A DNA stretch of 64,000 nucleotides, from positions 4,135-68,134 of the forward strand of contig JAKBJL010000003.1 of NCBI GenBank assembly GCA_021836035.1, in the 5' to 3' direction. Source of the stretch: a bacterium. GTDB taxonomy: Bacteria > Patescibacteriota > Microgenomatia > JAMCZE01. Both the position numbers and the translations under genes were made by a program. Of the stretch, positions 1-64,000 are shown piece by piece (the stretch's first letter is position 1; each line of letters begins with the position of its first letter). Under the pieces are notes generated by a model that did no database searches, had not been told where the DNA came from, and was given only the letters and a program-made list of their open reading frames with translations.

Positions 1-2074
1 CTGGTAATTCCCAAACAAGGGAATTACTGGCTTTATTCCAAGTTACCTCACAATCTGTCCAGGGCTTTCTTAACTCGTAAATTTGATATGCCTGGGTTGT
101 CCCGTTAGTCACATACAAGGACAACTGGGCTCCGACCACTATCGAACCGGCAGGCACGGCACTGATGTCAAACTTAAAAAGGGATGACCGGTCCTTGCCG
201 CTTCCCGAGGATTCGCTTCCGCTGACTTTAACCGTCTGGCCACCGCAATAATTAGTATCGGGAGTGGTTTCACTAATATCGTTATCATTGGCCCCGTAAT
301 TGCTATCCGGAAAGACAGAGGTCCTAAAACTAATGACGGTTGCTCCCGGAGAAGAAGTGGTTGCTGAAACGGCCGGCGTTGGCGCCGATTCATTTCCGGC
401 AGCGTCAAAAGCGGAAATCGTATATGAATAAGCGGTATTTGGGGTTAGATTGGAGTCAAGATAAGAACTGACATTGCCGACAGAGGTTAGAAAAGTTCCG
501 TTACGGTAGATTTTATAGCCGGAGGCGCCGGTGGAACTGGCGTTATCATATGAAGTTCCCCAACGAAGTTCAAATTGATCGGCTTTTTCTAAAACCGCGT
601 CAAACGCCCGAGGGACCGAGGGCGGAATCGTATCTGACCCGTAATTGTCGGGCGGTTCTAAATAAACCGGAGCGCCTGGCCTTTTTAAAACGAAGGCGCC
701 GAATTCTATCGGCGTGTGCTTGGCCGGATAAGCGAGATCCCCAATCGGTTGAGCAACGGCTGTTGATGTCATGGGAATAGCGATATTTCCTCCCTGGTAA
801 GTGCCGGAGGCAATCGCCGGTCCTAAGTAATTCTGAGCGTCTTTAACCTCATAACTATCCCCGGCGTTTAAGACGCTGGAAACATCAACCTCGACCGAGC
901 TGCTGTTTGTCCAATTGTAAACGGTAATATTCGCCCGGCCCTTTTCGTATCTATTAGGCCGGACAAAAATACTGTTGGAAGTTGGACGGGAAGAATAATA
1001 TGTATTATTAGGATAGGTTGATGCTAAAGAACCAAGATTGCCGTAAAAAGTATTGCCAGTCATGGAAATATCTGAACAGTTAACAAAGGTAATTAAAGTT
1101 GAACCACCGGCAAAATAGTTACCGGAGCCGATCCGGGGATGTAGACAACCGCTATTGTAACCCAGGTTAACACCGGTGCCGCCGCCGGAACCTGAATAAT
1201 AAGTATAGTTATCTTTCAAGATAGGCCACTCGGCTAAATCCGGCTGGTAACCACCGATCAAGATGTTCGTTTTACGCGATCCGCCGATTTCGCCATTGGA
1301 AAAAGAAGTGTTACCCTGAACGTTAATATAGTTAATGTAACTGCCTTCAGCATAACCATGAATTCCATATCCGGTATCATTAAACATGATATTGTCAGTG
1401 GCATATTTGGTGCTATTGGCGTTTTGGATATAAATCGCATGGCCTCTTTCACCATTCGGGGCGGTGACACCGTTATAATAAATAATATTTCCGTAAGCTT
1501 CCGCGTAATCACCCCCGTTGGCCATAAAAAAACCAAGTCCGCCATCATGAACAACGAGGTTTATAGCTTTGTTGTTGTGTCCGGGAGCTCCCAAGACGAT
1601 ATCAGTTGCTCGTTTAAATTCGCAGGGCGAATAAGAACAAACCCGATGCGGATCGGAGCTCATAACTTCAAACCCCCGATAGATGGTATAATTGCCGCGG
1701 ATATCGAGAAAAGCTTCTACTCCAGAAGGTAAAACGTCTACTGAATTCCTATTCAAAACTGCCCATTCACCGGGGTAGGATTGGACTTTAATATAAGCGT
1801 TGGCATTGCCGGTTAAAGTCGATCGGAAATAGCCAGTTTGGTTATAAGTTCCGCCCCGCAAATTTATAGTATCACCCGGTAAAATTTTTCCCGCAGCACC
1901 AGATAGAGCCGTTTGTAAATCCCAGGGGTTGCTTATGGAACCGTCACCCGTAGAGAAACCCGTTGGGGAAACAAAATAATCAGTAGCAAAGACTGGTTTT
2001 GACAGGGAAAAACAGAAAATAAAAACCAGCAATGAAACAATATAGCAATAGAACAATGTTTTTTTATTTTCCAT
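1..2074 (-). CDS. Secreted right-handed beta-helix (pectate-lyase-like) / FN3 / DNRLRE-like surface protein. Partial: the C-terminus runs off the window start. Tandem paralog of 2064..3902.
   Basis: The ATG at 2072-2074 (reverse complement) opens a frame that, read by eye, appears to stay open to position 1. It is absent from the ORF track because it has no in-window stop. The N-terminal signal peptide is MENKKTLFYCYIVSLLVFIF...ATDYFVSP. Long stretches align with the 2064..3902 protein: YPGEWAVLNR, IYRGFEV, HNNKAINLVVHD, TGNTFYGNLGSLASTYPNNTYYSSRPTSNSIFVRPNRYEKGRANITVYNW, GYKIYRNG...AGNESAP. The start overlaps the stop of the upstream paralog. Confidence 0.6.
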   Translation of the reverse strand, partial: MENKKTLFYCYIVSLLVFIFCFSLSKPVFATDYFVSPTGFSTGDGSISNPWDLQTALSGAAGKILPGDTINLRGGTYNQTGYFRSTLTGNANAYIKVQSYPGEWAVLNRNSVDVLPSGVEAFLDIRGNYTIYRGFEVMSSDPHRVCSYSPCEFKRATDIVLGAPGHNNKAINLVVHDGGLGFFMANGGDYAEAYGNIIYYNGVTAPNGERGHAIYIQNANSTKYATDNIMFNDTGYGIHGYAEGSYINYINVQGNTSFSNGEIGGSRKTNILIGGYQPDLAEWPILKDNYTYYSGSGGGTGVNLGYNSGCLHPRIGSGNYFAGGSTLITFVNCSDISMTGNTFYGNLGSLASTYPNNTYYSSRPTSNSIFVRPNRYEKGRANITVYNWTNSSSVEVDVSSVLNAGDSYEVKDAQNYLGPAIASGTYQGGNIAIPMTSTAVAQPIGDLAYPAKHTPIEFGAFVLKRPGAPVYLEPPDNYGSDTIPPSVPRAFDAVLEKADQFELRWGTSYDNASSTGASGYKIYRNGTFLTSVGNVSSYLDSNLTPNTAYSYTISAFDAAGNESAPTPAVSATTSSPGATVISFRTSVFPDSNYGANDNDISETTPDTNYCGGQTVKVSGSESSGSGKDRSSLFKFDISAVPAGSIVVGAQLSLYVTNGTTQAYQIYELRKPWTDCEVTWNKASNSLVWELP

Positions 2075-3902
2075 AATTAGCAATCACTTTTGTTAAATCA
2101 AAGATAGTGTACGGATTGTTAAAAGAATTTACTACTGTAAGCATATCATTAATATCAACTTTGCCGTCCAGATTATAGTCTCCCGGAATTCCTCCGGTTG
2201 TCACTGTGCTGGGGGCTGATTGGGCTGATTCGTTTCCGGCATCATCGGTGGCCGAAACCGTATAAATATAAGAAGTTTGGGGGAGGATACTCAAGTCTGA
2301 ATAGGAGCAGTTATTATTGGTCGTACAGATTTGCCCAAGAGTTTTTAAAGCCGCTCCATTACGGTAGATTTTATAACCGGTTGGACCGTTAGAACCGGTA
2401 TTATCATAAGAGCCGATCCAGGAAAGATTAACCAGATTGGAATTTGCCAATCCCGCTTTAAACGACCTGGGAACCGACGGAGGTATAGTATCCGGTCCGT
2501 AATCGTCGGGTGGTTCTAGGTATATCGGTGTGCCCGTTCGTTTTAAGACGAACGCGCCGAATTCCGAAGAAGTATGGGTGACCGAAAGGGTTGGGACTGT
2601 TGGTTGGGCAACAGCCGTCCCCGTCATGGGAATGGTAATCGATCCGCCCCGATAAGTTCCCGAGGCAATCGCCGGGCCCAAATAATCTTGAACATCTTTT
2701 ACTTCGTAACTGTCGCCGATTTGTAAAATATTGGAGACATCGACATCAACACTTGAAACATTGGCCCAATTAAAAACAGTAATATTAGCTCTGCCCTGTT
2801 CATATTTGTTGGGCCGAACAAAAATACTGTTGGTGGTTGGCCGGGCGGAATAATAGGTGTTGTTGGGATAGGTACTTTGTAGGGAACTAACGGAACCATA
2901 AAATGTATTGCCGGTGACGGTAATATCACTGCAATTAACAAAAGTAATTAAGGAACTGCCGCGGGCGATATAGTTACCCGGCCCGACTTGCGGATGATGG
3001 CAACCCGTACTGTAACCAAGATTTATTCCCGTACCGGAAGACCCGGAATAATAAAGATAATTATCTTTTATGATTGGCCATTCCGCTAAGTCCGGCTGAT
3101 TGCCGCCAATTAAAATATTGGCTTTATTTGAGCCGCCGAGACTGCCGCTTTTAAAAATAGTATTGCCGGCGAGATTAAAGTAATTAAGGTAGCTCCCCGA
3201 AGCATAAGCATGAAAACCGTAGGCATAGGAATTGAGAATCATGTTATTGGTGATATATTTGGTGCTGTTGGCATTTTGGGCATAAATACCGTGCTGAAGG
3301 TTGGAAGCGCCGTTGTTATAAAAGATGTTCCCGTAGACCTCGGAATCGTTATGGCCATTAGCAAAAAACATGCCGATGCCGTTATCATGAATGACTAAAT
3401 TAACAATTTTATTATTATGGCCGGGCGCGCCGGGAACCACTCCTGTTACCCGATTAAAACTGCAATCGGGTGCGGCGCAACCAAGGAGAGGACTGGAGTT
3501 CGTTACTTCAAAACCCCGGTAAATAGTATAACTGCCCTCAATTTCGAAAAAACCCTCGGTATTGGCTGGCATCATTGCCGCCGAGGCCCGGTCAACTATC
3601 GCCCATTCACCCGGGTAAGATTGAACTTTAATATAATTGCTTGCGGAACCGGCAAGTGAGGAATGATAATAAATGCTCTGATTGTAAGTGCCGCCACGTA
3701 AGTTAAGCGTGTCTCCCGGGATAATTTTCCCGTTACCTCCGTGAAGAGCCGTTTGCAAGTCCCAGGGATTATTTATTGAGCCATCGCCAAGTGAACTTCC
3801 CCCGGGTGAAACAAAATAGTCAGCGGCAAATACCACCGTAGGAAGCAGCAGGTAGAGGGTGGTAAAAAGCGGAACAATAAAATAACTAAGTAATATTTTC
3901 AT
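2064..3902 (-). CDS. Secreted right-handed beta-helix (pectate-lyase-fold) protein with an FN3 module and a C-terminal dockerin-like calcium-loop tag.
   Basis: 612-aa ORF with an N-terminal signal peptide (MKILLSYFIVPLFTTLYLLLPTVVFA). Repetitive G/N-rich beta-helix-like core (NLVIHDNGIGMFFANGHNDSEVYGNIFYNNG...). FN3-like segment (GYKIYRNG...YIYTVSATDDAGNES). The C-terminus PGDYNLDGKVDINDMLTVVNSFNNPYTIFDLTKVIANYGK matches a dockerin Ca-binding repeat (D-x-N-x-D-G-x-V-D/N-x-x-D plus helix). Confidence 0.75.
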   Translation of the reverse strand: MKILLSYFIVPLFTTLYLLLPTVVFAADYFVSPGGSSLGDGSINNPWDLQTALHGGNGKIIPGDTLNLRGGTYNQSIYYHSSLAGSASNYIKVQSYPGEWAIVDRASAAMMPANTEGFFEIEGSYTIYRGFEVTNSSPLLGCAAPDCSFNRVTGVVPGAPGHNNKIVNLVIHDNGIGMFFANGHNDSEVYGNIFYNNGASNLQHGIYAQNANSTKYITNNMILNSYAYGFHAYASGSYLNYFNLAGNTIFKSGSLGGSNKANILIGGNQPDLAEWPIIKDNYLYYSGSSGTGINLGYSTGCHHPQVGPGNYIARGSSLITFVNCSDITVTGNTFYGSVSSLQSTYPNNTYYSARPTTNSIFVRPNKYEQGRANITVFNWANVSSVDVDVSNILQIGDSYEVKDVQDYLGPAIASGTYRGGSITIPMTGTAVAQPTVPTLSVTHTSSEFGAFVLKRTGTPIYLEPPDDYGPDTIPPSVPRSFKAGLANSNLVNLSWIGSYDNTGSNGPTGYKIYRNGAALKTLGQICTTNNNCSYSDLSILPQTSYIYTVSATDDAGNESAQSAPSTVTTGGIPGDYNLDGKVDINDMLTVVNSFNNPYTIFDLTKVIANYGK

Positions 3903-3903
3903 C

Positions 3904-4429
3904 TCATTTTCCGAAATTGGAAATTACCCCGGTGAGGGTAAAGATATTATAGGGATTACCAAAATGGATAATCGCTTCCGGTAAATCATAGATATCTACC
4001 CGCCTGTCGCCGTTTAAGTCTCCAGCAAGGCTTGCGTTTCCCCGGACCGCTTTTACCGGGTCGGTTAAGCCGGAAATATCTTCCGGTGAGGATGCCCAAA
4101 TACCGATTTGCCCGGTTAAATCATTTAACTGTTTTGTTGGTACCATTCTTATCGTTTACCGAAGCGGGGTCAGTAATTTCCCGGTCATAATTGGCAATCG
4201 CCGGGTCAGTCGCCCAGGCAAAAATATTTAATGGTGGGTAAGGCAGAAGACCAAAACGGAGGTTAAGGTAATTGTTTAATGCCGAACTAAGAGGAGAGGC
4301 GTAATTAGAAAAACCCCGAGCTGAAATGGAAAGAGCAAGTCTTTCGGAAACACCCGATATTGCCAGCCAAAAGCTAAGGACTGATAATAAACGGCTGACT
4401 GATGAAACACCCTTCATAGGTTTTCCCAA
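3904..4429 (-). pseudogene. Small secreted dockerin-tagged protein, apparently split by a frameshift. A signal-peptide ORF (4121..4429) overlaps a dockerin-module ORF (3904..4146).
   Basis: 4121..4429 encodes a signal-peptide-bearing N-terminus (MGKPMKGVSSVSRLLSVLSFWLAISG). 3904..4146, in another frame, encodes LAGDLNGDRRVDIYDL...NPYNIFTLTGVISNFGK, homologous to the dockerin-like tags elsewhere in the window. The two overlap by 26 nt. Confidence 0.35.
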
Positions 4430-4523
4430 TTTTTGCGCGGCTTCACCTTTTCCCCGCCCTGTTTCCCAACTTTACCATATTTTGGTTGCCAACGCCTCTA
4501 TGAACTATTATAATTAGGAAGCA

Positions 4524-6059
4524 ATGTCCCAGGGAAACCTAAAGGTTCTTTTCGTGGCCGCTGAGGTAGCGCCTTTTTCCATGATGGGCGGTTTGGGGCA
4601 GGTAGGTTACTTTCTGCCGCGGGGACTACTCAAAAAGGGTGTTGATGTCCGCATTTTTACTCCCCGCTACGCGAAGATTGATCCGGTAAAATTTCCCCTG
4701 AAGATGGTTGTAGAAGGACTGCGGGTGCCGACCGGAGAACCGCCGGGTACGAATAATCCCACGGAGCTTATCTGCAATATCAAATCTTTCGGTGAGACGA
4801 AAAAGGGCGAACCGACAGTCTATTTTCTGGAAAACCAGGAATATTATGAACAACGGGCAAACGTTTACGGCTACAGCGACGACCATATCCGCTTCGGTCT
4901 CTTATCACGTGGGGCTTTGGAGTTTATCAAAAATGACGGTTTTGTTCCGGATCTGGTTCATTGTAATGATTGGCACACCGGTTATCTGATAAACTTTTTA
5001 GAACAGGAAAGCAAAGAAAGCCGGATTAATAAAATTGCCCGTCTGATGTCCGTCCATAACCTTTACCAGGGCAATTTCGATTTTGCCCATTGTTCGGAGA
5101 TGGATTACGACGACGGTAAAAGTCCCCTGGCGTCTTTTTATACGGAACAGTTTTATAAGCAAAACGCCCTGAAGCGGGGAGTGATTTACGCGGATGCGGT
5201 CAATACCGTTTCCGAAACTTATGCCCGGGAGATCATGACTGACGAGTACGGTAAGGGAATGCACAATTTATTCCGGGAGCTCCGCGGGAAACTATTCGGC
5301 GTCCTTAACGGCTTGGATTATCGCGAATTCAATCCCCAGACCGACAAAATTATTAAAGCTAACTATAGCCTTAACTCCTTGGATAAGCGGGCGGAAAACA
5401 AAAAAGATTTACAGCGACAGTTTGGTCTGGACGAAGACCCGGACGTACCAATTTTATCTTTCTGGGGTCGCATTGATACGCAGAAAGGCGTTACTTTGAT
5501 GCAGGAGACGATGCATTTTCTACTTTCGGAATTTGATGCCCAACTGGTGATGGTCGGCCCGATTGACGACCAATTCAGGGATTATTTTTTACAACTGGAA
5601 AAGGATTTCCCCGGTCGGGTGGGAACGCATTTTCTGTATAACCCCATACTGCCGCGGAAGGTGTCTGCCGGAGGGGACATCGTGCTTTTACCTTCCAAAT
5701 ATGAGCCGGGAGGAATTGTGGCTTTGGAAGCGATGCGCTACGGTTGCGTGCCGGTAGTCCGGGCCACCGGCGGTTTGGCTGATTCGGTGACTGATTATAA
5801 TCCGGCTAAAAATATCGGCACCGGTTTTACATTTAAGAAATTTACCCGGGAAAGTTTTATTGTGGCCGTTGTCCGGGCTCTTGAAACTTACAAAGATAAA
5901 GATGCGTGGAATAAGATTGTCCGGCGGGCGATGCAACAGGATTTTTCCTGGGGGAAAGTCGCGGAGAAGTATCTGGATTTGTACCAGCGGGCGGTGGAGT
6001 TTCGTAAAGAAGCGCTTCTTCCCAATCCGCCCACAGCGTTCAGGCAAATAACAACGTAA
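4524..6059 (+). CDS. glgA: Glycogen/starch synthase (GT5 family).
   Basis: N-terminal KVLFVAAEVAPFSMMGGLGQV motif. C-terminal GGLADSVTDY. 511 aa. Confidence 0.85.
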   Translation: MSQGNLKVLFVAAEVAPFSMMGGLGQVGYFLPRGLLKKGVDVRIFTPRYAKIDPVKFPLKMVVEGLRVPTGEPPGTNNPTELICNIKSFGETKKGEPTVYFLENQEYYEQRANVYGYSDDHIRFGLLSRGALEFIKNDGFVPDLVHCNDWHTGYLINFLEQESKESRINKIARLMSVHNLYQGNFDFAHCSEMDYDDGKSPLASFYTEQFYKQNALKRGVIYADAVNTVSETYAREIMTDEYGKGMHNLFRELRGKLFGVLNGLDYREFNPQTDKIIKANYSLNSLDKRAENKKDLQRQFGLDEDPDVPILSFWGRIDTQKGVTLMQETMHFLLSEFDAQLVMVGPIDDQFRDYFLQLEKDFPGRVGTHFLYNPILPRKVSAGGDIVLLPSKYEPGGIVALEAMRYGCVPVVRATGGLADSVTDYNPAKNIGTGFTFKKFTRESFIVAVVRALETYKDKDAWNKIVRRAMQQDFSWGKVAEKYLDLYQRAVEFRKEALLPNPPTAFRQITT

Positions 6060-6141
6060 GGGGCCAGGAATTAGGGGCCAGGAATTAGAGAATTTTTCGT
6101 TATGCTAACTCCTGAACTCCAGCTGCTAGCCCCTTCGATTT

Positions 6142-7623
6142 ATGGTTTGGGCTAATTTTTTGCATATTTTCCAACCGGCGCACCAGTTGCCGGATATTTT
6201 GGAAAGGATTGTCAATGAATCCTACCGGCCTTTGATGAAAGGCTTCTTAGCCCGTCCGAAGGCGAAGCTGATTTTAAATATTAACGCGGGGCTGGCGGAG
6301 CTTCTGATTGCTCAGGGATACGGAGATATTATCGAAGCGGTTACGACCCTTGCCGAGCGGGGGCAGCTGGAATTTTTAGAAAGCGCGGCTTATCATGCTT
6401 TTCTCCCCATGCTTCCCGAGGCGGAAATCCGTCAACAGATTGCTTTAAATAAAAAAATTAATACCGGAATTTTCGGTAAAGTTTACCAACCAACGGGCTT
6501 TTTTGCTCCGGAAATGGCTTACAGCGAAAAGGTAGGGAAAATTGCCGACGAGCTGGGTTACCGTTATTATCTTCTTGATGAAATCGCCTTCAACGGTCGG
6601 GTGGAACAGGCAGATCTCGCCAAAATTTTTACTTTGCAGGGAACCAGCCTGAAAATTCTTTTCCGCAACCGCCGGATATCGAACCTGATCATGGGCGCGG
6701 TGGTTAGAAACGGGGAAACTTTTATCGAAGCGCTCGGGGAAGCGGGTAAGGAAGATTTTAAAGGTTATATTCTCACCGCGATGGACGGGGAAACTTTCGG
6801 CCATCACCGGCCGGGATTGGACAAGTTACTTTTTGAAATTTATGAGTCCAAAAAAATTCAGCCGGTGCTTTCGCAGGATTTATTAAATATGTATCCGGCG
6901 GGAGGCGAAATTGCTCCCATTGCTTCCACCTGGGCCTGCAGCGCTGATGACATCGCCCGCGGCGCCCAGTTTAATCTTTGGAACGATCCGGAAAATGAAA
7001 TTCACCGCCTGCAGTGGGAATTGGCCGATTTGGCTTTGGAAGCGGGAAGTTTTCTCACCGGAGAGCTCAAAAGGAAACACCAGGAATTGATCCAGGATAA
7101 GCTGGACCGGGCTTTGGATTCCGGCCAGTTTTGGTGGGCTTCAGCCAATCCCTGGTGGAGCCTTGAGGAAATTGAAAGGGGAGCTTGGAATTTATTGGAG
7201 GTAGTGGAGGAAGTCGACCGCCTGGGGGGACGGCAAATGGAAAAGGTAACCCGCGCCCGCCAGGTTTACCAGAAAATTATTTCCATGGCTTTCGATTACC
7301 AGCGCACTGGGCGGATGCGCAAAATTATTGCCGCCCAAAAAAGCTTTTTAAAAATTCCCGTCAAGGAGCGCGATCCGGCGGAATATAAAGCGGCGGTGGA
7401 AATTCTCCGGCGCGAGGAAAAGAATGCCGTCCAACGCGGCGAATACGAACAGGCGATCAAATGGCGCGATGCTGCTTATAAATTAGAAAACGGTTTGGAT
7501 ATTTATGATACAGTCAGTATTATTGACCAACTTCGGGCGCAAAACCGCCACCAGGATTTTGAACAGATTTTGGAAAAATACCGCGAGGAATTCCGCAATC
7601 TTCAATCCGGCCAACCGGAATAA
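6142..7623 (+). CDS. Glycoside hydrolase family 57 protein (alpha-glucan branching / amylase-like).
   Basis: GH57 conserved regions: HQLP near the N-terminus, FFAPEMAY (region III, catalytic Glu), TAMDGETFGHH (region IV, catalytic Asp). Sits between the two glgA genes. Confidence 0.6.
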   Translation: MVWANFLHIFQPAHQLPDILERIVNESYRPLMKGFLARPKAKLILNINAGLAELLIAQGYGDIIEAVTTLAERGQLEFLESAAYHAFLPMLPEAEIRQQIALNKKINTGIFGKVYQPTGFFAPEMAYSEKVGKIADELGYRYYLLDEIAFNGRVEQADLAKIFTLQGTSLKILFRNRRISNLIMGAVVRNGETFIEALGEAGKEDFKGYILTAMDGETFGHHRPGLDKLLFEIYESKKIQPVLSQDLLNMYPAGGEIAPIASTWACSADDIARGAQFNLWNDPENEIHRLQWELADLALEAGSFLTGELKRKHQELIQDKLDRALDSGQFWWASANPWWSLEEIERGAWNLLEVVEEVDRLGGRQMEKVTRARQVYQKIISMAFDYQRTGRMRKIIAAQKSFLKIPVKERDPAEYKAAVEILRREEKNAVQRGEYEQAIKWRDAAYKLENGLDIYDTVSIIDQLRAQNRHQDFEQILEKYREEFRNLQSGQPE

Positions 7624-7750
7624 ATACAGCTTCAGAGGGCGCTGTCTCCTCAAGGTCAAGCCAATAATAAATTATCGAATGATATCTTTACAGGGAAACA
7701 ATATGGCTTATAATAGCTTCATAAGTTTCTGTCTCAGGAAGTGATAGAAA

Positions 7751-8107
7751 ATGAGTAATCGATATGAAATCAGGTTTCATCAGTGTGATCCGATTGGGGG
7801 AAAGATATTTGCAAAACCCGAAGAGGTGATGGAAATTTCCCGTTTAAATTTTACCGAAAGTATTGAAGCGGTGGAGAAAGCTATGGGAGGATATGCGTGT
7901 GAAGTAAGAGTGGTGGAAATTAATAACTCCGGAGGAGAAGACGTTTTTATCAAATATAACCGGCACAGCGGGGTTCTGGAAATATTGGGAATTGAAATTC
8001 CTCCGGAGACGGACCTTAAAAGGAGAATGAAAGAAACCGGCAAAACAGGGCTTGCCTTATTGGCAGAGTTGGCACGGGAAAGAAATTCCGCTAAGATGGA
8101 AGTGTGA
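7751..8107 (+). CDS. Hypothetical protein within the glycogen cluster.
   Basis: 118-aa ORF whose stop overlaps the start of the downstream glgA paralog. No recognisable motif. Confidence 0.4.
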   Translation: MSNRYEIRFHQCDPIGGKIFAKPEEVMEISRLNFTESIEAVEKAMGGYACEVRVVEINNSGGEDVFIKYNRHSGVLEILGIEIPPETDLKRRMKETGKTGLALLAELARERNSAKMEV

Positions 8108-9759
8108 AGGTTTTGTATTGCGCTTCGGAGTGCGCGCCTTTTTTTAAACTCGGGGGTTTGGGCGATGTCGCCGGCAGTTTGCCTCAGGCGCTGACTAGGT
8201 TAGGAATAGAAGCAACGGTTGCGATACCTTTCTTCAAACAAATTAGCGAGGGCATAGGGGATGGGGGCCCGCTTCGTTCTGGGGGGAGCGAGGCGCTCCG
8301 GGGATTAGAGAAAACGGAGGAATATGTAGTGCACTTCGGGAAACCGAAAAGACCGGAGAAAGTAACAGTCTACCGTGGTAAACTGCCGGACGGGGAAACC
8401 CCGATTTTATTTTTTGCTAATCCCACCTACCTGACACAATATGTTTCACCCGCGGATTTTGGTGACCAGGATAAGATTGTAGAGCGGTTTATTTTTTTCT
8501 CCGAAGCAATTGCGAAATATTTAAGTCTTGGGGTCCTGCCAAGCGACCATCCCCAAAATGCTAGCTTCGCCAAACGGCGTATCTTTTCGGTTCATTCTTC
8601 CTTGAATTTTATTTCTTATATCTTATCCGGACAAGTAAGACTTCGCAACGCTTTTGGGGTACCCGCAGGTCGTCAACCCTACTTTGATGTTATTCATCTC
8701 AACGACTGGCATGTAAGCATGGTAGCATCAATATTAAATACCAAATTTCAAGATATAAGATACAAACCAAAGACTCTTCTGACTATTCATAATTTATCTT
8801 ATAAAGGCCGGGTGGTAAGCGATATTTTGGCCGATTTGCCACCGGAGATTTATGATGCGGCTTCAGTCGAGTGGGATATCGGGGACGGAATTTTAAACTG
8901 TCTCAAACAGGGAATAGTGGCGGCTGATTATGTCAATACTGTCTCTCCGACCTACGCACGGGAAATACAAACCCCGGAATATGGTGAAGGAATGGAAGAG
9001 CTGCTGCATGGCAGAGAGGGGAGATTGGTGGGGATTTTGAACGGTATTGATGGAAAAGTGTGGGACCCGCGCAAAGACGGGATGATAGCAAAAAGTTTAA
9101 AGACAATGGTAGCAAGTATTGAGTCTCGGGAAAAGGAAATAGGGGGATGGAAAAAAGAAAACAAGAAAGCGCTGCGGCAGGCGGTAGGATTGCCGCAGGA
9201 AGAGGATGTCCCTCTATTCGGAATGGTGAGCCGGATGACGGAACAGAAAGGTATAGATATTTTAAATAAATCAATAAATTCTGTCCTGGGGCGGGGTGCG
9301 GGCCTAAAAAACTTTCAATTGGTCGTTTTGGGGACGGGGGAGAAAGAATATGAAGCCGGGTTGCAAGAGTTGGCCGATAAGTATCCGGACCAAGTGGCGG
9401 TGAAGATCGGATTTGACGAAAAACTAGCCCATCAAATTTATGCCGGGAGCGATTTTTTCCTGGTGCCGTCGAAGTTTGAACCCTGTGGGCTGACGCAAAT
9501 TATCGCCATGCGCTATGGCTCAGTTCCCCTCGTTCGTGATACCGGAGGATTACACGATACGGTTAAAGACGGGGGAACGGGGATCGTATTTAAGGAATAT
9601 AGCTCGGAAGCCCTGACGGAGGCGATGCAAAGAGCAATCGGGATATACGGGGAGCAGGATACAGTACGCAATCTGCGAAATAGGGGGATGCAAGAGGATT
9701 TTTCCTGGGAGCAAAGCGCCCGGGAATATGTTAATCTTTATAAAAGAATATTATCCTAA
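8104..9759 (+). CDS. Second GT5 glycogen-synthase-like protein carrying a long internal insertion.
   Basis: N-terminal KVLYCASECAPFFKLGGLGDV and C-terminal TGGLHDTV, with RYGSVPLVRDTGG. About 120 extra residues sit between the N-terminal motif and the DWH region. Confidence 0.75.
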   Translation: MKVLYCASECAPFFKLGGLGDVAGSLPQALTRLGIEATVAIPFFKQISEGIGDGGPLRSGGSEALRGLEKTEEYVVHFGKPKRPEKVTVYRGKLPDGETPILFFANPTYLTQYVSPADFGDQDKIVERFIFFSEAIAKYLSLGVLPSDHPQNASFAKRRIFSVHSSLNFISYILSGQVRLRNAFGVPAGRQPYFDVIHLNDWHVSMVASILNTKFQDIRYKPKTLLTIHNLSYKGRVVSDILADLPPEIYDAASVEWDIGDGILNCLKQGIVAADYVNTVSPTYAREIQTPEYGEGMEELLHGREGRLVGILNGIDGKVWDPRKDGMIAKSLKTMVASIESREKEIGGWKKENKKALRQAVGLPQEEDVPLFGMVSRMTEQKGIDILNKSINSVLGRGAGLKNFQLVVLGTGEKEYEAGLQELADKYPDQVAVKIGFDEKLAHQIYAGSDFFLVPSKFEPCGLTQIIAMRYGSVPLVRDTGGLHDTVKDGGTGIVFKEYSSEALTEAMQRAIGIYGEQDTVRNLRNRGMQEDFSWEQSAREYVNLYKRILS

Positions 9760-9925
9760 TTTTGGGGTCCCGGCGCGAACAGCCCCAAAAACAGCATTTG
9801 CTATGGCGACGGCATTATTATCCAGCGTTTTTTTTCCTCTTTTCGTGTCCGATTTTATAAAAAAGAGGGGTTTATTCCATGTTTTACCGGGCGCCCGTTC
9901 GCGTGGCCCTCTTTAAAATTAAAAT

Positions 9926-10810
9926 ATGGCTAAATTTGTTCCCGATATTAAGACTAACCGCTGGGTAATTATTGCCCCCGCCCGGAGTACGCGGCCGCAC
10001 AACAACGGCAACAGTAAAGAAATTGACGGCAAGTGTGTTTTTTGCCCGGGTAACGAATATTTAAACCCTCTAGAACTCTACCGGGTAAGCGCCCCGCCGG
10101 GAGCGGGGCAAATGCTTACGCCTGACTGGAAAATTCGGGTAATTGCTAACAAGTATCCCATTACTGATATGCATGAAGTGATCATCCATTCTCCGGATCA
10201 TAATGCCGATGTTGACAATCTGCCCCTGGAACATGTGGAAATGCTTATTCATACCTACCGCCAGCGCTATAACTTCCATACGGAAAACGGTCATGGGACG
10301 GTCCTTATTTTCAACAACCATGACGTCCAGGCGGGCGCCTCGATTAAACATGCCCATTCGCAATTGGTGGTTGTTCCTAAACAAATTAATCTGGATACCG
10401 TGATCCGTGAACCGGTAAACAATTTGGTGGCGGAAACCGATTACTTCTATGTCTATTGCCCGGATTTTTCCCAATGGCCGTATGAAGTCTGGATCGCCCC
10501 GCGGGAGGCGGGACATGCTTTCGGAGAGATTAATGACATTCAGGTTAAAAACTTAGCGTCTTTGCTGCAAAAAACCCTTATCATTATCAATAAGAAATTT
10601 TTACCGCCCGACGGGTCAGGGAAAAAGCCCGAAGACAAAGATATTCCTTACAACTATTATATTTACCACGGACCGGACTGGTACTTGAGGGTTATACCGC
10701 GCCTTATTCACCGCGCCGGGTTTGAGCTGGGAACCGGTCTTTCCGTGAATGTTATTGATCCCACCATGGCCGCGGCCGAGTATCGGGAAGAGATGGACAA
10801 ACTTCAGTAA
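9926..10810 (+). CDS. GalT-family HIT nucleotidyltransferase (galactose-1-phosphate uridylyltransferase-like / ADP-glucose phosphorylase-like).
   Basis: Zn-binding CVFCPGNE motif. HIT-like H-x-H-x-Q motif KHAHSQLVVVP. 294 aa. Confidence 0.7.
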   Translation: MAKFVPDIKTNRWVIIAPARSTRPHNNGNSKEIDGKCVFCPGNEYLNPLELYRVSAPPGAGQMLTPDWKIRVIANKYPITDMHEVIIHSPDHNADVDNLPLEHVEMLIHTYRQRYNFHTENGHGTVLIFNNHDVQAGASIKHAHSQLVVVPKQINLDTVIREPVNNLVAETDYFYVYCPDFSQWPYEVWIAPREAGHAFGEINDIQVKNLASLLQKTLIIINKKFLPPDGSGKKPEDKDIPYNYYIYHGPDWYLRVIPRLIHRAGFELGTGLSVNVIDPTMAAAEYREEMDKLQ

Positions 10811-10858
10811 TTCAATAATTAATGAGGCGTTATTATTGATTTGTCGGGTGCTGAATTA

Positions 10859-11098
10859 TTATTTACCCATTCCCAGAAGCCAAAGGACTGCTTCTTTTTT
10901 GTACCTCCGGTCTCCTCTTGAATTGATACGGATGGCGGGCAGTTTGCCTCTTTTACCCCAGCGCTTAATAGTGAGGACAGAAACGCGCAGGAGTTGGGCG
11001 ACTTCTTTGACCGTGAGCAGATCCGGAAGGTTATCGATTGATATTTTTTGATCAACCACAGACATAGAAATATGATCTACTATTATTGTATATAACAA
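10859..11098 (-). CDS. Excisionase/AlpA-family helix-turn-helix DNA-binding protein.
   Basis: LTVKEVAQLLRVSVLTIKRWGKRGKLPAIRINSRGDRRYKKEAV matches the excisionase-family HTH pattern. 79 aa. Confidence 0.5.
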   Translation of the reverse strand: MLYTIIVDHISMSVVDQKISIDNLPDLLTVKEVAQLLRVSVLTIKRWGKRGKLPAIRINSRGDRRYKKEAVLWLLGMGK

Positions 11099-11520
11099 AA
11101 TACCACATCAATTGCAAGGGTCTATCTCTCCTGCTATCCTTCTGTTTTCTCCTGCCCGATATTTACGTGGATATGATACTCTCTTAGCGGATAATGTCCG
11201 GTTTAGGGCTACGGAGCACGTGAGACGAAAATATTTAAATGACAAACCGACCATCGCGAAAGCGCTGCTGGTGGCTATGGCGGTTGGGATACTATACGTA
11301 ATAGTAGCAAAGTGTGGGACAAGCCGGTCGCCGGTTTCGCCCCGGGCCATTTCCCAAATTGCGGAAAAAGCTACCTGGGGTCTTGCACTAGTCGCCGCCG
11401 GGTACATTTCCTGTAACAGGCAGGATTTCGGAGCTTCGTGCGAACAATTGGCGACTTGCAATATAAAAAGGGCGAGCTGGAGGATTTAGAAATTATTACG
11501 ACCCGACCCGGGGTCGGTTA

Positions 11521-12039
11521 AAGACAATTGCTTACCCGGCGCCGGAAAACCATGAATATTTAACCGCTGATGCTTCCGGCAATTTTGCCGGCTGGGCCGG
11601 AGACTGGGATAAGGGTTATTGCGTTTTCGACCTGGGCAGCTGGCATTGAATTTCTTTAAACTCGGAACGCAGCCATGCCGGCGGTTGCCAGGCAGGGTCA
11701 TCGCAGGAAACCTGGTTGCGAAACGATTTGCCCCAGCACCCGGGCGCTGGCGTTTTGGCTTTTTGGCATGAACCGCGGTTTAACTCGGGCTTCCATGATA
11801 ATAATGTTGCCTACACCGCTTTTTGGCAGGATTTGTTTGCGGCGTGTGCCACTTTGGTTTTAAACGGCCATGCCCATGGTTATGAGCGGTTTGTTCCCCA
11901 GGATCCTGCGGGGGTAGCCACTTCCTCCGGAATGCGGGAATTTGTCGTGGGGACGGGCGGGAAGAAATTGACCCGTCCGGACGGCTTATTATCCAATAGC
12001 GAAGCGTTTAATAACTCAAGTTTCGGAATCTTAAATTAA
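11521..12039 (+). pseudogene. C-terminal remnant of a calcineurin-like metallophosphoesterase (purple-acid-phosphatase-like), interrupted by an in-frame TGA at 11647-11649.
   Basis: The frame reads ...KGYCVFDLGSWH*ISLNSE...WLRNDLPQHPGAGVLAFWHEPRFNS...VLNGHAHGYERF. This carries the GNHE-like and GH(D/A)HxYER phosphoesterase motifs. No N-terminal metal-binding motifs occur upstream. Long ORFs in the window end in TAA/TGA, so TGA is a stop in this genome. Confidence 0.5.
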
Positions 12040-12232
12040 ACTTTATACCCTAAATCCTACGATTGGCAGTTTACCCCTGTTCCCGGCGAGGCTATTTCCG
12101 GCTCCGGAAGTGGTAATTGTGTCGGCAATACGGGATATTAAAATAATATCGGGCAAAATATCTACCCCTTTACATCAAAAGAACTCTTCCTATTGGGAAG
12201 AGTTCTTAATTAATTAGCTTAGGAAACTTAAG

Positions 12233-12625
12233 CTACTTAAGTTCCACCGTCGCGCCTGCAGCCTCTAACTTTTTCTTGGCTTCCTCGGCTGTCGCTTTAT
12301 TCACTCCCGTTACCACTTCTTTTGGCGCGGATTCGACTAAAGCTTTCGCTTCGGTAAGTCCCAGAGTAGGAACTACTTCGCGGACGGCCTTGATAGCCGA
12401 AATCTTATTGGCTCCGGCATTGGTTAAAACCACATTGAACGTTGTTTGCTCCTCTTTCGGTTCGCCGTTAGCAGCGTCTGATGCGGCCGCCTGGGGTGCA
12501 GCTACCGCTACCGGTGCCGCGCTGACTCCGAACTTTTCTTCCAAAGCTTTTACCAAATCAGCCAATTCCAAAACGGAAAGTTCGGATATCGCCTCAATTA
12601 TTTCGTCTTTAGATAATTTTGCCAT
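12233..12625 (-). CDS. rplL: 50S ribosomal protein L7/L12.
   Basis: [34 protein letters not shown]... Ala-rich linker. C-terminal [14 protein letters not shown]...[14 protein letters not shown]. Confidence 0.95.
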
Positions 12626-12746
12626 TAATTATTTCACCACCTTCTGGAAACAGTTAATGAGTTTTAGCGAATTTACTGTTTCTTGAAACCGCCGCTAAAG
12701 CGCAACACGAGCCGTTGTCAATAGATATGAAAGGCGAGCGTTAAGC

Positions 12747-13259
12747 TTAGGCGAGCTTTCCAATGTTGCCCAATACGTAAACTAATTTCTGTAAATTCCC
12801 ATTCAGGGTATGCACCAACCCGTACATGGGCCCGGATAATCTGCTGACTACCTGACCTTGTAGTATTTCTTTACTCGGGAGGGTGGAAATAGCGGCAATT
12901 TGGGCGCTATCATATGTCGTGTTTCCGATAAATCCGCGGCTGACTGCCGGCAACTGAAAATTTTTGATAAATTTATAAAGTTCTTTGATAGGGGTAATTT
13001 CATCACCATAAGCAAGAAGCGCGGCGGTGGGTCCGGGAAAGGCGGTATTCTCCAGATCGAATCCGGAACCCCGGCCGGCAATTTTTAAGAGCGTATTTTT
13101 GACGACAACGTATTCCGCGTCCACTTTGCGGAGAGTCTTGTGAAGTGATTCCAGTTGTTTATGGGTTAAGCCGCGATAGTCTGTCAACACCAGAGCTTTC
13201 GCCCGGCGGACTTTATCGTTAAGGTTGGCAACCGAATCAATATTCCTTTGGTTTGGCAT
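12747..13259 (-). CDS. rplJ: 50S ribosomal protein L10.
   Basis: 170-aa ORF immediately upstream of rplL with L10-like sequence (KALVLTDYRGLTHKQLESLHKTLRK...). Confidence 0.9.
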   Translation of the reverse strand: MPNQRNIDSVANLNDKVRRAKALVLTDYRGLTHKQLESLHKTLRKVDAEYVVVKNTLLKIAGRGSGFDLENTAFPGPTAALLAYGDEITPIKELYKFIKNFQLPAVSRGFIGNTTYDSAQIAAISTLPSKEILQGQVVSRLSGPMYGLVHTLNGNLQKLVYVLGNIGKLA

Positions 13260-13270
13260 ACTTTTGTACC

Positions 13271-13296
13271 AATAAAAAACTTCGGCGACGCCGAAG
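13271..13296 (-). terminator. Intrinsic-terminator-like hairpin plus U-tract about 11 nt upstream of the rplJ start codon. Candidate attenuator in the L10 leader.
   Basis: Minus-strand RNA reads CUUCGGCG-U-CGCCGAAG (7-8 bp GC-rich stem) followed by UUUUUUAUU and then GGUACAAAAGU-AUG (rplJ). Confidence 0.4.
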
Positions 13297-14077
13297 TAGA
13301 ATTATAAATTCCTGCGTGAGTCTTGCACCCTTCCGGAATGCTCACGGTCTTCGGACAACCATACTATTATACATTATAACTTCCCGCGGGGTCAACCCCG
13401 ATCGCGATTGGGGCAGGCTCCCTCAGCAGGCTATAACACTGAGCGTAGCCGAAGCGCCGTTCAATTAGTCGCCAGTTTCAGCCGAGATAATCTGGCTACA
13501 ATATCTACGTTTAGGCAGAAATAGACTCCGGCGGACTTCTCGAGTTCAACCGGTACGACCGGCAGCGCGTCCGGAATAAAATTTCTCATGTTATGGTCGG
13601 GGATTTGACCGCCGCGGTATCTATGGCGTCTACCATCGTTTTATCGAAGGTGTTTCTTTAAACCCGGTCCATATTTTGATGCTTCCGCTTCGGCTTCTAA
13701 TCTTAATCTTCGTATTTTGGGCTAAAAAGATTTGCCTGACGGGAATGCCTGTTTATGGATTGCCAATCCCGCCCATACCTGGAAAGCCGTAGCTGACAAT
13801 GCTACCATTACCTTATTCGGTTTTTCTCCCAATCATTCCTCTCCTTTAGCACGGCGGGATAAGATAATTTTACCGCGCAGGTTAATTTTTCTTTAGAACC
13901 AGCAAATGCTACTTCTGATTTATTTCTAATTTAACTTTCGCTCTGGCCGTAAAATCGGTATTTATACGCGGAACAAAGCCGATGATCTAAACTTACACAG
14001 GAAAGTAGATATTACCAATTAAGGATGAAACTACTTGAAACGGGGTACTGAACAATACAAGATTCTCTTTATCATTC

Positions 14078-15334
14078 CTATCTTCGGGGATCTAGCATGG
14101 GGTGTTTGCGGTCAAAGTCTGCGGCCAATTCCGCAGCCCGTTCTTTTAAGAGACGAAAATCTGCCGGAGTGGGTACCCGGATTCCTAACTCCGGACAATG
14201 TTTGGCCAGGAATTTAATTACCTCGTGAGTTCCGTCGATATCGGTGGTAAAGCAAAGCGTTCCCCCTTCCAGTTCCGGCCGGTAAGTTTGGCGCCGTTTT
14301 CTTTCGATTGCTTCCGTTAAGTTTCGATCATAAGCATGATGTGGGGGATGGATTTCCCAGCAAACCGCTCGGCCGGGGATATCGCTGAGGAGAAAATCGG
14401 TTTTAAATCCCCGGTTTTCGTAAGAGGGAACATGCAATCTCCGGGGATCAAATTTTTCTCCGTTTTGCGAAAGATACCAGGTAATAACGGACAACCGTTC
14501 CAGAGAAGAATCGAAGCGGGTAATTTCTCCGGTCCCGAATTGATAAAAAGCCCGGGGGACAAGCGGCTTTCCGGGTTTTGCTTTTTCGGGAAGGGGGCAG
14601 GGGGGAAATTCTTCAAGTAACCGTTCCGTTTGGCCGCAATATTCCGCCTGATACGCGGCAATTAAGTTCGGATCTTTTACTTTATGATACAGCCAGTTGC
14701 GCATTTGCCCTTTAAAAAAACCCGCCAGGGAATTTTTACCGGCAAATATTTTCGGGTGCTTGGGCCAATTAGCCCAGCCGTCGTATTTTTCCCAAAAAGC
14801 GGGATTCAGACGATGATCCAGGAGAAAGGAGACAAAATCAGGATAATAGTAGCGGCTCAGCGGGGGATTGTGGTAAATCCTTTTCTTGGCGATGGTGGCC
14901 TCTTCCGGTCCGGGATAATTTTTCCGGGTAAAAATATCTACGGCGCGGCAAAATCCCGGAGCGTCGGGAGAAAGCCGGGAGGTGAATTCCTCCTCGCTTT
15001 TGCCGGTCCACTCGCGTCGTAAATTAAGATAAAGACTAAAATGGTTAACGGTTTTAAACCTGTCCAGGAAATCGCCGGAGCGCAGCGGCGAAATCCGGCG
15101 GCGGGCGTGATGGCGCAGCATAACTAAGGTGTCACCAACGGTTTCCAGGTCCCAGCCGGTTAGCCCGTAAGGGTGGGGGTTGCCGGTAATTGCTATTGCT
15201 AATTCAATTTCCGCGGGAGATTTTTCCCGATGATACCGCGGTGGAACCGATAGGGGCAAAGGATGGCCAAGAATATACTCCCTGGTAATAGGAAAAACGA
15301 AAAAATTCCCGGAAAGTTCGTTGGTTACCAGCAT
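14078..15334 (-). CDS. Hypothetical protein (418 aa).
   Basis: Long ORF with no recognisable motif. Divergent from the dockerin operon. Confidence 0.4.
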   Translation of the reverse strand: MLVTNELSGNFFVFPITREYILGHPLPLSVPPRYHREKSPAEIELAIAITGNPHPYGLTGWDLETVGDTLVMLRHHARRRISPLRSGDFLDRFKTVNHFSLYLNLRREWTGKSEEEFTSRLSPDAPGFCRAVDIFTRKNYPGPEEATIAKKRIYHNPPLSRYYYPDFVSFLLDHRLNPAFWEKYDGWANWPKHPKIFAGKNSLAGFFKGQMRNWLYHKVKDPNLIAAYQAEYCGQTERLLEEFPPCPLPEKAKPGKPLVPRAFYQFGTGEITRFDSSLERLSVITWYLSQNGEKFDPRRLHVPSYENRGFKTDFLLSDIPGRAVCWEIHPPHHAYDRNLTEAIERKRRQTYRPELEGGTLCFTTDIDGTHEVIKFLAKHCPELGIRVPTPADFRLLKERAAELAADFDRKHPMLDPRR

Positions 15335-15434
15335 TTACCGGGCAGACTTTCAGATATTAATAAATATTTTTAAAAAAAATACAAGAGGAAAATATTTGGA
15401 GAAAAGTACGGAGAATTATGTTAGATTTAAATTA

Positions 15435-17837
15435 ATGGGGCGAAATCTCCGTGTTAAATTTTTTTTAGTAATTACCTTCTTTTTGGCGTTTGTAAAACCG
15501 GTTTGGGCCGCGGATGTTTTCAGCGATAACTTCGAAAATGGTTTGGGGAATTGGCAGATAACGGCTCTGGGAAATGCGGTGGTAAATACTGCTCTGGACA
15601 CCGATCCCGGCTCTACCCATGGCAATATCCTCCATGTTTATTATCCGGGAAATAACTCCGATATCAAAATTATTTTAAAGAATTTAACTAGCTTAATTTA
15701 CGGCAAATCGAATTTAGTGTATGAGGTTGACTTTTATGACGACCCGGCCAGGGATTACGGAATTAGTTTTTATGTTCGCGATGCCTCAGGCAGATACCTG
15801 GAATTTATTGTTGATAGCCTTACCGGAAATTACCGTTTGCGAAATGATTACGGCGCGCAATCTAAATATTTTGATACCCGGATAAGCCGCAAATTAGGCT
15901 GGCATAAAATCCAGATTATCGTCAGCAGCGCGGGTGCCTATCTGGTAATTGACGGCCAGAATTCCGTTTACCTCCGCGGGCAGATTGCTTATCCCAACGT
16001 GAGTGAGATAGATTTCCCCATCTTTAACGGGCTCACGGGAATTTCCGAGGTCGGAATCGAATACCCCGCGTGGAATAAACCCGCCGGTAACAGTTACTGG
16101 GATAATTTCCGGATTTATGAACTCCGACCCCAGGCGAAAACTACTTCCCAAAAAGAGGAAGATTTAATTCTCGAATACCTGAATAGTTACGAGAGCAATC
16201 TCGGCAATGCCAATTTTCTAAACGCCGAGACTACCCTAAAAGGAATTCAGAATTTTCAACTTTCGCGCCTGGGTTTGGCAGCGGCCTATGGGGTTCGTTA
16301 TAGCGCCGGCGGCGATGTTAACGACCTGGCTAATCTGAAAAAGTATTTAACCGCCGTTATCAACGACTATTGGGCTGCCGGGGGTTGGAAAGGGCAACAA
16401 TCGGAAACGCCAATATCCGGCCAGGTTATAGCCGCCATTGCTTCCTGGCAGTGGAGCAACCTGGATACGACTCTCCGGAACAAAATTTCCGGAATATTGA
16501 ATGATATCGGCACCAATACGAACAAAAATAATTGTATAAGCTCCATGGCGGCAGGTTATGATAATAATCAGATTTCGGATAGCCGAGGAGAGGAATTTGC
16601 CTGGATTGCTTCCTACCTTAAATTTGTCTCCGATGTTTATCAGGATAAATCGGATACCCCGTCTTGCGGGGTCAACGATCCGGCTTTAACTAAATGGAGT
16701 GTGCGGGCAGCTAACTTCGCCTGTGTATCGACGACCCATGCACTTGCGACCGATCCTACTAAAATCGACCCGGGCGATATTTGTACCAGCAACCAGGCGG
16801 TCATGCCCCCCAATCCCTCCTTAACAAGTGCCTTTATCATGCGCAATCACGGAATTGATCATCCGGGTTATGCTTTGACTATTGCCTGGGGGTTGGCCCA
16901 GGCGCAACTTTATCAACTGAACCAGGGGAAAACCGAAAGCCAAATCGAAACTGATTATCGGAGGAATTTTGGTAACTTCTACACCAACAATATCTCCAAC
17001 CTCGTCCGCTTTAATAATTATTCCTATAAACCACTTACGCCGGCGGACATGATCTTTGCCTATACAGGGAAAGACGATTGGGATCAGGATGCGACGCTTC
17101 AAGATCAGGCTTGGGCCTACTTTGACATTATTTTTAAGAATCGGCCCGGCTGGAATTGGACAAATAAGCTTGACGGGATAGTTAATTATGCCTGGTTAAC
17201 ACGGGGCGGCAAAGCTTTTTATCCTCCCCTTGTTGACGGAGATTTAGCGGCCCATTGGCTTGAGCCGGAGGTAATTTCCTGCGGTCCGGGATCCTGCAAC
17301 GCTTACAAGATGAACAGCGCTCTCTATTTTTTTCTAAATTCCATGGACGCTATTGACCGCTTTGAAACACTGTTTATTATTAATCCCTCGGTTTATCCCT
17401 TGCATCTGATTTGTACTCCCAGTACCAGTTGCGGAACTAAAAACTGTGGGACAATACCTGACGGCTGCGGAGGCACCCTAAATTGTGGTCCAACCACACG
17501 GGCCTGTACGGCTGCCTTTGGGACCTGCTCTGTTACCGGAACCCAATCCTGCCAAGTCGATAATACCTACAGTCTAACCTGCACCGCTACTGATCCAAGA
17601 ACGGCCAACTGTGTCGGGAAGAACTGTGGCACTGACGGTTGTGGAGGGGTCTGTGGTACTTGTACCCTGCCCCAAGTCTGCGGCGGGGGGGGAACCCCGA
17701 ATGTTTGTGCTCCTCTCCCCGGAGATCTAAACGGAGACGGGAAAGTAAATATTACCGACCTAAAACAGCTTTTATCTTCCTTTACCAATATCTTCAATTA
17801 CAATTTAGTCGTGGCCAATTTCGGCGAAACCCAATGA
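15435..17837 (+). CDS. Large secreted protein with Cys-rich repeats and a C-terminal dockerin-like tag. First gene of a three-gene operon.
   Basis: ATG at 15435 gives the signal peptide MGRNLRVKFFLVITFFLAFVKPVWA. The track's upstream start is a TTG. C-terminal repeats KNCGTIPDGCGGTLNCG / KNCGTDGCGGVCGTC. Tag PGDLNGDGKVNITDLKQLLSSFTNIFNYNLVVANFGETQ. The stop TGA overlaps the next gene's ATG (ATGA). Confidence 0.7.
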   Translation: MGRNLRVKFFLVITFFLAFVKPVWAADVFSDNFENGLGNWQITALGNAVVNTALDTDPGSTHGNILHVYYPGNNSDIKIILKNLTSLIYGKSNLVYEVDFYDDPARDYGISFYVRDASGRYLEFIVDSLTGNYRLRNDYGAQSKYFDTRISRKLGWHKIQIIVSSAGAYLVIDGQNSVYLRGQIAYPNVSEIDFPIFNGLTGISEVGIEYPAWNKPAGNSYWDNFRIYELRPQAKTTSQKEEDLILEYLNSYESNLGNANFLNAETTLKGIQNFQLSRLGLAAAYGVRYSAGGDVNDLANLKKYLTAVINDYWAAGGWKGQQSETPISGQVIAAIASWQWSNLDTTLRNKISGILNDIGTNTNKNNCISSMAAGYDNNQISDSRGEEFAWIASYLKFVSDVYQDKSDTPSCGVNDPALTKWSVRAANFACVSTTHALATDPTKIDPGDICTSNQAVMPPNPSLTSAFIMRNHGIDHPGYALTIAWGLAQAQLYQLNQGKTESQIETDYRRNFGNFYTNNISNLVRFNNYSYKPLTPADMIFAYTGKDDWDQDATLQDQAWAYFDIIFKNRPGWNWTNKLDGIVNYAWLTRGGKAFYPPLVDGDLAAHWLEPEVISCGPGSCNAYKMNSALYFFLNSMDAIDRFETLFIINPSVYPLHLICTPSTSCGTKNCGTIPDGCGGTLNCGPTTRACTAAFGTCSVTGTQSCQVDNTYSLTCTATDPRTANCVGKNCGTDGCGGVCGTCTLPQVCGGGGTPNVCAPLPGDLNGDGKVNITDLKQLLSSFTNIFNYNLVVANFGETQ

Positions 17838-19765
17838 AGAGAATAATTTTTATTTTGTTCTTGGGAATATTTTTACTCCAGGGAAAAAAGGTCTTTGCCG
17901 CGGGATTTGCTGCACCTGCAAGGATATATGCCTCTTCGGAACTGCAGGTATCCGGGTACAACTGGAGCGCTCAAAATGTCCTGGACAACAATCCCCAAAC
18001 TGCCTGGTCGTCTAAACAACTATCCGGTCCGGATAATTCTGAATGGTTGACTTTTGATTTCGGCACTCCCGTATCCCTGGCTAAAATCATAGTCACGCCC
18101 AGAGTTTGGCAAAATCGCATTCAGGCTTTCCCGAAGGCTTTCAATATCGGCTACAGCGACGATGGCTCTACCTGGAAAATTATTCCCGGCTTTGATTTTC
18201 AAAGTTTTCCTGACCCCCAACCTAACTCTGATGGTACCGCGCCACAACTGCCATTTCCTGTTAACTCTACATATCGTTTTTTTGGCCTCGGTTTTTCCAA
18301 AGCTACCACTGACAGCTATGGGGGTTATTTTATTCAGCTGGCCGACGTCCGTTTTCTTACTAGCGAATGCACATTGGACAGCGATTGTTCCGCCGGCCAA
18401 TCCTGCCGGCAGGGAGTTTGCGGTGTCAACACTTTACCGTACTGGAATTTAAAGCCCGGCAGCTACTGGATTTTGTCCGGTACCGATAATTATAGCGGCA
18501 TTCCGCTTTCTTTTCGGCAAAGATACGATTTGGAATTACCGGAAAATATCTGCACTGACGGGTCAAACAAGAGTGTCTTAACCTGGCGCGTTACCCGAGA
18601 TGTCGCTTGCCCCTATCCCCACCAATGTTATTGGGGTAATTTAAGATTTATGTTCGTCGATCCGACAGTTGACACCAGCCCTTTTATCTGGGCCACCGCA
18701 GATAAGCGCTATACACGTAACCCGGACAGTCCATTTGCCGATATCGGTACTCTTTACCAACACAGTTATTTTAGCGGACGGTTGGATACCTCCCAACCGT
18801 ACGTGCCGCCCTATCTTTATTCGCCCAAATTCCTTCCGGGCTTAGGCAATAATCTCGAATACCGCTACAACCAAAACTATTATTGGAACTATGGCCAGCC
18901 CGGGATACCAATCGCCGATGAGAACATGTGCCGTGATACCTCGCTCGGCCGTGACCAGGCAGATTTGATTATGAGATACCAATTGACCGGCATAAATACC
19001 CCGGCGTATCATGGTCCGGCTTTATTAGTCAGTCAGGGGGAGAAGTCAAGCTGGTGTACTAGGGAAGATTGGTACTTAGCACCCAACATCGGCATTTCCA
19101 GGGTTGACCAGTGGAATTGTAATACTACCGGAAATTCCTGTTATGACGGACAGCATTTCGGCAGTTGTAACTGCAATTCCTGGACCATTGATTCCGGAAA
19201 TCACCCGAACTGCTATCAGAATTTGGCTCTACAGGATCCTGCGATGAGCATGTCCCTGGTTAAATATTATCTTGGCCATGCCTTGCAGGCTTCGGTCAAC
19301 AACACCACTTCCGTCCAAACTAACGCAAGGCAAACATTGGCTTTTAACTTTATAGATCCTTCAACCAACTTTACCTATGAGGGGCAGCTGGATACGGAAA
19401 ACAGTTTTATTTCTCCCGACGGTAATTCCCTCGTTGCTGCTGGGAAATGGAATACTTGGGTCGGAACGGACGGCAAAGTGACTATGACCATTGGCCAAAA
19501 TATTCTTCCCGGTACCTACCGCACTCGCTTCCGCCCTCATTTTTTCAGTTCGCCTGACAGCGCCTTACAAACTAATGCCGAATCTGTTACCGGGCAAAAC
19601 AACCTTCCCTGGAGCAACGAAGTAACTCTAACTATCAATCCGATTCCCGGCGACTTAAACGGCGACGGCCAGGTTAATATCGCCGATTTACGGGCCTTGC
19701 TCGGAAACTTTTCCGGCATCTTCAATTACAATTTAGTCGTGGCCAACTTTGGCAAAACCCAATGA
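17834..19765 (+). CDS. Secreted protein with an F5/8 type C (discoidin) domain and a C-terminal dockerin-like tag.
   Basis: Signal peptide MKRIIFILFLGIFLLQGKKVFA. The discoidin-like segment is YNWSAQNVLDNNPQTAWSS...WLTFDFG...YSDDGSTW. C-terminal tag PGDLNGDGQVNIADLRALLGNFSGIFNYNLVVANFGKTQ. ATGA stop/start overlaps at both ends. Confidence 0.7.
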   Translation: MKRIIFILFLGIFLLQGKKVFAAGFAAPARIYASSELQVSGYNWSAQNVLDNNPQTAWSSKQLSGPDNSEWLTFDFGTPVSLAKIIVTPRVWQNRIQAFPKAFNIGYSDDGSTWKIIPGFDFQSFPDPQPNSDGTAPQLPFPVNSTYRFFGLGFSKATTDSYGGYFIQLADVRFLTSECTLDSDCSAGQSCRQGVCGVNTLPYWNLKPGSYWILSGTDNYSGIPLSFRQRYDLELPENICTDGSNKSVLTWRVTRDVACPYPHQCYWGNLRFMFVDPTVDTSPFIWATADKRYTRNPDSPFADIGTLYQHSYFSGRLDTSQPYVPPYLYSPKFLPGLGNNLEYRYNQNYYWNYGQPGIPIADENMCRDTSLGRDQADLIMRYQLTGINTPAYHGPALLVSQGEKSSWCTREDWYLAPNIGISRVDQWNCNTTGNSCYDGQHFGSCNCNSWTIDSGNHPNCYQNLALQDPAMSMSLVKYYLGHALQASVNNTTSVQTNARQTLAFNFIDPSTNFTYEGQLDTENSFISPDGNSLVAAGKWNTWVGTDGKVTMTIGQNILPGTYRTRFRPHFFSSPDSALQTNAESVTGQNNLPWSNEVTLTINPIPGDLNGDGQVNIADLRALLGNFSGIFNYNLVVANFGKTQ

Positions 19766-22269
19766 GAAAATTTTATCTACTCTCGTGTTTGCTTTTTGTT
19801 GGCATTTTTGTATCCGCGCGGCCGGTTTTTTCCCAAATTACCCTTCCGCCGACAGATCGGGTTGATACTCACACTTTCGTTGTCTTTAATGGCAAGCTTC
19901 GGGAGCTGGTTATCAAAGGCGACAGGGTTTGGTGGCGCGATTCTGCCGACACAACGGAAAAAAGTTTTCCGGCGAACTGGAGTTCTAAATCTTTAGCCGA
20001 AGCTTGGCCGGCAAGTATTTCTCCGATTGGCCACCCCTTGCCTATCTCGGGTATAGACGCCCATGCTTATCAGCGGTTTCCCGGTTGCGGTAATTTCGCC
20101 AATTTTGTCACGGAAATTGTCATTAAGGGTAATGAAGAATGGTACCGCCGGTCATCGGATATCACCGGGAGCGACCTTGGGGGTAAAGTTTTCACCTATA
20201 CCACTCTGCCCGCCGTTTGGGGGAATTCCGGACCGCCGACCGATTTTATTGACGCTTTGAACTATGATATTTTCGACGGAAATCCGCGGGAGTTGGTTCT
20301 TAAGGGCGGTAATATTTGGTACCGGACTATAAATTGTGCCAATTCCCAGCTATCCGGCTGGTCTCAAGTCAGTTTATCTTCGGCTTGGGGGTCTAACCTA
20401 AATCCACCACCTTTAACTGGCGCCATAGATACTTATGCCACAGATTACGCTGCCTCGGACAACTCTTGGGAAATTGTCACCCAAGGTAATCGGGTTTGGG
20501 CGAGACGTTCCTTTGACACTAACAGCCACCACGAAAGTGATGTTTGGCGACCGATGACCTTAAGCGATCTCTGGCAGAGGAATTCTATTTCTCTTTCAGA
20601 TTCCGATATAGCCAGTCGGTTCATTGATAAATTTATGTCAATTTATGGCAGCACTGATTTTTCCGCTGTCATAAATTATCCTTATGCCAGCGCCTTTGAT
20701 TCCCAAAATAATTTCCGGGCTCTTATGGGTCAAGCTTTAGCGCACACCGTCAAATTCCGTTTAAGTAATAATTCTTCGGTATCCGATTTGACAAAGGCGA
20801 AAAGTTACCTCAACGCGACCCTCGACCACTATTCGACGTGGGGCAAAGATTTTCTCTCAGAAGATATTATCCGAAGTACCCTTCTTGCTTCGTGGGTAAT
20901 TTGGGACCAACTGTCGGATGTTGAAAAAGCCAATATTTACAACGTAGCTAAAGCTGATGCCGACTTCTGGTCAGCTAAATTGGCCGAAGCTCAAGCTGGT
21001 GGCCCCTTCTTATTTAAAATGCAGCGGGACTGCCAAGATCCTAACAGCCAGTGTTATTACAACACCAGCGCTGAAGAGAACGGAGGAATTGTGGGCGGGC
21101 TTGCGTTTACGGCTATTATGTATCCGAATGACCCGTCAGCCTGGAAATGGCAACAGGCGGCGAGATGTTTTGCTTTCCACACGATTACTACCGGAGAAAC
21201 TTCCTGCGGAATAACTACGCAGACAGTGGCCAGTGACTTTAGTTTGACCGAACACGGCTTCACCCCCTCGGTTGTTTATACTTTAGCCGCTCTTTCCGAG
21301 CTCGATCAGGCTGGTTTGGGCTACTTTCTCGGCGGATATTATACCCCGCCAGAACTTCACCATAACACGGCCCCTCTTTGGTCCAAATTTTTCACTTATT
21401 TTCATCCGGGAGATTACACTATCTATAATCAATATTTTCGGGGGCAGGACTGGGGCGATATTGATGTTTGGCTGGCTATGACCGATTTTAATTATTTGTC
21501 TTTAATTGACAATCCTTCAGGGTTAAGCGCTGCAAATGTAGGGAATCTAGCTTTTGACATCACGCATTATTTTTACACGATAAAGAAAGACGATCTGCGT
21601 TTTCCTGAAGCCGGACCCGTGATCTCCATGCCGGTAACGGGAACCACCACGAGCAGTTGGTTTCAAAATTCTTTAACTCACGCCAAGGGTTCTGCGGAAA
21701 TAATCATTTACCAAAACCCCGGATATTTCTTTTGTAACGGCAATGTTGACCGGCTTGGCCGGTCAACCCATTTGTGTAACAGTGCCGTCCCGGTACAGAC
21801 TTTTCCGACCTGCACCGCCACTACTTGTACCGCCCAAGGCAAAAACTGCGGGACGATTTCCGACGGCTGCTGGGGAACTTTAAACTGCGGTGCCTGTGCT
21901 GCCACCCATTCCTGTGTCAGTAATGTCTGTACCTGTGATCCGGCCAAATGTACTCTTCCCAATACCTGCAATAACAATGTTTGTTCCTGCATCCCGGAAT
22001 CAGATGTTGCTTTCTGTTCCCGTTTGGGAAAAAACTGCGGCAGTGTGACCGCAGCGGATAACTGCGGAACCCAAAGAACGGTAAGTAGCTGTGGCGGTTG
22101 TAATTTACCCGACGTCTGCGGCGGGGGAGGAACACCAAACATTTGCGGATCCCTCCCGGGAGATCTAAACGGAGACGGGAAAGTCAATATTTTGGATCTG
22201 CGCCAACTTCTTTCCGGCTCCGATACTATTTTCAGTTACAACACCGTGGTGACAAACTTCGGGAGGTGA
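19762..22269 (+). CDS. Large secreted Cys-rich protein with a C-terminal dockerin-like tag.
   Basis: Signal peptide MRKFYLLSCLLFVGIFVSARPVFS. The C-terminus carries GKNCGTISDGCWGTLNCGAC... and PGDLNGDGKVNILDLRQLLSGSDTIFSYNTVVTNFGR. A 35-nt stretch encoding GDLNGDGKVNI is near-identical to the one in 15435..17837. Confidence 0.7.
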   Translation: MRKFYLLSCLLFVGIFVSARPVFSQITLPPTDRVDTHTFVVFNGKLRELVIKGDRVWWRDSADTTEKSFPANWSSKSLAEAWPASISPIGHPLPISGIDAHAYQRFPGCGNFANFVTEIVIKGNEEWYRRSSDITGSDLGGKVFTYTTLPAVWGNSGPPTDFIDALNYDIFDGNPRELVLKGGNIWYRTINCANSQLSGWSQVSLSSAWGSNLNPPPLTGAIDTYATDYAASDNSWEIVTQGNRVWARRSFDTNSHHESDVWRPMTLSDLWQRNSISLSDSDIASRFIDKFMSIYGSTDFSAVINYPYASAFDSQNNFRALMGQALAHTVKFRLSNNSSVSDLTKAKSYLNATLDHYSTWGKDFLSEDIIRSTLLASWVIWDQLSDVEKANIYNVAKADADFWSAKLAEAQAGGPFLFKMQRDCQDPNSQCYYNTSAEENGGIVGGLAFTAIMYPNDPSAWKWQQAARCFAFHTITTGETSCGITTQTVASDFSLTEHGFTPSVVYTLAALSELDQAGLGYFLGGYYTPPELHHNTAPLWSKFFTYFHPGDYTIYNQYFRGQDWGDIDVWLAMTDFNYLSLIDNPSGLSAANVGNLAFDITHYFYTIKKDDLRFPEAGPVISMPVTGTTTSSWFQNSLTHAKGSAEIIIYQNPGYFFCNGNVDRLGRSTHLCNSAVPVQTFPTCTATTCTAQGKNCGTISDGCWGTLNCGACAATHSCVSNVCTCDPAKCTLPNTCNNNVCSCIPESDVAFCSRLGKNCGSVTAADNCGTQRTVSSCGGCNLPDVCGGGGTPNICGSLPGDLNGDGKVNILDLRQLLSGSDTIFSYNTVVTNFGR

Positions 22270-22291
22270 ATTTTGTGCTAAAGTTAAATTA

Positions 22292-23500
22292 ATGGGCAAA
22301 AGCGTAGGTTTTGTTTTGCGGGTAGTTTTCGTCCTTTCTTTTCTTTCGGCCTTCTTATTTTTATCCTTGAATCCGGTTCAAGCCTACAACATTTTCAATC
22401 AGAGCCTGCATGAGCAAAACTAACTTTCTTTTATTAAGGCCGTTTCCAACCGCTATATAAATATTAATCCGTTTCCGGACTATACAATAGCCAAAAGCGG
22501 AGGGTTAACTGATTATTACCGGGTAGTTTGCAGCCAGGTGGTCATTAGTTCGATCAGCAAACTGGCGGCAGGGCAACCCCTTTCCGCAAATTCTCCGGAG
22601 ATGGGATTGATGATGGCCAATTTCAATAATGATTTCAACCAAATCGCTAGCCCGAATAATCCTTGGTTCTGGCTGGCCTCCGCCCCCGGATTTGATTGTC
22701 TGATTGCTCTTGACCTTAACCGGGACGTTATCCCGCTTCAGGCCAGAAACGCTGCTCTCGGCGAGATAAATATTCTGGCAGACATTATATACAACCCCTT
22801 TAATCGAATTACCTGCTGATTCGACCTGGTTGATGAAATACACTACAGGAACCTGGAGAAATGAAGCTATCGCTAACTACAATTGGACGTCGGTAAACGA
22901 CGACTACCGCCAGGTTACTACGCTTAATCAATTTGGCCTGACTCTTATGGATTCCTCCGCTTTTATGCCAGCTTTTACCGGCTGGCAATATCAAATTATG
23001 ACGGTGACCGATAGTTACCTGGTTGCTTTTAAGGACATGATTCCGGAAGTCGCCAGGCTGTTAGGTGATTACGTTAAAGCCGATGCGGATATATATATAA
23101 ATAAGATAGCGGCGGCTAAATCCGATTGGTACAGTTCGTTGACAGAATCCTACTACGGAAACGAACATGGTCAGGTCTATCCGGTTGATGCTTATCAGCT
23201 TTTCCTGGCCAGGTCCTGGATCGACAAAGAATCTCCTGATAACCCGCGCATTATTTAAGTATTCCCTATACCCCGGTTGGGGACTTCTTTTATATGCAAA
23301 AGCTGGCCGAGACCATTAAAGCTTACCGGGGTTGGGCCTGGTCTGACGGGGGAGGGCCGACTCCGCCGCTGACCCTTGCCGGAGACCTAAACGGAGATAA
23401 CCACGTCGATATTGCCGATTTAAGAATCGCCATTGCGGGGTTCAGCAATCTTTACAACATATATAGTATCTCGGAAATAATCGGTAATTTCGGTAAATAA
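22292..23500 (+). pseudogene. Decayed paralog of the dockerin-tagged secreted proteins, broken into at least four frame-shifted pieces.
   Basis: A 43-codon ORF from ATG 22292 encodes only a signal peptide (MGKSVGFVLRVVFVLSFLSAFLFLSLNPVQA) and then stops. Co-directional ORFs 22538..22819, 22830..23258 and 23294..23500 lie in different frames. The last is a standalone dockerin-like tag, LAGDLNGDNHVDIADLRIAIAGFSNLYNIYSISEIIGNFGK. Confidence 0.45.
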
Positions 23501-23565
23501 GCAGAACCATATTGGTACTTGCAATGCATGTGAAAAATTTGCTAGGCTGGAATTAGCCTGTAAAA

Positions 23566-24750
23566 ATGAAAATAACGGAGCGGTTGGGGTTACTTAAGTT
23601 AGCGAAACGCAACTGGACAATGTTGTTGGTGGTTGGAATTCTCCTTATCTCTCTCGTGGCTACAGTTTTTCTGGTTCAGCGACAACAGCAAATGCGGGGT
23701 AAAGCGGCCGGAGCCAGCGTTACTTTAGCTATGTCTTCGGCGGTAAATTCTACAAACCATGCGATGGTAGGAACTCCTTTCACTGTCAATGTATCTATCG
23801 GCAATCAAACGGATGCTTACGAAATTTCCGCCGCTAATGTGGTCGTAACTTATGATTCTAATCTTTTAGACCTGGGTACCAATCCGGTTGCCCTGGGCAG
23901 CTTTTTCCCCTTTCCCAGCGGAACGGAAATGCTTAACAAAGTAGATACGGCAACGGCGGGCAGGGTGAGTTTTGCCTTGGGCGCGGCTTGTCCTACCGTT
24001 ATCCCGGCTCCGACCCCCGTCAACGGCCAAACTCCCTGTTCGACTAATAGAGGCTCCGGAATTTTAGCCACGCTCAATTTCGTCCCCAAAGCGGCCGGTA
24101 CAGCCAATGTGGCTATTATTGCGGATAGCGGTAATACCGCGATAGCGGCTGTCGGGCAGACGGCAACCGTACTGACAAGTACTGCTGTTTCTCCGCTCAG
24201 CCTGCCGATCGATCCCGCGCCGGTGACTACTCCCACCCTTTCCTTCTCGGTGACCGTTCAGGAAGCCATTACGATTCCTACCACCCCCCGCGGAACTATG
24301 GCAGCGAATTTGACTCTTTTAAACCCCACAACCGGTGCCGTTGTTGGCTCTCCGTTTAGTATCACCATGAGCCAAAACAGAACCAGCGGTTTGTATGAGA
24401 CCACCTCTCCGGTTGTTCTAACAGGCATAACTCCCGGCTCTTATCGGGTCATGCTTGATGGGGTAGGGCATTTGAAAAAGGAACTGACAAAGGTTAATGG
24501 TGTTTCTACGCCCGTAAATTTAGTTGGTGGATCCAATACTCCCGACTGGAAGGCCCAACAACTTTTTGGTGGCGATGCGATCAAGGATACGGCAAATACG
24601 GTTAACGCTTTAGATTTCGGGAAACTGGCCGGGGATTTCTTAAACTCTGCTACCCAGGGGACCAGTACGGCAGACTTTAACTTTGATGGCCGGGTGGATG
24701 CGCTGGATTTTGGTGCTTTAGCAGGAAATTTCCTGAAAGCAGGAGATTAA
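23566..24750 (+). CDS. N-terminally membrane-anchored cohesin-domain protein with a C-terminal Ig-like module and a two-segment dockerin. Adaptor/scaffoldin-like.
   Basis: Signal-anchor TM MLLVVGILLISLVATVFLV. The cohesin-like domain (VGTPFTVNVSIGNQ...VVVTYDSNLLDL...GILATLNFVPKAAGTANV) follows the spacing of cellulosomal cohesins (YDPxxL, G.F.KI.AxxK). The C-terminus has a duplicated dockerin segment, NTVNALDFGKLAGDFL / DFNFDGRVDALDFGALAGNFL. Confidence 0.65.
   Translation: MKITERLGLLKLAKRNWTMLLVVGILLISLVATVFLVQRQQQMRGKAAGASVTLAMSSAVNSTNHAMVGTPFTVNVSIGNQTDAYEISAANVVVTYDSNLLDLGTNPVALGSFFPFPSGTEMLNKVDTATAGRVSFALGAACPTVIPAPTPVNGQTPCSTNRGSGILATLNFVPKAAGTANVAIIADSGNTAIAAVGQTATVLTSTAVSPLSLPIDPAPVTTPTLSFSVTVQEAITIPTTPRGTMAANLTLLNPTTGAVVGSPFSITMSQNRTSGLYETTSPVVLTGITPGSYRVMLDGVGHLKKELTKVNGVSTPVNLVGGSNTPDWKAQQLFGGDAIKDTANTVNALDFGKLAGDFLNSATQGTSTADFNFDGRVDALDFGALAGNFLKAGD
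24231..24750. repeat. Copy 1 of a 520-bp near-identical direct repeat encoding the shared C-terminal Ig-like + dockerin module.
   Basis: Sequence tcccaccctttccttctcggtgaccgttcaggaagccattacg ... gcaggagattaa. It matches 26866..27385 with a single mismatch seen by eye (cctaccacc vs cccaccacc). Confidence 0.8.
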
Positions 24751-24754
24751 GAGA

Positions 24755-27385
24755 ATGGAAAAAATAGCAAGCTGGAAAACGATTGGATTATTGCTAGTTA
24801 CTTTATTAGTTGTTATTGCGGTGCCGCTGACGACCCGGCAGGTTAGTAATCGTCAGGAAACAAGAACCAAAGCGGTTTCTGGCCCCGGGGTAGCGGATTT
24901 AGCTCTCAGTCCGGCAAGTTTAACCTCATACTACACAAGTATAACAACAAACTCAACTTTTGATGTAAATGTTACGCTAGACACCGGTACTACCCCCATA
25001 TATGCCGTTGATGTTGCCTTACAATTTGATCCGACGACCCTTCAGGTAGTACCGGATCCTGCAGTAGCGGGGGGAAATGGTATCACTCCGGGAACTATAT
25101 TAGCTCAGATTCTTTATAATAAAATTGACAATGCTTTGGGTAGAATTACCTTTTCTGCCGGATCTTCGCCTATAGGATCTACTTATACCGGTACGGGGGT
25201 AATAGCTTCAATAAAATTTAGAGCTCTTAAAGCTGTGGCTGCTACCAACGTAACTTTCCTTCCTACAACTTTGGTTTCCGACGTAAATAGTTCAAATATA
25301 TTAGGAACTACAACAAACGGTTCTTATACCATCACTTTAGATACGACAGGTCCCGTCGCGCCCACACCGCAGAGCCCGGCCGATGCCGGTTATCAGGTCA
25401 GCGGCAATGTAAATCTTACCTGGTCCGCCTCAACAGATACCCAAAGCGGGTTTGACCATTATGAACTGCAATATGCTAATAACAGTGCCTTTACCAGTCC
25501 TACCACGGTAAATAATATTACCGCAACTTCTGCCTCCATCAGTTTATCTGCCGATAGCCCTTATTATTGGCAAGTCCGGGCTTATGATAAGTTGGGCAAT
25601 GTCAGCAATTGGAGTTCAGCCTGGAATTTTATTTTAGATACTACCCCCCCGGGAGTTCCCGCTCTTTCCGCACCGGCTAATGGTTATTTACAAACCAGCA
25701 GAACGGTTCCTTTAAGCTGGACGATCCCTACCGATGCCAACGGTATTGCCAGCTATAAAATTCAAGTGGCTAATAATTCCAATTTTACCGGAGCAACGGA
25801 ATATACGGTTACCACAAACAGCTACTCTGTAACCGTCGCTACTGACGGTCAATATTTCTGGCATGTTCAGGCAGTCGATCTGGCCGGGAATAATGGCACT
25901 TATTCTGTCAATCGCAATTTTACGATAGATGGTACGGTGCCGACTTTACCTGGGCTTTTAACTCCGACAAATGCATCTAACCTTAACACTCTAACTCCGA
26001 CTTTTACCTGGAACGCGTCCAGCGATACCGGTTCCGGAGTAGACCATTATGATTTACAGACTTCCCTAACCAGTACTTTTGCCACTCCCACTAACAATCA
26101 AATTGTCGGAACAGCTACTTCCTTTACTTTACCGTCTGGGGTAATTACCGCCGATAACGTCTATTATTGGCGCTTGCAGGCGGCAGACGTAGCTGGCAAT
26201 GTAAGCGGCTGGACTGTTTATCGTAGTATGACGGTAGATACTACTGCCCCCGGAGTTCCTACTCTTAATCCCGTGGCTATTACTGCGGGATCCAGGACAG
26301 TAAGTTTTTCTTGGTCAGTGGTCACAGATAGTGGCAGCGGATTAGCCAATTATGAGATCCAGGTTGATGCGGATAGCTCCATTACACCGCCATATACCTA
26401 TAGTGCGACTCCGACATCAACAACCGCTAGTACAACTTTGTCCGCTGACGGCACCTATTATTGGCACGTCCGGGCTATTGACAAAGCGGGGAATATCGGA
26501 GCTTGGTCAACAGCGCAACCGTTTGGCATTGATATTACACCCCCGACCGCTATCAGTAATCTCTCTGCCGGTTCGCCGACTACCACCTCTGTCGTCTTAA
26601 CCTGGACCGCACCTAATGCTAATCCGGGAAATGGTACCGCTTACGATATTCGCTATTCTACCAGTTCGATTACCGGTACTAATTTCTCTTCAGCTACGGC
26701 AGTTGCAAATCCGCCGACCCCTGCGGCTGCCGGATCGGCCGAATCTCTGACGGTTTCTAATCTTACTCCCGGTACTACTTATTATTTCGCCCTCAAAACG
26801 CAGGATGCAAACAGCAATTGGTCCATTATTTCTAACGTCGTAAGCCTGGCTACCAGCCAGCCGATTCCCACCCTTTCCTTCTCGGTGACCGTTCAGGAAG
26901 CCATTACGATTCCCACCACCCCCCGCGGAACTATGGCAGCGAATTTGACTCTTTTAAACCCCACAACCGGTGCCGTTGTTGGCTCTCCGTTTAGTATCAC
27001 CATGAGCCAAAACAGAACCAGCGGTTTGTATGAGACCACCTCTCCGGTTGTTCTAACAGGCATAACTCCCGGCTCTTATCGGGTCATGCTTGATGGGGTA
27101 GGGCATTTGAAAAAGGAACTGACAAAGGTTAATGGTGTTTCTACGCCCGTAAATTTAGTTGGTGGATCCAATACTCCCGACTGGAAGGCCCAACAACTTT
27201 TTGGTGGCGATGCGATCAAGGATACGGCAAATACGGTTAACGCTTTAGATTTCGGGAAACTGGCCGGGGATTTCTTAAACTCTGCTACCCAGGGGACCAG
27301 TACGGCAGACTTTAACTTTGATGGCCGGGTGGATGCGCTGGATTTTGGTGCTTTAGCAGGAAATTTCCTGAAAGCAGGAGATTAA
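24755..27385 (+). CDS. N-terminally membrane-anchored cohesin-domain protein with about 6 FN3-like repeats and the shared C-terminal Ig-like + dockerin module.
   Basis: TM LLLVTLLVVIAVPL. Cohesin-like segment (FDVNVTLDTGTTPIYAVDVALQFDPTTLQVV...GVIASIKFRALKA). Repeated FN3 signature YYWQVRAYDKLGNVSNWS / YFWHVQAVDLAGNNGTYS / YYWRLQAADVAGNVSGWT / YYWHVRAIDKAGNIGAWS. The last 173 aa are identical to the C-terminus of 23566..24750. Confidence 0.7.
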   Translation: MEKIASWKTIGLLLVTLLVVIAVPLTTRQVSNRQETRTKAVSGPGVADLALSPASLTSYYTSITTNSTFDVNVTLDTGTTPIYAVDVALQFDPTTLQVVPDPAVAGGNGITPGTILAQILYNKIDNALGRITFSAGSSPIGSTYTGTGVIASIKFRALKAVAATNVTFLPTTLVSDVNSSNILGTTTNGSYTITLDTTGPVAPTPQSPADAGYQVSGNVNLTWSASTDTQSGFDHYELQYANNSAFTSPTTVNNITATSASISLSADSPYYWQVRAYDKLGNVSNWSSAWNFILDTTPPGVPALSAPANGYLQTSRTVPLSWTIPTDANGIASYKIQVANNSNFTGATEYTVTTNSYSVTVATDGQYFWHVQAVDLAGNNGTYSVNRNFTIDGTVPTLPGLLTPTNASNLNTLTPTFTWNASSDTGSGVDHYDLQTSLTSTFATPTNNQIVGTATSFTLPSGVITADNVYYWRLQAADVAGNVSGWTVYRSMTVDTTAPGVPTLNPVAITAGSRTVSFSWSVVTDSGSGLANYEIQVDADSSITPPYTYSATPTSTTASTTLSADGTYYWHVRAIDKAGNIGAWSTAQPFGIDITPPTAISNLSAGSPTTTSVVLTWTAPNANPGNGTAYDIRYSTSSITGTNFSSATAVANPPTPAAAGSAESLTVSNLTPGTTYYFALKTQDANSNWSIISNVVSLATSQPIPTLSFSVTVQEAITIPTTPRGTMAANLTLLNPTTGAVVGSPFSITMSQNRTSGLYETTSPVVLTGITPGSYRVMLDGVGHLKKELTKVNGVSTPVNLVGGSNTPDWKAQQLFGGDAIKDTANTVNALDFGKLAGDFLNSATQGTSTADFNFDGRVDALDFGALAGNFLKAGD
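26866..27385. repeat. Copy 2 of the 520-bp direct repeat.
   Basis: See 24231..24750. The repeat ends exactly at both stop codons, and the downstream sequences differ. Confidence 0.8.
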
Positions 27386-27427
27386 CGGTTGACAGCCCGT
27401 AAAATATTATCATAACATTAACTGAAG

Positions 27428-28090
27428 ATGACAAATATAAATAAAAAAGGAGAGTTGATCACGGTAGGTTTATTAGTAATCGCGGTAGCAGCAGTCAGTT
27501 TGGTGGCAGGGATGGTCTTAGGATTAAATAAAATTAACTTAAAACTACCGGTGACTTCTCAAGTAGAAAATAATCAGGGAAATAATAACGGCAAACCACA
27601 GATTCCGGAAGTACGAAATACTCCTGAAATAAAAAATAAGCCCAAGCTCTCTCTGACCGCTGTTCCGAGCACAATAGCGGTCGGCCAAAATACTAACGTA
27701 ACCATTAATATAGATTCCAACGGGAACAAGCTTCAGGTTGTTCAATTAACCCTGAGTTTTGATCCTAAAAAGCTGAAGGTAGTTGACGCTGATCCTAAGG
27801 CTGCCGGGGTACAGATAGAGCTAAAAAATTTATTTGCTAATCAGAATAACCTTGCGAATCGAGCGGATAACGATAAAGGGAAAATAACCTTAGCCATCGG
27901 TAGCCTGACTAATACTTTTGATGGTAAAGGAGTTTACGGAATAATAAAAATGATCGCTTTGCAACCTACTTCTAGTCCGACGATGATTAGTTTTGACCCA
28001 GACCCAGATACTTTGGTTGTTCCCCAGAGGGCTAATCAGGCTGCCAAAATTGAAGAAGAGCCCTTATCTTTAAGCATTAGCCCTAAATGA
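27428..28090 (+). CDS. Membrane-anchored single-cohesin-domain protein.
   Basis: TM LITVGLLVIAVAAVSLVAGMVLGL. Cohesin-like segment LTAVPSTIAVGQNTNVTINIDSNGNKLQVVQLTLSFDPKKLKVV...GKGVYGIIKMIALQ. Confidence 0.6.
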   Translation: MTNINKKGELITVGLLVIAVAAVSLVAGMVLGLNKINLKLPVTSQVENNQGNNNGKPQIPEVRNTPEIKNKPKLSLTAVPSTIAVGQNTNVTINIDSNGNKLQVVQLTLSFDPKKLKVVDADPKAAGVQIELKNLFANQNNLANRADNDKGKITLAIGSLTNTFDGKGVYGIIKMIALQPTSSPTMISFDPDPDTLVVPQRANQAAKIEEEPLSLSISPK

Positions 28091-29577
28091 GAAGATACAT
28101 TTCTTTAATTATCCTAACTCTTTTTCTGCTTGCAGCGGTACCGGCGACCTATTATTTAGTACAAAATAGGCAGTTGTTCTTTAAAAAAGCAGCTCCTACC
28201 GCTACCCTCGCTTTAACTCCGGCTTCTGGAAGCCATGCTGTCGGAGATATTTTTGACGTACAAATAGCGATGGATACCGGCGGGAATCTGGCATTTATGT
28301 CACAAACCTCAATTTCTTATAATCCGTCACTGCTGGATGTCGTTGACGCATCAGGAAATCCAGCAACTTCGATAATTCCCGGAACTGTTTTCCCCAGTCA
28401 ATATGTGGCTACTAATACTGTAAACGCTTCAAGTGGGACAATTATGTTAGCGGTAGGAAGCACTGCGGGATTTAGCGGATCGGGAACGGTAGGAACAATA
28501 AAATTCAAAGTCAAGGCGGCAGGAACTGCTGAGGTCAAATTTAATCCTGCCCCGGATACCTTAATTGGAGGTGCTAATGGAGAAAGTTTAGCCGGTACTC
28601 TAAGTGATGCCAGTTATACTCTAGCCGGCGGTGGAGCGGCGTTGGATTGTACCGGAGTGACGATTTCGCCGGCAGGTAATAATGTTACTTTGGGAGCGAC
28701 CAAGACTCTCACGGCTGCAGCTACCGGAGGAACGGGGACAATTACTTACACCTGGGGGGTTACCAGCCCCGGATCAAATAAGGGTAATTTGACTCCGACT
28801 ACCGGTGCGACGGTAACTTGGACTGCGCCTGCAAACCTTAATTCCGCGCAAACCTGGACAATTACCGCTACAGCCCATGACGATACGACGACCGATTCCA
28901 CCGGTTGTATGGTTAATTTGACCTATACGCCGGTTATTAGTACCCCGACCAATACACCGACCAATATTCCTAGCAGTACCCCGACGGATACACCAACCAA
29001 TACCCCAACCAACACTCCGCCGGTAAGCTCCGCACCCGGCCCGCAAACATATCAGCATAAGACTTGCCAAGCAAATAGCTGTGTCACGGTCGATTGTTCA
29101 CCGAAAGACCATTATTGTGCTGACAGCTGTACCAGCGACAGCGGTTGTACGGGCGGTACCGGAGGTTCGGTAAGCGTGACCATTACCAGTATTGCCCAGG
29201 GCGCGGTTTTAACTAATGCCCGACCGACGGTTGCCGGGAAAGCTTCCCCGGGAGCCAGTGTCCAAGTTACACTTTATCCGGCGCCGACTCAAAGCGGAAC
29301 GATCACGGCGGACGGTGTAGGTAATTGGTCCTGGGTGCCCAATGCCGCGCTGGCTAACGGCGCCCACTCCGCGACGGTGATTGCGACTGACGGGACGGGC
29401 AACCGGACACAAGCGCAGATCGACTTTACCATCAGGACAACCACGGCAAGTACCGGTGGCACGGGGGAGACTACAGGGAAAGTTACCCCACCGGAAACTG
29501 CCTCCTATACGCCGACGGTCGTGATGGCGGTTCTCGGCTTTGCCCTTCTCGGTTTGGGACTGGTTTTGGCTTTGTAG
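28087..29577 (+). CDS. Cohesin-domain surface protein with N-terminal and C-terminal TM segments, a Thr/Pro-rich linker and an Ig-like domain.
   Basis: N-terminal TM ISLIILTLFLLAAV. Cohesin-like segment VGDIFDVQIAMDTGGNLAFMSQTSISYNPSLLDVVD...GTVGTIKFKVKAAGTAEV. Linker PTNTPTNIPSSTPTDTPTNTPTNTPP. Ig-like region VTITSIAQGAVL...ATVIATDGTGN. C-terminal hydrophobic anchor VVMAVLGFALLGLGLVLAL. Confidence 0.6.
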   Translation: MRRYISLIILTLFLLAAVPATYYLVQNRQLFFKKAAPTATLALTPASGSHAVGDIFDVQIAMDTGGNLAFMSQTSISYNPSLLDVVDASGNPATSIIPGTVFPSQYVATNTVNASSGTIMLAVGSTAGFSGSGTVGTIKFKVKAAGTAEVKFNPAPDTLIGGANGESLAGTLSDASYTLAGGGAALDCTGVTISPAGNNVTLGATKTLTAAATGGTGTITYTWGVTSPGSNKGNLTPTTGATVTWTAPANLNSAQTWTITATAHDDTTTDSTGCMVNLTYTPVISTPTNTPTNIPSSTPTDTPTNTPTNTPPVSSAPGPQTYQHKTCQANSCVTVDCSPKDHYCADSCTSDSGCTGGTGGSVSVTITSIAQGAVLTNARPTVAGKASPGASVQVTLYPAPTQSGTITADGVGNWSWVPNAALANGAHSATVIATDGTGNRTQAQIDFTIRTTTASTGGTGETTGKVTPPETASYTPTVVMAVLGFALLGLGLVLAL

Positions 29578-29608
29578 ACAGCCGGATTCTGTTGTAATAT
29601 TATCTCCA

Positions 29609-30877
29609 GTGAAGAAAATTGTAGCCCTTGCCGTTTTATATTATCTGCGTTTTTGGGCAAAACTGCGGTTGGCCGGATTTAATCCCCGGGTTATCGGTGT
29701 TACCGGAAGCGTCGGTAAAACTTCCACCTGCCGGGCAATTCTCGCGATTCTCGCGGATAAATATTCCTGTCACTATAGCGAACATGCCAACTCCGAAAGC
29801 GGTATTCCTTTGGATCTCCTGGGTATAACTCCCTTAGACTATTCAGCCGGGGACTGGCTAAGGATGTTAATACTCGCGCCACTCGCGCTTCTGAAAGGTA
29901 AACCCGGTTATGGGATTTATATTGCCGAAATGGGGGTGGATTTGCCCGTGTGGCCGAAAAATATGGATTACCTGCTGACAATTTTGCGCCCGGAGATCGG
30001 GGTATTTCTGAACGCACGGCTGGTTCATAGCGAAAATTTTAAAAATTTGGAAGAAATTGCCCGGGAAAAAGGTAAATTAATAGAAAATCTCCCGCCCCGG
30101 GGTTCTGCTGTCGTTAACGCCGACGATCAGCTGGCGCGGGAATATTCAGCAAAATGTACGTGTAAAATGATATTGTATGGTCGTGCACAAGATGCCAATA
30201 TGCATATATTAGATGTTCATAGTTCCGGGCAGGGGTTTTCCCTAGAGTTTGCTATTTTAGATAAGAATTACCGGCTGAATTTACCGGGCCAGATTTTAAA
30301 TCCGGGTTACAGCGAAGTATTTTTAGCAGCAATCGCTGTAGGAATGGTTATGGGAATTGAAATCAAAGAAGCAATTTCCGCGCTGGAAAGAAATTTCCGG
30401 CTGCCGCCGGGTCGGATGAGCGCGATTTCTGGCCTTTATGGAAGTATTCTGATTGATTCTTCTTATAACGCCTCCAAATCCTCCGTGCTGGCCGCGCTGG
30501 AAGTTCTGGCGACTTATAAAGATAAACGGAAAATTGCTTTACTGGGGGACATGCGGGAGCTCGGGGATGCCGCGGCCGGGGAACACGGGGAAGTAGCCAA
30601 AACTGCCAGGGAAATTGCGGATCTGGTTTTGACCGTCGGGCCGTTGACCAAAAAATATTTTCCGCCGGAGATTAAAAATTTTCCTAATTCCTATGAAGCC
30701 GGGAAATATCTTCGGGAAATAATCAGCAAGAACGATGTAGTTTTGATTAAGGGTTCGCAGAATACGATCTTTTTGGAGAAAGCGGTCGAAATGCTCATGG
30801 CTCATCCGGAAGATGCTGATAAATTGCTCTGCCGTCGCGGGGAATTTTGGGAAAAGAAGAGAAATAATTACAATTGA
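29609..30877 (+). CDS. murF: Mur ligase family protein (MurF-like UDP-MurNAc-peptide ligase).
   Basis: P-loop VIGVTGSVGKTST. C-terminal Mur-ligase motifs ILIDSSYNASKSS...ALLGDMRELG. The GTG at 29609 is a guess: the track's ATG at 29540 overlaps the upstream gene. Confidence 0.6.
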   Translation: MKKIVALAVLYYLRFWAKLRLAGFNPRVIGVTGSVGKTSTCRAILAILADKYSCHYSEHANSESGIPLDLLGITPLDYSAGDWLRMLILAPLALLKGKPGYGIYIAEMGVDLPVWPKNMDYLLTILRPEIGVFLNARLVHSENFKNLEEIAREKGKLIENLPPRGSAVVNADDQLAREYSAKCTCKMILYGRAQDANMHILDVHSSGQGFSLEFAILDKNYRLNLPGQILNPGYSEVFLAAIAVGMVMGIEIKEAISALERNFRLPPGRMSAISGLYGSILIDSSYNASKSSVLAALEVLATYKDKRKIALLGDMRELGDAAAGEHGEVAKTAREIADLVLTVGPLTKKYFPPEIKNFPNSYEAGKYLREIISKNDVVLIKGSQNTIFLEKAVEMLMAHPEDADKLLCRRGEFWEKKRNNYN

Positions 30878-30888
30878 CCCGATAACCA

Positions 30889-31182
30889 ATGGCCGATGAA
30901 CAATTGTCAAAAACCAACAAATTTGATATTCACGACAGAATTTTTGACTTTGCAGTTTGGGTTATAAAGATAACAAAAGCTCTTCCCAAGACCCAGCAGA
31001 ACTTGAATATTATTGACCAAATTTCCCGATTGTTCACATCAATGGGAGCCAACAGCCAGGAAGCAGATGGTTTAACCGGCAGAAAACAAATTATAAGTTG
31101 TTTCGCTACCGTAAAACGGGAAACGAAAAGAAACAAAATACCGGTTAAAAATTGTTATCTCAACAAATCCAGGTTTTTCTAG
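30889..31182 (+). CDS. Four-helix-bundle protein (23S rRNA intervening-sequence protein family, TIGR02436-like).
   Basis: KFDIHDRIFDFAVWVIKITKALPK...IDQISRLFTSMGANSQEADG follows the family pattern (FDLEER...F...LP....ADQ..RS..SIGANY.EA.G). Confidence 0.55.
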   Translation: MADEQLSKTNKFDIHDRIFDFAVWVIKITKALPKTQQNLNIIDQISRLFTSMGANSQEADGLTGRKQIISCFATVKRETKRNKIPVKNCYLNKSRFF

Positions 31183-31323
31183 AAGAACGGAAGAATTGGT
31201 TAAAGAGGGTCGGGAAATTGAGGCGATTGTCTGTTCTATCTTAGAAAAAATGAAAAAATAATTATTTTTGAGAAATTGGTAATTGGATATTGGAGTCGGA
31301 TATTGTGAATTGAAATTATTAAT

Positions 31324-32379
31324 ATGAAGTTAAAAGTGGCGGTAATTTTCGGCGGCCGGTCAGCGGAGCACGAGGTATCTCTCCTGTCAGCCCGCAATAT
31401 TATTTCCGCCCTGGACAAAAATAAGTACAAAATTGTACTTATCGGCATTGATAAAAAGGGGCATTGGTATCTGGAGGACCAGGCTCATTATCTTTTGAAT
31501 CCGGATAACCCCAAATTAATCGGGCTTGCCAGATCGGGTAAAGAGTTGGTTTTGCCCCCGACGCCGCTGGCACGGCAAAATCTGTCGGTTGATGTAGCTT
31601 TCCCCGTCCTGCATGGAACCTATGGCGAGGACGGCACAATCCAGGGATTTCTCAAAATGGCGGGGATTCCTTTTGTCGGAGCGGGAGTTTTAGGATCGGC
31701 GGTGGGGATGGATAAAGAGGTACAGAAGAGATTGTTAAGGGATGCCGGCATCCCCACAGCTAGATTTGTCGTTCTTGCTAACCCCTCACCGCTAGCCCCT
31801 AGCCACTTTCTATCTCCGCTTTTTGTCAAACCAGCAAACCTGGGTTCTTCAGTGGGAGTGAGTAAAGTTTATAATCAGAAGGAATTAAAAAGAGCCATCA
31901 AAGAAGCCTTCAAATATGATACCAAAGTCCTTATTGAAGAAGCGGTTGCGGGACGGGAAATTGAATGCGCGGTTTTAGGAAATGAAAAACCGGTTGCTTC
32001 TCTTCCTGGGGAGGTAATTCCGGCGGGGAGCCATGAATTTTACGACTATGATGCTAAATACTTTGATGAAAACGGAGCAACTCTACAGATACCGGCAAAG
32101 TTATCCAAGGAACAAGTGTCCAAGATACAAAAAATATCTGTGAAAGCTTTTAAAGCTTTAAACTGCGAGGGGATGGCGCGGGTAGATATGTTTTTAAAAC
32201 CCGACGGGAAAGTTTTAGTCAACGAAATTAATACCATTCCCGGTTTTACCGATATTTCTATGTATCCCAAACTCTGGGAAGTTTCCGGTTTGCCCCAAAC
32301 CGCCCTGCTGGACCGTTTAATTGAGCTGGCAATTTCCCGGTTTGATAATGAACGAAAACTATCAATCTCACGGAATTGA
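31324..32379 (+). CDS. ddl: D-alanine--D-alanine ligase.
   Basis: MKLKVAVIFGGRSAEHEVSLLSA... ATP-grasp motifs (GEDGTIQG, EINTIPGFT). 351 aa. Confidence 0.9.
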   Translation: MKLKVAVIFGGRSAEHEVSLLSARNIISALDKNKYKIVLIGIDKKGHWYLEDQAHYLLNPDNPKLIGLARSGKELVLPPTPLARQNLSVDVAFPVLHGTYGEDGTIQGFLKMAGIPFVGAGVLGSAVGMDKEVQKRLLRDAGIPTARFVVLANPSPLAPSHFLSPLFVKPANLGSSVGVSKVYNQKELKRAIKEAFKYDTKVLIEEAVAGREIECAVLGNEKPVASLPGEVIPAGSHEFYDYDAKYFDENGATLQIPAKLSKEQVSKIQKISVKAFKALNCEGMARVDMFLKPDGKVLVNEINTIPGFTDISMYPKLWEVSGLPQTALLDRLIELAISRFDNERKLSISRN

Positions 32380-32444
32380 GCAAAATTTTATTGACTTCGG
32401 AAGGAAAATTTTTTAGACTGGGGCAAGATATAATTTAATGCTTT

Positions 32445-33680
32445 ATGTTTACAGAAGAACAGTCGAACAATTCCGTTAACAAACAGCCGGTTTCCGGAAC
32501 TATTAACCGGCGGGACTTTCTCAAGTGGTTGGGCAGTTTTTTGGTCAGTACCGTCGGCCTCTCGGTGCTAACCGGGAGCAATAGCCGGGCGGCAGAAGGA
32601 TTTAAGGAAACGGGATCAAAAGTTGGGGGAGATCCTGCCGGTAGCGCGGGATCAGAAGTGGGAACCGTTTCTGGAGTGGGGGAAGCGGCTGCTGGCAGTG
32701 AAGGAAGGGCCGATGTTACCGCCGGTGAATTGGCAATCCCGCGCGAACTATCCATAGCTATTAAAGACGAATTCGGAGAAATTGCGGGTATTTCAACCTG
32801 GCGGGAAATGATGGCGGATTTGGAAAGCCGCAAGTTTATCTGCCTCGGAGAAAACCATTACATCAGGGACGAAAGGATTGTACAGAGGAAAATTATTCAG
32901 GAGATTAGGCAGTTTTTGCCGGAAGTTCCGCTTGTTGTGGGGTTGGAATATTTCGACCAGAAATTGCAACCCAAACTGGATCACTTAAAGGACCTTCCTC
33001 ATGAGGAGGGGATATCCTATCTGCGGGAAGAAATTTTCACTGACCAAGGCTACGTACAAAGGGATACGATCCCGGAAGTTAGCAGGCTTCTCAGTTTGGA
33101 TCAATTTATCGAAACGGTTGAATGGTGTGTTAATGCGGGGATACCGCTAATTGGATTGGAAGACAAAAGTATTAGTTTAGCTCCACCATCAGGCCAGTCC
33201 GACGGTGTCCTAATCTTTAATACAGAAAATATAGATAAGTTTTCCCATGACCGGAGTAATAGCTGGTTTCGGCATTTTCTCACGGTAAAACCGACAATGG
33301 CTCACGGAACTAAATTTATCTTTCTGGGCGGATTCGACCACTTCGATACTCTCGACCCGGAATCTTTCAATGGCTTACTACGTAGTAATTTTCCTCCGGA
33401 AGAAACGGTTTCCGTAGGATTAGGACGCTTGCCGGCAGAGGGGGTACCGGGGAAAGTAAAGGCGGAAGAGGTAGCTGGAAAATACGGTAAGGTCCCCTTG
33501 ATTCTAAAAGCGCCGCAGTATATCGGTTTCTATCAAAGCCCGGAAGGGGAAATGATTCCGGATGTGGCCTCAGCGGATTATTGGCTGCCGTTAGCGGCTA
33601 AAGAGGATCTTTCGCCACTACCCCTTAGGTTGGTGCGGGCCGGAGGAAATAGCCATAATATTACGCTGGCCGGTGTTTGA
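32445..33680 (+). CDS. Secreted hypothetical protein with a Tat-like signal, possibly ChaN/Tiki-like.
   Basis: RRDFLKWLGSFLVSTVGLSV twin-arginine-like signal. Weak ICLGENHY motif. Gly/Ser-rich linker. Confidence 0.4.
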   Translation: MFTEEQSNNSVNKQPVSGTINRRDFLKWLGSFLVSTVGLSVLTGSNSRAAEGFKETGSKVGGDPAGSAGSEVGTVSGVGEAAAGSEGRADVTAGELAIPRELSIAIKDEFGEIAGISTWREMMADLESRKFICLGENHYIRDERIVQRKIIQEIRQFLPEVPLVVGLEYFDQKLQPKLDHLKDLPHEEGISYLREEIFTDQGYVQRDTIPEVSRLLSLDQFIETVEWCVNAGIPLIGLEDKSISLAPPSGQSDGVLIFNTENIDKFSHDRSNSWFRHFLTVKPTMAHGTKFIFLGGFDHFDTLDPESFNGLLRSNFPPEETVSVGLGRLPAEGVPGKVKAEEVAGKYGKVPLILKAPQYIGFYQSPEGEMIPDVASADYWLPLAAKEDLSPLPLRLVRAGGNSHNITLAGV

Positions 33681-33700
33681 AATAATGGTTTAAAGGCTTA

Positions 33701-34444
33701 GGGGACGGTCCTTTAATTTGTTGACAATACAATTAAGACATATCACAATTTGTTAAGTATGCCGCGCGGTCCTCGTCTTGCATTAAAAAATGCATTCTAC
33801 CGTGTTTTTAACCGCGGAATTAACAAACAGGATATTTTTATCCAGCCGGTGGATTACGTTTTTTCCTAAAAAGATTAATAAAATTGAAGGAGAAATATGA
33901 CTTTTCATTGTATGCCGTATGCCTCCTGCCGAATCATTTCCATCTTTCTCTCCAAACGCGCAAGGATCCTATCTTGCAGATAATGTCCTCGTTGGCTACC
34001 GGATTTTCAATGTATTATAACCGCGCTTATTCTCACTTTGGTCCAGTTTTTCAAAATAGATATAAAAGTATTCTCATTCAAAATGAAGCATATTTTATCC
34101 AGCTCTCGCAATATATTTATTTAAATCCTGTGTTAGCGGGATTGGTATCCGACCCGGTAAATTATTCCTACAGTACTTTTGGCGAAGCTATCGGATTACG
34201 CCCTTTGCATCTATTAGACACGGCTATTGTCCGCTTGATCGGCGAAACAAAACATTCGAAAGAGGAGTATAGAAAATTTGTTTATGAAGGCATGAATGCC
34301 GATTTTTCCGGATACGGAAAAGTTATTTATGGAAGAGGAGGCAGTACTCGGGAATAATTTGTTTGCTATGGGGGTCAGGAGAAAATACGTCTCGAGAAGT
34401 CATTAATATAATTTGCCCCGACAATTAATTCTAGGACCGTCCCC
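33701..34444. mobile_element. IS200/IS605-family (Y1 transposase) element bounded by a 12-bp inverted repeat, GGGGACGGTCCT / AGGACCGTCCCC.
   Basis: Inverted copies of ggggacggtcc sit at 33701-33711 and 34434-34444. The only gene between them is the IS200-like tnpA. Total length is about 744 bp. Confidence 0.6.
33759..34357 (+). pseudogene. tnpA: IS200/IS605 TnpA (Y1 HUH transposase) with a 1-nt frameshift in a T6 run (33859-33864).
   Basis: Frame 1 reads MPRGPRLALKNAFYRVFNRGINKQDIFIQPVDYVF and then stops. One added T gives ...DYVFFLKRLIKLKEKYDFSLYAVCLLPNHFHL... continuing into ORF 33884..34357 (HxH motif NHFHL; catalytic-Tyr region FQNRYKSILIQNE). Confidence 0.6.
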
Positions 34445-34713
34445 AATATGGTCCCCATATAAGTTTCTTTTAGACGAAGGTTCTTATTTCCAGACAACCC
34501 TGGATTTGTTTGTAGAGGCTTTAGCTCAACTGGCCGCGGTAGGTACGTTACCCCCCCAAATACAATCCTAAAATTGAAATGCTTTATCTTCAGAGAGCCT
34601 CGCGGGCAGAACATTCACAGGCACGAACTTTAATGCCGGAAACGCAATCGGAAACGCTCCGACCGTAAAAGGGCGATTGACAAGAATGAGCAAATATATA
34701 TAATAAACCTATA

Positions 34714-35295
34714 ATGTTTAAGGAAATTACTAGTCGACGGGAATTCCTCCGACAAGCAGCTTTCGCCGGTACAGCTTTGGCTTTGCCTTGGCTTCGGGCC
34801 AAAGAAATTTTTACTAATTTTCTTGCTACCTCCGAACGCCTTAAAAATCTGCAACCCGGAGAAACCGTAACCGTGAGCCGGGACGAATGTGATACCGATC
34901 CGGTGACCGGCCAATTTTTGCTTGAAAAGGGAAGCAAAAGAGAAGAGAAGGAACAGGTAGGCTTAATGGTAAAAGAAGCGGTTAACAGCCGGAAAGTGAT
35001 GGCTATCGGCCGGACAGTGCATGAAAAGGAAGAGGCTTTGCCGACCGATTATTTCCCGGTCAATAGCATTACTAAAAGCGGATTAAATGAAGATAGCGCC
35101 TTGGGCTTTGAAGTTATGGCCGGACCTAAAGAAAAGGAAGTGTCTGAGGGGCTTTCAGCTTTTGATTTAACCCTGGTAGGCCTAGACCCGAATTGGACGG
35201 AGGCGGAGCGAAAACAAACTTATGAGCGTCTGGCTGCCACGTTCCCCCGCCGCAGCCACGTACTGCGATTATATTTTAAGCTTGAGTCCCGCTAA
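34714..35295 (+). CDS. Secreted hypothetical protein with a Tat signal.
   Basis: SRREFLRQAAFAGTALALPWLRA twin-arginine signal. Confidence 0.4.
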   Translation: MFKEITSRREFLRQAAFAGTALALPWLRAKEIFTNFLATSERLKNLQPGETVTVSRDECDTDPVTGQFLLEKGSKREEKEQVGLMVKEAVNSRKVMAIGRTVHEKEEALPTDYFPVNSITKSGLNEDSALGFEVMAGPKEKEVSEGLSAFDLTLVGLDPNWTEAERKQTYERLAATFPRRSHVLRLYFKLESR

Positions 35296-35345
35296 TTTAT
35301 ATTTTTTCGTTTGACTCCTCCCCCGTTTTATGGTTCGATGAATAT

Positions 35346-35960
35346 ATGGTGAGTTGGTTCTTGCGAAAGAGAGTTCTCCTTGTTTTCCTTTTTATATTGG
35401 CGGTTATTATTCTGGCGGAATTTGCCTATTATTTTATCCTTCTTGGGCACAGAAAAGTCCCCCTAACTGCAGGAAAACAAGGCGAGGCGGTAAGTTCCCA
35501 CCGAAATATGCTGCCGGAAGATTACGAAATTCCCTCAAGCGCAACCGGTAAACTAACGGACACCATAAGTTTGGAGAAGGACATAAGCAGTCTTAATTTA
35601 ATTACGGACAAGAGTTTAAAGGCTCTGGCTACTGTCTCCGGAGTATCGGCCTCTTTTAACGGAACTTCTTTTGAAAAGGTAATGGGGGGTAAAGTTATTA
35701 AGGTCGAAGAGACCAACGACAAATACCAGATTACTCTGCAGCAAGAGCAGGGTGCGGTATCGGTACAATTAGCATCGGGTCTAATTCTTTACTCGAAGAA
35801 TAAAGACATATTTATTGCTAGGCAAATTGTTTGGGGTAACAAGGATTTTGAGAAATATTTTTTAGATCAGGTCAGACCGGGTAAAGAAATAATGCTCTCG
35901 GATGTGGCTGGGGAAGCGGGGGGGCAACTTAGTGCCGGGAAAATTATCGTTGTAAATTAA
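35346..35960 (+). CDS. Membrane-anchored hypothetical protein.
   Basis: N-terminal TM LLVFLFILAVIILAEFAYYFILL. No recognisable motif. Confidence 0.35.
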   Translation: MVSWFLRKRVLLVFLFILAVIILAEFAYYFILLGHRKVPLTAGKQGEAVSSHRNMLPEDYEIPSSATGKLTDTISLEKDISSLNLITDKSLKALATVSGVSASFNGTSFEKVMGGKVIKVEETNDKYQITLQQEQGAVSVQLASGLILYSKNKDIFIARQIVWGNKDFEKYFLDQVRPGKEIMLSDVAGEAGGQLSAGKIIVVN

Positions 35961-35963
35961 CAC

Positions 35964-38900
35964 ATGAAAAGAATATTATGGCTAATTGCTCTCTTCTTGG
36001 CGATGGTTTGTTTGGGAATTTTCTTTCAAAATAACCCTTCCTTCGTGCGGGCCCAAACGTGTGATCCCAATGACCCCTGCTGCGATCCCTGGCGCCCGGC
36101 TGCCTGCCATTGTTGCCAGCCGGATGATTATACAATAGCATGTGTAATTTCTATGAACTGCGGCAGCAACCCTACTCCGTGTCTCGCAGGAGTTTGCTCT
36201 AAACCTGGCAACAACAGTGAGGCGGAATGCCAAAACGCCGGCGGTTCATGGTATTACACCTGCTGCGATTATAACAACATTTACACCTCGACTTATAACC
36301 CCAATAAAGGTTACTGTTCTTCAGTTTGTAACGGCACCTGCACTTTCTGGGATAACAATATCAGCAATTGGAATTACAATGGCCATTGCAACGTAGACGT
36401 CCAGGGCTGTTACCCTACCTGCACGGCAACTTCCGGGCCTGGGACTGCTTACGTCAATAAAAGTACGGCCCCCAATAACTATAGTGCCAGTCCACAGAAT
36501 GGGGGGACGAGCTACGGAATTTATAAGTTAGCTCCCAGCTCGGACCCGAAATTAGGCACTTCCTGGTCTACTATTTGTGGCCCCGGAGGCTGCCCGGCAC
36601 CGGGTACTTTTTCCAGTACGGGAACTTGGACAGCAACCTGCAATACTTCTCGGTTAATGGACAGGTACGGAGTTTCCACTACCTATGCCTGTTCGGGAAA
36701 CCCCGCTTGTGAATCGGATCCGGCCTGGTGTAGCTCTATAGGAGGTTCGCCGGGTTATAAATGGTGTGGTCCGGGTTCCCGGATGCCAGTCAATGTATAT
36801 AATATTCCTACCTGCAGTATCTCCTGCAGCCCCAACCCTGGAACCCAGCCGAATGCGATTGATATAACTACTAATGCTAACGGGAACGGGGGAGGCATTT
36901 ACGGGGTTAATGTTTATGTCAATCGGGATCCTAACGGGGGTTATTCTACCTGGGACTCAATCGCTAGTGCCAACGGGGGAGGAGCTTCTACTTATTCCAC
37001 TACCAATTCCTGGTCTTCTACCAATACGGCAACCAGCTATACGGTCGGTACTCACCGGGTAGCGGCTAATCTTTATGACACTAGCGGCAATTATCTTTAT
37101 CAATGCGGCAATACCTGTACCCTTAACCCGCCCCCGCCGCCCAGTTGTACTTTAGACCTTCTTCCTGCTACCAATACTATTTACACCAACGGTACGGTTA
37201 ACCTTACCGCCAGCTATACCGCCAACAATGCCATTATTTCTTATGTTGATTTTTCCTCTAACACCAATACTGCCGCGACGACCGTTAATCCCAGCCGTGA
37301 TAGTTATGCTCCTTACATAACCAGAGTTACTGCCGGGAATACGGCGGGTACGGCCATTATTACTGCTGTGGGAACGATGAGTGACGGGAATACAACCTGC
37401 CGGGATACCGCTACCGTAAATGTTATTTATCCTCCTCCCACCTGCGGGACTTTAGCTTGCGCGTTTAATCCCAACGTTTTAAAAATTGGGGATAGCGGGA
37501 GCGGCCAGATCAGCGGCGCCCCGACCAACGGCACAATTACCGGGGGTACCTGGCTTAATCCGCCGTCTACTACTACTTTACCGGTGACCCAGCTTGCCAG
37601 TCTTTCTGCCCCCGGCCTGGCCCCCACCTATCGGGTGGCGGTAACCCCCAAAGCGGTGGGCACGGGACAATCAACGGTAAATGTAAATGTACTCGGGCTG
37701 GATGGAACCAATATTATTTGCGCCCGCACTTGCCAACTAACCATTTCTTCGCCGGATGTTTCCTGCCAATTTAATGTGGATGTTTCGGGCGCGACCGGGC
37801 CGGGAGGAAGCATTATCGTCGATGACTCGCTCACGGTCACGACTACGGTAAGTGTGCCTACCGGAGCTTTATACGCAGCTCCCACTACGGCTGAAATCAA
37901 TTTTGCCAGCAGCGTGCCTGCGGTTATTCGCGCACCGGCCGATGTTACAATGTATAATGCTCCCAGCTCCACTAACATCCAAATTTTATCAGCCGACCAT
38001 ACAGGCTCAACGACTATTACCGCCTCCGGTTATTTGACCAATTTCCAGCCGGGTTTGGGGATTACTTCCATTACCTGTACCCCCGGGCTGTATAACGCCG
38101 TGGTTAATGAATACGGAGGCTGGTGGCAGACGGGGGCAGCTAATGCTTACGGGGATATTTTTGCCAAAGGAACAATTCGTAGCCCGCTCCCCAATGACAC
38201 TACTTTTTTGGATTTAGGCAACAATCCGCTAACTCATTCCACAATCGTCTCAACTGATGTCGGGATAACGGGACATCCGGAAACACCGTCCATTGATCTT
38301 TGGAGCCATGAGGGGAAATTAAGTACTGCACAATATCAGGTGAAAACCGACAGTACCAGCCCTGCCGGGGAAACGGGGAAATATGCCAGTTATACTTACT
38401 GGCATGATCTCTTAACCGGTCAGTTACATACTTTTACCTGGCCCGGGGGACACGTGATTGACTCCATCCACAGTATTCCTAGTATTATTTCCGGTATGGC
38501 CGCAAACGAAACCCGGGTTTATGAAGTCGATGGTGATCTGACCGTCTCTAGTATCCAACAGGTAAACAACGCCGGCGGTTCACCGAAAGCAGTCATCTTT
38601 CTGGTCAAGGGAGATTTGTTAGTCAATGCGATTATTACCTCCCGCGATCCCCAGCTTTTCCTGGGCTTTATCGTCAAAGGCGGGGGGGCGGTAGATGGTA
38701 TTAAAGTCCAGGATGGTTTACAGCGCGGGATAAATACTACCATGGACGGCTTTTTCCTGACTGACGGTACTTTTGATACCGGTACAAATGTTGGCGGCAA
38801 CCAGGATTTTAGCGGCAAAGGTGTCTTTATCGCCCACGATTTCAAATTGCAGCGCACTATGGGAAATCAGAACAAAATCTTCCCGTCGGAAACTTTTATT

Positions 38901-38978
38901 TTCGATCCCGCTTTAATTTTAAACGCTCCTGCGGAGATGATGCACCCCCTCTACTCCTGGAGCGAGATGGTGCCCTAG
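35964..38978 (+). CDS. Giant secreted Cys-rich surface protein (1004 aa). Paralog of 39870..41951.
   Basis: Signal peptide, then AQTC. Very Cys-rich N-terminus (CDPNDPCCDPWRPAACHCCQ...). Ig-like middle. Conserved C-terminal domain (WWQTGAANAYGDIF...FLDLGNNP...FDPALILNAPAEMM). Confidence 0.6.
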   Translation: MKRILWLIALFLAMVCLGIFFQNNPSFVRAQTCDPNDPCCDPWRPAACHCCQPDDYTIACVISMNCGSNPTPCLAGVCSKPGNNSEAECQNAGGSWYYTCCDYNNIYTSTYNPNKGYCSSVCNGTCTFWDNNISNWNYNGHCNVDVQGCYPTCTATSGPGTAYVNKSTAPNNYSASPQNGGTSYGIYKLAPSSDPKLGTSWSTICGPGGCPAPGTFSSTGTWTATCNTSRLMDRYGVSTTYACSGNPACESDPAWCSSIGGSPGYKWCGPGSRMPVNVYNIPTCSISCSPNPGTQPNAIDITTNANGNGGGIYGVNVYVNRDPNGGYSTWDSIASANGGGASTYSTTNSWSSTNTATSYTVGTHRVAANLYDTSGNYLYQCGNTCTLNPPPPPSCTLDLLPATNTIYTNGTVNLTASYTANNAIISYVDFSSNTNTAATTVNPSRDSYAPYITRVTAGNTAGTAIITAVGTMSDGNTTCRDTATVNVIYPPPTCGTLACAFNPNVLKIGDSGSGQISGAPTNGTITGGTWLNPPSTTTLPVTQLASLSAPGLAPTYRVAVTPKAVGTGQSTVNVNVLGLDGTNIICARTCQLTISSPDVSCQFNVDVSGATGPGGSIIVDDSLTVTTTVSVPTGALYAAPTTAEINFASSVPAVIRAPADVTMYNAPSSTNIQILSADHTGSTTITASGYLTNFQPGLGITSITCTPGLYNAVVNEYGGWWQTGAANAYGDIFAKGTIRSPLPNDTTFLDLGNNPLTHSTIVSTDVGITGHPETPSIDLWSHEGKLSTAQYQVKTDSTSPAGETGKYASYTYWHDLLTGQLHTFTWPGGHVIDSIHSIPSIISGMAANETRVYEVDGDLTVSSIQQVNNAGGSPKAVIFLVKGDLLVNAIITSRDPQLFLGFIVKGGGAVDGIKVQDGLQRGINTTMDGFFLTDGTFDTGTNVGGNQDFSGKGVFIAHDFKLQRTMGNQNKIFPSETFIFDPALILNAPAEMMHPLYSWSEMVP

Positions 38979-39044
38979 AAGGGGATTCCTTTGCCATACT
39001 TCGACCCGGTTGACTTCTTCTGCTTTCTGAGTTAAGAAAGCCCT

Positions 39045-39800
39045 ATGAAGGGGTTTAGCCCTGAGGGGTTAAGGCACCGCCGGGATACAATTACTTTAGT
39101 GGTATTATTAAATCTGCTGTCCGGGTGCCGTGGGGATTTTACTCCGGTGGCAAACTTTTCCTCGGGAGAGAAGACTCCGATCCCGTCGACAGCCGCGACT
39201 GCCGAAGTAACGGCTACTATCGCCGAATCTACCTCTACGCCGACTGCGTTTCCTTTTCCAACGCACACTTCGGTCCCGACCGCTACCCGCACAGAAGCGC
39301 CGAAACCTGCACCCACCAAAATGCCAACCAAAACGCCGCGGCTCTGGCCGTCAATTCCGCCTTTGGCTTCAGCCGAGATCGTAATTAACTGGCAAAGTTT
39401 TGAAGATGACAGCGGCGCTCGCGGACTGGAAGGAAAATATGTTAATGTAGAAGCTCTTGACGGGCAAATTGTCCGTTTTTGGATTGATGTCAGCCGGGAC
39501 GAAATAGAAAATCCCGTGCCTCTGGAATTTCCGGTTGACCGGGAGAGACCGCTGAAAATTTATGATTCCCTGGTGCAGACTGGTTGGCGAAAGTTTTACG
39601 GTCCAAACGGCGAGCAGTGGTTAACGCCGGTTTACATCAGCGGAGCAGAAGCTTACTCTCCGGAAGAGGTGGTAGAAATGGTTAAACATTATTTCCGCAG
39701 CGGGGATTTTGCCTCTGTTGATTATTTTTCCCGGGGCGTGCCTGCAAGAGGTCCCCTGCAAAATCGCAATGTCAACGAATTAGGTTACCTGGTTAAGTAA
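39045..39800 (+). CDS. Putative lipoprotein with a Thr/Pro-rich linker.
   Basis: Lipobox-like LLNLLSGC. Linker TATIAESTSTPTAFPFPTHTSVPTATRTEAPKPAPTKMPTKTP. Confidence 0.45.
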   Translation: MKGFSPEGLRHRRDTITLVVLLNLLSGCRGDFTPVANFSSGEKTPIPSTAATAEVTATIAESTSTPTAFPFPTHTSVPTATRTEAPKPAPTKMPTKTPRLWPSIPPLASAEIVINWQSFEDDSGARGLEGKYVNVEALDGQIVRFWIDVSRDEIENPVPLEFPVDRERPLKIYDSLVQTGWRKFYGPNGEQWLTPVYISGAEAYSPEEVVEMVKHYFRSGDFASVDYFSRGVPARGPLQNRNVNELGYLVK

Positions 39801-39869
39801 AAGTCGCTTACCGGACTCGTCGGATTTCTCCCATTGTCAGTAATACAGGTAGGTGCTAATCTGAAATTA

Positions 39870-41951
39870 ATGAGGGTTGCCGGGATGTTGGTGTTGGCCA
39901 CGGGGGTAATTGTCGGATTATTTCTTTTCTTCCGTGCCGGTACGGTAAAAGCCCAGACGTGTGGTCTTTGTAACGGGGGTAAAGATTCCACTTGTTCCTG
40001 CGGGATTTACGGCCAAACCCGGGTAGCTCCCTGTTGCGATAGTGCTCCCAGTTGCCGCTTCTTAGGTTTTGAGGGCTGTCATGTAGATCCTTCGGGAACC
40101 GGTTGTGTTCCCACTGGCTGTGCCGGTGGCGGCGGGGGAGGAGGACTTACCTGTAATGAGAACGGAGGTTGGTGTGTGGGCGATTTATGTACAGACGAAA
40201 ATGCCGAAAAAACAGGCTCGTGTGGTTCCTATTGGATTACCGGCGTAAACGCCCAGAACTGGGACGAAACAACCTGCAAGCAGCGTAATTGGACTTATCC
40301 AGGTGTTCCGGTAAAGAAAGATAATGGGAACGGTTACTGGTTGCCGAAAGGACAATGTACGGGCGCCTGTAGACTGTCGGGAAAAACCTGCGGAGAGGGA
40401 ACCTGTAAGGATGTCTGCAATAATGATGTTCCCTGTAACATAGCGTGTCCGTCTCCTACTCCGCCTCCGCAATATCCTGTCTGCGATAGTCTTAACGTCG
40501 CTCAGTCCGGCCCTTATGCTCCGGCGACAATGACTATCAATTTAACCGGGCATACGGTTAATGGCGGCGTCATTAATACTTACGGGTTAGATATTATTGA
40601 CCCGACAGGGAAAACTAATCACTATGAAAATACTACGGGTAAATTCAGCATCTCTTTTAATCTCCCGGGGAATTACCAATTTACCGGTACCGTGATAGAC
40701 AACCTGGGTAAAACTTCTATCTGTAAAAGTACTTCGGTAACTTTACTGAAACCTCCGTTGTCCTGCAATTTAACTTTATATGACGCGCCGACAAATGATT
40801 TGGTTATCGGCGAGATATACCAAGCCTTGAAAGCAAGGGTTGATCTTACAAATAGCACGGACTACAACGATGTGAAAAAAGTGGAATTTACTTCTTCTAA
40901 TGGTCAGGCTATTCAAATTGACCCTGCGGTTATCGATTGGTATGTATATAACGGCATTTACGGGACAGATCTAAATATTAAGGGTGTAGCAAAAAAGATA
41001 TTTATTAAAGCCACAGCTACGTTGAGGAATGGGAAAATTTGTTTCGATGAGGTGGAGATAAATTCAACCTGGTTTCCTGCTTGGTGGCAAGCTAACCAGC
41101 CATCCGCGTACGGTGATATTTTTGCTTTTGACGAAATTAAGGACCCCATTTTTACCGACTTGAGCACCTTTTTGGATCTGGGGAACAATCCCGCGAAACA
41201 CTCTGCTGCCGTAGCTACCAATAGGGGAACCACCGGGTTTCCCACGCCGGACCTTAGCGGGGTCCCGGTAAACAAACTGAATAGTGCTATGTGGAAGATT
41301 AAAACGAATTCCCTCTACCCGGTGGGGCAGGCGGGACAGTATTTAAGCTATGACTACTGGTACAAATATCTAGGTGGGGATAGTTCGGTCCAAACCATGA
41401 CCGATAATGTTAATTCCGCTAATTATCTTGATGACCATTTGACGGAGGGTATATATACCCCCAGTCCTGGTCCGAACCTGCATATTCATCATAAACAGCA
41501 AATCAGTGCCGGGAAATATTTAATCATTTTAGTTCCCGGCAATCTTTATATCGATTATGCGGTGTCTGGCGAGGGGACCTGGATTGAACGTACGGATCCG
41601 ACCGCTTTTATAGCTTTCATTGTCAAAGGAAATATTATAATTGCGAACGGTCTGCAAAATGGGAATAATCCCTTGCTGGACGGGGTATATATTGCCCAAG
41701 GGAAATTCCAGACGGGGACTAGTATTGATTACTCAGGCGATAAAGATCCTAAGGATCCGAATAATCAAAATAAACAATTCCGTGGACGGGGGATTTTTGC
41801 CGCGGGCGGTGGATTTACCCTGGATCGGGATTTAACCAATCTTAATAATAAACAACCGGCAGAGATCTTCGATTATGACCCCTCATTGGTTCTTAACGCT
41901 CCTGCCATTATTCGTCGCTCGCATTACACTTGGGCGGAAATTGCCCCATAA
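39870..41951 (+). CDS. Large secreted Cys-rich surface protein. Paralog of 35964..38978.
   Basis: The internal ATG gives the signal MRVAGMLVLATGVIVGLFLFFRAGTVKA followed by QTCG. The shared C-terminal domain is WWQANQPSAYGDIFAF...FLDLGNNPAKHS...YDPSLVLNAPAIIRR. Confidence 0.6.
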   Translation: MRVAGMLVLATGVIVGLFLFFRAGTVKAQTCGLCNGGKDSTCSCGIYGQTRVAPCCDSAPSCRFLGFEGCHVDPSGTGCVPTGCAGGGGGGGLTCNENGGWCVGDLCTDENAEKTGSCGSYWITGVNAQNWDETTCKQRNWTYPGVPVKKDNGNGYWLPKGQCTGACRLSGKTCGEGTCKDVCNNDVPCNIACPSPTPPPQYPVCDSLNVAQSGPYAPATMTINLTGHTVNGGVINTYGLDIIDPTGKTNHYENTTGKFSISFNLPGNYQFTGTVIDNLGKTSICKSTSVTLLKPPLSCNLTLYDAPTNDLVIGEIYQALKARVDLTNSTDYNDVKKVEFTSSNGQAIQIDPAVIDWYVYNGIYGTDLNIKGVAKKIFIKATATLRNGKICFDEVEINSTWFPAWWQANQPSAYGDIFAFDEIKDPIFTDLSTFLDLGNNPAKHSAAVATNRGTTGFPTPDLSGVPVNKLNSAMWKIKTNSLYPVGQAGQYLSYDYWYKYLGGDSSVQTMTDNVNSANYLDDHLTEGIYTPSPGPNLHIHHKQQISAGKYLIILVPGNLYIDYAVSGEGTWIERTDPTAFIAFIVKGNIIIANGLQNGNNPLLDGVYIAQGKFQTGTSIDYSGDKDPKDPNNQNKQFRGRGIFAAGGGFTLDRDLTNLNNKQPAEIFDYDPSLVLNAPAIIRRSHYTWAEIAP

Positions 41952-42046
41952 AAACTGCATAGCGAGCGTTTGGCGGCCAGTATATAGAAGAGAATAAAAA
42001 TCTGGAATTTCCTTTACGCTACGAACTTCCCGCTTTATGCTTAGAT

Positions 42047-42925
42047 TTAAACCTGTACTCTTACCGCCGGGCTCATGGTGGATTTGAGGAAGAGGGATTT
42101 TATTCTTTCCCGACCGATAGCTTTGATTAAAGCTTCCGCGTTCTCTACTAAATCTTTATCGGCAAAGCTCACTTTACCCAGAATCGTATGGACAATCGGC
42201 GCTTCCGTTTCGGTTTTAAACTGGATCTGGCCGGTAGATAATTTTTTCGCTAACTCTTCCGGGTTTTCGCCTATAGTTCCGGTTTTCGGGTTGGGCATTA
42301 GCCCCTTGGGGCCTAAAATTTTAGCAATTTTAGCCAGTTTCGGCATGAGAGTTGGGTGGGCGACTAGAATATCAAAATCAATATTGCCGCCTTTTTCTAA
42401 ATCCGTAATCAGTTTCTCGTCCGCAATACGGATGCGGATTTCTTTTCCAGTACCGTGGGGGAGGGCAACCACACCCCGAACCCCTTTTTCCGTAAGGTTG
42501 GCGTGCAATTCCATGGTGCCGTCAAATTTGGAAAATGTAGTCTTTTTGACCAATTCGATAGCTTCCGATAGGGGATAAGTTTTGTTTTTGTCCACCAAAG
42601 ATTTCATTTGCAGATACGTTTTTCCATGGGATAATTTTCTGCCCGCGGCAGATCGGCCCAGGGTCGATTTTTCCCCGGTCTTCTTAAGCTTTTTTTCTTC
42701 CGGTGCTTGTTCTTGTACTTGTTCTTTTTCCTTTTCTTTTTCTTTTTCTTGTTCTTGTACTTGTATTTGAACTTGTTCCTTTTCCCCTTTTTCACTATCT
42801 TTATGCTCTATGCTTTCCGCTTTCCGCTTAGTTAGTCTTTTTTGCTCGCGTTTAGCCTCCGACTTCCTGCGGGCGGCTTCCTCTGCTTTTTCATCTCCCA
42901 TGACAACTGTTTTAACTTTTCCCAT
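42047..42925 (-). CDS. rplA: 50S ribosomal protein L1 with an N-terminal Lys/Glu-rich extension of about 95 aa.
   Basis: The core (VALPHGTGKEIRIRI...LGPKGLMPNPKTGT...) is L1. The N-terminus KAEEAARRKSEAKREQKRLTKRKAES...EQEKEKEKEKEQVQEQAPEEKK is encoded by the low-complexity DNA at about 42700-42790. Confidence 0.85.
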   Translation of the reverse strand: MGKVKTVVMGDEKAEEAARRKSEAKREQKRLTKRKAESIEHKDSEKGEKEQVQIQVQEQEKEKEKEKEQVQEQAPEEKKLKKTGEKSTLGRSAAGRKLSHGKTYLQMKSLVDKNKTYPLSEAIELVKKTTFSKFDGTMELHANLTEKGVRGVVALPHGTGKEIRIRIADEKLITDLEKGGNIDFDILVAHPTLMPKLAKIAKILGPKGLMPNPKTGTIGENPEELAKKLSTGQIQFKTETEAPIVHTILGKVSFADKDLVENAEALIKAIGRERIKSLFLKSTMSPAVRVQV

Positions 42926-43046
42926 TTTTAGTAAATTCTATAAATCAAATTCCAAGATAAATAGTAAATTCTAAATTAAAAATTATTAAATATTTAAATA
43001 TTTAGATTTACTTTAGATAATTAGATCTGGTTTCTTGGCAATTTTG

Positions 43047-43472
43047 TTACTCAATTTTAATGCCCATTGATCTTGCTGTTCCGGCAACAATTTTCTCTGC
43101 AGCCTCTAAGTTGTCATTGGCGTTTAAATCTTCCATTTTAGCAGTAGCAATTTTTGTAACTTGCTCATGGGTAATAGTTCCCACCGATTCCTGGCCTGGT
43201 TTTTTCGCTCCCTTTTCCAGCTTTAACTCCTTTTTTATTAGCTCGGCTACAGGCGGCAGTTTGGTAATAAATGAGAACGTTCTGTCCTCATAAACAGTTA
43301 TAACGGCCGGTATAACCTGCCCTTTTTTATCGGCTGTTTTTTCGTTGTAAGCCCGCACAAAGTCCATGATCGGCAGTCCGTGTTGGCCCAAGGCGGGACC
43401 AACCGGCGGAGCCGGAGTAGCTTCTCCCGCAGGAAGATTTAACTTAATAATAGTCTTAACTTTTTTTGCCAT
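43047..43472 (-). CDS. rplK: 50S ribosomal protein L11.
   Basis: [22 protein letters not shown]... canonical L11 sequence. Confidence 0.9.
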
Positions 43473-43475
43473 AGC

Positions 43476-44057
43476 TTATAATTTAGTAACCTGCAGGAAG
43501 TCCAGCTCTACCGGGGTTTCGCGGCCGAAAATAGAAACAAGCACCTTCAGTTTGCCGTGGGCTTCGTCTATAGAGTCGACTGTTCCTAAAAAATCGGCAA
43601 AGGGACCGTCAATAATTTTGATGGCTTCACCGGCGGAAAAGCTGCTCTTAAATTTCGGTGCCGCCAGCTGCGAAAATTTCATGATCGCTTCCACTTCTGA
43701 TTCCGGCAGGGGGGTGGGTTTGTTTCCCGTTCCGATAAAAGCGGTTACCCCCGAAGTAGTCCGTACGGCCAGCCATGAGTCGTCAGTTAAAATCATTCTG
43801 ACGAGAATGTAGCCCGGGAAGATCTTTTCTTTGACTTCTTCTTTTTTGCCGCGTTTGACAGTCATGGTGTCCTTGGTCGGAACCATAACTTCGAATATGT
43901 AATCCATCAAACCCATCGCCTCCGCGCGTTGTTTAAGAGCCGCGGCCACTTTGTTTTCGTGGCCAGAATAAGTATGAACCACATACCACTTAGCTAAATC
44001 CGAAGGCTTGGATTGCGGATTTGCTTCCGTATTTACTTGTGTAGTTTGTTCATCCAT
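43476..44057 (-). CDS. nusG: Transcription termination/antitermination factor NusG.
   Basis: From the internal Met: MDEQTT...KWYVVHTYSGHENKV...PGYILVRM... with KOW region GEAIKIIDGPFADFLGTVDSID. The track's 5' extension overlaps secE. Confidence 0.85.
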   Translation of the reverse strand: MDEQTTQVNTEANPQSKPSDLAKWYVVHTYSGHENKVAAALKQRAEAMGLMDYIFEVMVPTKDTMTVKRGKKEEVKEKIFPGYILVRMILTDDSWLAVRTTSGVTAFIGTGNKPTPLPESEVEAIMKFSQLAAPKFKSSFSAGEAIKIIDGPFADFLGTVDSIDEAHGKLKVLVSIFGRETPVELDFLQVTKL

Positions 44058-44086
44058 ACAGTAATTAGAAATTAGATGTTTATTAG

Positions 44087-44317
44087 CTATCTGCTTAATA
44101 TGGCTGCCATTGCTTTGGCAAAAATAAAATCTAATCCTCCTAGGTAAACCCCGACTAAAACCGATACCCCAACAACTACAGCGGTTAATTTTAACACTTC
44201 CGGCCGGCTGGGCCAAGCAACCTTACGCAGTTCCGACCGCACTTCCTTGAGAAAAGTTACCGGATTAGTCCCGAAATTCGGACGGGTAATATTAAAAGAA
44301 TCGCTTATTTGGACCAT
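44087..44317 (-). CDS. secE: Preprotein translocase subunit SecE.
   Basis: 76 aa with a single C-terminal TM. KEVRSELRKVAWPSRPEV motif. Sits directly upstream of nusG. Confidence 0.7.
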   Translation of the reverse strand: MVQISDSFNITRPNFGTNPVTFLKEVRSELRKVAWPSRPEVLKLTAVVVGVSVLVGVYLGGLDFIFAKAMAAILSR

Positions 44318-44477
44318 AATTAATTATCGGTTTTCAGTTCTCGGTTCTCAGAAATAAGTTTACCGGTTCTCTTTTTATCGGTTACCGATAAACCGAGAAC
44401 AGATAGACTGGAATCCGAAAACCGCCAGCCCAAGGCTGATCCGCCTCGGGCGGGAAAACTGGCAATTAATAACCGCA

Positions 44478-44651
44478 TTATTTTAATTTCTCGGTTTCCT
44501 TGTGCTCCGTGTGTTTTCGGCAATGCCGGCAGTATTTTTTTAATACTAATTTATCTTTGTTTTCCAGCTTGTTTTTGGCCGTCACGTAATTACGGTATCC
44601 GCAGACAGCGCAGACCAAACCTAACTTCACCGTTGCATCTTTTTGGGCCAT
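44478..44651 (-). CDS. rpmG: 50S ribosomal protein L33.
   Basis: The 57-aa ORF is below the track threshold: [57 protein letters not shown], with Cys-x2-Cys...Cys-x2-Cys zinc-ribbon spacing. Conserved position upstream of secE. Confidence 0.7.
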
Positions 44652-44944
44652 GGGACAATTATACCGAACAACCGGAAAGAGGACAAGTAGCGCCTAGATA
44701 TGCCGCGAAATAATGATCGCACCAACCGATCCGGCGACAGCTCCGGCATATTGGAGGATTTGTAGGGGATCGGAGAAATAGCCTGCTCGGATAAAAGTGG
44801 CGATGATGCCGACGGTAAAAACGAGTGCGGGGACGACTTGGTGAATGGGCAGCTTTAGGTTGATCACTAAGCGGTCATTTTAGAGATCAGCAGCTCTCTT
44901 GTCAAGGACTTAATAAGAAACAGGATAATTTAATGTACGAAGAG

Positions 44945-45247
44945 TTAAAGTCTATCTTTTTCCGGGGGACAGTATGGCCAAAGTTCCTCAATGGATTTGC
45001 CTGCTAATTGTTGGCAAACCCTATCGATGGAGGACACATCCTCGAGGGGATATATGGGTGGTGTAGGCCCGGCTTCGGGGGGCATGGGGTAGTTGTGGAG
45101 TAATTCTTCTGAAAATCGTATGTAATCAGAAGTACCTACGGTAAGCCGGAGTGATTTATCTTCCCGTATTATTAAAATATCCCAACCGACAATTTTATCT
45201 TTATCGCGAATACAACCTAGTTCCTGGCAATGTTGATTCTCATTCAT
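44945..45247 (-). CDS. Hypothetical protein.
   Basis: 100-aa ORF, no motif. Confidence 0.3.
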   Translation of the reverse strand: MNENQHCQELGCIRDKDKIVGWDILIIREDKSLRLTVGTSDYIRFSEELLHNYPMPPEAGPTPPIYPLEDVSSIDRVCQQLAGKSIEELWPYCPPEKDRL

Positions 45248-45250
45248 AAA

Positions 45251-45907
45251 TTACATTTTTTTGTTTTTGTTAAAAGAAAGGGCATTATAGACATCGGTCT
45301 CCCGGGTTTTATTATCGCAAACGGCTACTTTGAGATAAATTGGATCCGCAAAATCATAACGATATACCGGATTATATTTTTTTGTTGATCTTTCGACCCC
45401 TCCGATTTTCATATAATACACACGATCGCAACCAGAACCATTGCTGGAGTAATAGATATTGGTATCACCGGGTCCATACGTCCTGGGCTGGTTAACGGTT
45501 TTACTGTTGCGATAACCTAATCCCATATCAAGCCGGGCTATAAGATCACTGTACCAAATCTTATTGTAAATACTTTCTTTTGTTTGCGCTATTTCCAGCT
45601 TTTCTGCTAATTCCTTCCTCCTTATTTCCGATAGGGTTTCATCCCTTAACTTATTTTCAATATCCGCCACCGGATTTTTTATAAACCTTGCCATTTCTTT
45701 AGAGATGGCTTCCCCGACATAAAATATTTTACCGCTGACTGTTTCAACCTTAGAGAGAGCCGCGGTCATTGGCTCCCGCAACCAACCCAGCCGGTCTGGG
45801 CCAATATTGATACGAAGATTTGTAATTTCTTTGCTGATTATACCTTCGTGAAATTTTTCTCTTGATGGGGCGATGGGAGAAATAATAGTATCAGGAAATA
45901 TAGCCAT
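45251..45907 (-). CDS. Hypothetical protein.
   Basis: 218-aa ORF, no motif. Confidence 0.35.
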   Translation of the reverse strand: MAIFPDTIISPIAPSREKFHEGIISKEITNLRINIGPDRLGWLREPMTAALSKVETVSGKIFYVGEAISKEMARFIKNPVADIENKLRDETLSEIRRKELAEKLEIAQTKESIYNKIWYSDLIARLDMGLGYRNSKTVNQPRTYGPGDTNIYYSSNGSGCDRVYYMKIGGVERSTKKYNPVYRYDFADPIYLKVAVCDNKTRETDVYNALSFNKNKKM

Positions 45908-46480
45908 AACAGATAATTCTAATTTACTACTTCGGAGCGTAAAGTCAAGCAGCTGTCCTGGTCCGGTATATATCGGACTTTGGGTTCTCCTTTAACCTAA
46001 GGACCGCGGGTGTTAAAGACCCTAAGGTCCGGTGCGGCCTTACCGTATTGAAAACATTTCCGTAACTTTTTCAGTTCGGGATATATGTTAAAATAGGGCA
46101 ATGGAAGAAGAATTTAACAAGACCGAAGAAATTAAAAACGGAGCTACCGGCGGGCAAACAGTACCCGAGGAAGTGAAAAACAAGTTAAGAAGATTTCTCG
46201 CCTTAAGGAAAAAACCGGTAACCCGGGAGAATGCTTCGCCGGAAAAGATTAGAGAGGCTGCAGATCTTGCCCGTAAATTTCGCCCCAATACTCCCGCTGC
46301 GGAAAGCTTTAATAAAAATTAATTTATTTTCAACAAGTTTGCTTCAGGAGGCAATGCCTATTAAGGGAAATAAAGGTAAAAGTGTTACGCCATGGCGTAG
46401 TACTTTATAAAGTGTACTCTTTATAGAGTGCGGATGGATTTTGATATTACTAGGATAAAACGAATAAATTTTGACTTTAT

Positions 46481-46542
46481 GAGCCGCCTGACAGAATCGG
46501 ATCCTCAACCCTCCCGCCAAAGGCGGGCGCTCTACCCATATG
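46481..46542 (-). other. Degenerate tRNA-like copy (pseudo-tRNA, or the 3' portion of a tRNA) abutting tRNA-Thr.
   Basis: Aligns to the tRNA-Thr D/T/acceptor-3' regions (TGGGTAGAGCG; GGTTGAGGATCCGATTC...GGCGGCTCA). The T-stem is broken and there is no 5' acceptor strand. The anticodon-arm position is occupied by the palindrome CCCGCC-TTT-GGCGGG. Confidence 0.3.
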
Positions 46543-46614
46543 AGCCGGGAGAGGGAATCGGACCCTCGACCTAAGTCTTACCAAGACTTCGCTCTACCAC
46601 TGAGCCATCCCGGC
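46543..46614 (-). tRNA. tRNA-Thr (anticodon GGT).
   Basis: Cloverleaf: GCCGGGA-TG-GCTC-AGTGGT-AGAGC-G-AAGTC-TTGGTAA-GACTT-AGGTC-GAGGG-TCCGATT-CCCTC-TCCCGGC-T. No encoded CCA. Confidence 0.7.
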
Positions 46615-46716
46615 TTAATAATTTTTTAGAGCATTTCCACCCTTGTACGATTTAATTTGTCTTTCCCTGGGTCTCGCCTCAATTTCTGTGCTATACGTTT
46701 TTAACTGAATTAATTT

Positions 46717-46851
46717 TCACTTGCCTTCGGTGGCAATTGACCTGGTATGCCCTGAATTATGTTCCTTAAGTATTCGTTCGGTGTCATTGGTCAAACCAAT
46801 ATATTTCCTCTCCGAAAGAACATCTTTATTATATAAGTAAAATATATGACT
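46717..46851 (-). pseudogene. GIY-YIG nuclease domain fragment.
   Basis: ...SHIFYLYNKDVLSERKYIGLTNDTERILKEHNSGHTRSIATEGK* matches the GIY-YIG core (YIG.T.DL.RRL.EHNSG....TK). It stops before the PW...Y segment. The only in-frame start is far upstream and reads through a palindromic repeat. Confidence 0.4.
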
Positions 46852-46956
46852 CTCTGCCTCCCAGCCAAAGGCGGGCGCTCGGACTTTATCCGCCTTTGGC
46901 GGAACCGAGCCAAGACGGCAGAAGTTTTGCAGTAATGATATCATAACCCCAGCAAC

Positions 46957-47958
46957 ATGCGAAATATTTGGTTCCTGCCGGTAGCCTTGGTTTTTCTCCT
47001 GGTGACGCTTTCTGGCCTGCTTTTGCTTCCTAGAGGCAAGCGGGATTTTATCTCACCCCTGATTCCTCCTAAACCTAAACCTTTAATTGCCTATACCTAC
47101 GAAAATTTACGACAGAGACAATACCAAGCTTCCGGAATTAATTGGGAAAAAATCCTGACCCAAAATAAGAATTTTACTACCTGGATTTTTTCTTTTACTT
47201 CGGACGGCAAGAGGATTTCTGGAACGGCTGACCTTCCCGCGGGGGTAGCTACCGGAAGCGCTTTGTCCTCACCGACAATCATGATGATTCATGGTTATGC
47301 AGAAGTAGCGGAATATTACCCGGGTTTCGGAACGGAAAAAGTGGCCGGAGAGTTAGCTAAAAATGGATTTGTTACTTTGGCCCCGGACTTTTTAGGTTAC
47401 GGATCTTCCGACAAACCCAGCGGCAATGTGTTTGAAGACCGTTTTATGACCTATACGACCGTACTGAATTTGATTTCTACTTATGAAGAAAATTGTAAAT
47501 TAAAAATTGCAAATTGTAAATTCGGCCTGTGGGGTCATTCTAACGGTGGGCAAATCGCCCTTTCGGTTTTAGAGATTTCCGGGAAAAAGATTCCGGCGGT
47601 ACTTTGGAATCCGGTTTCCAAACCTTTTCCCTACAGCATTTTGTATTACACCGACGAATTTGATGATCGGGGCAAAGCTTTGCGCAAAAACCTGGCGGAA
47701 TTTGAAAATGACTACGATGTGGAATTGTATTCCTTACCCAACTATCTTGATTGGATCGAAGCTAATATTCTTTTACAACAGGGAGCTTTAGATGAATCGG
47801 TTCCCCAGAAATGGTCTGACGAGCTGGCAAAAAATTTAAAAGATAAAAATAAAAAGGTTACCTATATGGTTTATCCAGGGGCCGATCATAACATGCAACC
47901 GCAATGGCAGAATGCCGTGTCAGACGCCGTGAGCTTCTTCAAGGCGGGGCTGGAGTGA
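46957..47958 (+). CDS. Secreted/membrane-anchored alpha/beta-fold hydrolase.
   Basis: N-terminal TM FLPVALVFLLVTLSGLLLL. Nucleophile elbow GLWGHSNGGQIA (G-H-S-x-G). Confidence 0.65.
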   Translation: MRNIWFLPVALVFLLVTLSGLLLLPRGKRDFISPLIPPKPKPLIAYTYENLRQRQYQASGINWEKILTQNKNFTTWIFSFTSDGKRISGTADLPAGVATGSALSSPTIMMIHGYAEVAEYYPGFGTEKVAGELAKNGFVTLAPDFLGYGSSDKPSGNVFEDRFMTYTTVLNLISTYEENCKLKIANCKFGLWGHSNGGQIALSVLEISGKKIPAVLWNPVSKPFPYSILYYTDEFDDRGKALRKNLAEFENDYDVELYSLPNYLDWIEANILLQQGALDESVPQKWSDELAKNLKDKNKKVTYMVYPGADHNMQPQWQNAVSDAVSFFKAGLE

Positions 47959-48105
47959 CCTAAAGCAAATAGCTTAAAGCCATTAGCCGTCAGCTTTAAG
48001 CTAATTAGTAAAATCTTGGGTTAACCCCAGTAACATGCGCACTAGCTCCCGCGTACTATGTGCCGTCGTCGCTGGTTCGCAGTTACGGGGCAAGCGCCTT
48101 CGGGA

Positions 48106-49083
48106 TTAGTTAGTGAAATCTTGTGTAAACATTTTACCGTAGATTCCTCCGTCGATGATACCGATACCGATTTTGTGAAAGTTGGGGTTCAAAATATTTT
48201 CCCGGTGGCCGGGGCTGTCCATTAAACCGTTATGAGCAAGGATCGTGGTCGGGGCATACGCAATATTCTCTCCCGCCTCCGTAAAACTAATCCCGGCAGC
48301 CTGCATGCGGTCAAAGGGGCTTTTGCCGTCCGGATCAATATGGGAAAAATAACCCCGGGCGAACATATCGCGGCTATGGGCGCGGGCGACATCTCGTAAT
48401 TTAACGTCAAATTGGAGCGCGGGAATTCCCCGTGAGGTTCGTTCGTGATTGACCAAGTTCAGCATTTCGCTTTCCGAGGAGGAATCAACAGTGACCTCAG
48501 TAGTCCGAAAATGCAGATTGATATTTTCGCTGCCGCCGGGATTAACAGTAAGAAAGCTGATTGTGTCTTGGGCCGCACCGCCCAAAATGCCGGCAATTGT
48601 TTTTTCCACCCGCCCCGATTGAGTTGCCAGCGCTCCGCCGAGTTTTGACTGGGCGACGGCAGCTTTTAAAGCTCCGGGGAAGGGGAGGCCGATGACTAGA
48701 ATGACAAAGAATGCCGTAACGACTACGGCGTCAATAAAAGCGGGGAAAACGCCGAGCAGACGGTTCCAAAGGGAAGTGAAGAGCTTTTCCGGGATCCGGC
48801 GGTAAACCATATTCAGAAGAAAACCGAGAATAATTTCCGCGAAGAAAGCGATGGCAACAAAGCCTAAGGCATTAGCGATTCCGGGGGAGAAGGAGAAATT
48901 TTCGGTAAAGAGTTGTCCGGCGAGAGGATAGAGGCGCAGGGCGACGGCAAAAGAACCCAAGAAATTAATCATCCGCGCGGTCAGGGAAAGAAACCCTTCC
49001 GGCCAATTGGCCAGGACATAAACGCCGATAAAAAGAATGATCACGAGGTCAACCCAATTGCCGTGCAGCGCTGGAAGGTTCAT
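48106..49083 (-). CDS. CvpA-like membrane domain fused to a CAP/SCP (YkwD-like) domain.
   Basis: Four N-terminal TM helices in the CvpA pattern. C-terminal EMLNLVNHERTSRGIPAL...ARAHSRDMFARGYFSH...GENIAY...MDSPGHRENIL CAP-domain motifs. Confidence 0.6.
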   Translation of the reverse strand: MNLPALHGNWVDLVIILFIGVYVLANWPEGFLSLTARMINFLGSFAVALRLYPLAGQLFTENFSFSPGIANALGFVAIAFFAEIILGFLLNMVYRRIPEKLFTSLWNRLLGVFPAFIDAVVVTAFFVILVIGLPFPGALKAAVAQSKLGGALATQSGRVEKTIAGILGGAAQDTISFLTVNPGGSENINLHFRTTEVTVDSSSESEMLNLVNHERTSRGIPALQFDVKLRDVARAHSRDMFARGYFSHIDPDGKSPFDRMQAAGISFTEAGENIAYAPTTILAHNGLMDSPGHRENILNPNFHKIGIGIIDGGIYGKMFTQDFTN

Positions 49084-49264
49084 ACGTTAATTCTAATATA
49101 TAAAGGCAAGAATTGTAATAAAGTTTTACTGAAATCAGGAGCAAAACAGAGCCCGTGTATCTATTTCTACCGTACTTCGGGAAGCAAGCATATCACAGAC
49201 CAAAAGCCATTGGTTGAAAAACATCTTTCAATCAAATAAATAAATATATTGACATGTTGAAATA

Positions 49265-49350
49265 TGTTGGAATGTGCCGAGGCTAGGATTCGAACCTAGG
49301 AAGGCCTTTCGGCCGACAGATTTACAGTCTGTAGCGTTTGTCCACTTCGC
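49265..49350 (-). tRNA. tRNA-Tyr (anticodon GTA) with a long variable arm.
   Basis: GCCGAGG-TA-GCGA-AGTGGACAAAC-GC-T-ACAGA-CTGTAAA-TCTGT-CGGCCGAAAGGCCTTCC-TAGG-TTCGAAT-CCTA-GCCTCGGC-A. Confidence 0.75.
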
Positions 49351-49437
49351 TACCTCGGCAAGCAAGCTAAATTATACCTAAAAATTCTCCCTTAATAAAG
49401 AATTATCGAACCATGTCAGTGTAAAAGCACTACGCAG

Positions 49438-50021
49438 TTAGGAAACACCTTCATATTTTAAACAGGCTTGAACAGCAACTTTTGCAAGACCTTCCCATTT
49501 CTGACTTTTCTGACAGAAAATTTTATACATCCGAATATGGCCGGCATTTAAGAAACTCGGAATAAACTTTTTCTGATTGTCAGGAGAAATCCTTTCGAGT
49601 TTAGTTATAGACCAGGCTTCAAATCCTTCACTTTTATCTTCTCCAACTTTTAGATCATTACTATTTCCAGCGTACTTGTAAGCAAAAACCTTACGAATAA
49701 CATGGTTGGTTTTGCCTGTCGTTTGGACAAAATGGTTACTCCTAACAGTCTTAACCACTTTAAGTTCGTTGCAGCTAGCTTTTACGCCTGTTTCTTCAAG
49801 TTTTGAATCTATTTCTACATGTCCGCCAACAATAGCGTCGAGTAGGCCGGGAATGGTGTTTTTATCTTTTGCGCGATACTGAAAATTATTTTCCTATTGG
49901 GAGTATAGAACCAAACACGTATCTCTCGATGGAGCAACCCTTTAGCATGAATGTTCCCTCGCGTATCCTGGCCGGTAACTTTTCCCCGTTCATCAACTAT
50001 GTCCAGCATGCCCATATGCAT
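49438..50021 (-). pseudogene. Nudix hydrolase with an apparent 1-nt frameshift near 49845-49851.
   Basis: ORF 49815..50021 reads MLDIVDERGKVTGQDTRGNIHAKGLLHREIRVWFY...KIKTPFP. The next frame continues GLLDAIVGGHVEIDSKLEETGVKASCNELKVV... (Nudix-box-like) into ORF 49438..49758. A single missing G in ccgg(g)cc restores FPGLLD. Confidence 0.5.
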
Positions 50022-50720
50022 CCATTCTAATTATAAACAACACAGCTTATAATAAGGCTATGATTCATGGGGCTGGGATAATCGTTGTCGGATATGACGG
50101 GGTCGTCTTAATGCAACACCCGTGTTACCCCGCTGGCTCCGTCGGCGAGAGAGAAGACCATAGGGAGGCCGCCAAATGAGAACTTAAAGAAGAAACCGGC
50201 AACGAACAGAACTTCATGAACTTGCCAACGAAATTTATGTACGAAGCGATGGTCAACGGGTTAATCGCTATATTTACTGGACACTTTACGATGGTAAACG
50301 GGAAGTTCAGTATAGCGAAGGGCAGGAAATGCGTTTTGTAAAAACGGAGGAATTTATCCATAAAAAGTTTTTGCCGGGCCAGGAGAGACTATTCAGGTTA
50401 GCTATTGGAAAAACAACAAAAATATAGAATCTGGATGGTGTAAGCAATAGGTTTTATGTGTTCGGCCCCGATTTAATCTCGGACAAATACACTTAATTTT
50501 TTATGGTTATAGCGGAATATATCTTAGAAGAAGGTAAATATCTGGTCAATAGGGAACTGCGAGGCCGGAAGATAAGATGGCTCTTCCGCCCCCGGAAACC
50601 GGAGATCGGAGTCTATTATTCCGTAATTGCCGCGAAGGAAAAAGTTATTGAACTGTTGGAGAAGCCGGAGAATAGAGAGAGTTTTTACCGGATAAGAACG
50701 AGAATAACGGGACCACGGCG

Positions 50721-52928
50721 TTAAAGTAAATTTTTATTGACCTGGTATATATTAACTGTTCCTGACACAAAAACAGGGTTACCTAAAGAGGCAATTTTTG
50801 CTTCGGAAAGTCCGGGATAAGCTTGCCTCTCAAAATTACTGACGACGAGATATTGAACTTTATAAAGTCGCAGAAGGTTTCTGGCTTCCCGGGAGTCAGG
50901 TTGCTCATAGATTGTTCGGACCTGCGCCGAGCGCTCGTTCACAATTTGCGGACCGCTGTGCCAGCCCCATTCGTGTCCCGCCCAGCCCAAAACCGTGGGT
51001 AAACCGGTGTTGCTGCTTATCAATCCTTTGTCGGTATAACTTTCTCCGACCATTTCCAAAACGACAGGTTGCCCGCTGATATTCTTCTTGAGCCAGAGAA
51101 TTGCCTGGTAATCGTCGGGATAAAGGGCGGCTAGGTATTTAAGGCCGTCCAGCGGTTGTGATTTCGTCCGGTTCGGATAGTAGCCGTTAATAGAAAAGTA
51201 AGGGTAAATAAGGATTAAAAATAATTGAGGGAGCAGTAAAATCCCGAATAGCGGATAAAGCCAGCGCCGCCGGAAGCGGAGCCGGAAGACAATATAAGCC
51301 GCAAAAACGCTAAACATAATAGAAGATTGGTAGCCCAGTTTGAACATGGTATTGGCGCGAAAGTGTAAAGGGTAAATATCTTTAAAATAAAAAAATTCCG
51401 GGAAAATAATGAGGAGCAGAGAAAGAACTGTTCCGCTTAAGACATAAAGATCAGCGATCGAAGATTTGGTTTTTTGGCGCAACATCATGATGGCGAAAAT
51501 AGCCGAGGTAAAAATAGGGAAGCCCCAGACAATTAGAAACATAAAAAGGGGTGTTCTTTGACACTTATCTCCCTCAAGGTATAGCGGGCCGTAGTTGCCT
51601 GACGGTAAACCAAGAATCTGCAAAATTCCCTGGCTGCAATTTACCCCGATGCCGCGGGCAAAGGGATCAAAATTTAAGGAAAAGGGCAGAGCAAGAATCA
51701 ACGCGGGGATTAGCACCAGGAAAGTTGCTCCGGTGGCAAGAGCTAGAGCCATAAGGAAGCGCTGGCCGCGGGTAAGGAGAACACCGAGAAGCAGCAGAAA
51801 TAACAACAGAGAGTAAATGGCTCCGTCCAGAGAATTGCCCATATACATGACCGCGACTAAAACGCTCAGGAATAGGAAGTAAGCGCTGAAAGAACGCAGA
51901 AAATTTTGTAAGGAAGGGACTAGGTTTTTGACGGCAACGGTTGACCCGGCAATTTTCATTATCAATGCAAGTAAAACAGTCAGGGTTAGTAATACCGCCG
52001 GGATATCCAAAAGATGGGCGTGCATATCGGAAACAATGAAAGAATAGGAAGGTATTTCGTGAATAGTATAGGGAATAAAGCGGACGGCGCTCGGATACCA
52101 GTACAAGCCTGGATTGGGTGCACCGAGAAGTTCCCACGGGGGTTTAGGATTGTTATCGCCGACCGCGTAACCTTTGGTAAAGGCGTAAATCGTATGCAGG
52201 TTACCGCCAAGGGTAATTAATATAGCTGCCAACAAGCCCACGATAACCGCTGATATATAAGTTTTATGGCCGGAACCATTAGTCTCCTGCTTATGGAGAG
52301 CAAATAAATTAAACCCTAAAGAAAAGACTCCGGAAAAAGTCAGACCGAAAACAGTCGCGATCATCAGGTTGTAAGTGTTCTCGGGAGCTAAACCGGTCAT
52401 TTTGGTCAAAAGCGCCGCTACAAAGTGGCCGAAATAATAATAGTTAATCGATTTTCCGGCCAGCCAGGGGTCGGCGGGCGGGAAGTAGCTACTGCGTAAA
52501 AGCGAGTTGAGGAAGGCAAAATCCATAAATTTTTCCAAACCGTGGATATCCGGATTCCAGGAGCGGACAAATGCCCAAAGAGTAAGGCCGCCCAAAAATA
52601 ATATTTCCTCTAAAAAAATAATTTTTAGGTGGCTTTTTAAACTCCGCTCTGAACGGAAAAATTTAAAAGTTAAAGCCATACTGGCTAAAGTAGCGATTAG
52701 AAAAATTGACCAGGATCCTCTCTGCGAAAACGGTAAAAGATGCAGCGAAGCCAATTCCCAAACCGGAAGAGCGACAAGAAGCAGCCCTGCCACTTTTATT
52801 AAAGCGTATCCCTCGTCGGGAAGATTACGAAATAGTTTCCGGACGAGAAAAATTCCCGGTAGATTAAAGCAGAACATAAGCCCCCACCAGAAGAGAATCA
52901 TTAATAAATTATTATCCGGCATATTCAT
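50721..52928 (-). CDS. DUF2298 / 'YYY'-domain polytopic membrane protein (GT-C-like putative glycosyltransferase).
   Basis: 735 aa, more than 12 predicted TM helices. Signature KSINYYYFGHFVAALLTKMTG. C-terminal soluble domain. Confidence 0.55.
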   Translation of the reverse strand: MNMPDNNLLMILFWWGLMFCFNLPGIFLVRKLFRNLPDEGYALIKVAGLLLVALPVWELASLHLLPFSQRGSWSIFLIATLASMALTFKFFRSERSLKSHLKIIFLEEILFLGGLTLWAFVRSWNPDIHGLEKFMDFAFLNSLLRSSYFPPADPWLAGKSINYYYFGHFVAALLTKMTGLAPENTYNLMIATVFGLTFSGVFSLGFNLFALHKQETNGSGHKTYISAVIVGLLAAILITLGGNLHTIYAFTKGYAVGDNNPKPPWELLGAPNPGLYWYPSAVRFIPYTIHEIPSYSFIVSDMHAHLLDIPAVLLTLTVLLALIMKIAGSTVAVKNLVPSLQNFLRSFSAYFLFLSVLVAVMYMGNSLDGAIYSLLLFLLLLGVLLTRGQRFLMALALATGATFLVLIPALILALPFSLNFDPFARGIGVNCSQGILQILGLPSGNYGPLYLEGDKCQRTPLFMFLIVWGFPIFTSAIFAIMMLRQKTKSSIADLYVLSGTVLSLLLIIFPEFFYFKDIYPLHFRANTMFKLGYQSSIMFSVFAAYIVFRLRFRRRWLYPLFGILLLPQLFLILIYPYFSINGYYPNRTKSQPLDGLKYLAALYPDDYQAILWLKKNISGQPVVLEMVGESYTDKGLISSNTGLPTVLGWAGHEWGWHSGPQIVNERSAQVRTIYEQPDSREARNLLRLYKVQYLVVSNFERQAYPGLSEAKIASLGNPVFVSGTVNIYQVNKNLL

Positions 52929-52998
52929 ATTTTACTGAACAATACTCACTAAAGCGAGATGTTGCCAAAACCGAATAGGTAACCTTATAATCCTGATT

Positions 52999-53517
52999 AT
53001 GATTCAGGCCGAAAAGGTTAATTGCAGGCGCTGTCGCGATAGTTCCCATCCTAATTTCGGTATCCGCGGACGGGGAGAAATTAAAATAATGACTGTTTTG
53101 GAGAGATCGGATTATCGTGCTTTACAAAGCAATTACGAAAAAGAGCTGTTTAAAAGCGGTACCGGGAGAACCCTGAAAAAAATTTTAGATGGTTATTTAG
53201 ATAATACGCTTATTACCAATACCCATAAATGTTTATTAAAAGAAGGTCGTCGGGTTCCTAAAGCTTCCGAATTTGTTAATTGTCTGCCGCATTTAAGAGA
53301 ACAAGCCGCCAGATATAGACCGCGGTTAGTTTTATGCCTGGGGGCGCAAGCTGCCAGAGCTTTTTACCCGGAGCAACCGTTTGTTAAAGTAGTCAATAAA
53401 ATAAGTAATATTGAGCGTGGGCAGATTCTTGTATTGCATCATCCCCGGCGGATGGAAGTTTGGGAAAAGAAACGAGCCAGGAGGGTAGTCATAAAAACAA
53501 TGCGACAAAGCGGGTAG
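52999..53517 (+). CDS. Uracil-DNA glycosylase superfamily protein (family-4-like with a divergent motif A).
   Basis: LITNTHKCLLKEGRRVP (N..KC.P motif). LVLCLGAQAARAF. HHPRR (HPSP-like) motif B. The true start is probably the internal Met (MTVLERSDY...). Confidence 0.5.
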   Translation: MIQAEKVNCRRCRDSSHPNFGIRGRGEIKIMTVLERSDYRALQSNYEKELFKSGTGRTLKKILDGYLDNTLITNTHKCLLKEGRRVPKASEFVNCLPHLREQAARYRPRLVLCLGAQAARAFYPEQPFVKVVNKISNIERGQILVLHHPRRMEVWEKKRARRVVIKTMRQSG

Positions 53518-53531
53518 TATAATTAATTATT

Positions 53532-53602
53532 GCCTCCCTAGCTCAATGGCAGAGCGACGGTTTTGTAAACCGCTGACAACAGTCCGACTCTGTTGGGAGG
53601 CT
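53532..53602 (+). tRNA. tRNA-Thr (anticodon TGT).
   Basis: GCCTCCC-TA-GCTC-AATGGCA-GAGC-G-ACGGT-TTTGTAA-ACCGC-TGAC-AACAG-TCCGACT-CTGTT-GGGAGGC-T. Confidence 0.7.
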
Positions 53603-54124
53603 CAATATGAATAAGCTTAATACTCTCGCTATGAATTTTTGCTTCCAAAGGGGAAGAACGGCGAAAGATGTTCTCTATGCAACTGGCACCAGAAACACCT
53701 AATTACCGTAAAAGTACCCTTAGAGATCGATCATATTGCCACCCGCTGGGTCCAAATTTTAGAAATCTTAACAGAGGAAAAGGCAGAGAATGGAGGATGA
53801 AAAGTTACTTGAAAAACAATCTATTACTAAAAGTTTCTGATCCTGACCGTCGGCTCTCATATTTTTCTAACCCCTAGCCGCTAACTCCTAAAATCTAAAA
53901 ATTAAGGTTCCCTAGAGTCGTAAGAAGAGAAGGTGTTCCCCGGAAAATTTTAAGGTGGCGGCCTGTCCTGCCAACCTAAGTGGGCAGAAACTGCGGCCTC
54001 CGTTTCCGAAAGAACGTTGACCAGGAAAAATTCCTTCCCCCAACGTTTTCTAGAGAACCTCTACAATTATTATAGCAAGAGAAGTCAATGGAAAAAATAG
54101 TAGGGCAGTAAGGCAGTTGAGCAG

Positions 54125-54748
54125 TCAGGGAAGGAGGAATTGGAGGAAGGTGTGGATAATTGGGTTGACAACGGCATAAATGATATTGGGGAAAAGGAAA
54201 AGGACAGCAATAATAATGAGCATGCCGAAACGCTCTAGTTCGTACCAGCTCCGGGCATATTCGTCGGGGAGGAGGCCGCCGACTACTTTAAAACCGTCAA
54301 GGGGGGGTATTGGCAAAAGGTTAAATATCGCGAGGATGATATTAATTTCCACACCGTAAGCAGCCAAGCTCTGGGCTGCGGAAAGCAAGCTTTCATTTAA
54401 AATAAATATCAGACTTAGCCGCAGGACGATTCCAAAGATAAGCGCAATTATAATGTTCGTTATCGGTCCGGCAGCCGCGGTTAGCGCGATATCCCGTTTT
54501 GCGTCCTGAAAATAAAGGGGGTTAATCGGTACCGGTTTGGCAGCGCCGAAAACTACTGGGCTGCCGGAGATAATTAAAAGCAGCGGTAGGGCAATGGTCA
54601 TTAGCGGATCAATGTGCGGTATCGGATTAAGGGTCAAACGATGGGCGTTGCGGGCAGTCGGGTCCCCCAGCCGCTCTGCCAGCCAGCCGTGGGAGATCTC
54701 ATGCAGAATGACGGAATAAATGAGAATTGCGAATTGGGCTATAAACAT
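54125..54748 (-). CDS. Site-2 protease family (peptidase M50) membrane metalloprotease.
   Basis: HEISHGW (HExxH) in a TM segment. Downstream LDGFKV motif. 207 aa, polytopic. Confidence 0.7.
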   Translation of the reverse strand: MFIAQFAILIYSVILHEISHGWLAERLGDPTARNAHRLTLNPIPHIDPLMTIALPLLLIISGSPVVFGAAKPVPINPLYFQDAKRDIALTAAAGPITNIIIALIFGIVLRLSLIFILNESLLSAAQSLAAYGVEINIILAIFNLLPIPPLDGFKVVGGLLPDEYARSWYELERFGMLIIIAVLFLFPNIIYAVVNPIIHTFLQFLLP

Positions 54749-54925
54749 GCTAAAATTATAATCGGCTCGCAGAAAACCCCTGGCTTTAGCCAGGTGATTT
54801 AATGCGAACTGATTAAGACCTTGATATTATAGTACGTATTTTAACAGGTTTGGCCGGGGTTTTCGTGAGCCTTATTAAACCTGTTTTAGAAAGGCTCTGG
54901 CCTTAAGGCCAGAGAGATTTATACC

Positions 54926-55159
54926 ATGACTAAATGTGAAATCTGCGGAAAAGGTGTTCAATATGGCCATAATATCCGCCATATCCACTCCGGTCTTTGG
55001 GAGAAACGGGCGACGAAGAAACAAAGGATTTACAAACCGAATCTTCATGAGGGGAAGGTTAAAATCAACGGCGTGGTGAAAAGAGTTAAAGCCTGCGCTT
55101 CCTGCCTGGCCAAATACCGCGTCAAATATACTCCGAAAATTTCTCCCGTTACGGCTTAA
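54926..55159 (+). CDS. rpmB: 50S ribosomal protein L28.
   Basis: MTKCEICGKGVQYGHNIRHIHSGLWEKRATKKQRIYKPNL...VKRVKACASCL. Zinc-ribbon L28 pattern. Confidence 0.8.
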   Translation: MTKCEICGKGVQYGHNIRHIHSGLWEKRATKKQRIYKPNLHEGKVKINGVVKRVKACASCLAKYRVKYTPKISPVTA

Positions 55160-55183
55160 AAGATCCTTAATCATTTAAATAAT

Positions 55184-55873
55184 TCACAATGAGTTTGAGC
55201 TGGCGACGAGTTGTGAAATGGGTTTAGCGGTAATAATTAGTATCTTGCTTGTGGCCTCCGGCGGCCAACAGGTTTGAAGCACTAAAGTTTCTTCCGTGGG
55301 TTTGGAGAGCAGAACAGTCGGATCTTTGGAGGAATATAGCTCTATATCAGTAATGCGGTAGTTAAAAGATTTTCCCCGATAACCAAGATTGATAATGTCA
55401 TGGACCGAAAGCTCCGCGAGGGCGGAAAAAATCGGACGTACGGATCTACCGTCCCTCGAACGATTACCCGAATGCGCGAAAAGGTAAATTAGGGAATTCT
55501 CACCGGGAAGTTTGCTATTGCTTGCCTGAGCTACATTATTAGCAATTACTGGTAAATAGGCACTCTTATTAAAAGGATCCACTCCGGCAATAATTTTTTC
55601 GGCCAAATTTATTTTGGGAATATTGATGGTAAATTCAGCGGATGGCGCCGCTGCGGGAAGTGCAGGAACCGGGACAGCGGGGGAAGGAGCGGGTATTGTT
55701 GCGGATTTACTTGCCGGCTGCGCAGCCTCCGGCTGACTTGATTTACTTTCTTTGATTTGCTCGGCCCAGACAAAAATATGGTCCGCGAAACTGTTGGTGA
55801 TCCCAATAACCACATAGAGGATTAAAACATAGAGGGACAGGGCAATGAGAGAGTGGCTCCTGCCTTTAGCCAT
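55184..55873 (-). CDS. Sortase-like transpeptidase (class E/F-like).
   Basis: N-terminal signal-anchor. His motif LIYLFAHSG. Cys motif TLVLQTCWPP. The usually conserved downstream Arg is not obvious, which lowers confidence. Confidence 0.45.
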   Translation of the reverse strand: MAKGRSHSLIALSLYVLILYVVIGITNSFADHIFVWAEQIKESKSSQPEAAQPASKSATIPAPSPAVPVPALPAAAPSAEFTINIPKINLAEKIIAGVDPFNKSAYLPVIANNVAQASNSKLPGENSLIYLFAHSGNRSRDGRSVRPIFSALAELSVHDIINLGYRGKSFNYRITDIELYSSKDPTVLLSKPTEETLVLQTCWPPEATSKILIITAKPISQLVASSNSL

Positions 55874-55898
55874 ATTAGCGGCATTTTACCTCAGGGGT

Positions 55899-56903
55899 TT
55901 AGAAATTCAAGATGGAAGATGGAGACGGCTTTTTTCCTTCATATTGAATAAGTTCGGGTATCAACTTACTGTTTTCCATGCGGCATTTAAGGATTTTCAA
56001 TCGTTTTCCGCTGGGATGAATAGACCATAAGCCGGGCCAAGGGGTCATGGCTTTATAAAACGAGTAAAGTAATTGCGAATTATCCAACCCCTCGACTAAT
56101 GCTCGGGATTGTCCCGAGCGAAGTCGAACGGACAATTTCCCAATTGCTGTTTGCGGATTTTTCATTTTGAGGGCTTCCTGTTGAATGGGAGGTAGTTCAC
56201 TCTCCTCGAGCCGCTCGCCTCGTACGGCTTTTTCCAGGGTTTGCCATTCGGTGAACCCGTCCTGTTTAGTGAGCAGCCTGGTATAGGTTGCTTGGCTATT
56301 ATCCTGCGGTATCAACCTATTATTAGTTGCTGTTTCCTGCCCATACTTACTAATAAGTAGTGGTAATTCCCTGGCTACTTCCTGAAATAGTCTAATGTAA
56401 AGGGTTTCCGTCGTATCCTCCGGTTCCACCGGATATTCTTTTTGCCAAAAAATGGGTCCGGTATCCAGAGCTTTTTCCAGTTTAAATACTGTAACCCAGG
56501 CAGTATTGTCACCACGTAAGAGCGTAAATTGGACCGGGCTAGCACCGCGCAAGTCGGGAAGTTTGCTGAAGTGAATATTAAACATTCCCATTTTGGGTAC
56601 GGAAATAAGATCTTCGGGAATGATTAGGCCATAGTCGGCGACAACAACGAGGTCGGGAGGATTTCGTAACAGTAAGTTTACTAGGTTGGCATGATCGTGA
56701 GAGGCTTTTTTTAAAGTGGCGGGAGTGGCAATGGAAATGTTATGTTCCAGAGCCCATTGTTTGACGGGGGAAGGGGCGAGAATTTTTTTCCGTCCGAAGG
56801 GTTTGTCGGGCTGGGTAATAATAAGTTCTAGGGAAAAATGGGCATGCAAACTTTCCAGTATCGGCAGGCAATACTTAGATGTGCCAAAAAAAACGGTTTT
56901 CAT
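55899..56903 (-). CDS. fmt: Methionyl-tRNA formyltransferase.
   Basis: MKTVFFGTSKYCLPILESL... NIHFSKLPDLRGASPVQFTLL (formyltransferase active-site region). Confidence 0.85.
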   Translation of the reverse strand: MKTVFFGTSKYCLPILESLHAHFSLELIITQPDKPFGRKKILAPSPVKQWALEHNISIATPATLKKASHDHANLVNLLLRNPPDLVVVADYGLIIPEDLISVPKMGMFNIHFSKLPDLRGASPVQFTLLRGDNTAWVTVFKLEKALDTGPIFWQKEYPVEPEDTTETLYIRLFQEVARELPLLISKYGQETATNNRLIPQDNSQATYTRLLTKQDGFTEWQTLEKAVRGERLEESELPPIQQEALKMKNPQTAIGKLSVRLRSGQSRALVEGLDNSQLLYSFYKAMTPWPGLWSIHPSGKRLKILKCRMENSKLIPELIQYEGKKPSPSSILNF

Positions 56904-57157
56904 TAATGGATGTTTGGTTTCCGCCAATGCTGATAACGGGCTTCATCGATCATCGCGTCAATTAAACCACAATTTTCGGGACCACAACATTCAACCTCCT
57001 GACAGCATTCACCTTTAAGTAGTTGAATTCGGCAAAGGCTTTTTTGGGCGCTGTTTTTATCTTCCTGTCCGATTAAAAAGCTCAGGATTTCATTTGAATC
57101 CAGAGGTTGACCTTTGATCTCCGGGCTACTTTCATGAACAAATCGTAATTCTTCCAA
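56903..57157 (-). CDS. Small Cys-rich hypothetical protein.
   Basis: 84-aa ORF with a CCQEVECCGPENCG cluster. No family recognised. Confidence 0.3.
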   Translation of the reverse strand: MEELRFVHESSPEIKGQPLDSNEILSFLIGQEDKNSAQKSLCRIQLLKGECCQEVECCGPENCGLIDAMIDEARYQHWRKPNIH

Positions 57158-57290
57158 GATATTTCACCCCCTTGTTTAGCCTGTAATCACAAGCTGGGCA
57201 GATACTGTACTTAATTTTAATATAGGCTATAGCTGTTTGTAAAGTTAAATGCCGGCTCGTCCGGGACAGGTAATGATCGGAAAGATAAAT

Positions 57291-58214
57291 TTATCCGGCC
57301 AGATTTTCTTTTTGACCCAAGCGGCCGAGGAAAAAATCTTTGATACCCTCCCGTTGGTATTCCCTTCCGCTGAAAAATAGTCTCACTGCCTCGCGGAGAA
57401 GAGCAAACCTGCTGCGAAGCGATGCATAGCGGAATCCGAAAAGCAACCGGTTCCTCGTGGTATAGTAATCATTTAGCGGACCGCCGATAGCATTCCCGGA
57501 GGTTTGGGATACTTTGTGAGCAATTTTGGCCTTGGGAACGAATAGGAGTTTGAAACCGGCTTTTCTGGCTCTTTGGGAAATTTCCACGTCTTCCAAATAG
57601 AGGTGGTAATTCTCATTAAATAGTCCGATACGGCGGAAAACGGCGCTTTTAAAGACCATAAAAGCACCGGTAATAAAATCCGTTTCGGTTGTTGCAGAAA
57701 ACTGCTCGCGATTAACTTCGTCTACGCCGCGGTGCGAGGGATAAACGTTCGCCCAATCTATTTTCCCTCCGGCATACCAGATAACTTTTCCCAAATCCTG
57801 TTTCTGATATTCCCTTTCGCGGTATTCGAAACCTTTGGCAAAATAAATGAGCGGTGCGGCGATGCCCCATTTGCCGTTTTTCGCCAGCTCTTTAATTAGA
57901 ACCTCTAAACAATTTATTTGTTCAATTAGAATATCATTGTTTGTCAGAACAATATAATCATAATCGTTTACCAAAGCATATTTAATGCCAGCGTTATAAC
58001 CACCGGCGACTCCGAGGTTTTTGGGTTGGGGGAGAACTTTTACCCCCGGTTGAGCAGAAGAAATTATCTCTACGGAATTATCCGTAGAAGCGTTATCGAC
58101 AACGATGACGGATACGGACCAACCCTGCGGCAAAACCTGTTTTTCCAGGTCCCTAATCAGCGAAAGGGTATCGGCGGGAAGATTAAAATTTAAGATGACC
58201 ACGGCAATTTTCAT
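57291..58214 (-). CDS. Family 2 glycosyltransferase.
   Basis: IAVVILNFN...VIVVDNASTDNS...DYDYIVLTNNDI (GT2 DxD region). Confidence 0.7.
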   Translation of the reverse strand: MKIAVVILNFNLPADTLSLIRDLEKQVLPQGWSVSVIVVDNASTDNSVEIISSAQPGVKVLPQPKNLGVAGGYNAGIKYALVNDYDYIVLTNNDILIEQINCLEVLIKELAKNGKWGIAAPLIYFAKGFEYREREYQKQDLGKVIWYAGGKIDWANVYPSHRGVDEVNREQFSATTETDFITGAFMVFKSAVFRRIGLFNENYHLYLEDVEISQRARKAGFKLLFVPKAKIAHKVSQTSGNAIGGPLNDYYTTRNRLLFGFRYASLRSRFALLREAVRLFFSGREYQREGIKDFFLGRLGQKENLAG

Positions 58215-59149
58215 AGATCGTTAGCGACAGCTTTTACCTTGAAGAGGTGCTGCTTCTTCAAGGTAAAAATATTTTGTAAAGCCAAAATATACGTCCGGAC
58301 CATTTCGCGATTATTTGTCAAGGCATAACGGATAATACGCAAAAAACAAGCCAGGGTAATCAGTGCCAAAAGTACAGGCCGCTGCCAGGAGGGTTTATGT
58401 TTGCGATAGAAAGCCAGCCAGCTTTCATACTCCTTAATAATGCCGAATCGCCGCGAGCGAGAACTGGCGAACCCCAGGTGGGTAATATGGATTTCCGGAT
58501 CCAGATAAATTTTATATCCCGCCAGTTTTATGCGGTAACACCATTCCAATTCTTCACCGTACATGAAAATCTTCTCGTCAAACCCCCCGGTGCGGGTAAA
58601 TACCTTCTGGGGAAGCATTAAAAAAGCTCCGGCAACCCACCCTAATTGCCGGACGATGGTAAAATAGCCCGGCCAGCGGATGTGGATCGAGGGCAGAAAA
58701 CGGCGCAGGAAAGGGAGATTATCCAGAAAGGTAGCAATTAAAAAGACCTGATAAAGGTGGGGATGGAAACCGCCGGAAGGCTGAATTGTCCCGTCGCTGT
58801 TACGCAGTTGGGGAGCTACTACTCCGGCATCCGGGTGATTCCCGAGAAATTTTCTCAAAGCCTCAATACTCCCCGGTTCGACAAAAGCGTCAGTGTTAAC
58901 CAAAAGGAGATAGTCACCCCGGGCGATTTTCATAGCCTGGTTGTTCGCCGTGCTGAAACCCAGGTTTTCTTTATTGGTAATCAGTTTGACTTGGGGGAAT
59001 CCTTTTTTCACTAAACCGCTTATATCTTCCGTTGAAGCGTTGTCCACGAGGATTATCTCCGTTTCCGGCGGAGCATTTTTAACGGCCGCGGTAAGGCATT
59101 TTTGGACCAGATCCAGGCGGTTATAGGAAACGATAATTATTGAGACCAT
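58211..59149 (-). CDS. Family 2 glycosyltransferase.
   Basis: From the internal Met: MVSIIIVSYNRLDLVQKCL...IILVDNASTED...GDYLLLVNTD. The track's 5' extension overlaps def. Confidence 0.7.
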   Translation of the reverse strand: MVSIIIVSYNRLDLVQKCLTAAVKNAPPETEIILVDNASTEDISGLVKKGFPQVKLITNKENLGFSTANNQAMKIARGDYLLLVNTDAFVEPGSIEALRKFLGNHPDAGVVAPQLRNSDGTIQPSGGFHPHLYQVFLIATFLDNLPFLRRFLPSIHIRWPGYFTIVRQLGWVAGAFLMLPQKVFTRTGGFDEKIFMYGEELEWCYRIKLAGYKIYLDPEIHITHLGFASSRSRRFGIIKEYESWLAFYRKHKPSWQRPVLLALITLACFLRIIRYALTNNREMVRTYILALQNIFTLKKQHLFKVKAVANDL

Positions 59150-59195
59150 ATCCTTCGACTGCGCCCCGCTATGCGGGGCTTCGCTCAGGGCTGAG

Positions 59196-59783
59196 CTAAA
59201 GTTCGACTTCTTCCCAAGCTTCCTTGCCGTTTTTATCCTTACCGGTAGTTTTATATAGTTTGCTTTTTTGTTCCAGGATTCTTTCAACAAAGATTTTCCC
59301 GTTCAGGTGATCCATTTCGTGTTGAATAATAACCGCCGGGAATCCCGTGAATTGTTCTTCGGTTCTTTCTAACCGCTCGCCGCTCTCAGCTATCCGTTCG
59401 TATCTAACCTTTACCCATTTAAAGCGGCGGACCTGGCCGTAATATTTGGGTAGCGAGAGGCAGCCCTCAAGCGGCGATTTATTGTTCGTATCCTGGAGCT
59501 CTTCGCTATGGGCAATAATTTCCGGGTTGATGAAAGCCCGGATTTCTTCTTCCGGACCGGATTTTTTACCGCCTTTCCTGCCGAAGCGGGCGAGGAAAAT
59601 TTTGTAAGGAAGGCTTACCTGATTTGCTGCCAGTCCTACCCCTTCCGGATCATGCTGGTTAAGGAGAGTCTCTCGCATTTCCGCGATAATTTTCCGTAGT
59701 TCTCTGGGGGAAATTTTCTGCAAATCAACACCACGGGCCGGCTCCCGCAACCTATTGTCCGGTGATCTGATAATCTTATACAT
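59196..59783 (-). CDS. def: Peptide deformylase.
   Basis: GVGLAANQV (motif 1), EGCLSLP (motif 2), HEMDHLNG (motif 3). Confidence 0.85.
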   Translation of the reverse strand: MYKIIRSPDNRLREPARGVDLQKISPRELRKIIAEMRETLLNQHDPEGVGLAANQVSLPYKIFLARFGRKGGKKSGPEEEIRAFINPEIIAHSEELQDTNNKSPLEGCLSLPKYYGQVRRFKWVKVRYERIAESGERLERTEEQFTGFPAVIIQHEMDHLNGKIFVERILEQKSKLYKTTGKDKNGKEAWEEVEL

Positions 59784-59864
59784 CTATCATGATTATAGCA
59801 AAGCCTTATGACGGGCTGTATTTTCAAATAGACAGGGGAAGGAGATCCTGATAGGATACGGATA

Positions 59865-60776
59865 ATGGGTAAATATAGTTCCACCCGGAGAGCTTGGGAG
59901 TTAACGATGTTTATTTTAGGATTGGGGCTTGGAGCGCTGATTATTCTGTGCGCGATTGTATATTATTCCCGGCAACTTCCCGCCGGCATATTGGATTTAG
60001 ATCCCCTGGTCCGGGTTTATACTCCTCCTGGTGTAGAGCCGCTGCCGGCGACAATTTCCGGAACGGTTATTGAAGGGATTTTACCTAGAGCGGCAAAAGC
60101 AATTAAAGTCCCGATACTCCTTTATCATTATGTTGAATATAATCATGACCCCAATGATACCATTCGGATGGGCTTAACCGTTACGCCATTTTGGTTAGAG
60201 CGCCAGCTACAGTTTCTGAGAAGTAATAACTACGTGACTGTTTCCCCGGCGCAATTGGTGGCGGCGGTCAATAGTGGAAGGACCCTGCCTCCCAAATCGG
60301 TCATGCTTACCTTTGACGATGGCTACCGGGATTTTTATACCGATGCTTATCCGTTGCTGCTTAAATATAAAGCAAAAGCCACGATTTTTGTCATTCCGGG
60401 ATTTTTAGACCGACCTAATTTCATGTATACCCGGCAGTTGCAGGAAATTGCTACACAAAGTTCCGGTTTAATTACCATAGGCGCACATACGGTGCATCAT
60501 GCAGCTTTGACGTCGGAAAAGACTACCAAGGCTTGGGATGAGGTTTATGGATCTAAAGAGGGCTTGGAAAAAATTATCGGACGGAAAGTGGAGGTCTTTG
60601 CTTACCCTTACGGTTTTTTTAATCAGGAAACGATTAAGATCGTTCGCCGCAGCGGTTTTACGATAGCGATGTCCACAATTTTCGGCACGACGGAAAGCCG
60701 GGAAAATTTATTTTATCTGCCGCGGATCCGGGTAGGTAACTATGCGGGTGAACAATTCGCCGCGAGGCTGAAATAA
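59865..60776 (+). CDS. Polysaccharide deacetylase (CE4 / NodB homology), membrane-anchored.
   Basis: N-terminal TM. VMLTFDDGYRDFY (TFDDG motif). HTVHHAAL (His motif). Confidence 0.75.
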   Translation: MGKYSSTRRAWELTMFILGLGLGALIILCAIVYYSRQLPAGILDLDPLVRVYTPPGVEPLPATISGTVIEGILPRAAKAIKVPILLYHYVEYNHDPNDTIRMGLTVTPFWLERQLQFLRSNNYVTVSPAQLVAAVNSGRTLPPKSVMLTFDDGYRDFYTDAYPLLLKYKAKATIFVIPGFLDRPNFMYTRQLQEIATQSSGLITIGAHTVHHAALTSEKTTKAWDEVYGSKEGLEKIIGRKVEVFAYPYGFFNQETIKIVRRSGFTIAMSTIFGTTESRENLFYLPRIRVGNYAGEQFAARLK

Positions 60777-60798
60777 ACTCTTTTTTTCGGCTATAAGA

Positions 60799-61737
60799 TT
60801 ATTTTTCTGCATAGAAAAGGATATGGCCCCCTAGGCCGCGTTTAATAGCGTCATATTCCGCGATACCTGTATCGGTATTTTCTTTAATCACAGGTAAAAT
60901 TAAATGTAATTTAGTAAGCACTATTGCTAGAGGTCGTTCCCACTTTGAGTAATTATGCATCCGCATAATAGAAGATATAGCTTCGGATGTTTTATCCCGC
61001 ATCTGGATATTTTTAAATCCAACGTAAACCAAGTCTTCCCGGAAGGAATCCCAAGTAGCTAGATTATCCAGACGAAATCCGGTATAAAAGCGGCCTAACA
61101 ACTTTTTCTCTTCTTCATTTTCAGGCAAGCGATTCAAAAATCCATCGGCCACAATTAAATGTCCGCCCCTTTTTAGTAGGCTATATGTTTCTCTAAGAAA
61201 GTCTATTTTTTTGGAGTAGCATGGCAGACACTTTCGATAGCCTATAGGACATTAAAGAAGTTATCTGCAAAAATAGTTTTGGTAAAGTCCATTTCTACAA
61301 ATTGAGTCGAATTACTCACACCGGACCTTGTTGCAAGTTGCTCGCCGTTTCGGTTTGTTTTGAGGGAAGAGTAACACCTGTTACCTGTACTTTTAAAAAA
61401 TGAGCTAATCAAATAGCGCTGCCACCGAAACCACATCCGGCCTCGAAACTATTTCTCCGGATTTATTTTTCGCAGTTTCAGCTAAAACCCGATTAGTGTT
61501 AAGAATTTCTTCCACAGCGCACCTGGTTAAGGGGCTATGGTAGCCATGGTGGAGGCCGTAGCTTTTCCCATGATAAATTAGGAAATACGAAGGCAAAGTA
61601 TAGTCGTAATAATCAGAAATAACTTTATTTTCTATTAATATATTCCCCGTTTTTAACAAAATATATTTTCCGGAAACGACGGTTATTTTGATAACCATGG
61701 TACATAATAATTGTAATAAGCGGAACAATAATTGCAC
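60799..61737 (-). other. Three co-directional short ORFs in different frames (60799..61152, 61242..61436, 61405..61737). Possibly one fragmented gene.
   Basis: No confident family assignment. The fragmentation pattern resembles the other frameshifted loci. Confidence 0.25.
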
Positions 61738-61999
61738 TTAATAATCCAAAAATAATATCTTCAATTGGTAAATGGAGAAAGCGGATACCAATAATTTTTT
61801 TTGAGGACATATCATATAAACCCAAGCTATAACCAATCTCGTTTACAACAAAAACCGGGGGCATTAATAGTAATATTACTTTAACAATTAGTTTCCAATA
61901 TCTCTTAAACGAGCTCGGATGCAGAAATATGGTTATCGCCAGGGGAATAGCGCAGAAAATAATACCCAAGATAGCATAGGATAAATTATGGTTTAGCAT
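61625..61999 (-). CDS. Lycopene-cyclase-domain small membrane protein (CrtYcd-like half).
   Basis: 124 aa, 3 TM. Motif GIRFLHLPIEDIIFGLL (P-x-E-[ED]-x-x-F). Confidence 0.45.
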   Translation of the reverse strand: MLNHNLSYAILGIIFCAIPLAITIFLHPSSFKRYWKLIVKVILLLMPPVFVVNEIGYSLGLYDMSSKKIIGIRFLHLPIEDIIFGLLSAIIVPLITIIMYHGYQNNRRFRKIYFVKNGEYINRK

Positions 62000-62294
62000 T
62001 TTCTAAAAATAGAAGAGTTACAAAAGTTAGTAGAAATGTAAGCATTAAAATAAATAATATTTCTTCCAAAGGAACATAAAAGATTTCAAAACCGATAAGT
62101 GGTTTAAGAAAATACCAAATTCTATTACCTATCGCTAGCGAATACCAAGGAAAGGCAAAAATTAGGCTACCTATAGCAGTTTTAAGAAATATCTTACGAT
62201 ATTTATTAAGGAAATGTTTTTTAGTAATCAATAAAAGAGATATGGGTAGACAACCAGAAAACAGCAATAACTCTAAATAACTGAAATTTGACAT
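61986..62294 (-). CDS. Lycopene-cyclase-domain small membrane protein (second half).
   Basis: 102 aa, 3 TM. Motif GFEIFYVPLEEILFILML. Overlaps the downstream partner by 14 nt. Confidence 0.45.
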   Translation of the reverse strand: MSNFSYLELLLFSGCLPISLLLITKKHFLNKYRKIFLKTAIGSLIFAFPWYSLAIGNRIWYFLKPLIGFEIFYVPLEEILFILMLTFLLTFVTLLFLENAKP

Positions 62295-62306
62295 TAGCGG
62301 CTAATA

Positions 62307-64000
62307 TTATTTATTTTCCTCTAAAAATTTTTGGGCATCGTTATCGGGTCCGATATGCTGAAGAATATATTCCATCTGTTGCCGTGCTAAGTTTATTTTT
62401 CCCGCTTTTTGGTATAAAAGCCCTAGTTGGTAGCGGGCGTCGCGGTAATTTTCTTTCATAGCGACGGTTTCTTCCAAAGCGGTAATGGCGGCATCGTTTT
62501 GCCCTACTGCGTCTAAAAGGAGAGCGTAGTTGTAGTGTACTTTCGCGTCCGTGGGAGCCAGGCTGACGGCATGGGTGATAGCTTCCAGGGCTTGCCCGGC
62601 CATCTTCGGGTCAAGGCTGGTCAGCTGGTAAAAAACTTTAGTCCGGGTTTTCCAGAAGTTGACATTATTCGGGGAGGTGGTCACGGCGATATTGCTATTT
62701 TGAATTGCCTGATCAGCTAGCTGGGCGGAAAGTGTCGCTTGGTTTTCTTTTTGAGCCGCGGAAGCAAGAACGGCGGCGGAGTAAGAGAAATCATCACGAT
62801 ATAGCGGCTCACCCGGATTGAGGGAAATAGACTCCTGGTCTCTTCTGTAGCTTTCCACGTATTGCCCCGCTTTAGCGTAATTTTGCGCTAAAGCATAATC
62901 GGTATCCGCTTGCCACATGGTAAGAAGATTGATTTCCATATATCCTGCCAGTAGGGTGAGACCGGCGATTAGGGACCAGGAGAAGAGCCCCGGAATCGCC
63001 TGTTTAACCGGCGGGGATTTACCGAAACGAGGGTTTGGGACCATAGAGATCGCTGGCACCGGCTCTAAAAGGATTAGATAGCAGACGGCGGGTATGAGGA
63101 AAAAGAAAATGCCGATGATAACCACGGAGAAGCCAAAGAAATTAGTGATAAGTATGGTTATATAAGCGCCGAATAAAGCAAATATCAAATAGTAATTAGT
63201 GACTGGCGGCTGGTGACTCGCCTCGCTTTGCGGGCGAAGTGAACTAGTATGGTTACGGGTTTGTACATACGTATTTATTCGTAAATAATTCGTGAAAATT
63301 CGCATGGTCCAGATAGCGAAAACTAAAATAACCGCAAGATAAGTTAACATTCCTACGGAACCGGTAGTTGCGAGGAGATTAAGATATTCATTGTGTGCTT
63401 TATTGTAAAGGAAGTCCCATTCTGATAAGAGATTGTGGGCAGCTGGGCGGTCTTTATAATAAGCGTAAGCGAAAGTTTCTACTCCGGAGCCGAAGACCGG
63501 ATAGCGTTCCCAGACTTTAATCGCCCCTTCCCAAACCACCTTGCGGATATCTCCGGATTCGGAGATTTCAATTTCGGGGTTGGATACCGTGGCTGGGGCG
63601 GTTGCCGTGGCGGGTGCGGAGGAGTTTCGGGAGAACAAATTACCAAGAGTGAACTTTTCCGTCTGCGAAAAAGGCAAACCGAAAATCAAAGAAAATAGCA
63701 AAAAGAAAAAAGAAAAAAGCAGGAAAGGCTGCAGGGATCTCAGATTACGCAGGTTATTAATAATTAAAAGTCCGCCAAAAAAGGCTAAGCCGACAATTAA
63801 TCCTCCGACTCCCGAGCGGGATTTGGTAAAAAGCAGAGCGATAAAATAAATTATGGCCAGGGAGAGGTAGGTAATTTTAGAAAAATTTAAGAAGGGAACT
63901 TTTTGATCCGTCTTCTTTCTGACATCCTCCTTTTTATATTTTACATTTTCGTTTTGAACAGGCTGACTTTCATTTTTGCCTAGAAATCCGAGAGCGGCTA
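62307..64000 (-). CDS. O-antigen-ligase (Wzy_C)-like membrane protein with C-terminal TPR repeats. Partial: the N-terminus lies beyond the window end.
   Basis: The frame stays open upstream of the track's TTG start to position 64000 (...ITYLSLAIIYFIALLFTKSRSGVGGLIVGLAFFGG...). Wzy_C motifs TKSRSG and NKAHNEYLNLLATTG. C-terminal TPR-like repeats (YNYALLLDAVGQNDAAITALEETV...YQLGLLYQKAG). Confidence 0.6.
   Translation of the reverse strand, partial: AALGFLGKNESQPVQNENVKYKKEDVRKKTDQKVPFLNFSKITYLSLAIIYFIALLFTKSRSGVGGLIVGLAFFGGLLIINNLRNLRSLQPFLLFSFFFLLFSLIFGLPFSQTEKFTLGNLFSRNSSAPATATAPATVSNPEIEISESGDIRKVVWEGAIKVWERYPVFGSGVETFAYAYYKDRPAAHNLLSEWDFLYNKAHNEYLNLLATTGSVGMLTYLAVILVFAIWTMRIFTNYLRINTYVQTRNHTSSLRPQSEASHQPPVTNYYLIFALFGAYITILITNFFGFSVVIIGIFFFLIPAVCYLILLEPVPAISMVPNPRFGKSPPVKQAIPGLFSWSLIAGLTLLAGYMEINLLTMWQADTDYALAQNYAKAGQYVESYRRDQESISLNPGEPLYRDDFSYSAAVLASAAQKENQATLSAQLADQAIQNSNIAVTTSPNNVNFWKTRTKVFYQLTSLDPKMAGQALEAITHAVSLAPTDAKVHYNYALLLDAVGQNDAAITALEETVAMKENYRDARYQLGLLYQKAGKINLARQQMEYILQHIGPDNDAQKFLEENK

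Follow-up and report, generated by a model that had tools for sequence, protein, structure and literature searches.

A Patescibacterial alpha-glucan operon in which a GalT-like HIT protein gene accompanies a second glycogen synthase gene

Described relatives and layout of the locus

A glycogen operon of WWE3 (RAAC2) was described in 2013 (Kantor et al., mBio, PMC3812714), where the genes were only listed and the GalT-like protein was given no role. The gene order of WWE3 locus L095 (GlgA1, GH57, GH57-UVR, GlgA2, HIT) is also found in the window (the whole 64-kb stretch of DNA analysed here), except that the window lacks the extra amylase-like/short GH57 gene of the WWE3 operon and has an orphan 118-aa open reading frame (ORF) instead. 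Furthermore, a 47-aa insertion in the second glycogen synthase (GlgA2) is private to the window, where GlgA2 and the HIT domain, which form one polypeptide in L095, are encoded by separate genes. The locus resembles E. coli glgBXCAP (GlgC-GlgA-GlgB) in having a GlgA of family GT5 that retains every catalytic residue and is predicted to form alpha-1,4-glucan from NDP-glucose, but it differs in that no GlgC, GH13 GlgB/GlgX, or GlgP was found in the window, and in that it contains two GT5 paralogues, a GH57 protein in the apparent remodelling position, and a HIT enzyme at the putative NDP-glucose node. By both sequence and fold, the closest solved relative of the GalT-like protein is Arabidopsis At5g18200 (PDB 1Z84/2H39), for which we know of no link to glycogen synthase. 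At5g18200 has been described as an ADP-glucose phosphorylase (PMC6329318, citing McCoy 2006). The two proteins have the HxHxQ and Cys-x-x-Cys zinc motifs in common and are 33% identical over 269 aligned columns; however, the protein in the window is shorter (294 vs 351 aa), as ~25 residues that would follow the NKYP motif are missing, together with ~20 behind HxHxQ, the latter stretch including the second Cys pair.

The five genes reported in the initial annotation exist in the claimed order, with exact ORF limits and all on the + strand, and its reading of the region as a glycogen/alpha-glucan locus is borne out. Both GT5 synthases pass TIGR02095 and the GlgA-GH57 pairing is conserved. The window derives from a Microgenomates-like Patescibacterium, and the locus is an alpha-glucan (glycogen) operon of the kind typical of Patescibacteria (candidate phyla radiation). 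A sigma-70-like promoter candidate (TTGCCA-17-TATAAT, positions 4486-4514, + strand) lies 10 nt upstream of glgA1 and a second promoter-like candidate (TTTACA-16-TATAAT, 7687-7714, + strand) lies upstream of the 118-aa ORF and glgA2, both being consensus matches only, at 11 of 12 positions each. The GalT-like gene is separated from glgA2 by 166 nt, in which no hairpin terminator was detected. The absence of glgC and a GH13 branching enzyme from the 64-kb window, also noted initially, was confirmed by Pfam scans of 40 non-overlapping ORFs of at least 150 aa, and by BLASTP (E<1e-5) and phmmer searches of all ORFs of at least 50 aa using reference GlgC, GalU, and GlgB as queries. None of NTP_transferase (GlgC/GalU), GH13 (GlgB/GlgX), GlgP, PGM, GalK, and GalE was found in the window.

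The GlgA1-GH57 core and the second synthase

The conserved core comprises a GT5 synthase (GlgA1; 4524-6059, + strand, 511 aa; TIGR02095 454 bits vs a cutoff of 328) directly followed by a Patescibacteria-specific GH57 protein with a UVR tail (GH57-UVR; 6142-7623, + strand, 493 aa; PF03065 105.6 bits vs a cutoff of 21.2). Of 80 species, 67 have a GT5 gene no more than 150 nt upstream of GH57-UVR and another 7 have one within 2.5 kb; a second, canonical GT5 (GlgA2) is added in ~30% of species. GlgA1 represents the GT5 glycogen/starch synthase type that precedes GH57-UVR throughout Patescibacteria. In its KTGGL motif, Met-Met occupies the place of Lys15-Thr16 (Lys15 is absent from 15 of 64 GT5 proteins of this type), and the catalytic residues H161, N162, R300, K305, and E377 (E. 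coli numbering) are kept.

GlgA2 (8104-9759, + strand, 551 aa, GTG start; TIGR02095 471 bits) is a canonical-type GT5 glycogen synthase with a KLGGL motif and the full set of catalytic residues, sharing 38% identity with E. coli GlgA and 39% with the GT5 portion of P0271, a fusion protein from WWE3. The initial annotation had assigned it a ~120-aa insertion and a possible regulatory or primer-forming role. The length was not confirmed: when E. coli GlgA and seven closely related homologues served as the reference, one insertion of ~47 aa (residues ~142-188; 8527-8670, + strand), directly preceding the DVIHLNDWH strand, and three small ones (~15, ~10, and ~5 aa) were observed, amounting to 74 additional residues. 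The longest insertion is lineage-specific, being absent from all proteins examined (E. coli GlgA, P0271, and the seven closest homologues). A regulatory or primer-forming role finds no support: the catalytic residues are complete, this second-GT5 type is widespread, and the insertion is private to the genome.

The putative 118-aa ORF (7751-8107, + strand) overlaps the GTG start of glgA2 by 4 nt. It has no Pfam or NCBIfam match, its only real match among 1.84 billion representative proteins is itself, and its GC3 is 0.41 compared with 0.48-0.54 in the neighbouring genes. In other Patescibacteria its slot is taken by an APH-like kinase, and in L008, a close relative, GlgP stands where the window has the ORF and GlgA2; no remnant similarity of the ORF to APH, GlgP, or PHP was detected.

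Subfamily and possible activity of GH57-UVR

GH57-UVR belongs to a distinct, Patescibacteria-wide subfamily of ~495-aa GH57 proteins, for which more than 1500 homologues were found, every named one being Patescibacterial. It combines a (beta/alpha)7 catalytic core with a helical domain and, at the C-terminus, a UVR-like motif (residues ~404-452). Across 63 sequences, E124 and D215 do not vary, and in alignment they coincide with E123 and D214 of the 4-alpha-glucanotransferase of T. litoralis (PDB 1K1W), which is the best sequence match in PDB (3.5e-7, residues 7-229) and also the best Foldseek match, at 17-18% identity; however, that enzyme (659 aa) carries a large beta-sandwich domain at its C-terminus, whereas the C-terminal half of GH57-UVR is helical. 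A Foldseek search with the AF2 model (pLDDT 88.6) matched all GH57 structures (E 1e-16 to 1e-13, TM 0.54-0.60), and the fold is equidistant from all characterised GH57 activities.

The initial annotation had suggested that the GH57 protein serves for branching, but the protein passed none of the sequence tests that mark the branching-enzyme subfamily of GH57. Known GH57 branching enzymes (T. thermophilus TT1467, T. kodakarensis TK1436, and that of P. horikoshii) share with GH57-UVR the (beta/alpha)7 core and the Glu/Asp pair (Foldseek E ~1e-15, TM 0.59-0.60, identity 15-18%), but GH57-UVR has a C-terminal UVR motif in place of their DUF1957 C-domain, which was undetected with Pfam/NCBIfam models. 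Its scores with the GBE equivalog models are 33 and 24 bits (cutoffs 920 and 1000), and its PDB sequence match to branching enzymes spans only ~70 aa. The catalytic residues are 91 aa apart, compared with 191 aa in the T. hugenholtzii branching-enzyme homologue (E191/D382, the one homologue for which the pair is given in PMC9291813), and there is no room for either the flexible loop or the beta5-beta6 element that have been tied to branching in GH57 enzymes (PMC9291813). It is quite conceivable, if somewhat doubtful, that GH57-UVR is a 4-alpha-glucanotransferase or amylase instead, in which case the alpha-1,4-glucan made or recycled by the cluster would be linear or disproportionated, or the branching enzyme would be encoded elsewhere. 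The missing DUF1957 domain, the equivalog scores far below cutoff, the exclusion of the branching-linked elements, and the T. litoralis enzyme as top PDB sequence match with the same 91-aa spacing between nucleophile and acid/base all favour such an activity. This alternative bears on the GH57 step alone and does not conflict with the role of the HIT protein proposed below. On the other hand, TM values to branching enzymes equal those to any other GH57, and a biosynthetic partner would be consistent with both the near-universal tight pairing with a synthase and the absence of GH13 enzymes from ~1.5 Mb of neighbourhoods. Since the surroundings contain no other branching enzyme, we infer branching as the most economical guess for GH57-UVR.

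The GalT-like HIT protein and its association with GlgA2

The gene at 9926-10810 (+ strand) encodes a GalT-like class-I HIT nucleotidyltransferase (294 aa; PF16285 and PF01087), a minimal form of the DUF4931 type, whose HxHxQ and zinc motifs correspond to H142/H144/Q146 and C37-x-x-C40, respectively. The HxHxQ motif and positions R20, R23, N75, S139, and E187 are invariant. Among PDB sequences, 1z84 is the best match (1.8e-25, compared with 1.5e-13 for PaGalT and 2.9e-5 for E. coli GalT), and At5g18200 is likewise the nearest solved relative of the L010 homologue (1.6e-48) and of the fusion domain in L175 (1.3e-75), well ahead of any GalT. The AF2 model (pLDDT 86.4) has 2h39/1z84 as its top fold match (5e-20), and a neighbour-joining tree separates E. 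coli and P. aerophilum GalT from At5g18200 and all glycogen-linked proteins in 91.5% of 200 bootstraps. With regard to the placement left open in the initial annotation, the protein thus groups with At5g18200 and not with Leloir GalT in sequence, fold, and tree.

It is specifically the second synthase with which the GalT-like HIT gene is associated. The HIT gene is present in 6 of 24 two-GT5 loci vs 1 of 61 one-GT5 loci, and wherever a second GlgA accompanies it, that gene is directly upstream, with gaps of 0-105 nt in five other lineages (L134, L112, L136, L061, and L040). In WWE3 locus L095, which has the gene order of the window, the two are fused (P0271; the HIT half is 32% identical to the GalT-like protein over its full length), and a second, independent GT5::HIT fusion with different GT5 and HIT subtypes occurs on metagenome contig L175, each fusion being known from one assembly. 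In a sister group of ~330-aa proteins, glycogen genes are found in 12 of 23 loci of at least 6 kb, and in 9 a GT5 either neighbours the HIT gene or is fused to it. The gene immediately following the GalT-like gene encodes PGM in L119, L122, and L129; in L149 and L150, PGM comes after GlgA. A gene of GH94, a family of glycoside phosphorylases, is adjacent in L010. The adjacency, the two fusions, and the recurrent PGM neighbour make a functional link between the GalT-like protein and glycogen synthase, as predicted from these genomic contexts, well supported, which agrees with the initial suggestion of an NDP-glucose role; as its family adjoins glycogen synthase genes and has been fused to them twice, the protein probably acts at the glucose-1-phosphate/NDP-glucose step in the putative glycogen route. 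Downstream of the GalT-like gene is a small MerR/HTH_17 protein gene (10859-11065, - strand; PF12728 and PF13411), a conserved neighbour in this lineage (in L001, L003, L006, L007, L008, and 20 of 49 metagenome loci) that is regarded as context and not placed in the pathway.

It is improbable that the GalT-like protein has a housekeeping role in nucleotide-sugar metabolism (e.g., for cell-envelope precursors) and a coincidental neighbour, its gene being anchored by the MerR/L12/L10 block in Microgenomates while glycogen genes fill a variable junction upstream. In four relatives (L001, L003, L006, and L007), the GalT-like, MerR, L12, L10 order is the same as in the window and no glycogen gene was found within 10 kb of the orthologous gene. 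The upstream gene varies (PKD giant protein, CTP_transf/DUF359, 23S_rRNA_IVP, or WecG, the last in L007, L119, L122, and L129); GT5 is directly upstream in only 3 of 49 orthologous metagenome loci, and only 3 of 79 unbiased GH57-UVR loci carry the GalT-like gene. Because the gene is anchored beside the L12/L10 operon even without glycogen genes, adjacency alone is weak evidence. However, coincidence is hard to reconcile with two independent fusions, the short gaps after GlgA2, the enrichment in two-GT5 loci, and the sister family adjoining GT5/GH57 genes in about half of its loci of at least 6 kb, and a chance adjacency should occur well below 1% of the time (a rough estimate from 1-2 GT5 per ~1000 genes). 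Far less plausible still is a Leloir-type galactose module, modelled on the Pyrococcus galA-galT-galK cluster, in which GH57 would be an alpha-galactosidase and the GalT-like protein a true galactose-1-phosphate uridylyltransferase. One homologue, P0126, carries the source annotation 'Alpha-galactosidase', several homologues are UDPglucose--hexose-1-phosphate uridylyltransferases in JGI annotation, and PF01087 scores above cutoff. Nevertheless, GalK and GalE, neighbours that the initial annotation had associated with a Leloir GalT, are absent from the window and all ~170 loci, the GalT equivalogs fail (TIGR00209 44 vs a cutoff of 102, PRK11720 58 vs 448), the tree and PDB rankings point to At5g18200, and the GH57 is nearly always paired with a GT5 glycogen synthase.

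The direction of the HIT step is a further question. At5g18200 is said to have an equilibrium favouring phosphorolysis (Keq about 5-40), so NDP-glucose synthesis would be uphill and would need pull by the synthase. That equilibrium also suits a phosphorolytic or reversible role, which we consider unlikely, though less so than the two readings above: as an ADP-glucose phosphorylase, the HIT enzyme would convert NDP-glucose and Pi to glucose-1-phosphate and NDP, draining or buffering the NDP-glucose pool or, with GlgA2 running in reverse, replacing glycogen phosphorylase by two enzymes. Its only characterised close relative is a phosphorylase (cited in PMC6329318). No GlgC/GalU homologue was found near any Patescibacterial locus (roughly 1.5 Mb examined), and the same search, as a positive control, recovered homologues in 5 of 31 non-Patescibacterial loci. 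A true GlgC shares a cluster with a GalT-like gene on one non-Patescibacterial contig (L160), and the immediate neighbours in L147, L162, L166, and L168 include other sugar-1-phosphate nucleotidyltransferases; therefore, the HIT enzyme is not simply a GlgC substitute, supply being covered in these five clusters. In addition, a second GT5 and GlgP never occur together among 85 GH57-UVR loci (0, 24, 28, and 33; Fisher p 1.5e-5, uncorrected for phylogeny), and GlgP in L008 takes the position of the 118-aa ORF and GlgA2. This exclusivity may, however, mirror two clades and not function. Running the synthase step backwards is, by our own estimate from standard free energies, strongly uphill, and if the enzyme were purely degradative, it would be difficult to explain why an NDP-glucose-destroying domain is fused to an NDP-glucose consumer.

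Taken together, we modestly favour a Patescibacterial glycogen operon with a GlgA2-coupled At5g18200-type HIT enzyme and remodelling by GH57-UVR. GlgA1 and GlgA2 would elongate alpha-1,4 chains from NDP-glucose, and GH57-UVR may remodel these chains by transglycosylation. The GalT-like protein would act as an NDP-glucose:phosphate nucleotidyltransferase of the At5g18200 type, interconverting glucose-1-phosphate + NDP and NDP-glucose + Pi through a covalent His144-NMP intermediate, so that NDP released by the synthase could be re-charged with glucose-1-phosphate supplied by phosphoglucomutase or sugar phosphorylases. The net reaction would be glucose-1-phosphate + glucan(n) -> glucan(n+1) + Pi, in which the nucleotide would be catalytic and no ATP would be spent.

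Gene cluster and its conserved core in Patescibacteria

Five genes, all on the + strand, make up the glycogen cluster, and their order and coordinates agree exactly with those in the initial annotation: glgA1 (4524-6059; 511 aa; TIGR02095, 454 bits), a GH57 gene (6142-7623; 493 aa) encoding the protein called GH57-UVR here, an orphan open reading frame (ORF) of 118 aa (7751-8107), glgA2 (8104-9759; 551 aa; TIGR02095, 471 bits), which starts with GTG and overlaps the preceding stop codon by 4 nt, and a GalT-like HIT gene (9926-10810; 294 aa) whose product matches DUF4931_N and GalP_UDP_transf and has the motif H142-x-H144-x-Q146. Pfam scans of the 40 non-overlapping ORFs of at least 150 aa, together with BLASTP and phmmer searches of all window ORFs of at least 50 aa with reference proteins, detected no NTP_transferase, GH13, GlgP, PGM, GalK or GalE in the 64-kb window, which bears out the absence of glgC and a GH13 branching enzyme noted in that annotation. 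Promoter-like sites, recognized by sequence match at 11 of 12 consensus positions each, precede glgA1 and the 118-aa ORF. A candidate terminator between glgA2 and the GalT-like gene was discarded because its hairpin folds no better than shuffled sequence (z = +1.1). Directly 5' of the cluster, on the opposite strand, lie genes for two large Pel9A-like (pectate-lyase-like) beta-helix proteins (2064-3902, - strand, and upstream); the 612-aa Pel9A-like protein has a C-terminus weakly resembling the exoglucanase CbhB.

In itself, the window locus is unremarkable and belongs to an operon type whose first listing dates from 2013; as Kantor et al. described this type, uncharacterised, for WWE3 (PMC3812714), the window adds a new example to it. 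Every homologue of the GalT-like protein or the GH57 that has a named source comes from Patescibacteria, among them Microgenomates, Gottesmanbacteria, WWE3, and Paceibacteria. The GH57-UVR family has over 1500 members, which are ~495 aa long and carry a UVR motif at the C-terminus. By scanning one genome per species with a GH57-UVR profile, 80 Patescibacterial loci were obtained; a GT5 gene lies no more than 150 nt upstream on the same strand in 67 of them and within 2.5 kb in 7 more, so that GlgA1 and GH57-UVR constitute a conserved module. Additions to this module vary among the 85 GH57-UVR loci compared (L008-L090, L095, L134, and the window), and include a second GT5 (24/85), GlgP (28/85), an APH-like kinase, a short GH57, GH15, PHP, and GH94. 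Near GH57-UVR, a second GT5 never occurs together with GlgP (both in no locus, second GT5 only in 24, GlgP only in 28, and neither in 33; Fisher p 1.5e-5, with kinship ignored), and in the close relative L008, GlgP is found where the window has the 118-aa ORF and GlgA2. Several GTDB records with a Patescibacterial GlgA and GH57-UVR pair (L014, i.e., OZ246416.1, L027, and L090) are titled Gammaproteobacteria or Methylomirabilota and are probably mislabelled or mis-binned MAGs.

The 118-aa ORF, a candidate gene of uncertain coding status, has low GC3 and no homologue among 1.84 billion representative proteins. It occupies the position of the APH-like kinase in other lineages; a search for a decayed APH-like kinase, GlgP or PHP gene at this site (tblastn of 7600-8120) returned only noise. 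An APH-family gene (aminoglycoside-phosphotransferase-like, possibly a sugar kinase) directly follows that of GH57-UVR in L010 (11501-12361), L009 (11506-12582), and about 10 further loci, and precedes the second GT5 wherever a second GT5 exists.

The GalT-like protein and its gene neighbourhood

Class I HIT enzymes of the GalT family are recognized by an HxHxQ motif, in which the second His is the nucleophile and the first a zinc ligand, and by an N-terminal Cys-x-x-Cys; the GalT-like protein contains both (H142-A-H144-S-Q146 and C37-V-F-C40), and H142, H144, and Q146 are invariant in our alignments A4 and A6. Its nearest solved relative is At5g18200 of Arabidopsis (phmmer, 1.8e-25 versus 1.5e-13 for Pyrobaculum aerophilum GalT and 2.9e-5 for Escherichia coli GalT), and Foldseek with an AF2 model (pLDDT 86.4) gave the same ranking (4.8e-20 versus 3e-16 and 3e-13). 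A search of PDB with the profile from A4 does not discriminate between GalT and phosphorylase, as E. coli GalT is itself inside that profile. In a neighbor-joining (NJ) tree of 42 sequences, the only type of tree computed and one of limited sampling, the two GalTs are split from At5g18200 and all glycogen-linked proteins in 91.5% of 200 bootstraps. At5g18200 is referred to as an ADP-glucose phosphorylase in a passage of PMC6329318.

One could also read the locus as part of a Leloir pathway, with GH57 acting as an alpha-galactosidase and the HIT enzyme as a true GalT. We reject this reading since no GalK or GalE homologue (E<1e-5) was detected in the window or in any fetched locus, the scores for the GalT equivalog models fall below their cutoffs (TIGR00209, 44.1 versus 102.1; NF008724, 58.1 versus 448), and the protein groups with At5g18200 in the tree. 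Phylogenetic placement, which the initial annotation had proposed as a check between the GalT and ADP-glucose phosphorylase clades, favours the latter.

Judged from close relatives alone, the adjacency of the GalT-like gene to glycogen genes does not at first sight seem meaningful. In four relatives, the gene is followed by those for a small MerR/HTH_17 protein, L12, L10, L1, L11, NusG, and SecE, with varying upstream neighbours, and no glycogen genes were found within 10 kb of the orthologue in these four L12/L10-anchored genomes; in L008, the closest relative, the order is GlgA1, GH57-UVR, GlgP (minus strand), and then the GalT-like gene. In Microgenomates-type genomes, no neighbour of the GalT-like gene is more conserved than the MerR/HTH_17 protein (66-71 aa; window 10859-11065, - strand), which occurs in either orientation (L001, L003, L006, L007, L008, and 20 of 49 metagenome loci) and might, for example, regulate the HIT gene. 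In the window, the ribosomal-protein operon falls into two parts, L7/L12 (12233-12625, -) and L10 (12747-13259, -) being ~29 kb away from L1 (42047-42925, -) and NusG (43476-44216, -); in relatives, L10 adjoins L1 or lies 1-3 genes from it. The inserted block contains genes for very large surface proteins with cohesin, fn3, Big_13, and F5/8-type-C domains, two Mur-ligase/Ddl genes, and a fragment of an IS200-like Y1 transposase (33884-34357).

Wider sampling changes the picture. A search with GlgA2 retrieved an 826-aa WWE3 protein (P0271, encoded at locus L095), in which residues 1-468 are a GlgA2-type GT5 (39% identical to window GlgA2) and residues 522-826 form a GalT-like domain that aligns with the whole of the window protein (32% identity). 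The order at L095 is GlgA1, a short GH57, GH57-UVR, and the GT5::HIT fusion, the same as in the window. A metagenome scan with the GalT-like profile revealed a second, independent fusion on contig L175, where a different type of GT5 is joined directly to a HIT subtype of ~330 aa. As separate genes, those for GlgA2 and the GalT-like protein lie in that order, 0-105 nt apart, in L134, which has the entire five-gene cluster, and in L112, L136, L061, and L040. Among loci with two GT5 genes, 6 of 24 also carry the GalT-like gene, versus 1 of 61 with a single GT5, when loci ascertained through HIT or GlgA2 queries are included; in an unbiased locus set, the figures are about 3 of 21 versus 0 of 58. 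For the ~330-aa sister group, GT5 or GH57 genes were found in 12 of 23 loci of at least 6 kb, with GT5 adjacent or fused in 9. In L119, L122, and L129, the gene immediately downstream of the GalT-like one encodes phosphoglucomutase; in L149 and L150, phosphoglucomutase comes after GlgA, and NTP_transferase::PGM fusion genes flank the GalT-like gene in L162 and L168. Taken together, the fusions, GlgA2 adjacency, two-GT5 enrichment, sister-group context, and phosphoglucomutase genes place the HIT enzyme in a glucose-1-phosphate/NDP-glucose/glucan neighbourhood. With the kinship to At5g18200, this supports the link between the GalT-like protein and NDP-glucose suggested in the initial annotation.

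The fusion genes of L162 (5624-8227) and L168 (9004-11457), both on metagenome contigs of non-Patescibacterial type, encode proteins of 817-867 aa that join PF00483 and LbH nucleotidyltransferase domains to phosphoglucomutase/phosphomannomutase beside ~330-aa GalT-like genes. The L168 fusion sits among three GH57 genes and one GT5.

The two GT5 synthases and the GH57 enzyme

Both GlgA1 and GlgA2 exceed the TIGR02095 cutoff (328 bits, whole-protein score), and E9, G17, G18, H161, N162, R300, K305, and E377 (E. coli numbering) are invariant in alignment A2, which includes both proteins. GlgA2 keeps Lys15 in a KLGGL motif, whereas GlgA1 reads S-M-M-G-G-L in place of the K-T-G-G-L of GT5 synthases, with Met-Met (residues 20-21) replacing Lys15-Thr16. 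Lys15 is also missing from 15 of 64 Patescibacterial GlgA1-type proteins, which have S, T, N, Q, M or F instead and keep the other catalytic residues. Since Lys15 mutants of E. coli GlgA are still active, this loss does not exclude membership of the GT5 GlgA group, and it may reflect an altered contact with the donor phosphate. As a marker of two-GT5 loci, loss of Lys15 was unconvincing (8/15 versus 14/49). The initial annotation had reported a ~120-aa insertion in GlgA2 and considered a regulatory or primer-forming role for the protein; in the alignment, GlgA2 is instead 74 aa longer than E. coli GlgA through one insertion of ~47 aa (residues ~142-188) and three short ones. None of the close homologues has the longest of these insertions, which is private to the window genome. 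A special role for the inserted protein is unsupported.

GH57-UVR belongs to family GH57 (PF03065, 105.6 bits versus a cutoff of 21.2), in which a Glu nucleophile and an Asp acid/base are conserved in sequence regions III and IV. Its residues E124 and D215 are invariant in 63 GH57-UVR sequences and align with E123 and D214 of the 4-alpha-glucanotransferase of Thermococcus litoralis (1K1W), which we take to be the catalytic residues of that enzyme. The same glucanotransferase is the best sequence match in PDB (3.5e-7, residues 7-229), where GH57 branching enzymes align over only ~70 aa. An AF2 model (pLDDT 88.6) matched all solved GH57 structures about equally (E 1e-16 to 1e-13, TM 0.54-0.60, identity 15-18%).

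GH57 branching enzymes are distinguished by a DUF1957 domain and by a flexible loop, often Tyr-tipped, with beta5-beta6 between conserved sequence regions III and IV (PMC9291813). No C-terminal DUF1957 was detected in GH57-UVR, for which Pfam gave only PF03065 and a weak Polysacc_deac_1 match (E<=0.01), and the branching-enzyme equivalog models score far below their cutoffs (NF041566, 33 bits versus 920; NF041133, 24 versus 1000). E124 and D215 are 91 residues apart, compared with 191 for E191 and D382 of the T. hugenholtzii homologue, the only one for which the catalytic pair is given (PMC9291813), and such a spacing would leave no room for the loop and beta5-beta6 element linked to branching. 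As far as its sequence indicates, GH57-UVR retains an intact catalytic site and forms a GH57 subfamily of its own, and its tight pairing with the synthase suggests a biosynthetic transglycosylase. Branching, the role proposed for GH57 in the initial annotation, is possible for GH57-UVR, but the features that define the branching subfamily do not support it.

The UVR motif is an unusual appendage for a glycoside hydrolase. It is a UvrB/UvrC-type helical motif at residues ~404-452 (window 7354-7500), where model confidence is low, and appears as a weak McsA-like match in the window protein and as PF02151 in many homologues.

A possible nucleotide cycle in glycogen metabolism

Bacterial glycogen synthesis is commonly taught as a GlgC-GlgA-GlgB or a GlgE route. 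GalT-family enzymes follow a ping-pong mechanism via a histidine-NMP intermediate, and we propose that the HIT enzyme interconverts NDP plus glucose-1-phosphate and NDP-glucose plus Pi. GlgA2 would use the NDP-glucose and return NDP, and the coupled reactions would elongate glucan(n) to glucan(n+1) from glucose-1-phosphate with release of Pi and without ATP cost, a nucleotide cycle to which a one-polypeptide GT5::HIT enzyme would be suited. Tentatively, and with the odds rather against the proposal as a whole, we suggest that GlgA2 and the HIT enzyme, fused in some organisms, form an ATP-independent reversible glycogen machine in which ADP or another NDP serves as a catalytic carrier between glucose-1-phosphate and alpha-1,4-glucan, with the net reaction of glycogen phosphorylase. 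It would replace GlgC in synthesis and possibly GlgP in degradation in reduced genomes, with GH57-UVR as a new kind of branching or remodelling enzyme.

A serious rival runs in the opposite direction, with the HIT enzyme buffering the NDP-glucose pool or forming, together with GlgA2, a two-enzyme equivalent of phosphorylase. The equilibrium of the phosphorylase reaction reportedly lies towards phosphorolysis by a factor of 5-40 (a value ascribed to McCoy, 2006), so that NDP-glucose synthesis must be pulled by a strongly exergonic synthase step. The absence of any locus with both a second GT5 and GlgP among the 85, again with kinship ignored, also favours the rival, as do the true GlgC of a single cluster (L160, 326 bits) and the other sugar-1-phosphate nucleotidyltransferases that lie adjacent in L147, L162, L166, and L168. 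Searches of the window and of ~1.5 Mb around Patescibacterial loci detected no homologue of GlgC (PF00483) or GalU, and the same search was positive in 5 of 31 non-Patescibacterial loci.

No paper treating the association between the HIT enzyme and glycogen genes was found in the literature searched beyond the gene list of 2013, and neither GalT nor HIT enzymes come up in 300,000 characters of a 2024 Chem Rev article reviewing alpha-glucan enzymes of prokaryotes (PMC11046441). As far as this literature shows, it is not in print that the HIT enzyme groups with ADP-glucose phosphorylase, that it is coupled specifically to the second GT5 (including two fusions) and linked to phosphoglucomutase, or that this GH57 falls outside the known branching enzymes. 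What the initial annotation had observed was largely right and its interpretation half right: the link of the GalT-like protein to NDP-glucose is supported, and GH57 branching, replacement of GlgC, and a special role for the inserted GlgA2 are unproven or unsupported.

The value of these results lies in the comparative pattern across loci and not in the window alone. A HIT enzyme of the ADP-glucose phosphorylase clade is a recurrent partner of GT5 synthase, phosphoglucomutase, and GH57, and has twice been fused to the synthase. This pattern yields a concrete hypothesis, open to assay, about what ADP-glucose phosphorylases do physiologically, and also singles out a large uncharacterised GH57 subfamily (more than 1500 members) as the obligatory partner of the synthase in Patescibacteria. 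It bears on how energy-poor, minimal-genome Patescibacteria charge glucose for storage, and would be of higher interest if the model of ATP-independent nucleotide cycling is true.

Follow-up and report, generated by a model that had tools for sequence, protein, structure and literature searches.

A 28.8-kb interval between rplA and rplJ in a Microgenomates bacterium is an extreme case of a lineage-wide hot spot

We observed that rplA and rplJ lie 28,787 bp apart (rplA stop to rplJ start) in the stretch of DNA analysed here (64,000 nucleotides, referred to as the window). The rplA|rplJ border is a hot spot throughout the lineage, and the window is an extreme case of what is ordinary there. We consider it probable that the secE-nusG-rplKA-rplJL-rpoBC array has loosened into separate units, that the rplKA|rplJL border gathers accessory genes, and that the window is the largest such case. 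Observed directly were the order of the genes and its recurrence in other assemblies, the way gap lengths are distributed, the neighbours conserved downstream, and the conserved leader.

Layout and assembly of the split cluster

The host is a Microgenomates (Patescibacteria/CPR) bacterium. All sources named among the matches of the rplJ product (L10; 285 homologs in total) were Microgenomates or Gottesmanbacteria, and the named taxa among the relative loci were Gottesmanbacteria, Levy(i)bacteria, Microgenomates or Patescibacteria. The cluster lies on the minus strand, with rpmG-secE-nusG-rplK-rplA at 42.0-44.7 kb and rplJ-rplL at 12.2-13.3 kb:

44478-44651, minus: rpmG (ribosomal protein L33), 57-aa ORF; PF00471 on the identical gene of contig L004 (precomputed annotation)
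44087-44317, minus: secE, 76-aa ORF; PF00584 on the identical gene of an identical contig (precomputed annotation)
43476-44057, minus: nusG, 193 aa from an internal ATG; Pfam NusG (E 3e-29) and KOW
43047-43472, minus: rplK (L11); Pfam L11 N- and C-terminal domains (E about 1e-26)
42047-42925, minus: rplA (L1); Pfam Ribosomal_L1 (E 2.6e-30, residues 169-286 matched)
12747-13259, minus: rplJ (L10); Pfam E 2.5e-18
12233-12625, minus: rplL (L7/L12); Pfam L12 N- and C-terminal domains (E 6e-20 and 1e-25)

These Pfam identities and the measured distance bear out a preliminary description of the DNA, which had placed rplA and rplJ about 29 kb apart on one strand. The nusG length of 193 aa is also called in other assemblies. 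rplA closes the rplKA unit; its 292-aa product has a Lys/Glu-rich N-terminal extension, and 12-nt repeats lie inside the gene at 42689-42784. Each of the listed genes is present in a single copy within the window, and no remnants of the split-cluster ribosomal genes were found elsewhere in it.

The preliminary description had also called for a check of the two junctions. Both were 100% identical in the NCBI MAG GCA_027371575.1, in ENA ERZ27233560 and in Logan SRR13170411/SRR13170412, assemblies that match the window at 100% identity and share at least some of their source samples (SRR13170411 contigs recur). None of the other assemblies examined spans the whole 28.8 kb: they break near 37.2 kb and in or beside the second copy of a near-exact 520-nt direct repeat in the surface-gene block (24231-24750 and 26866-27385, 99.8% identity). 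If the two halves had been misjoined through this repeat or near 37.2 kb, the 28.8-kb distance would be unreal. Several contig ends fit such an artefact. In the NCBI MAG the two sides are carried by separate contigs, one ending at about 26,991 and the other starting at 27,309, both in repeat copy 2; copy 2 also holds the start of ENA contig k141_342022 (27,245); and contigs end near 37.2 kb in both the ENA and the Logan SRR13170411 assemblies. We nevertheless regard a misjoin as highly improbable. The contig ends abut in the order of the window, and the start of the ENA contig precedes the end of the repeat by exactly 140 nt, which is what a k=141 graph should give. In addition, the inter-repeat unit is joined to copy 1 on one side and to copy 2 on the other, which leaves A-R-B-R-C as the sole linear path for a repeat present twice. 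With the join set aside, the contigs still give 13.7 kb upstream of rplJ without rplA and 14.7 kb downstream of rplA without rplJ, and the split therefore stands either way.

Spacing in relatives and the genes downstream of rplL

The comparison set consisted of 84 related rplJ loci, and spacing was taken from the 63 with a same-strand upstream rplA. The median spacing was 2,246 bp (range 66-8,036 bp); it exceeded 1 kb in 44/63 relatives and was below 500 bp in 17/63, while three further loci had no rplA within 10 kb. The window has the largest spacing among the loci compared. These counts do not support the earlier view that something exceptional happened to a locus that is normally intact. 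Of the insertion or rearrangement proposed there, what stands is that the window carries extra DNA relative to its nearest relatives; the border itself is usually interrupted in the lineage. Similarly, the segment is absent or much shorter in relatives, but rplA and rplJ are mostly non-adjacent in them, and the spacing distribution comes close to the lineage-typical gene order that had been named as an argument against an insertion.

When we examined the other borders in the relatives, secE|nusG, rplK|rplA and rplJ|rplL never exceeded 500 bp, while nusG|rplK did so in 17/58 loci. This pattern indicates that interruptions are confined to the positions where, in E. coli, one transcription unit ends and the next begins. 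The cargo of the relatives' gaps is mostly locus-unique (129 ORFs in 85 families, 69 of them singletons), and one 14-member family is common to Levy-like and unnamed loci. Pfam assigned Acyltransferase to seven gap ORFs; further cargo included glycosyltransferases, FemAB, transposases, toxin-antitoxin genes and surface proteins.

The nearest relative has 66% L10 identity, and the nearest with usable context 63%. Spacing in the closest relatives is 0.3-3.3 kb. It is 301 bp in L092 (63% L10 identity) and 3.3 kb in L007; one gene lies between rplA and rplJ in L086, and three in L091. Both flanks of L007 are collinear with the window in the same orientation (abhydrolase and CAP genes beside rpmG; HTH, GalT-like, GH57 and GT5 genes after rplL). 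Together, the short spacings and the collinearity of L007 on both flanks argue for a net insertion in the window. A rearrangement (inversion or translocation) that carried rplJL off from rplKA without any insertion of DNA seems very unlikely to us, since rplKA and rplJL still share a strand and the ancestral order, and the collinearity with L007 would not have survived one inversion or a move of rplJL by translocation. Such an event would be in keeping with the position of nearly the whole block on the strand opposite the ribosomal genes, and with the murF homologs that adjoin rpmG/secE in L028 and L013, which suggest that genes of the neighbourhood have been shuffled.

We also evaluated rpoB and rpoC, using E. 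coli RpoB and RpoC query fragments validated against PDB. As reported before, rpoBC does not follow rplL: tblastn found no match to either gene in the window. However, its absence is no part of a disruption, since in none of the 84 relative loci did the same queries find either gene within 10 kb of rplJL. The genes that follow rplL in the window are, in order:

10859-11065, minus: HTH_17/MerR-type gene, 68 aa; Pfam HTH_17 (E 5e-11)
9926-10810, plus: GalT-like (DUF4931) gene; PF16285

Both are conserved neighbours. The HTH_17 gene lies 3' of rplL in 68/81 relatives (on the same strand in 59 of those 68), and a GalT-like homolog is found downstream of rplL in 46. The 'excisionase-family HTH' of the preliminary description is thus indeed an HTH gene downstream of rplL, but it is a conserved same-strand HTH_17 neighbour and not a mark of disruption. 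With this gene kept after rplL, and with relatives lacking rpoBC near rplJL, a missing rpoBC is the usual condition in the lineage, separate from the rplA|rplJ insertion. A supposed metallophosphoesterase remnant (11716-12039) gave no Pfam match even at E<=1; only a GHAHGYER-type motif could be seen by eye.

Contents and composition of the intervening segment

The genes of the segment are antisense to the ribosomal genes, with one exception (the 418-aa gene):

13260-42046: intervening segment, rplA to rplJ; about 20 genes by ORF map
14078-15334, minus: orphan 418-aa gene, the sole gap gene co-oriented with rplJ
15321-22269, plus: three large secreted-type proteins (838, 708 and 835 aa); F5/8 type C domain, E 1e-15
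23294-23497: orphan dockerin-like fragment
23566-29577, plus: four cohesin/dockerin/Ig-like surface protein genes (394, 876, 220 and 496 aa); Pfam Cohesin, Dockerin_1, fn3 and Big_13
29540-33680, plus: housekeeping-like block of four genes (Pfam, NCBIfam, tetranucleotide profile), namely the next four
29540-30877, plus: murF-like ligase; TIGR01143 221 bits, under the cutoff of 288.6
30889-31182, plus: four-helix-bundle protein
31324-32379, plus: ddl; NF002525 466.9 bits, over the equivalog cutoff of 457
32445-33680, plus: ChaN-like protein
33759-34357, plus: REP-associated tyrosine transposase (RAYT, IS200-like) gene; Y1_Tnp E 7e-6
34714-41951, plus: five orphan genes (193, 204, 1004, 251 and 705 aa), the most atypical composition in the window

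Of the contents noted earlier, the cohesin/dockerin genes and paralogous large proteins were recovered by Pfam and paralogy, and the murF-like and ddl genes by Pfam/NCBIfam matches; of the pseudogene fragments, the one orphan dockerin-like fragment was recovered. Dockerin-like C-terminal tails are common to the 838-, 708- and 835-aa proteins (weak Dockerin_1 matches; paralogy), and the 1004- and 705-aa proteins resemble each other in a C-terminal region (314 aa aligned at 35% identity). No Pfam or NCBIfam match was found for the five orphan genes; the 418-aa gene had no family match and no homolog among the 84 relative loci. The 'IS200-like element' does hold a transposase-like gene, but is better described as RAYT-like and apparently frameshifted: NCBIfam REP_Tyr_transpos matched at model positions 42-146 only, and the N-terminal piece lies in another frame, closed by a stop.

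The tetranucleotide check proposed earlier gave a divided answer. Flanking windows mostly had r 0.91-0.96 (0.86 at 1-4 kb); 16-30 kb and 36-40 kb were atypical (r 0.65-0.83; 0.655 for 36-40 kb), but the murF-ddl block was flank-like (r 0.93-0.94).

If one genomic island or mobile element had recently entered between rplA and rplJ by horizontal transfer, this would account for these profiles, for the transposase-like gene and for the near absence of gap-gene homologs among the 84 relative loci, where only the RAYT-like gene (9 loci) and five others (murF, the gene for the four-helix bundle and three surface proteins; 1-4 loci each) have counterparts. We judge it unlikely. The gap ORFs scanned with Pfam and NCBIfam included neither an integrase nor a recombinase, there was no tRNA at either segment border, and direct or inverted repeats at the borders did not go beyond chance (longest 11 nt; shuffled sequence reaches 12). 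The murF-ddl block has native composition and its Ddl passes the equivalog cutoff, the RAYT-like gene is frameshifted, and the stretches of atypical composition are those that encode repetitive surface proteins. The most atypical gap gene points to no outside donor, as its only matches apart from itself were a 53% paralog elsewhere on that MAG contig and a single distant protein. The atypical 16-30 kb and 36-40 kb profiles also fit a foreign origin, and to that extent count against the loosened array that we prefer.

The rplJL leader and comparison with known systems

Three candidate regulatory features precede rplJ:

13366-13395, minus: promoter-like site for rplJL (TTGACC-18 nt-TATAAT); 11/12 consensus positions, a pattern match only
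13308-13356, minus: divergent L10(L12)4-binding leader hairpin; lineage models R1 and R2
13269-13297, minus: terminator-like hairpin and T-run, putative attenuator; 8-bp stem, then TTTTTATT

The promoter-like site scores best within 11000-15400. The leader hairpin was the sole window match of model R1 (34.8 bits) and also of R2, a weak match (12.3 bits, E 0.24) to a model built without the window and thus independent of it. R1 gave one match per source in 80/83 sources, always just upstream of rplJ. The leader helix covaries, with both sides changed in 4/8 pairs and 98.5% of cells paired. Relatives carry a homologous leader that passes the gathering threshold of Rfam RF00557, whereas the window leader is below it, with nothing at E<=1; the 3' strand of its kink-turn is CGCAGG and not CCGAGG, a variant common to the window, L007, L016 and L061. 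The terminator-like hairpin sits between the leader hairpin and the rplJ start. By eye, similar hairpin-plus-T-run sequences precede rplJ in many relatives. These features suggest that the promoter-like site may be active and that rplJL may be autoregulated through its leader; with such a set of its own at rplJL, the two operons could function apart.

We therefore favour, on the spacing and neighbourhood data, a loosening of the array. The ancient secE-nusG-rplKA-rplJL-rpoBC array of the Microgenomates lineage would have split into separate transcription units, with rpoBC unlinked from rplJL across the sampled lineage and the border of the rplKA and rplJL units a recurrent accumulation site of accessory genes. 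The split would be tolerated because the break falls exactly between two separately regulated units. The insert of the window would have built up stepwise, as a mosaic of orphan, fast-evolving surface proteins (cohesin, dockerin, Ig-like), native-looking murF/ddl and a decayed RAYT-like gene.

Genomic islands and integrative elements resemble the segment in being large, relative-specific blocks of partly atypical composition with a transposase-like remnant; unlike them, it lacks an integrase, att repeats and a tRNA target, and carries the housekeeping genes murF and ddl. As in the canonical cluster (E. coli, Bacillus), the gene content, order and strand of rpmG-secE-nusG-rplK-rplA and rplJ-rplL are kept, the breaks fall at known transcription-unit borders and an L10-type leader precedes rplJ; the 28.8 kb between rplA and rplJ and the lack of rpoBC after rplL differ. 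The L10 leader mechanism has been described (PMC4538822, PMC3616713). Like the RF00557 L10(L12)4 leader (attenuation in B. subtilis, PMC4538822; kink-turn mimic of 23S rRNA, PMC3616713), the window hairpin lies directly upstream of rplJ, its helix is flanked by CC...AAGAC and ...AGG, an AA is conserved in the 3' part of the loop, and a hairpin with a U-run follows, as in attenuator-type leaders; it departs from RF00557 in the missed Rfam threshold and the altered kink-turn strand. Genes between rplKA and rplJL are known from Bradyrhizobium and Actinomyces (PMC12993453), and insertions within and between the operons of the cluster have been documented (PMC8046335). As in those cases, accessory genes lie at operon borders and the operons are undisrupted. 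In contrast, the insert of the window greatly exceeds the <10 kb 'insertion' class of PMC8046335, and across this CPR lineage interruption is the rule, with highly variable cargo.

The split ribosomal protein cluster and its assembly support

We observed that the seven genes of translation and transcription listed in the preliminary description were all present in the window on the minus strand, each as a single copy.

12233-12625, minus strand, rplL (Pfam match)
12747-13259, minus strand, rplJ (Pfam match)
42047-42925, minus strand, rplA (Pfam match)
43047-43472, minus strand, rplK (Pfam match)
43476-44057, minus strand, nusG (Pfam match)
44087-44317, minus strand, secE (short ORF; PF00584 annotated on an identical contig)
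44478-44651, minus strand, rpmG (short ORF; PF00471 annotated on an identical contig)

The genes secE, nusG, rplK and rplA were contiguous and co-oriented at 42047-44317, with spacers of at most 122 nt (nusG and rplK being only 3 nt apart). The canonical adjacency of rplA and rplJ was not seen, as 28,787 bp separated the rplA stop from the rplJ start, and neither rplA remnants near rplJ nor rplJ remnants near rplA were found in the window. The split that had been described between these two genes is therefore real, with the genes on either side supported by Pfam or annotation.

The split was also examined in other assemblies, using the RplK and Ddl proteins as anchors for finding their contigs. 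The contigs of the NCBI MAG GCA_027371575.1, ENA ERZ27233560 and Logan SRR13170411 and SRR13170412 were 100% identical to the window (as observed with blastn), and they covered both critical junctions, on the rplJ side and on the rplA side. These contigs extended 13.7 kb upstream of rplJ without rplA, and 14.7 kb downstream of rplA without rplJ. None of the NCBI, ENA and Logan contigs examined spanned the whole 28.8-kb gap. The NCBI and ENA contigs ended within copy 2 of a 520-nt repeat, contigs of both the ENA and the Logan SRR13170411 assemblies ended near 37.2 kb, and the contig ends abutted in the order of the window. The rplA/rplJ split is robust to assembly, and for the exact 28.8-kb join the support comes from the assembly of the window itself together with the tiling of the other contigs. 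Protein lengths varied across the assemblies (1004/991 aa, 705/693/688 aa and 157/149 aa), and strain variants were considered as the source. These were rejected, since the contigs were 100% identical and it was the start-codon calls that differed (the deposited gene call of the 705-aa ORF has a different start codon from the ORF of the window).

Two further features of the cluster were observed. The L1 protein encoded by rplA was 292 aa long, a typical bacterial L1 being about 230 aa, and carried a Lys/Glu-rich low-complexity N-terminal extension of ~100 residues (42626-42925, minus strand), encoded partly by 12-nt repeats (42689-42784, minus strand). A long L1 was also present in three of the four closest relatives (271 aa in L086, 302 aa in L091 and 310 aa in L092; such handles denote related loci). 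Upstream of rpmG, on the same strand, were tRNA-Thr(GGU) (46542-46614, minus strand) and tRNA-Tyr (49274-49359, minus strand), with unrelated genes separating the two tRNAs and rpmG from one another. The arrangement in E. coli is tRNA-tufB-secE, and the layout in the window resembles a loosened form of it.

Cluster borders and neighbours in related genomes

We compared 84 related rplJ loci (80 from GTDB species genomes and 4 from metagenome contigs), in which the cluster genes were placed by tblastn. All L10 homologs with a source name belonged to Microgenomates or Gottesmanbacteria (Patescibacteria/CPR), and the best non-self L10 identity was 66%. We observed that rplA was upstream of rplJ on the same strand in 63 of the 84 loci, at a spacing of 66-8,036 bp (median 2,246 bp). 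The spacing was below 500 bp in 17 of these 63 and above 1 kb in 44, and rplA was absent within 10 kb of rplJ in three further loci. Among the relatives, the secE-nusG, rplK-rplA and rplJ-rplL borders never exceeded 500 bp. The nusG-rplK border did so in 17/58 loci, reaching 3.8 kb at most (relatives L006-L087), and is a second insertion site of the lineage. In E. coli the transcription units are secE-nusG, rplKA and rplJL-rpoBC. Since only rplA-rplJ and nusG-rplK exceeded 500 bp, the interruptions occur only at borders that separate E. coli transcription units.

The cargo found in the rplA-rplJ gaps of the relatives was mostly unique, the 129 ORFs falling into 85 families of which 69 were singletons. 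One family of 14 members was common to Levy-like and unnamed loci. By Pfam, Acyltransferase was matched in 7 gap ORFs, and the other cargo included glycosyltransferases, FemAB, DegT, toxin-antitoxin genes and surface proteins. Transposases were also present (IS200-like, IS1595 and rve).

The polarity of the event was judged from the closest relatives with usable context. In L092 (63% L10 identity) rplA and rplJ were 301 bp apart, one gene lay between them in L086 (61%) and three in L091 (60%), and the gap was 3.3 kb in L007 (56%). An inversion or translocation of rplJL would also place the two genes apart, but L007 matched the window on both flanks in the same orientation. The shared genes were an abhydrolase and a CAP gene on the rpmG side, and HTH, GalT-like, GH57 and GT5 genes after rplL. 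The short gaps in the closest relatives and the collinear flanks of L007 thus indicate a net gain of DNA, in one step or several, at the rplA-rplJ border in the window, and not an inversion or translocation. The preliminary description had proposed an insertion or rearrangement at a conserved locus; the insertion holds in comparison with the nearest relatives, but the border is a hot spot typical of the lineage rather than an exceptional site.

When we examined the region after rplL, rpoB-rpoC did not directly follow it, in agreement with what had been described. The RpoB and RpoC fragments of E. coli (validated against PDB RNA polymerase chains) gave no match by tblastn in the 64-kb window. 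With the same fragments, neither rpoB nor rpoC was found within 10 kb of rplJL in the 84 relative loci. Downstream of rplL was the gene that had been called excisionase-like:

10859-11065, minus strand (same strand as rplL), HTH_17/MerR-type gene of 68 aa

Using this 68-aa protein in tblastn, we found the gene downstream of rplL in 68/81 relatives, and a GalT-like gene was downstream of rplL in 46 relatives. The lack of rpoBC near rplJL, along with these conserved neighbours, indicates that the arrangement after rplL is ancestral for the lineage. The absence of rpoBC is therefore not a part of the insertion event, and the HTH_17 gene, as a conserved neighbour, is no evidence of a mobile element and does not mark such an event.

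We also looked for the metallophosphoesterase remnant that had been placed downstream of rplL. It had no Pfam match even at E<=1 and no similarity to the loci of relatives, and this assignment was dropped. Immediately downstream of rplL, 12058-12165 (minus strand) showed weak similarity to the HTH_17 protein (33% over 36 aa, E 0.002). This may represent a degraded duplicate in the slot where many relatives keep the gene; 11066-12232 (1.17 kb) was otherwise without a supported gene. Farther downstream of rplJL was a glycogen-type cluster at 4524-10810, with a GT5 glycosyltransferase, GH57, a second GT5 paralog and a GalT-like DUF4931 gene, which have homologs after rplL in L007.

Contents of the 28.8-kb segment

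The segment carried about 19 plus-strand genes, which run antisense to the ribosomal genes, and one orphan 418-aa gene on the minus strand.

15.3-22.3 kb, plus strand, three proteins of 700-840 aa sharing dockerin-like tails, with an F5/8 type C domain
22.3-23.6 kb, small ORFs plus an orphan dockerin-like fragment
23.6-29.6 kb, plus strand, four cohesin, dockerin, fn3 or Big_13 proteins
29.5-33.7 kb, plus strand, murF-like, four-helix-bundle, ddl and ChaN-like genes
33.76-34.36 kb, plus strand, frameshift-split RAYT-like gene (REP-associated tyrosine transposase)
34.7-42.0 kb, plus strand, five orphan genes

The gap ORFs that were scanned with Pfam or NCBIfam included no integrase or recombinase. 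Direct repeats of the att type at the borders did not exceed chance (the longest shared word was 11 nt, and shuffled sequence reached 12). There was no tRNA target at the gap borders, the tRNAs of the window being at 46.5, 49.3 and 53.5 kb only. The RAYT-like gene (33759-34357, plus strand) was split, with the N-terminal 36 codons in one frame ending in a stop and the remainder (33884-34357) in another frame, which carried the HUH motif (HFH) as well as the Tyr region. Its NCBIfam match was confined to positions 42-146 and scored 58.5 bits, below the cutoff of 80, and 33759-34357 does not contain an intact Y1 (HUH) transposase ORF of either the IS200/IS605 or RAYT type. L048, L009 and L082 had RAYT-like homologs in their rplA-rplJ gaps. 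With no integrase among the ORFs scanned, no border repeat above chance and no bordering tRNA, this mosaic segment lacks the appearance of a recognisable mobile island.

The tetranucleotide profile of 30-36 kb was similar to that of the flanks (r 0.93-0.94), while those of 16-30 kb and 36-40 kb, which comprise repetitive surface-protein genes, deviated (r 0.65-0.83). The most deviant part encodes a 1004-aa protein with only three homologs in 5.8 billion proteins. These are the protein itself, a distant one, and a paralog (53%) from the same 405-kb contig of the MAG. The 520-nt direct repeat (24231-24750 and 26866-27385) had one mismatch between its copies, and it made the C-terminal 172 aa of the 394-aa and the 876-aa cohesin/dockerin protein identical. 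This suggests that surface protein genes recently underwent duplication or gene conversion. The segment combines, as a mosaic, native housekeeping genes with surface-protein genes specific to the lineage.

The murF-like gene (29540-30877, plus strand), which is inside the gap in the window, adjoined rpmG/secE in L028 (1752-2834) and L013 (4383-5813). From these positions, murF appears to keep near the ribosomal cluster while changing its slot. Between murF and ddl, the four-helix-bundle gene (30889-31182, plus strand) belongs to TIGR02436, the 23S rRNA intervening-sequence protein family. Its homologs were at differing positions in L028, L070, L082 and L077, suggesting a mobile small gene.

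A broader reading, which we consider rather unlikely, is that rplA-rplJ (and less so nusG-rplK) is a dedicated, lineage-wide hot spot of Microgenomates for the fast gain, duplication and loss of cell-envelope and surface genes. The orphan cohesin/dockerin genes and the murF/ddl block would then form a fast-evolving attachment/envelope locus in a CPR cell with an episymbiotic life, sheltered by an essential operon on either side.

The rplJ leader and comparison with known systems

Three elements were observed directly upstream of rplJ.

13395-13366, minus strand, promoter-like site TTGACC-18 nt-TATAAT
13356-13308, minus strand, leader hairpin
13297-13269, minus strand, terminator-like hairpin followed by a T-run

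The sequences upstream of rplJ in relatives had in common the motif YCYAAGAC-helix-loop-helix-CCGAGG. The helix was paired in 98.5% of cells of the alignment (n=41), and four pairs changed on both sides. A conserved helix with kink-turn-like flanks, supported by covariation, thus lies directly upstream of rplJ. Leaders of three relatives (L064, L050 and L067) passed the Rfam model RF00557 (L10_leader) with 56.5, 55.7 and 44.3 bits against a gathering threshold of 44. In the window, Rfam gave no RF00557-type leader in 11000-15400 even at E<=1, and only three tRNAs exceeded the gathering thresholds over its whole length. Lineage covariance models were therefore built, R1 with the window and R2 without the window and its variant subclade. 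In 1.27 Mb of sequence, R1 had exactly one hit per source in 80/83 sources, and every hit lay just upstream of rplJ. R2 gave a single hit in the window, at 13308-13356, ~50 nt upstream of the rplJ start, and this was weak (12.3 bits, E 0.24).

The leader copy of the window is, by its sequence, divergent. In the window, L007, L016 and L061 the 3' strand of the kink-turn was CGCAGG, not the otherwise invariant CCGAGG, and it pairs with 5' GACCG. This variant may represent a kink-turn that is shifted or non-canonical. In CPR genomes the L10 leader persists in a divergent form. With a promoter-like site, a leader hairpin and a terminator-like hairpin of its own, rplJL would tolerate separation from rplA. 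An L10(L12)4-binding leader has been described (PMC3616713), and an attenuation mechanism was demonstrated in B. subtilis (PMC4538822). The features upstream of rplJ in the window fit both, and we infer from them that rplJL may be regulated by L10(L12)4 binding and attenuation.

For genome scans, these observations call for caution, since the "universally conserved" rplKAJL-rpoBC order fails in Microgenomates. Unless lineage controls are at hand, neither a split cluster nor a missing rpoBC should be taken as the sign of a recent insertion or of an assembly error. The operon borders of the cluster, as a hot spot of variable cargo across a CPR lineage, could also aid studies of strain-level surface variation. 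What may be new here is how often the cluster is interrupted across a CPR lineage and how large the example in the window is. The rplKAJL-rpoBC order is described as widely conserved with exceptions, as Bradyrhizobium diazoefficiens and Actinomyces israelii carry genes between rplKA and rplJL (PMC12993453). For Gammaproteobacteria and Bacilli, reconstructions of this operon cluster have shown insertions and disconnections within it (PMC8046335). The split in the window is the same kind of event as in these cases.

Follow-up and report, generated by a model that had tools for sequence, protein, structure and literature searches.

A probable cohesin–dockerin surface assembly locus outside the cellulosome in a Patescibacteria (CPR) bacterium

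The DNA analysed here (64 000 nucleotides, referred to as the window) was taken from an ultra-small bacterium of the Patescibacteria (CPR), probably of the Microgenomates/Gottesmanbacteria type. Genes for secreted proteins with a common C-terminal tag adjoin four cohesin genes in it, and the cluster, which resembles a cellulosome docking kit, recurs in many related genomes. This raises the question of whether proteins are assembled on the envelope of such a bacterium by cohesin–dockerin interaction, outside a cellulosome. Judged from the sequence, this is probably the case; the reading is based on cohesin homology and fold, the dockerin ancestry of the tag, the tight, recurrent linkage of the genes and the experimental precedent of cohesin binding by a one-loop dockerin (PMC12270676). 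A preliminary description had proposed such a system, with cohesins tethered by N-terminal transmembrane (TM) segments and genes within 13260..42046. Its core was upheld; the tethering is clear for the product of gene 27428 only. The range is too wide at its right end and omits the tagged ORFs at 2064–4146; positions 29540–42046 hold MurF, Ddl, a ChaN-like gene, an IS200 fragment and unrelated secreted proteins.

Table 1. Features of the cluster and the sortase gene (window positions); genes are named in the text by their first position.
Position	Strand	Features	Evidence and remarks
2064..3902	−	Cargo: Sec signal peptide (…VVFA/ADYF), beta-helix region, FN3, C-terminal short tag	Tag is the last 41 aa (DNA ~2067..2189), E = 4e-20
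3904..4146	−	80-aa ORF, mostly tag	Tag E = 2.6e-21
15435..17837	+	Cargo: signal peptide (…VWA/ADVF), large domain of no recognised family, KNCGT..DGCGG repeats, short tag	Stop overlaps start of next gene (ATGA)
17834..19765	+	Cargo: signal peptide, F5/8 type C (discoidin), further domain, short tag	PF00754, 1.1e-15
19762..22269	+	Cargo: signal peptide, domain of no recognised family, Cys-rich repeats, short tag	87% identical to L012, 4491-6779
22292..23500	+	Cargo pseudogene: intact signal peptide (MGKSVGF…NPVQA), stops and frameshifts, intact tag at 23375..23497	Three-frame translation; tag E = 1.4e-20
22830..23258		ORF, internal fragment of the pseudogene	
23566..24750	+	TM segment, LVQRQQQMRGKAA motif, cohesin, Ig-like domain, two-repeat dockerin-like module	Pfam, family HMM, AF2, Foldseek
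24231..24750	+	520-nt duplicate (Ig-like domain and dockerin)	Copy at 26866..27385, end of next gene
24755..27385	+	TM segment, cohesin, ~5 FN3/Ig-like domains, Ig-like domain, two-repeat dockerin-like module	Pfam, family HMM
27428..28090	+	Small membrane cohesin: 24-residue N-terminal TM anchor, ~45-aa polar linker, cohesin, nothing more	Pfam, family HMM
28087..29577	+	Hydrophobic N-terminal segment, VQNRQLFFKKAA motif, cohesin, PT-rich linker, Big_13 Ig-like domain, PPETAS, hydrophobic C-terminus	
55184..55873	−	Sortase gene	PF04203, 5.3e-16

Four cohesin genes and their anchoring

All four tandem genes named in the preliminary description are present as ORFs with a hydrophobic start followed by a cohesin domain. 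The Pfam search suggested there bore this out in part: PF00963 was matched above the gathering threshold by 24755 (40.8 bits, profile positions 12–139 of 139), 27428 (25.2 bits) and 23566 (24.4 bits), and for 28087 Big_13 was returned only, with no cohesin match. A family HMM that was built from relatives outside the window only matched all four (E = 3e-28 for 24755, 5.6e-27 for 28087, 2e-23 for 27428 and 4e-15 for the remaining one) and nothing else in the window. By using a profile of the four window cohesins, solved type II cohesins were matched (3l8q, E = 3e-6). The fold was supported for 23566: the AF2 model, with a pLDDT of 70–94 over the domain, resembles about 30 solved cohesins, and the top Foldseek matches were all cohesins, the best being a non-cellulosomal cohesin from Clostridium perfringens (2vo8, E = 2.8e-7, TM 0.83). 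The C-terminal half of this model is of low confidence and uninformative on docking of the protein's own dockerin onto its own cohesin. One cohesin is present per protein in the window. The small cohesin of the 27428 type was also observed at loci L005, L007 and L012.

Genes 23566 and 24755 had been counted among the bearers of the cargo tag, but the module at their ends is another one, dockerin-like and with two repeats (...VNALDFGKLAGDFL...ADFNFDGRVDALDFGALAGNFLKAGD); it scored 22.3 and 21.4 bits, respectively, with Dockerin_1, against a Pfam threshold of 22.9. The duplicated ends of the two genes differ by one mismatch, at 24279; one public assembly breaks at this repeat. In 24755, fn3 was matched with 2.3e-22.

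Anchoring of the cohesins is mixed. The N-terminal segments of the four proteins are more hydrophobic than the cargo signal peptides (Kyte–Doolittle 19-residue maxima of 2.25–3.02 versus 1.87–2.09) and may stay uncleaved. In 23566, 24755 and 28087, the hydrophobic segment is followed by a conserved motif, Q..R.[KR]A, and then by the cohesin; cleavage may occur at the motif. In three of the four proteins, about 10–15 residues separate the cohesin from the TM segment; if the segment is uncleaved in these three, the binding site would lie under the cell wall and not on the cell surface. In 28087, the hydrophobic C-terminus (KD 2.75) is preceded by an LPXTG-like PPETA, and relatives end in IPVTG and LPVTA, with IPVTG and a hydrophobic tail in the orthologue at L005 (10649-11668). 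This end may be a sortase signal or may itself serve as a C-terminal anchor, and the sortase of Table 1 is a possible processing enzyme for the protein; such processing, if true, would represent the classical sortase type of anchoring.

Short C-terminal tag and its cargo

A tag of 38–41 aa closes six ORFs, of which two are remnants (profile E from 1e-17 to 1e-21 per copy, far beyond chance). At least seven tagged proteins had been reported; the tag is real, and the count is six of one kind and two of another, the latter being the two-repeat modules. In the tag, a single complete dockerin calcium loop, with its ligands at positions n, n+2, n+4, n+6 and n+11 (alignment columns that are invariant or almost so), and a helix are followed by a second repeat with the loop deleted; the turn between the helices often reads NPYT, and the terminus NFGK or NYGK is near-invariant. 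With the tag profile, the best PDB sequence matches were dockerins (2mte, 2e-5; 2y3n_B, 3e-5), above EF-hand proteins. Two metagenome proteins share the repeat DIFDYNxLVxNFGK, which belongs to a normal two-repeat dockerin in one (P0052) and to a truncated tag in the other (P0014). By comparison of sequences, the tag is thus clearly a dockerin derivative, its second helix appearing as the remnant of a repeat 2 that lost the calcium loop. The AF2 model (loop, helix 22–31, helix 41–48, pLDDT 72) matches the reported arrangement of RfDoc2, a one-loop dockerin that is functional (PMC12270676); fold searches with this model returned no matches.

The dockerin match expected in Pfam was not obtained: none reached 22.9 bits, the tag scored about 18 bits, and of four full-length tag proteins that were scanned, three yielded at most a sub-threshold dockerin match (18.3 bits for 15435, over profile positions 2–17 only). 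The accompanying demand that the tag form an F-hand pair was too strict, natural single-loop dockerins being functional.

This low score, the extreme C-terminal position of the tag (127 of 128 copies end no more than 4 residues from the stop codon), its near-invariant end, as in sorting signals, and the sortase gene in the window would suit another role: a Ca2+-stabilised module for a different envelope component (peptidoglycan, S-layer or glycan) or a removable C-terminal sorting signal, with cohesin binding confined to 23566 and 24755, through their two-repeat dockerins. Conservation points the same way. Between this genome and L012, tags are 75–87% identical and cohesin proteins only 28–31%. 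Partners in tight co-evolution would not be expected to differ so much in this respect, unless conservation is confined to the binding face. However, the tag has neither a hydrophobic stretch (C-terminal KD maximum 0.5–1.0) nor a charged tail, unlike sortase, PEP-CTERM or similar signals, and its set of Ca ligands is complete, in what is clearly a truncated dockerin. One-loop dockerins do bind cohesin, as is known since 2025 from Ruminococcus flavefaciens (PMC12270676), and cohesin genes lie directly 3' of tag genes or are fused to them (see below). We consider this alternative unlikely.

The cargo domains noticed earlier (discoidin, FN3, a weak beta-helix and Cys-rich KNCGT..DGCGG repeats) were found in the window. 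The beta-helix of 2064 matched NosD below threshold (21.1 bits), and its FN3 domain matched that of chitinase A1 (1.4e-5). No PDB relative was found for 15435. Homologues of 2064 (P0262) and 15435 (P0241) bear the same tag. ORF 3904..4146 is probably the remnant of a cargo gene; public assemblies list it as a gene (P0011).

Linkage of tags and cohesins in other Patescibacteria

The tag is common across Patescibacteria. Among 20 retrieved loci of 10 kb or more, 15 have cohesin genes beside a tag gene: 5 of the 7 from genomes, each with a full-length tag, and 10 of the 13 from metagenomes. Two of the latter are duplicates of genome loci. Of 57 cohesin ORFs, 20 begin no more than 100 bp from where a tag gene on the same strand ends; for 35, the distance from such an end is −100 to +2000 bp. 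The gene order of the window is repeated in L012 and L005, and ten ORFs encode cohesin and tag in one protein. Gene linkage is evidence of a functional connection, not of contact; we infer physical binding, the pairing of cohesins with dockerins and their stoichiometry.

Two of the six tags in the window stand on remnants or pseudogenes and the Pfam scores are marginal, as might be expected if the modules were evolutionary leftovers that serve as inert spacers, clustered through co-regulation of secreted proteins only. This is highly improbable: conservation of the tag is strong between genomes and on cargo proteins that are not homologous, its Ca ligands hardly vary, and cohesin adjacency and fusion recur in dozens of independent contigs.

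In the favoured cohesin–dockerin assembly, five or six cargo proteins would be exported via Sec by means of classical cleavable signal peptides. Each would end in the short dockerin (one calcium loop, helix, turn, second helix), which would dock with Ca2+ on the beta-sheet face of envelope-held cohesins from the four neighbouring genes. The 27428 protein would be a small cohesin anchored in the membrane at its N-terminus, and that of 28087 would be held by its C-terminal sortase-like signal or hydrophobic anchor. The products of 23566 and 24755, with N-terminal TM segment, cohesin, Ig or FN3 stalk and ordinary two-repeat dockerin, would link cohesin proteins to one another as adaptors or as a lateral network.

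A mainly structural or adhesive role has also been considered, in which proteins with both modules (23566, 24755 and the fusions elsewhere) bind head to tail into a lattice or fibres for host-cell attachment; the cargo would then serve as accessory adhesins. Proteins that bear both modules are the rule at these loci, 24755 has a long FN3 stalk, and CPR bacteria have an attached, host-dependent lifestyle. Some cohesin–tag fusions carry a Cys-rich module starting GGWSAWSAKNPACG, which would suit such a role. No recognised catalytic domain was found in the window cargo, for which the earlier statement that no obvious cellulase is present holds. Elsewhere, the same tag is borne by GH43-like cargo and by secreted GH10 (6.5e-26), GH16 (4e-15), Peptidase_S8 (8e-58) and beta-helix proteins, which, by analogy, appear to follow the logic of cellulosomal enzymes. 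The GH10, GH16 and S8 proteins are clear hydrolases and speak against a mainly structural or adhesive role, as does the hypothetical nature of self-recognition within one protein type. This reading is improbable; it overlaps with cohesin–dockerin assembly instead of excluding it.

Comparison with known systems

With the cellulosomes of Clostridia (Acetivibrio thermocellus CipA/SdbA, A. cellulolyticus ScaA/ScaB) the locus shares the cohesin fold and sequence family, secreted cargo with a C-terminal Ca-binding dockerin-type module, cohesin–dockerin proteins resembling adaptor scaffoldins and, in the wider tag family, GH10, GH16 and GH43-like enzymes. It differs from them in the absence of a multi-cohesin scaffoldin, SLH and CBM from the window, in the single Ca loop of the cargo dockerin, where cellulosomal ones have two, in the N-terminal TM segments of the cohesins and in its CPR host, with no recognised cellulase in the window.

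To describe the system as not well described was an overstatement in general, since non-cellulosomal cohesin and dockerin modules have been documented in all three domains of life, for example in Archaeoglobus fulgidus, ANME archaea and C. perfringens toxin complexes (Peer et al. 2009, as cited in PMC9012536). For CPR bacteria, no paper on such modules was found in a literature search. Those systems, too, are known from non-cellulolytic organisms, with diverse cargo, few or no scaffoldins and a proposed role in organising the cell surface (PMC9012536); their dockerins have two repeats, unlike the CPR cargo tag. No description was found for them of a tight, operon-like order of tag genes followed by TM-cohesin genes, nor of the single-loop tag.

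ScaE of R. flavefaciens is a sortase-anchored scaffoldin. Its cohesin is bound by the group-2 truncated dockerins of that species (Duarte et al. 2025, PMC12270676; PDB 9gvb), which, like the CPR tag, are naturally short: a helix–loop–helix follows their one Ca loop. The truncation differs: RfDoc2 keeps one canonical helix and a group-4-specific helix 4 (PMC12270676), whereas the CPR tag retains a helix from each repeat, its losses being confined to the second loop and the linker helix. Group 2 comprises about five members, all in a single species, whereas the CPR tag is common across Patescibacteria. One group-2 member is joined to a cohesin-like module, as in the CPR fusions, and 2:1 binding was seen in R. 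flavefaciens (PMC12270676). ScaE is the cell-anchoring scaffoldin, and 28087 has the LPXTG-like end.

Cohesin domains and two kinds of dockerin

The four tandem genes at the downstream end of the gene run had been described as cohesin genes from their sequence spacing, and this was borne out by Pfam for three of them, by a leave-out HMM for all four and by a fold match for 23566 (ORFs are named by their window coordinates). The scan with PF00963 (threshold 24.1 bits) gave 40.8 bits for 24755 (whole length), 25.2 bits for 27428 and 24.4 bits for 23566, with no match for 28087 in Pfam. The leave-out HMM was trained on non-window relatives alone, several of which are Pfam-annotated cohesins; it matched the four proteins at 4e-15 to 3e-28 (28087: 5.6e-27), with one cohesin in each, and no other window ORF. 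A profile of the four segments matched solved type II cohesins of A. cellulolyticus (E = 3e-6). Word-indexed searches returned six small proteins for the cohesin profile and 27428 as its own sole match.

The fold, a flattened beta-sandwich (jelly-roll) of about 140-150 residues in PF00963, was judged on the model of 23566 alone among the four. The AF2 model had pLDDT values of 70-94 across the cohesin (residues about 50-220); its C-terminal 170 residues, including the protein's own dockerin region, were under pLDDT 50. The best 29 matches in the PDB (Foldseek) were all cohesins, with E values down to 2.8e-7 and target TM scores up to 0.83, both reached by the best match, 2vo8, a non-cellulosomal cohesin of C. 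perfringens. The Pfam score assigns three of the four proteins to the cohesin family and the leave-out HMM all four, and 23566 belongs there by predicted fold too.

Features of the window (positions in nucleotides)
Feature	Position	Strand	Remarks
Tagged ORF	2064..3902	-	Upstream of the run, opposite strand
Tagged ORF	3904..4146	-	Upstream of the run, opposite strand; 80-aa remnant
Gene run	15435-29577	+	Tight array, cargo genes first, cohesin genes last
Cargo gene	15435..17837	+	Stop/start overlap with neighbour
Cargo gene	17834..19765	+	Stop/start overlaps with neighbours
Cargo gene	19762..22269	+	Stop/start overlap with neighbour
Decayed fourth cargo gene	~22292..23500	+	Signal peptide and C-terminal tag intact; stops and frameshifts inside
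Cohesin gene	23566..24750	+	End of run
Cohesin gene	24755..27385	+	End of run
Cohesin gene	27428..28090	+	End of run
Cohesin gene	28087..29577	+	End of run
Post-TM motif	23650-23700, 24850-24885, 28160-28200		Also in cohesin ORFs of loci L005, L007, L010, L012 and L088
C terminus of 28087	29470-29577		PPETAS and hydrophobic segment
520-nt duplicate	24231-24750, 26866-27385		Single mismatch (24279)
Intervening-sequence-like ORF	30889-31182		Weak match to 23S rRNA intervening-sequence protein
IS200/Y1 transposase fragment	33884-34357		Truncated
Secreted paralogues	35964-38978, 39834-41951	+	Cys-rich N-terminal regions
CvpA-CAP/SCP fusion	48106-49083		Membrane domain (colicin V production) fused to CAP/SCP domain
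Sortase gene	55184..55873	-	PF04203, 5e-16; 26 kb from cluster

Six ORFs, including the decayed cargo gene, end in PGDLNGDGKVNIxDLxxLLxxF(xNPY)xIFxYNxVVxNFGK. Two subtypes are present: the tags of 15435, 17834 and 19762 lack NPY, and those of 2064, 3904 and the decayed gene have N[PL]Y. The first half of this tag is a complete dockerin calcium loop with its helix. Dockerin ligands occupy loop positions n, n+2, n+4, n+6 and n+11, an arrangement that the tag keeps in its one loop; in 23 aligned tags, N(n+2) and D(n+11) are invariant and D(n) and D(n+4) are conserved in at least 90 %. The second half, left unplaced in the preliminary description, is a second repeat reduced to 'IF[DN]Y..hh.NFGK'. 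Among metagenome relatives, P0052 is an ordinary two-repeat dockerin, each repeat reading D.NGDGKVDIFDYNLLVANFGK, and P0014 reads GDLNGDGKVDIFDYQELIKNFG-NPWT-IFDYQKIIQNFGK; the tag is therefore read as a full repeat 1 followed by repeat 2 minus its loop.

PF00404 describes two tandem repeats of ~22 residues, each with a calcium-binding loop and an F-hand helix, and the tag has one loop only. None of the six tags reached the PF00404 threshold (22.9 bits) in Pfam: two scored 18.3 and 18.2 bits, with the match limited to profile positions 1-17, and 2064, 3904 and 17834 gave no match. The cohesin proteins 23566 and 24755, said in the preliminary description to share the cargo tag, instead end in a two-repeat module with a canonical second loop (DFNFDGRVDALD) and an irregular first one; these modules gave the best scores of the scan, 22.3 and 21.4 bits, likewise below 22.9. 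When the tag profile was searched against the PDB, dockerins ranked above EF-hand proteins, the matches spanning the first repeat only. The claim that the first half of the tag is a dockerin calcium repeat is thus upheld by conserved ligands and PDB matches, although not by the PF00404 score. The AlphaFold model of the tag shows, with moderate confidence, a loop and a helix, then a turn and a second helix; fold searches with this model gave no matches, and a word-indexed search with the tag profile returned only proteins of <90 aa. A reading of the tag as a sortase, PEP-CTERM or T9SS-type sorting signal was rejected because it has no hydrophobic segment and retains its calcium ligands.

One-loop dockerins have a precedent. 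Group-2 dockerins of R. flavefaciens have one calcium loop in a loop-helix-loop-helix arrangement and bind ScaE with two dockerins on each cohesin, and several artificially halved dockerins retain full affinity (PMC12270676). In view of this precedent, the earlier demand that the tag form a calcium-binding F-hand pair was too strict. The tag, a module of ~45 residues, has the group-2 layout: one calcium loop and a helix, then a loop and a second helix. The second helix differs: in group 2 it corresponds to helix 4 of group 4, whereas in the tag it repeats the first ('IFDYN.LV.NFG'), groups 2 and 4 being compared here by their description. This suggests that a symmetric two-repeat dockerin was truncated independently; the likeness to group 2 is accordingly taken as functional and the tag is not classed as a member. 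It would be a second, much larger natural family of one-loop dockerins, apparently truncated differently from that of R. flavefaciens, and would bear on how small a dockerin can be and still bind, and on short-tag design for synthetic enzyme assemblies. By analogy with group 2, two short dockerins might be bound per cohesin.

Occurrence of the tag and linkage with cohesin genes

Generic multi-repeat proteins with calcium loops dominated an exhaustive HMMER profile search over 1.84 billion cluster representatives, yet its top 150 included at least 17 proteins with one full-length tag at the extreme C terminus. For contigs, a six-sequence tag alignment was used, whose pattern FGNPYTIF favours the NPYT subtype, so that the fetched loci are biased towards it. 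In 80 metagenome loci, a stop codon follows within four residues of 127 of 128 full-length tags. Loci sharing the tag are labelled Gottesmanbacteria, Microgenomates or 'Patescibacteria group', and the source of the window is accordingly taken to be a CPR bacterium of this type.

Tagged proteins elsewhere carry GH10 (6.5e-26), GH16 (4e-15), Peptidase_S8 (8e-58) and beta-helix/NosD domains, with weaker matches to GH43 and GH79/30. Within the window, the cargo and cohesin proteins gave no match to a GH, CBM or SLH family (Pfam, NCBIfam), and the main domains of 15435 and 19762 were unmatched in Pfam, NCBIfam and PDB sequence searches. The earlier remark that there is no obvious cellulase cargo accordingly applies to the window; elsewhere the tag sits on GH10 and GH16 enzymes. 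The product of 19762-22269 is 87 % identical across 709 aa to that of L012:4491-6779 (MAG DBS2-1.bin56), against 28-41 % for neighbouring orthologues, which suggests either a recent exchange of this tagged gene between lineages or a mosaic locus.

Tag scanning was carried out on one genome per species and, separately, on metagenome contigs, and the fetched DNA was then searched with the cohesin HMM. A cohesin ORF was present in five of seven genome loci of at least 10 kb with a full-length tag and in 10 of 13 such metagenome loci (two of them duplicates of genome loci), but in only four of 23 metagenome contigs of <3 kb; longer contigs thus more often include a cohesin, as they should if the genes are neighbours. 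Of 44 genome loci matched by the calcium loop alone, 10 held cohesin ORFs, mostly in Paenibacillus and archaea. Across the tag-bearing loci, 20 of 57 cohesin ORFs begin no more than 100 bp from where a same-strand tag gene ends and 35 lie at -100 to +2000 bp from a tag gene end. A further arrangement, fusion with the tag, is seen in 10 of the 57, in the order N-terminal TM segment, cohesin, sometimes a Cys-rich module, and tag.

The gene order of the window is repeated in L012, with five tandem tag genes, Coh-Ig-Doc, Coh-FN3-Ig-Doc and a small TM-cohesin, and in a Gottesmanbacteria locus (L005), which runs from a tag gene through a small TM-cohesin and a C-terminally anchored cohesin-Ig protein to a cohesin-dockerin protein. 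On an unrelated contig (L003), three cohesin genes adjoin rplJ/rplL, as in the window, and relatives there have 2-3 cohesins per protein. This linkage is the strongest new evidence and, as gene neighbourhood, speaks for binding only indirectly.

Three of the TM-cohesin-tag fusions (L080:1519-2382, L101:10117-10965 and L105:2198-3052) have a Cys-rich module in between, GGWSAWSAKNPACG..GTQTRTCTNP..NC.G, which by eye resembles a thrombospondin type 1 repeat. In a Nanoarchaeia MAG (L022:2259-3041), a gene ending in a dockerin-type calcium loop lies ~100 bp ahead of one for a small TM-anchored cohesin, in the same pattern as in the window, and a Bathyarchaeota MAG (L023) has a small TM-cohesin ORF ~6 kb from a calcium-loop match. 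Five Paenibacillus loci (L036, L037, L043, L055 and L058) hold runs of 3-5 very large ORFs (up to ~1,700 aa) matching the cohesin HMM together with dockerin-type calcium-loop matches, a candidate multi-cohesin system.

Envelope anchoring and proposed assembly

The signal peptides of the cargo proteins are of the ordinary kind, with AXA-type sites; the N-terminal segments of the cohesin proteins are longer and more hydrophobic. That of 27428, a small type recurring in L005, L007 and L012, is followed by a polar linker of 45 residues and for this reason looks like a true signal anchor. In 23566, 24755 and 28087, a conserved motif (LVQRQQQMRGKAA, RQVSNRQETRTKA and VQNRQLFFKKAA) comes directly after the hydrophobic segment; within the window, a simple pattern search detected it on these three proteins only. 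Relatives have the same motif (RRQEVRTRA, TRQELRQKAA, QSQDVRSRA, KKQDTRSRA), and the consensus, [KR]xQ[DE][IVT]R[STDK][KR]A[AS], stands directly before the cohesin in most of these cohesin proteins (e.g., LVQRRQEVRTRA, VKTRQELRQKAA and MKQSQDVRSRA). It coincides with the cleavage position of related cohesin proteins bearing classical signal peptides, and may be a processing site or a retention signal.

Sortase substrates are recognised by a C-terminal LPXTG-type motif, a hydrophobic segment, a positively charged tail and a sortase in the genome. 28087 ends in PPETAS and 19 hydrophobic residues, without a charged tail; its Gottesmanbacteria orthologue ends in IPVTG and a hydrophobic tail, also uncharged, and the third cohesin of L003 in LPVTA, a hydrophobic tail and KFFKKD. 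Given these ends and the sortase gene in the window, 28087 may be anchored to the wall by sortase, its motif being imperfect and the link to the sortase inferred. In R. flavefaciens, ScaE is anchored to the wall by sortase, the classical arrangement. Direct tethering by N-terminal TM helices, as first proposed for all four cohesins, is therefore retained for 27428 but would not simply apply to the others, given the post-TM motif and the end of 28087.

CPR bacteria account for a large part of bacterial diversity and depend on other cells, and their surface proteins are mostly unannotated. In the mechanism judged most likely, cargo would be exported by Sec, the C-terminal short dockerin would fold round one Ca2+ and dock onto an envelope-held cohesin, and the two cohesin-stalk-dockerin proteins would join cohesin proteins together. 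In this scheme, domain identities, tag ancestry and gene linkage rest on observation, and binding, partner specificity, stoichiometry and topology are inferred. Two points count against so simple a picture: between this genome and L012 the tags are 75-87 % identical and the cohesin proteins 28-31 %, and an uncleaved N-terminal anchor would leave three of the cohesins no more than ~15 residues from the membrane. Such a docking system would give a role to many 'hypothetical' secreted CPR proteins and offer a testable handle on how hydrolases and adhesins are organised on CPR surfaces.

A cellulosome is a multi-cohesin scaffoldin, anchored by SLH domains or sortase, that gathers plant-cell-wall CAZymes. 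The window differs in having one cohesin per protein and no GH, CBM or SLH match among its cargo and cohesin proteins; relatives have 2-3 cohesins (L003) and GH cargo. A wider reading, tentative and rather doubtful, is that Patescibacteria as a group possess a minimal membrane- and wall-anchored 'mini-cellulosome', in which a one-calcium dockerin loads hydrolases (GH10, GH16, S8 proteases, beta-helix enzymes) and adhesins onto single-cohesin anchors, and cohesin-dockerin proteins chain these into extended surface assemblies. If this were true, ultra-small host-dependent cells would gain a modular means of arming their surface to feed on host envelopes or to attach to them.

According to PMC9012536 (which cites Peer 2009, Bayer 1999 and Haimovitz 2008), non-cellulosomal cohesin and dockerin modules are documented across all three domains of life, binding has been demonstrated for archaeal cohesin-dockerin pairs, and many such modules are encoded by ANME archaea. 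The general idea is therefore not new, and to call such systems not well described was too sweeping. For four features, no description was found in the open-access literature, outside which one may exist: the CPR setting, a very common one-loop tag truncated differently from that of R. flavefaciens, tag genes paired in operon-like fashion with single-cohesin anchors, and frequent TM-cohesin-tag fusions. The preliminary description was largely right in observation; its interpretation was right at the core, with some details wrong or overstated. What emerges is a well-supported system that can be tested, from a little-understood region of the bacterial tree, and not a new principle.

Surroundings of the cluster

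The cluster is flanked by housekeeping genes (glycogen synthases, rplJ/rplL/rplA/rplK/nusG, MurF and Ddl) of a small-genome bacterium, and identical proteins are present in public MAG assemblies. The 520-nt duplicate ends precisely at the stop codons of the adjacent genes 23566 and 24755, and indicates both recent gene conversion and an assembly hazard. The public contig DAHXMT010000001.1 terminates 120 bp upstream of 27428, about 160 bp beyond the second copy. An assembly artefact as the source of the identical C termini is less likely, because the copies differ by one mismatch and both architectures recur, in diverged sequences, in the relative L012.

The two large secreted paralogues, 35 % identical across their C-terminal 314 aa, lie in the range assigned to the system in the preliminary description; they had no match to Pfam, NCBIfam, cohesin or dockerin and, as far as can be told, stand outside the docking system. 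The remaining ORFs of note are the intervening-sequence-like ORF, the transposase fragment and the CvpA-CAP/SCP fusion.
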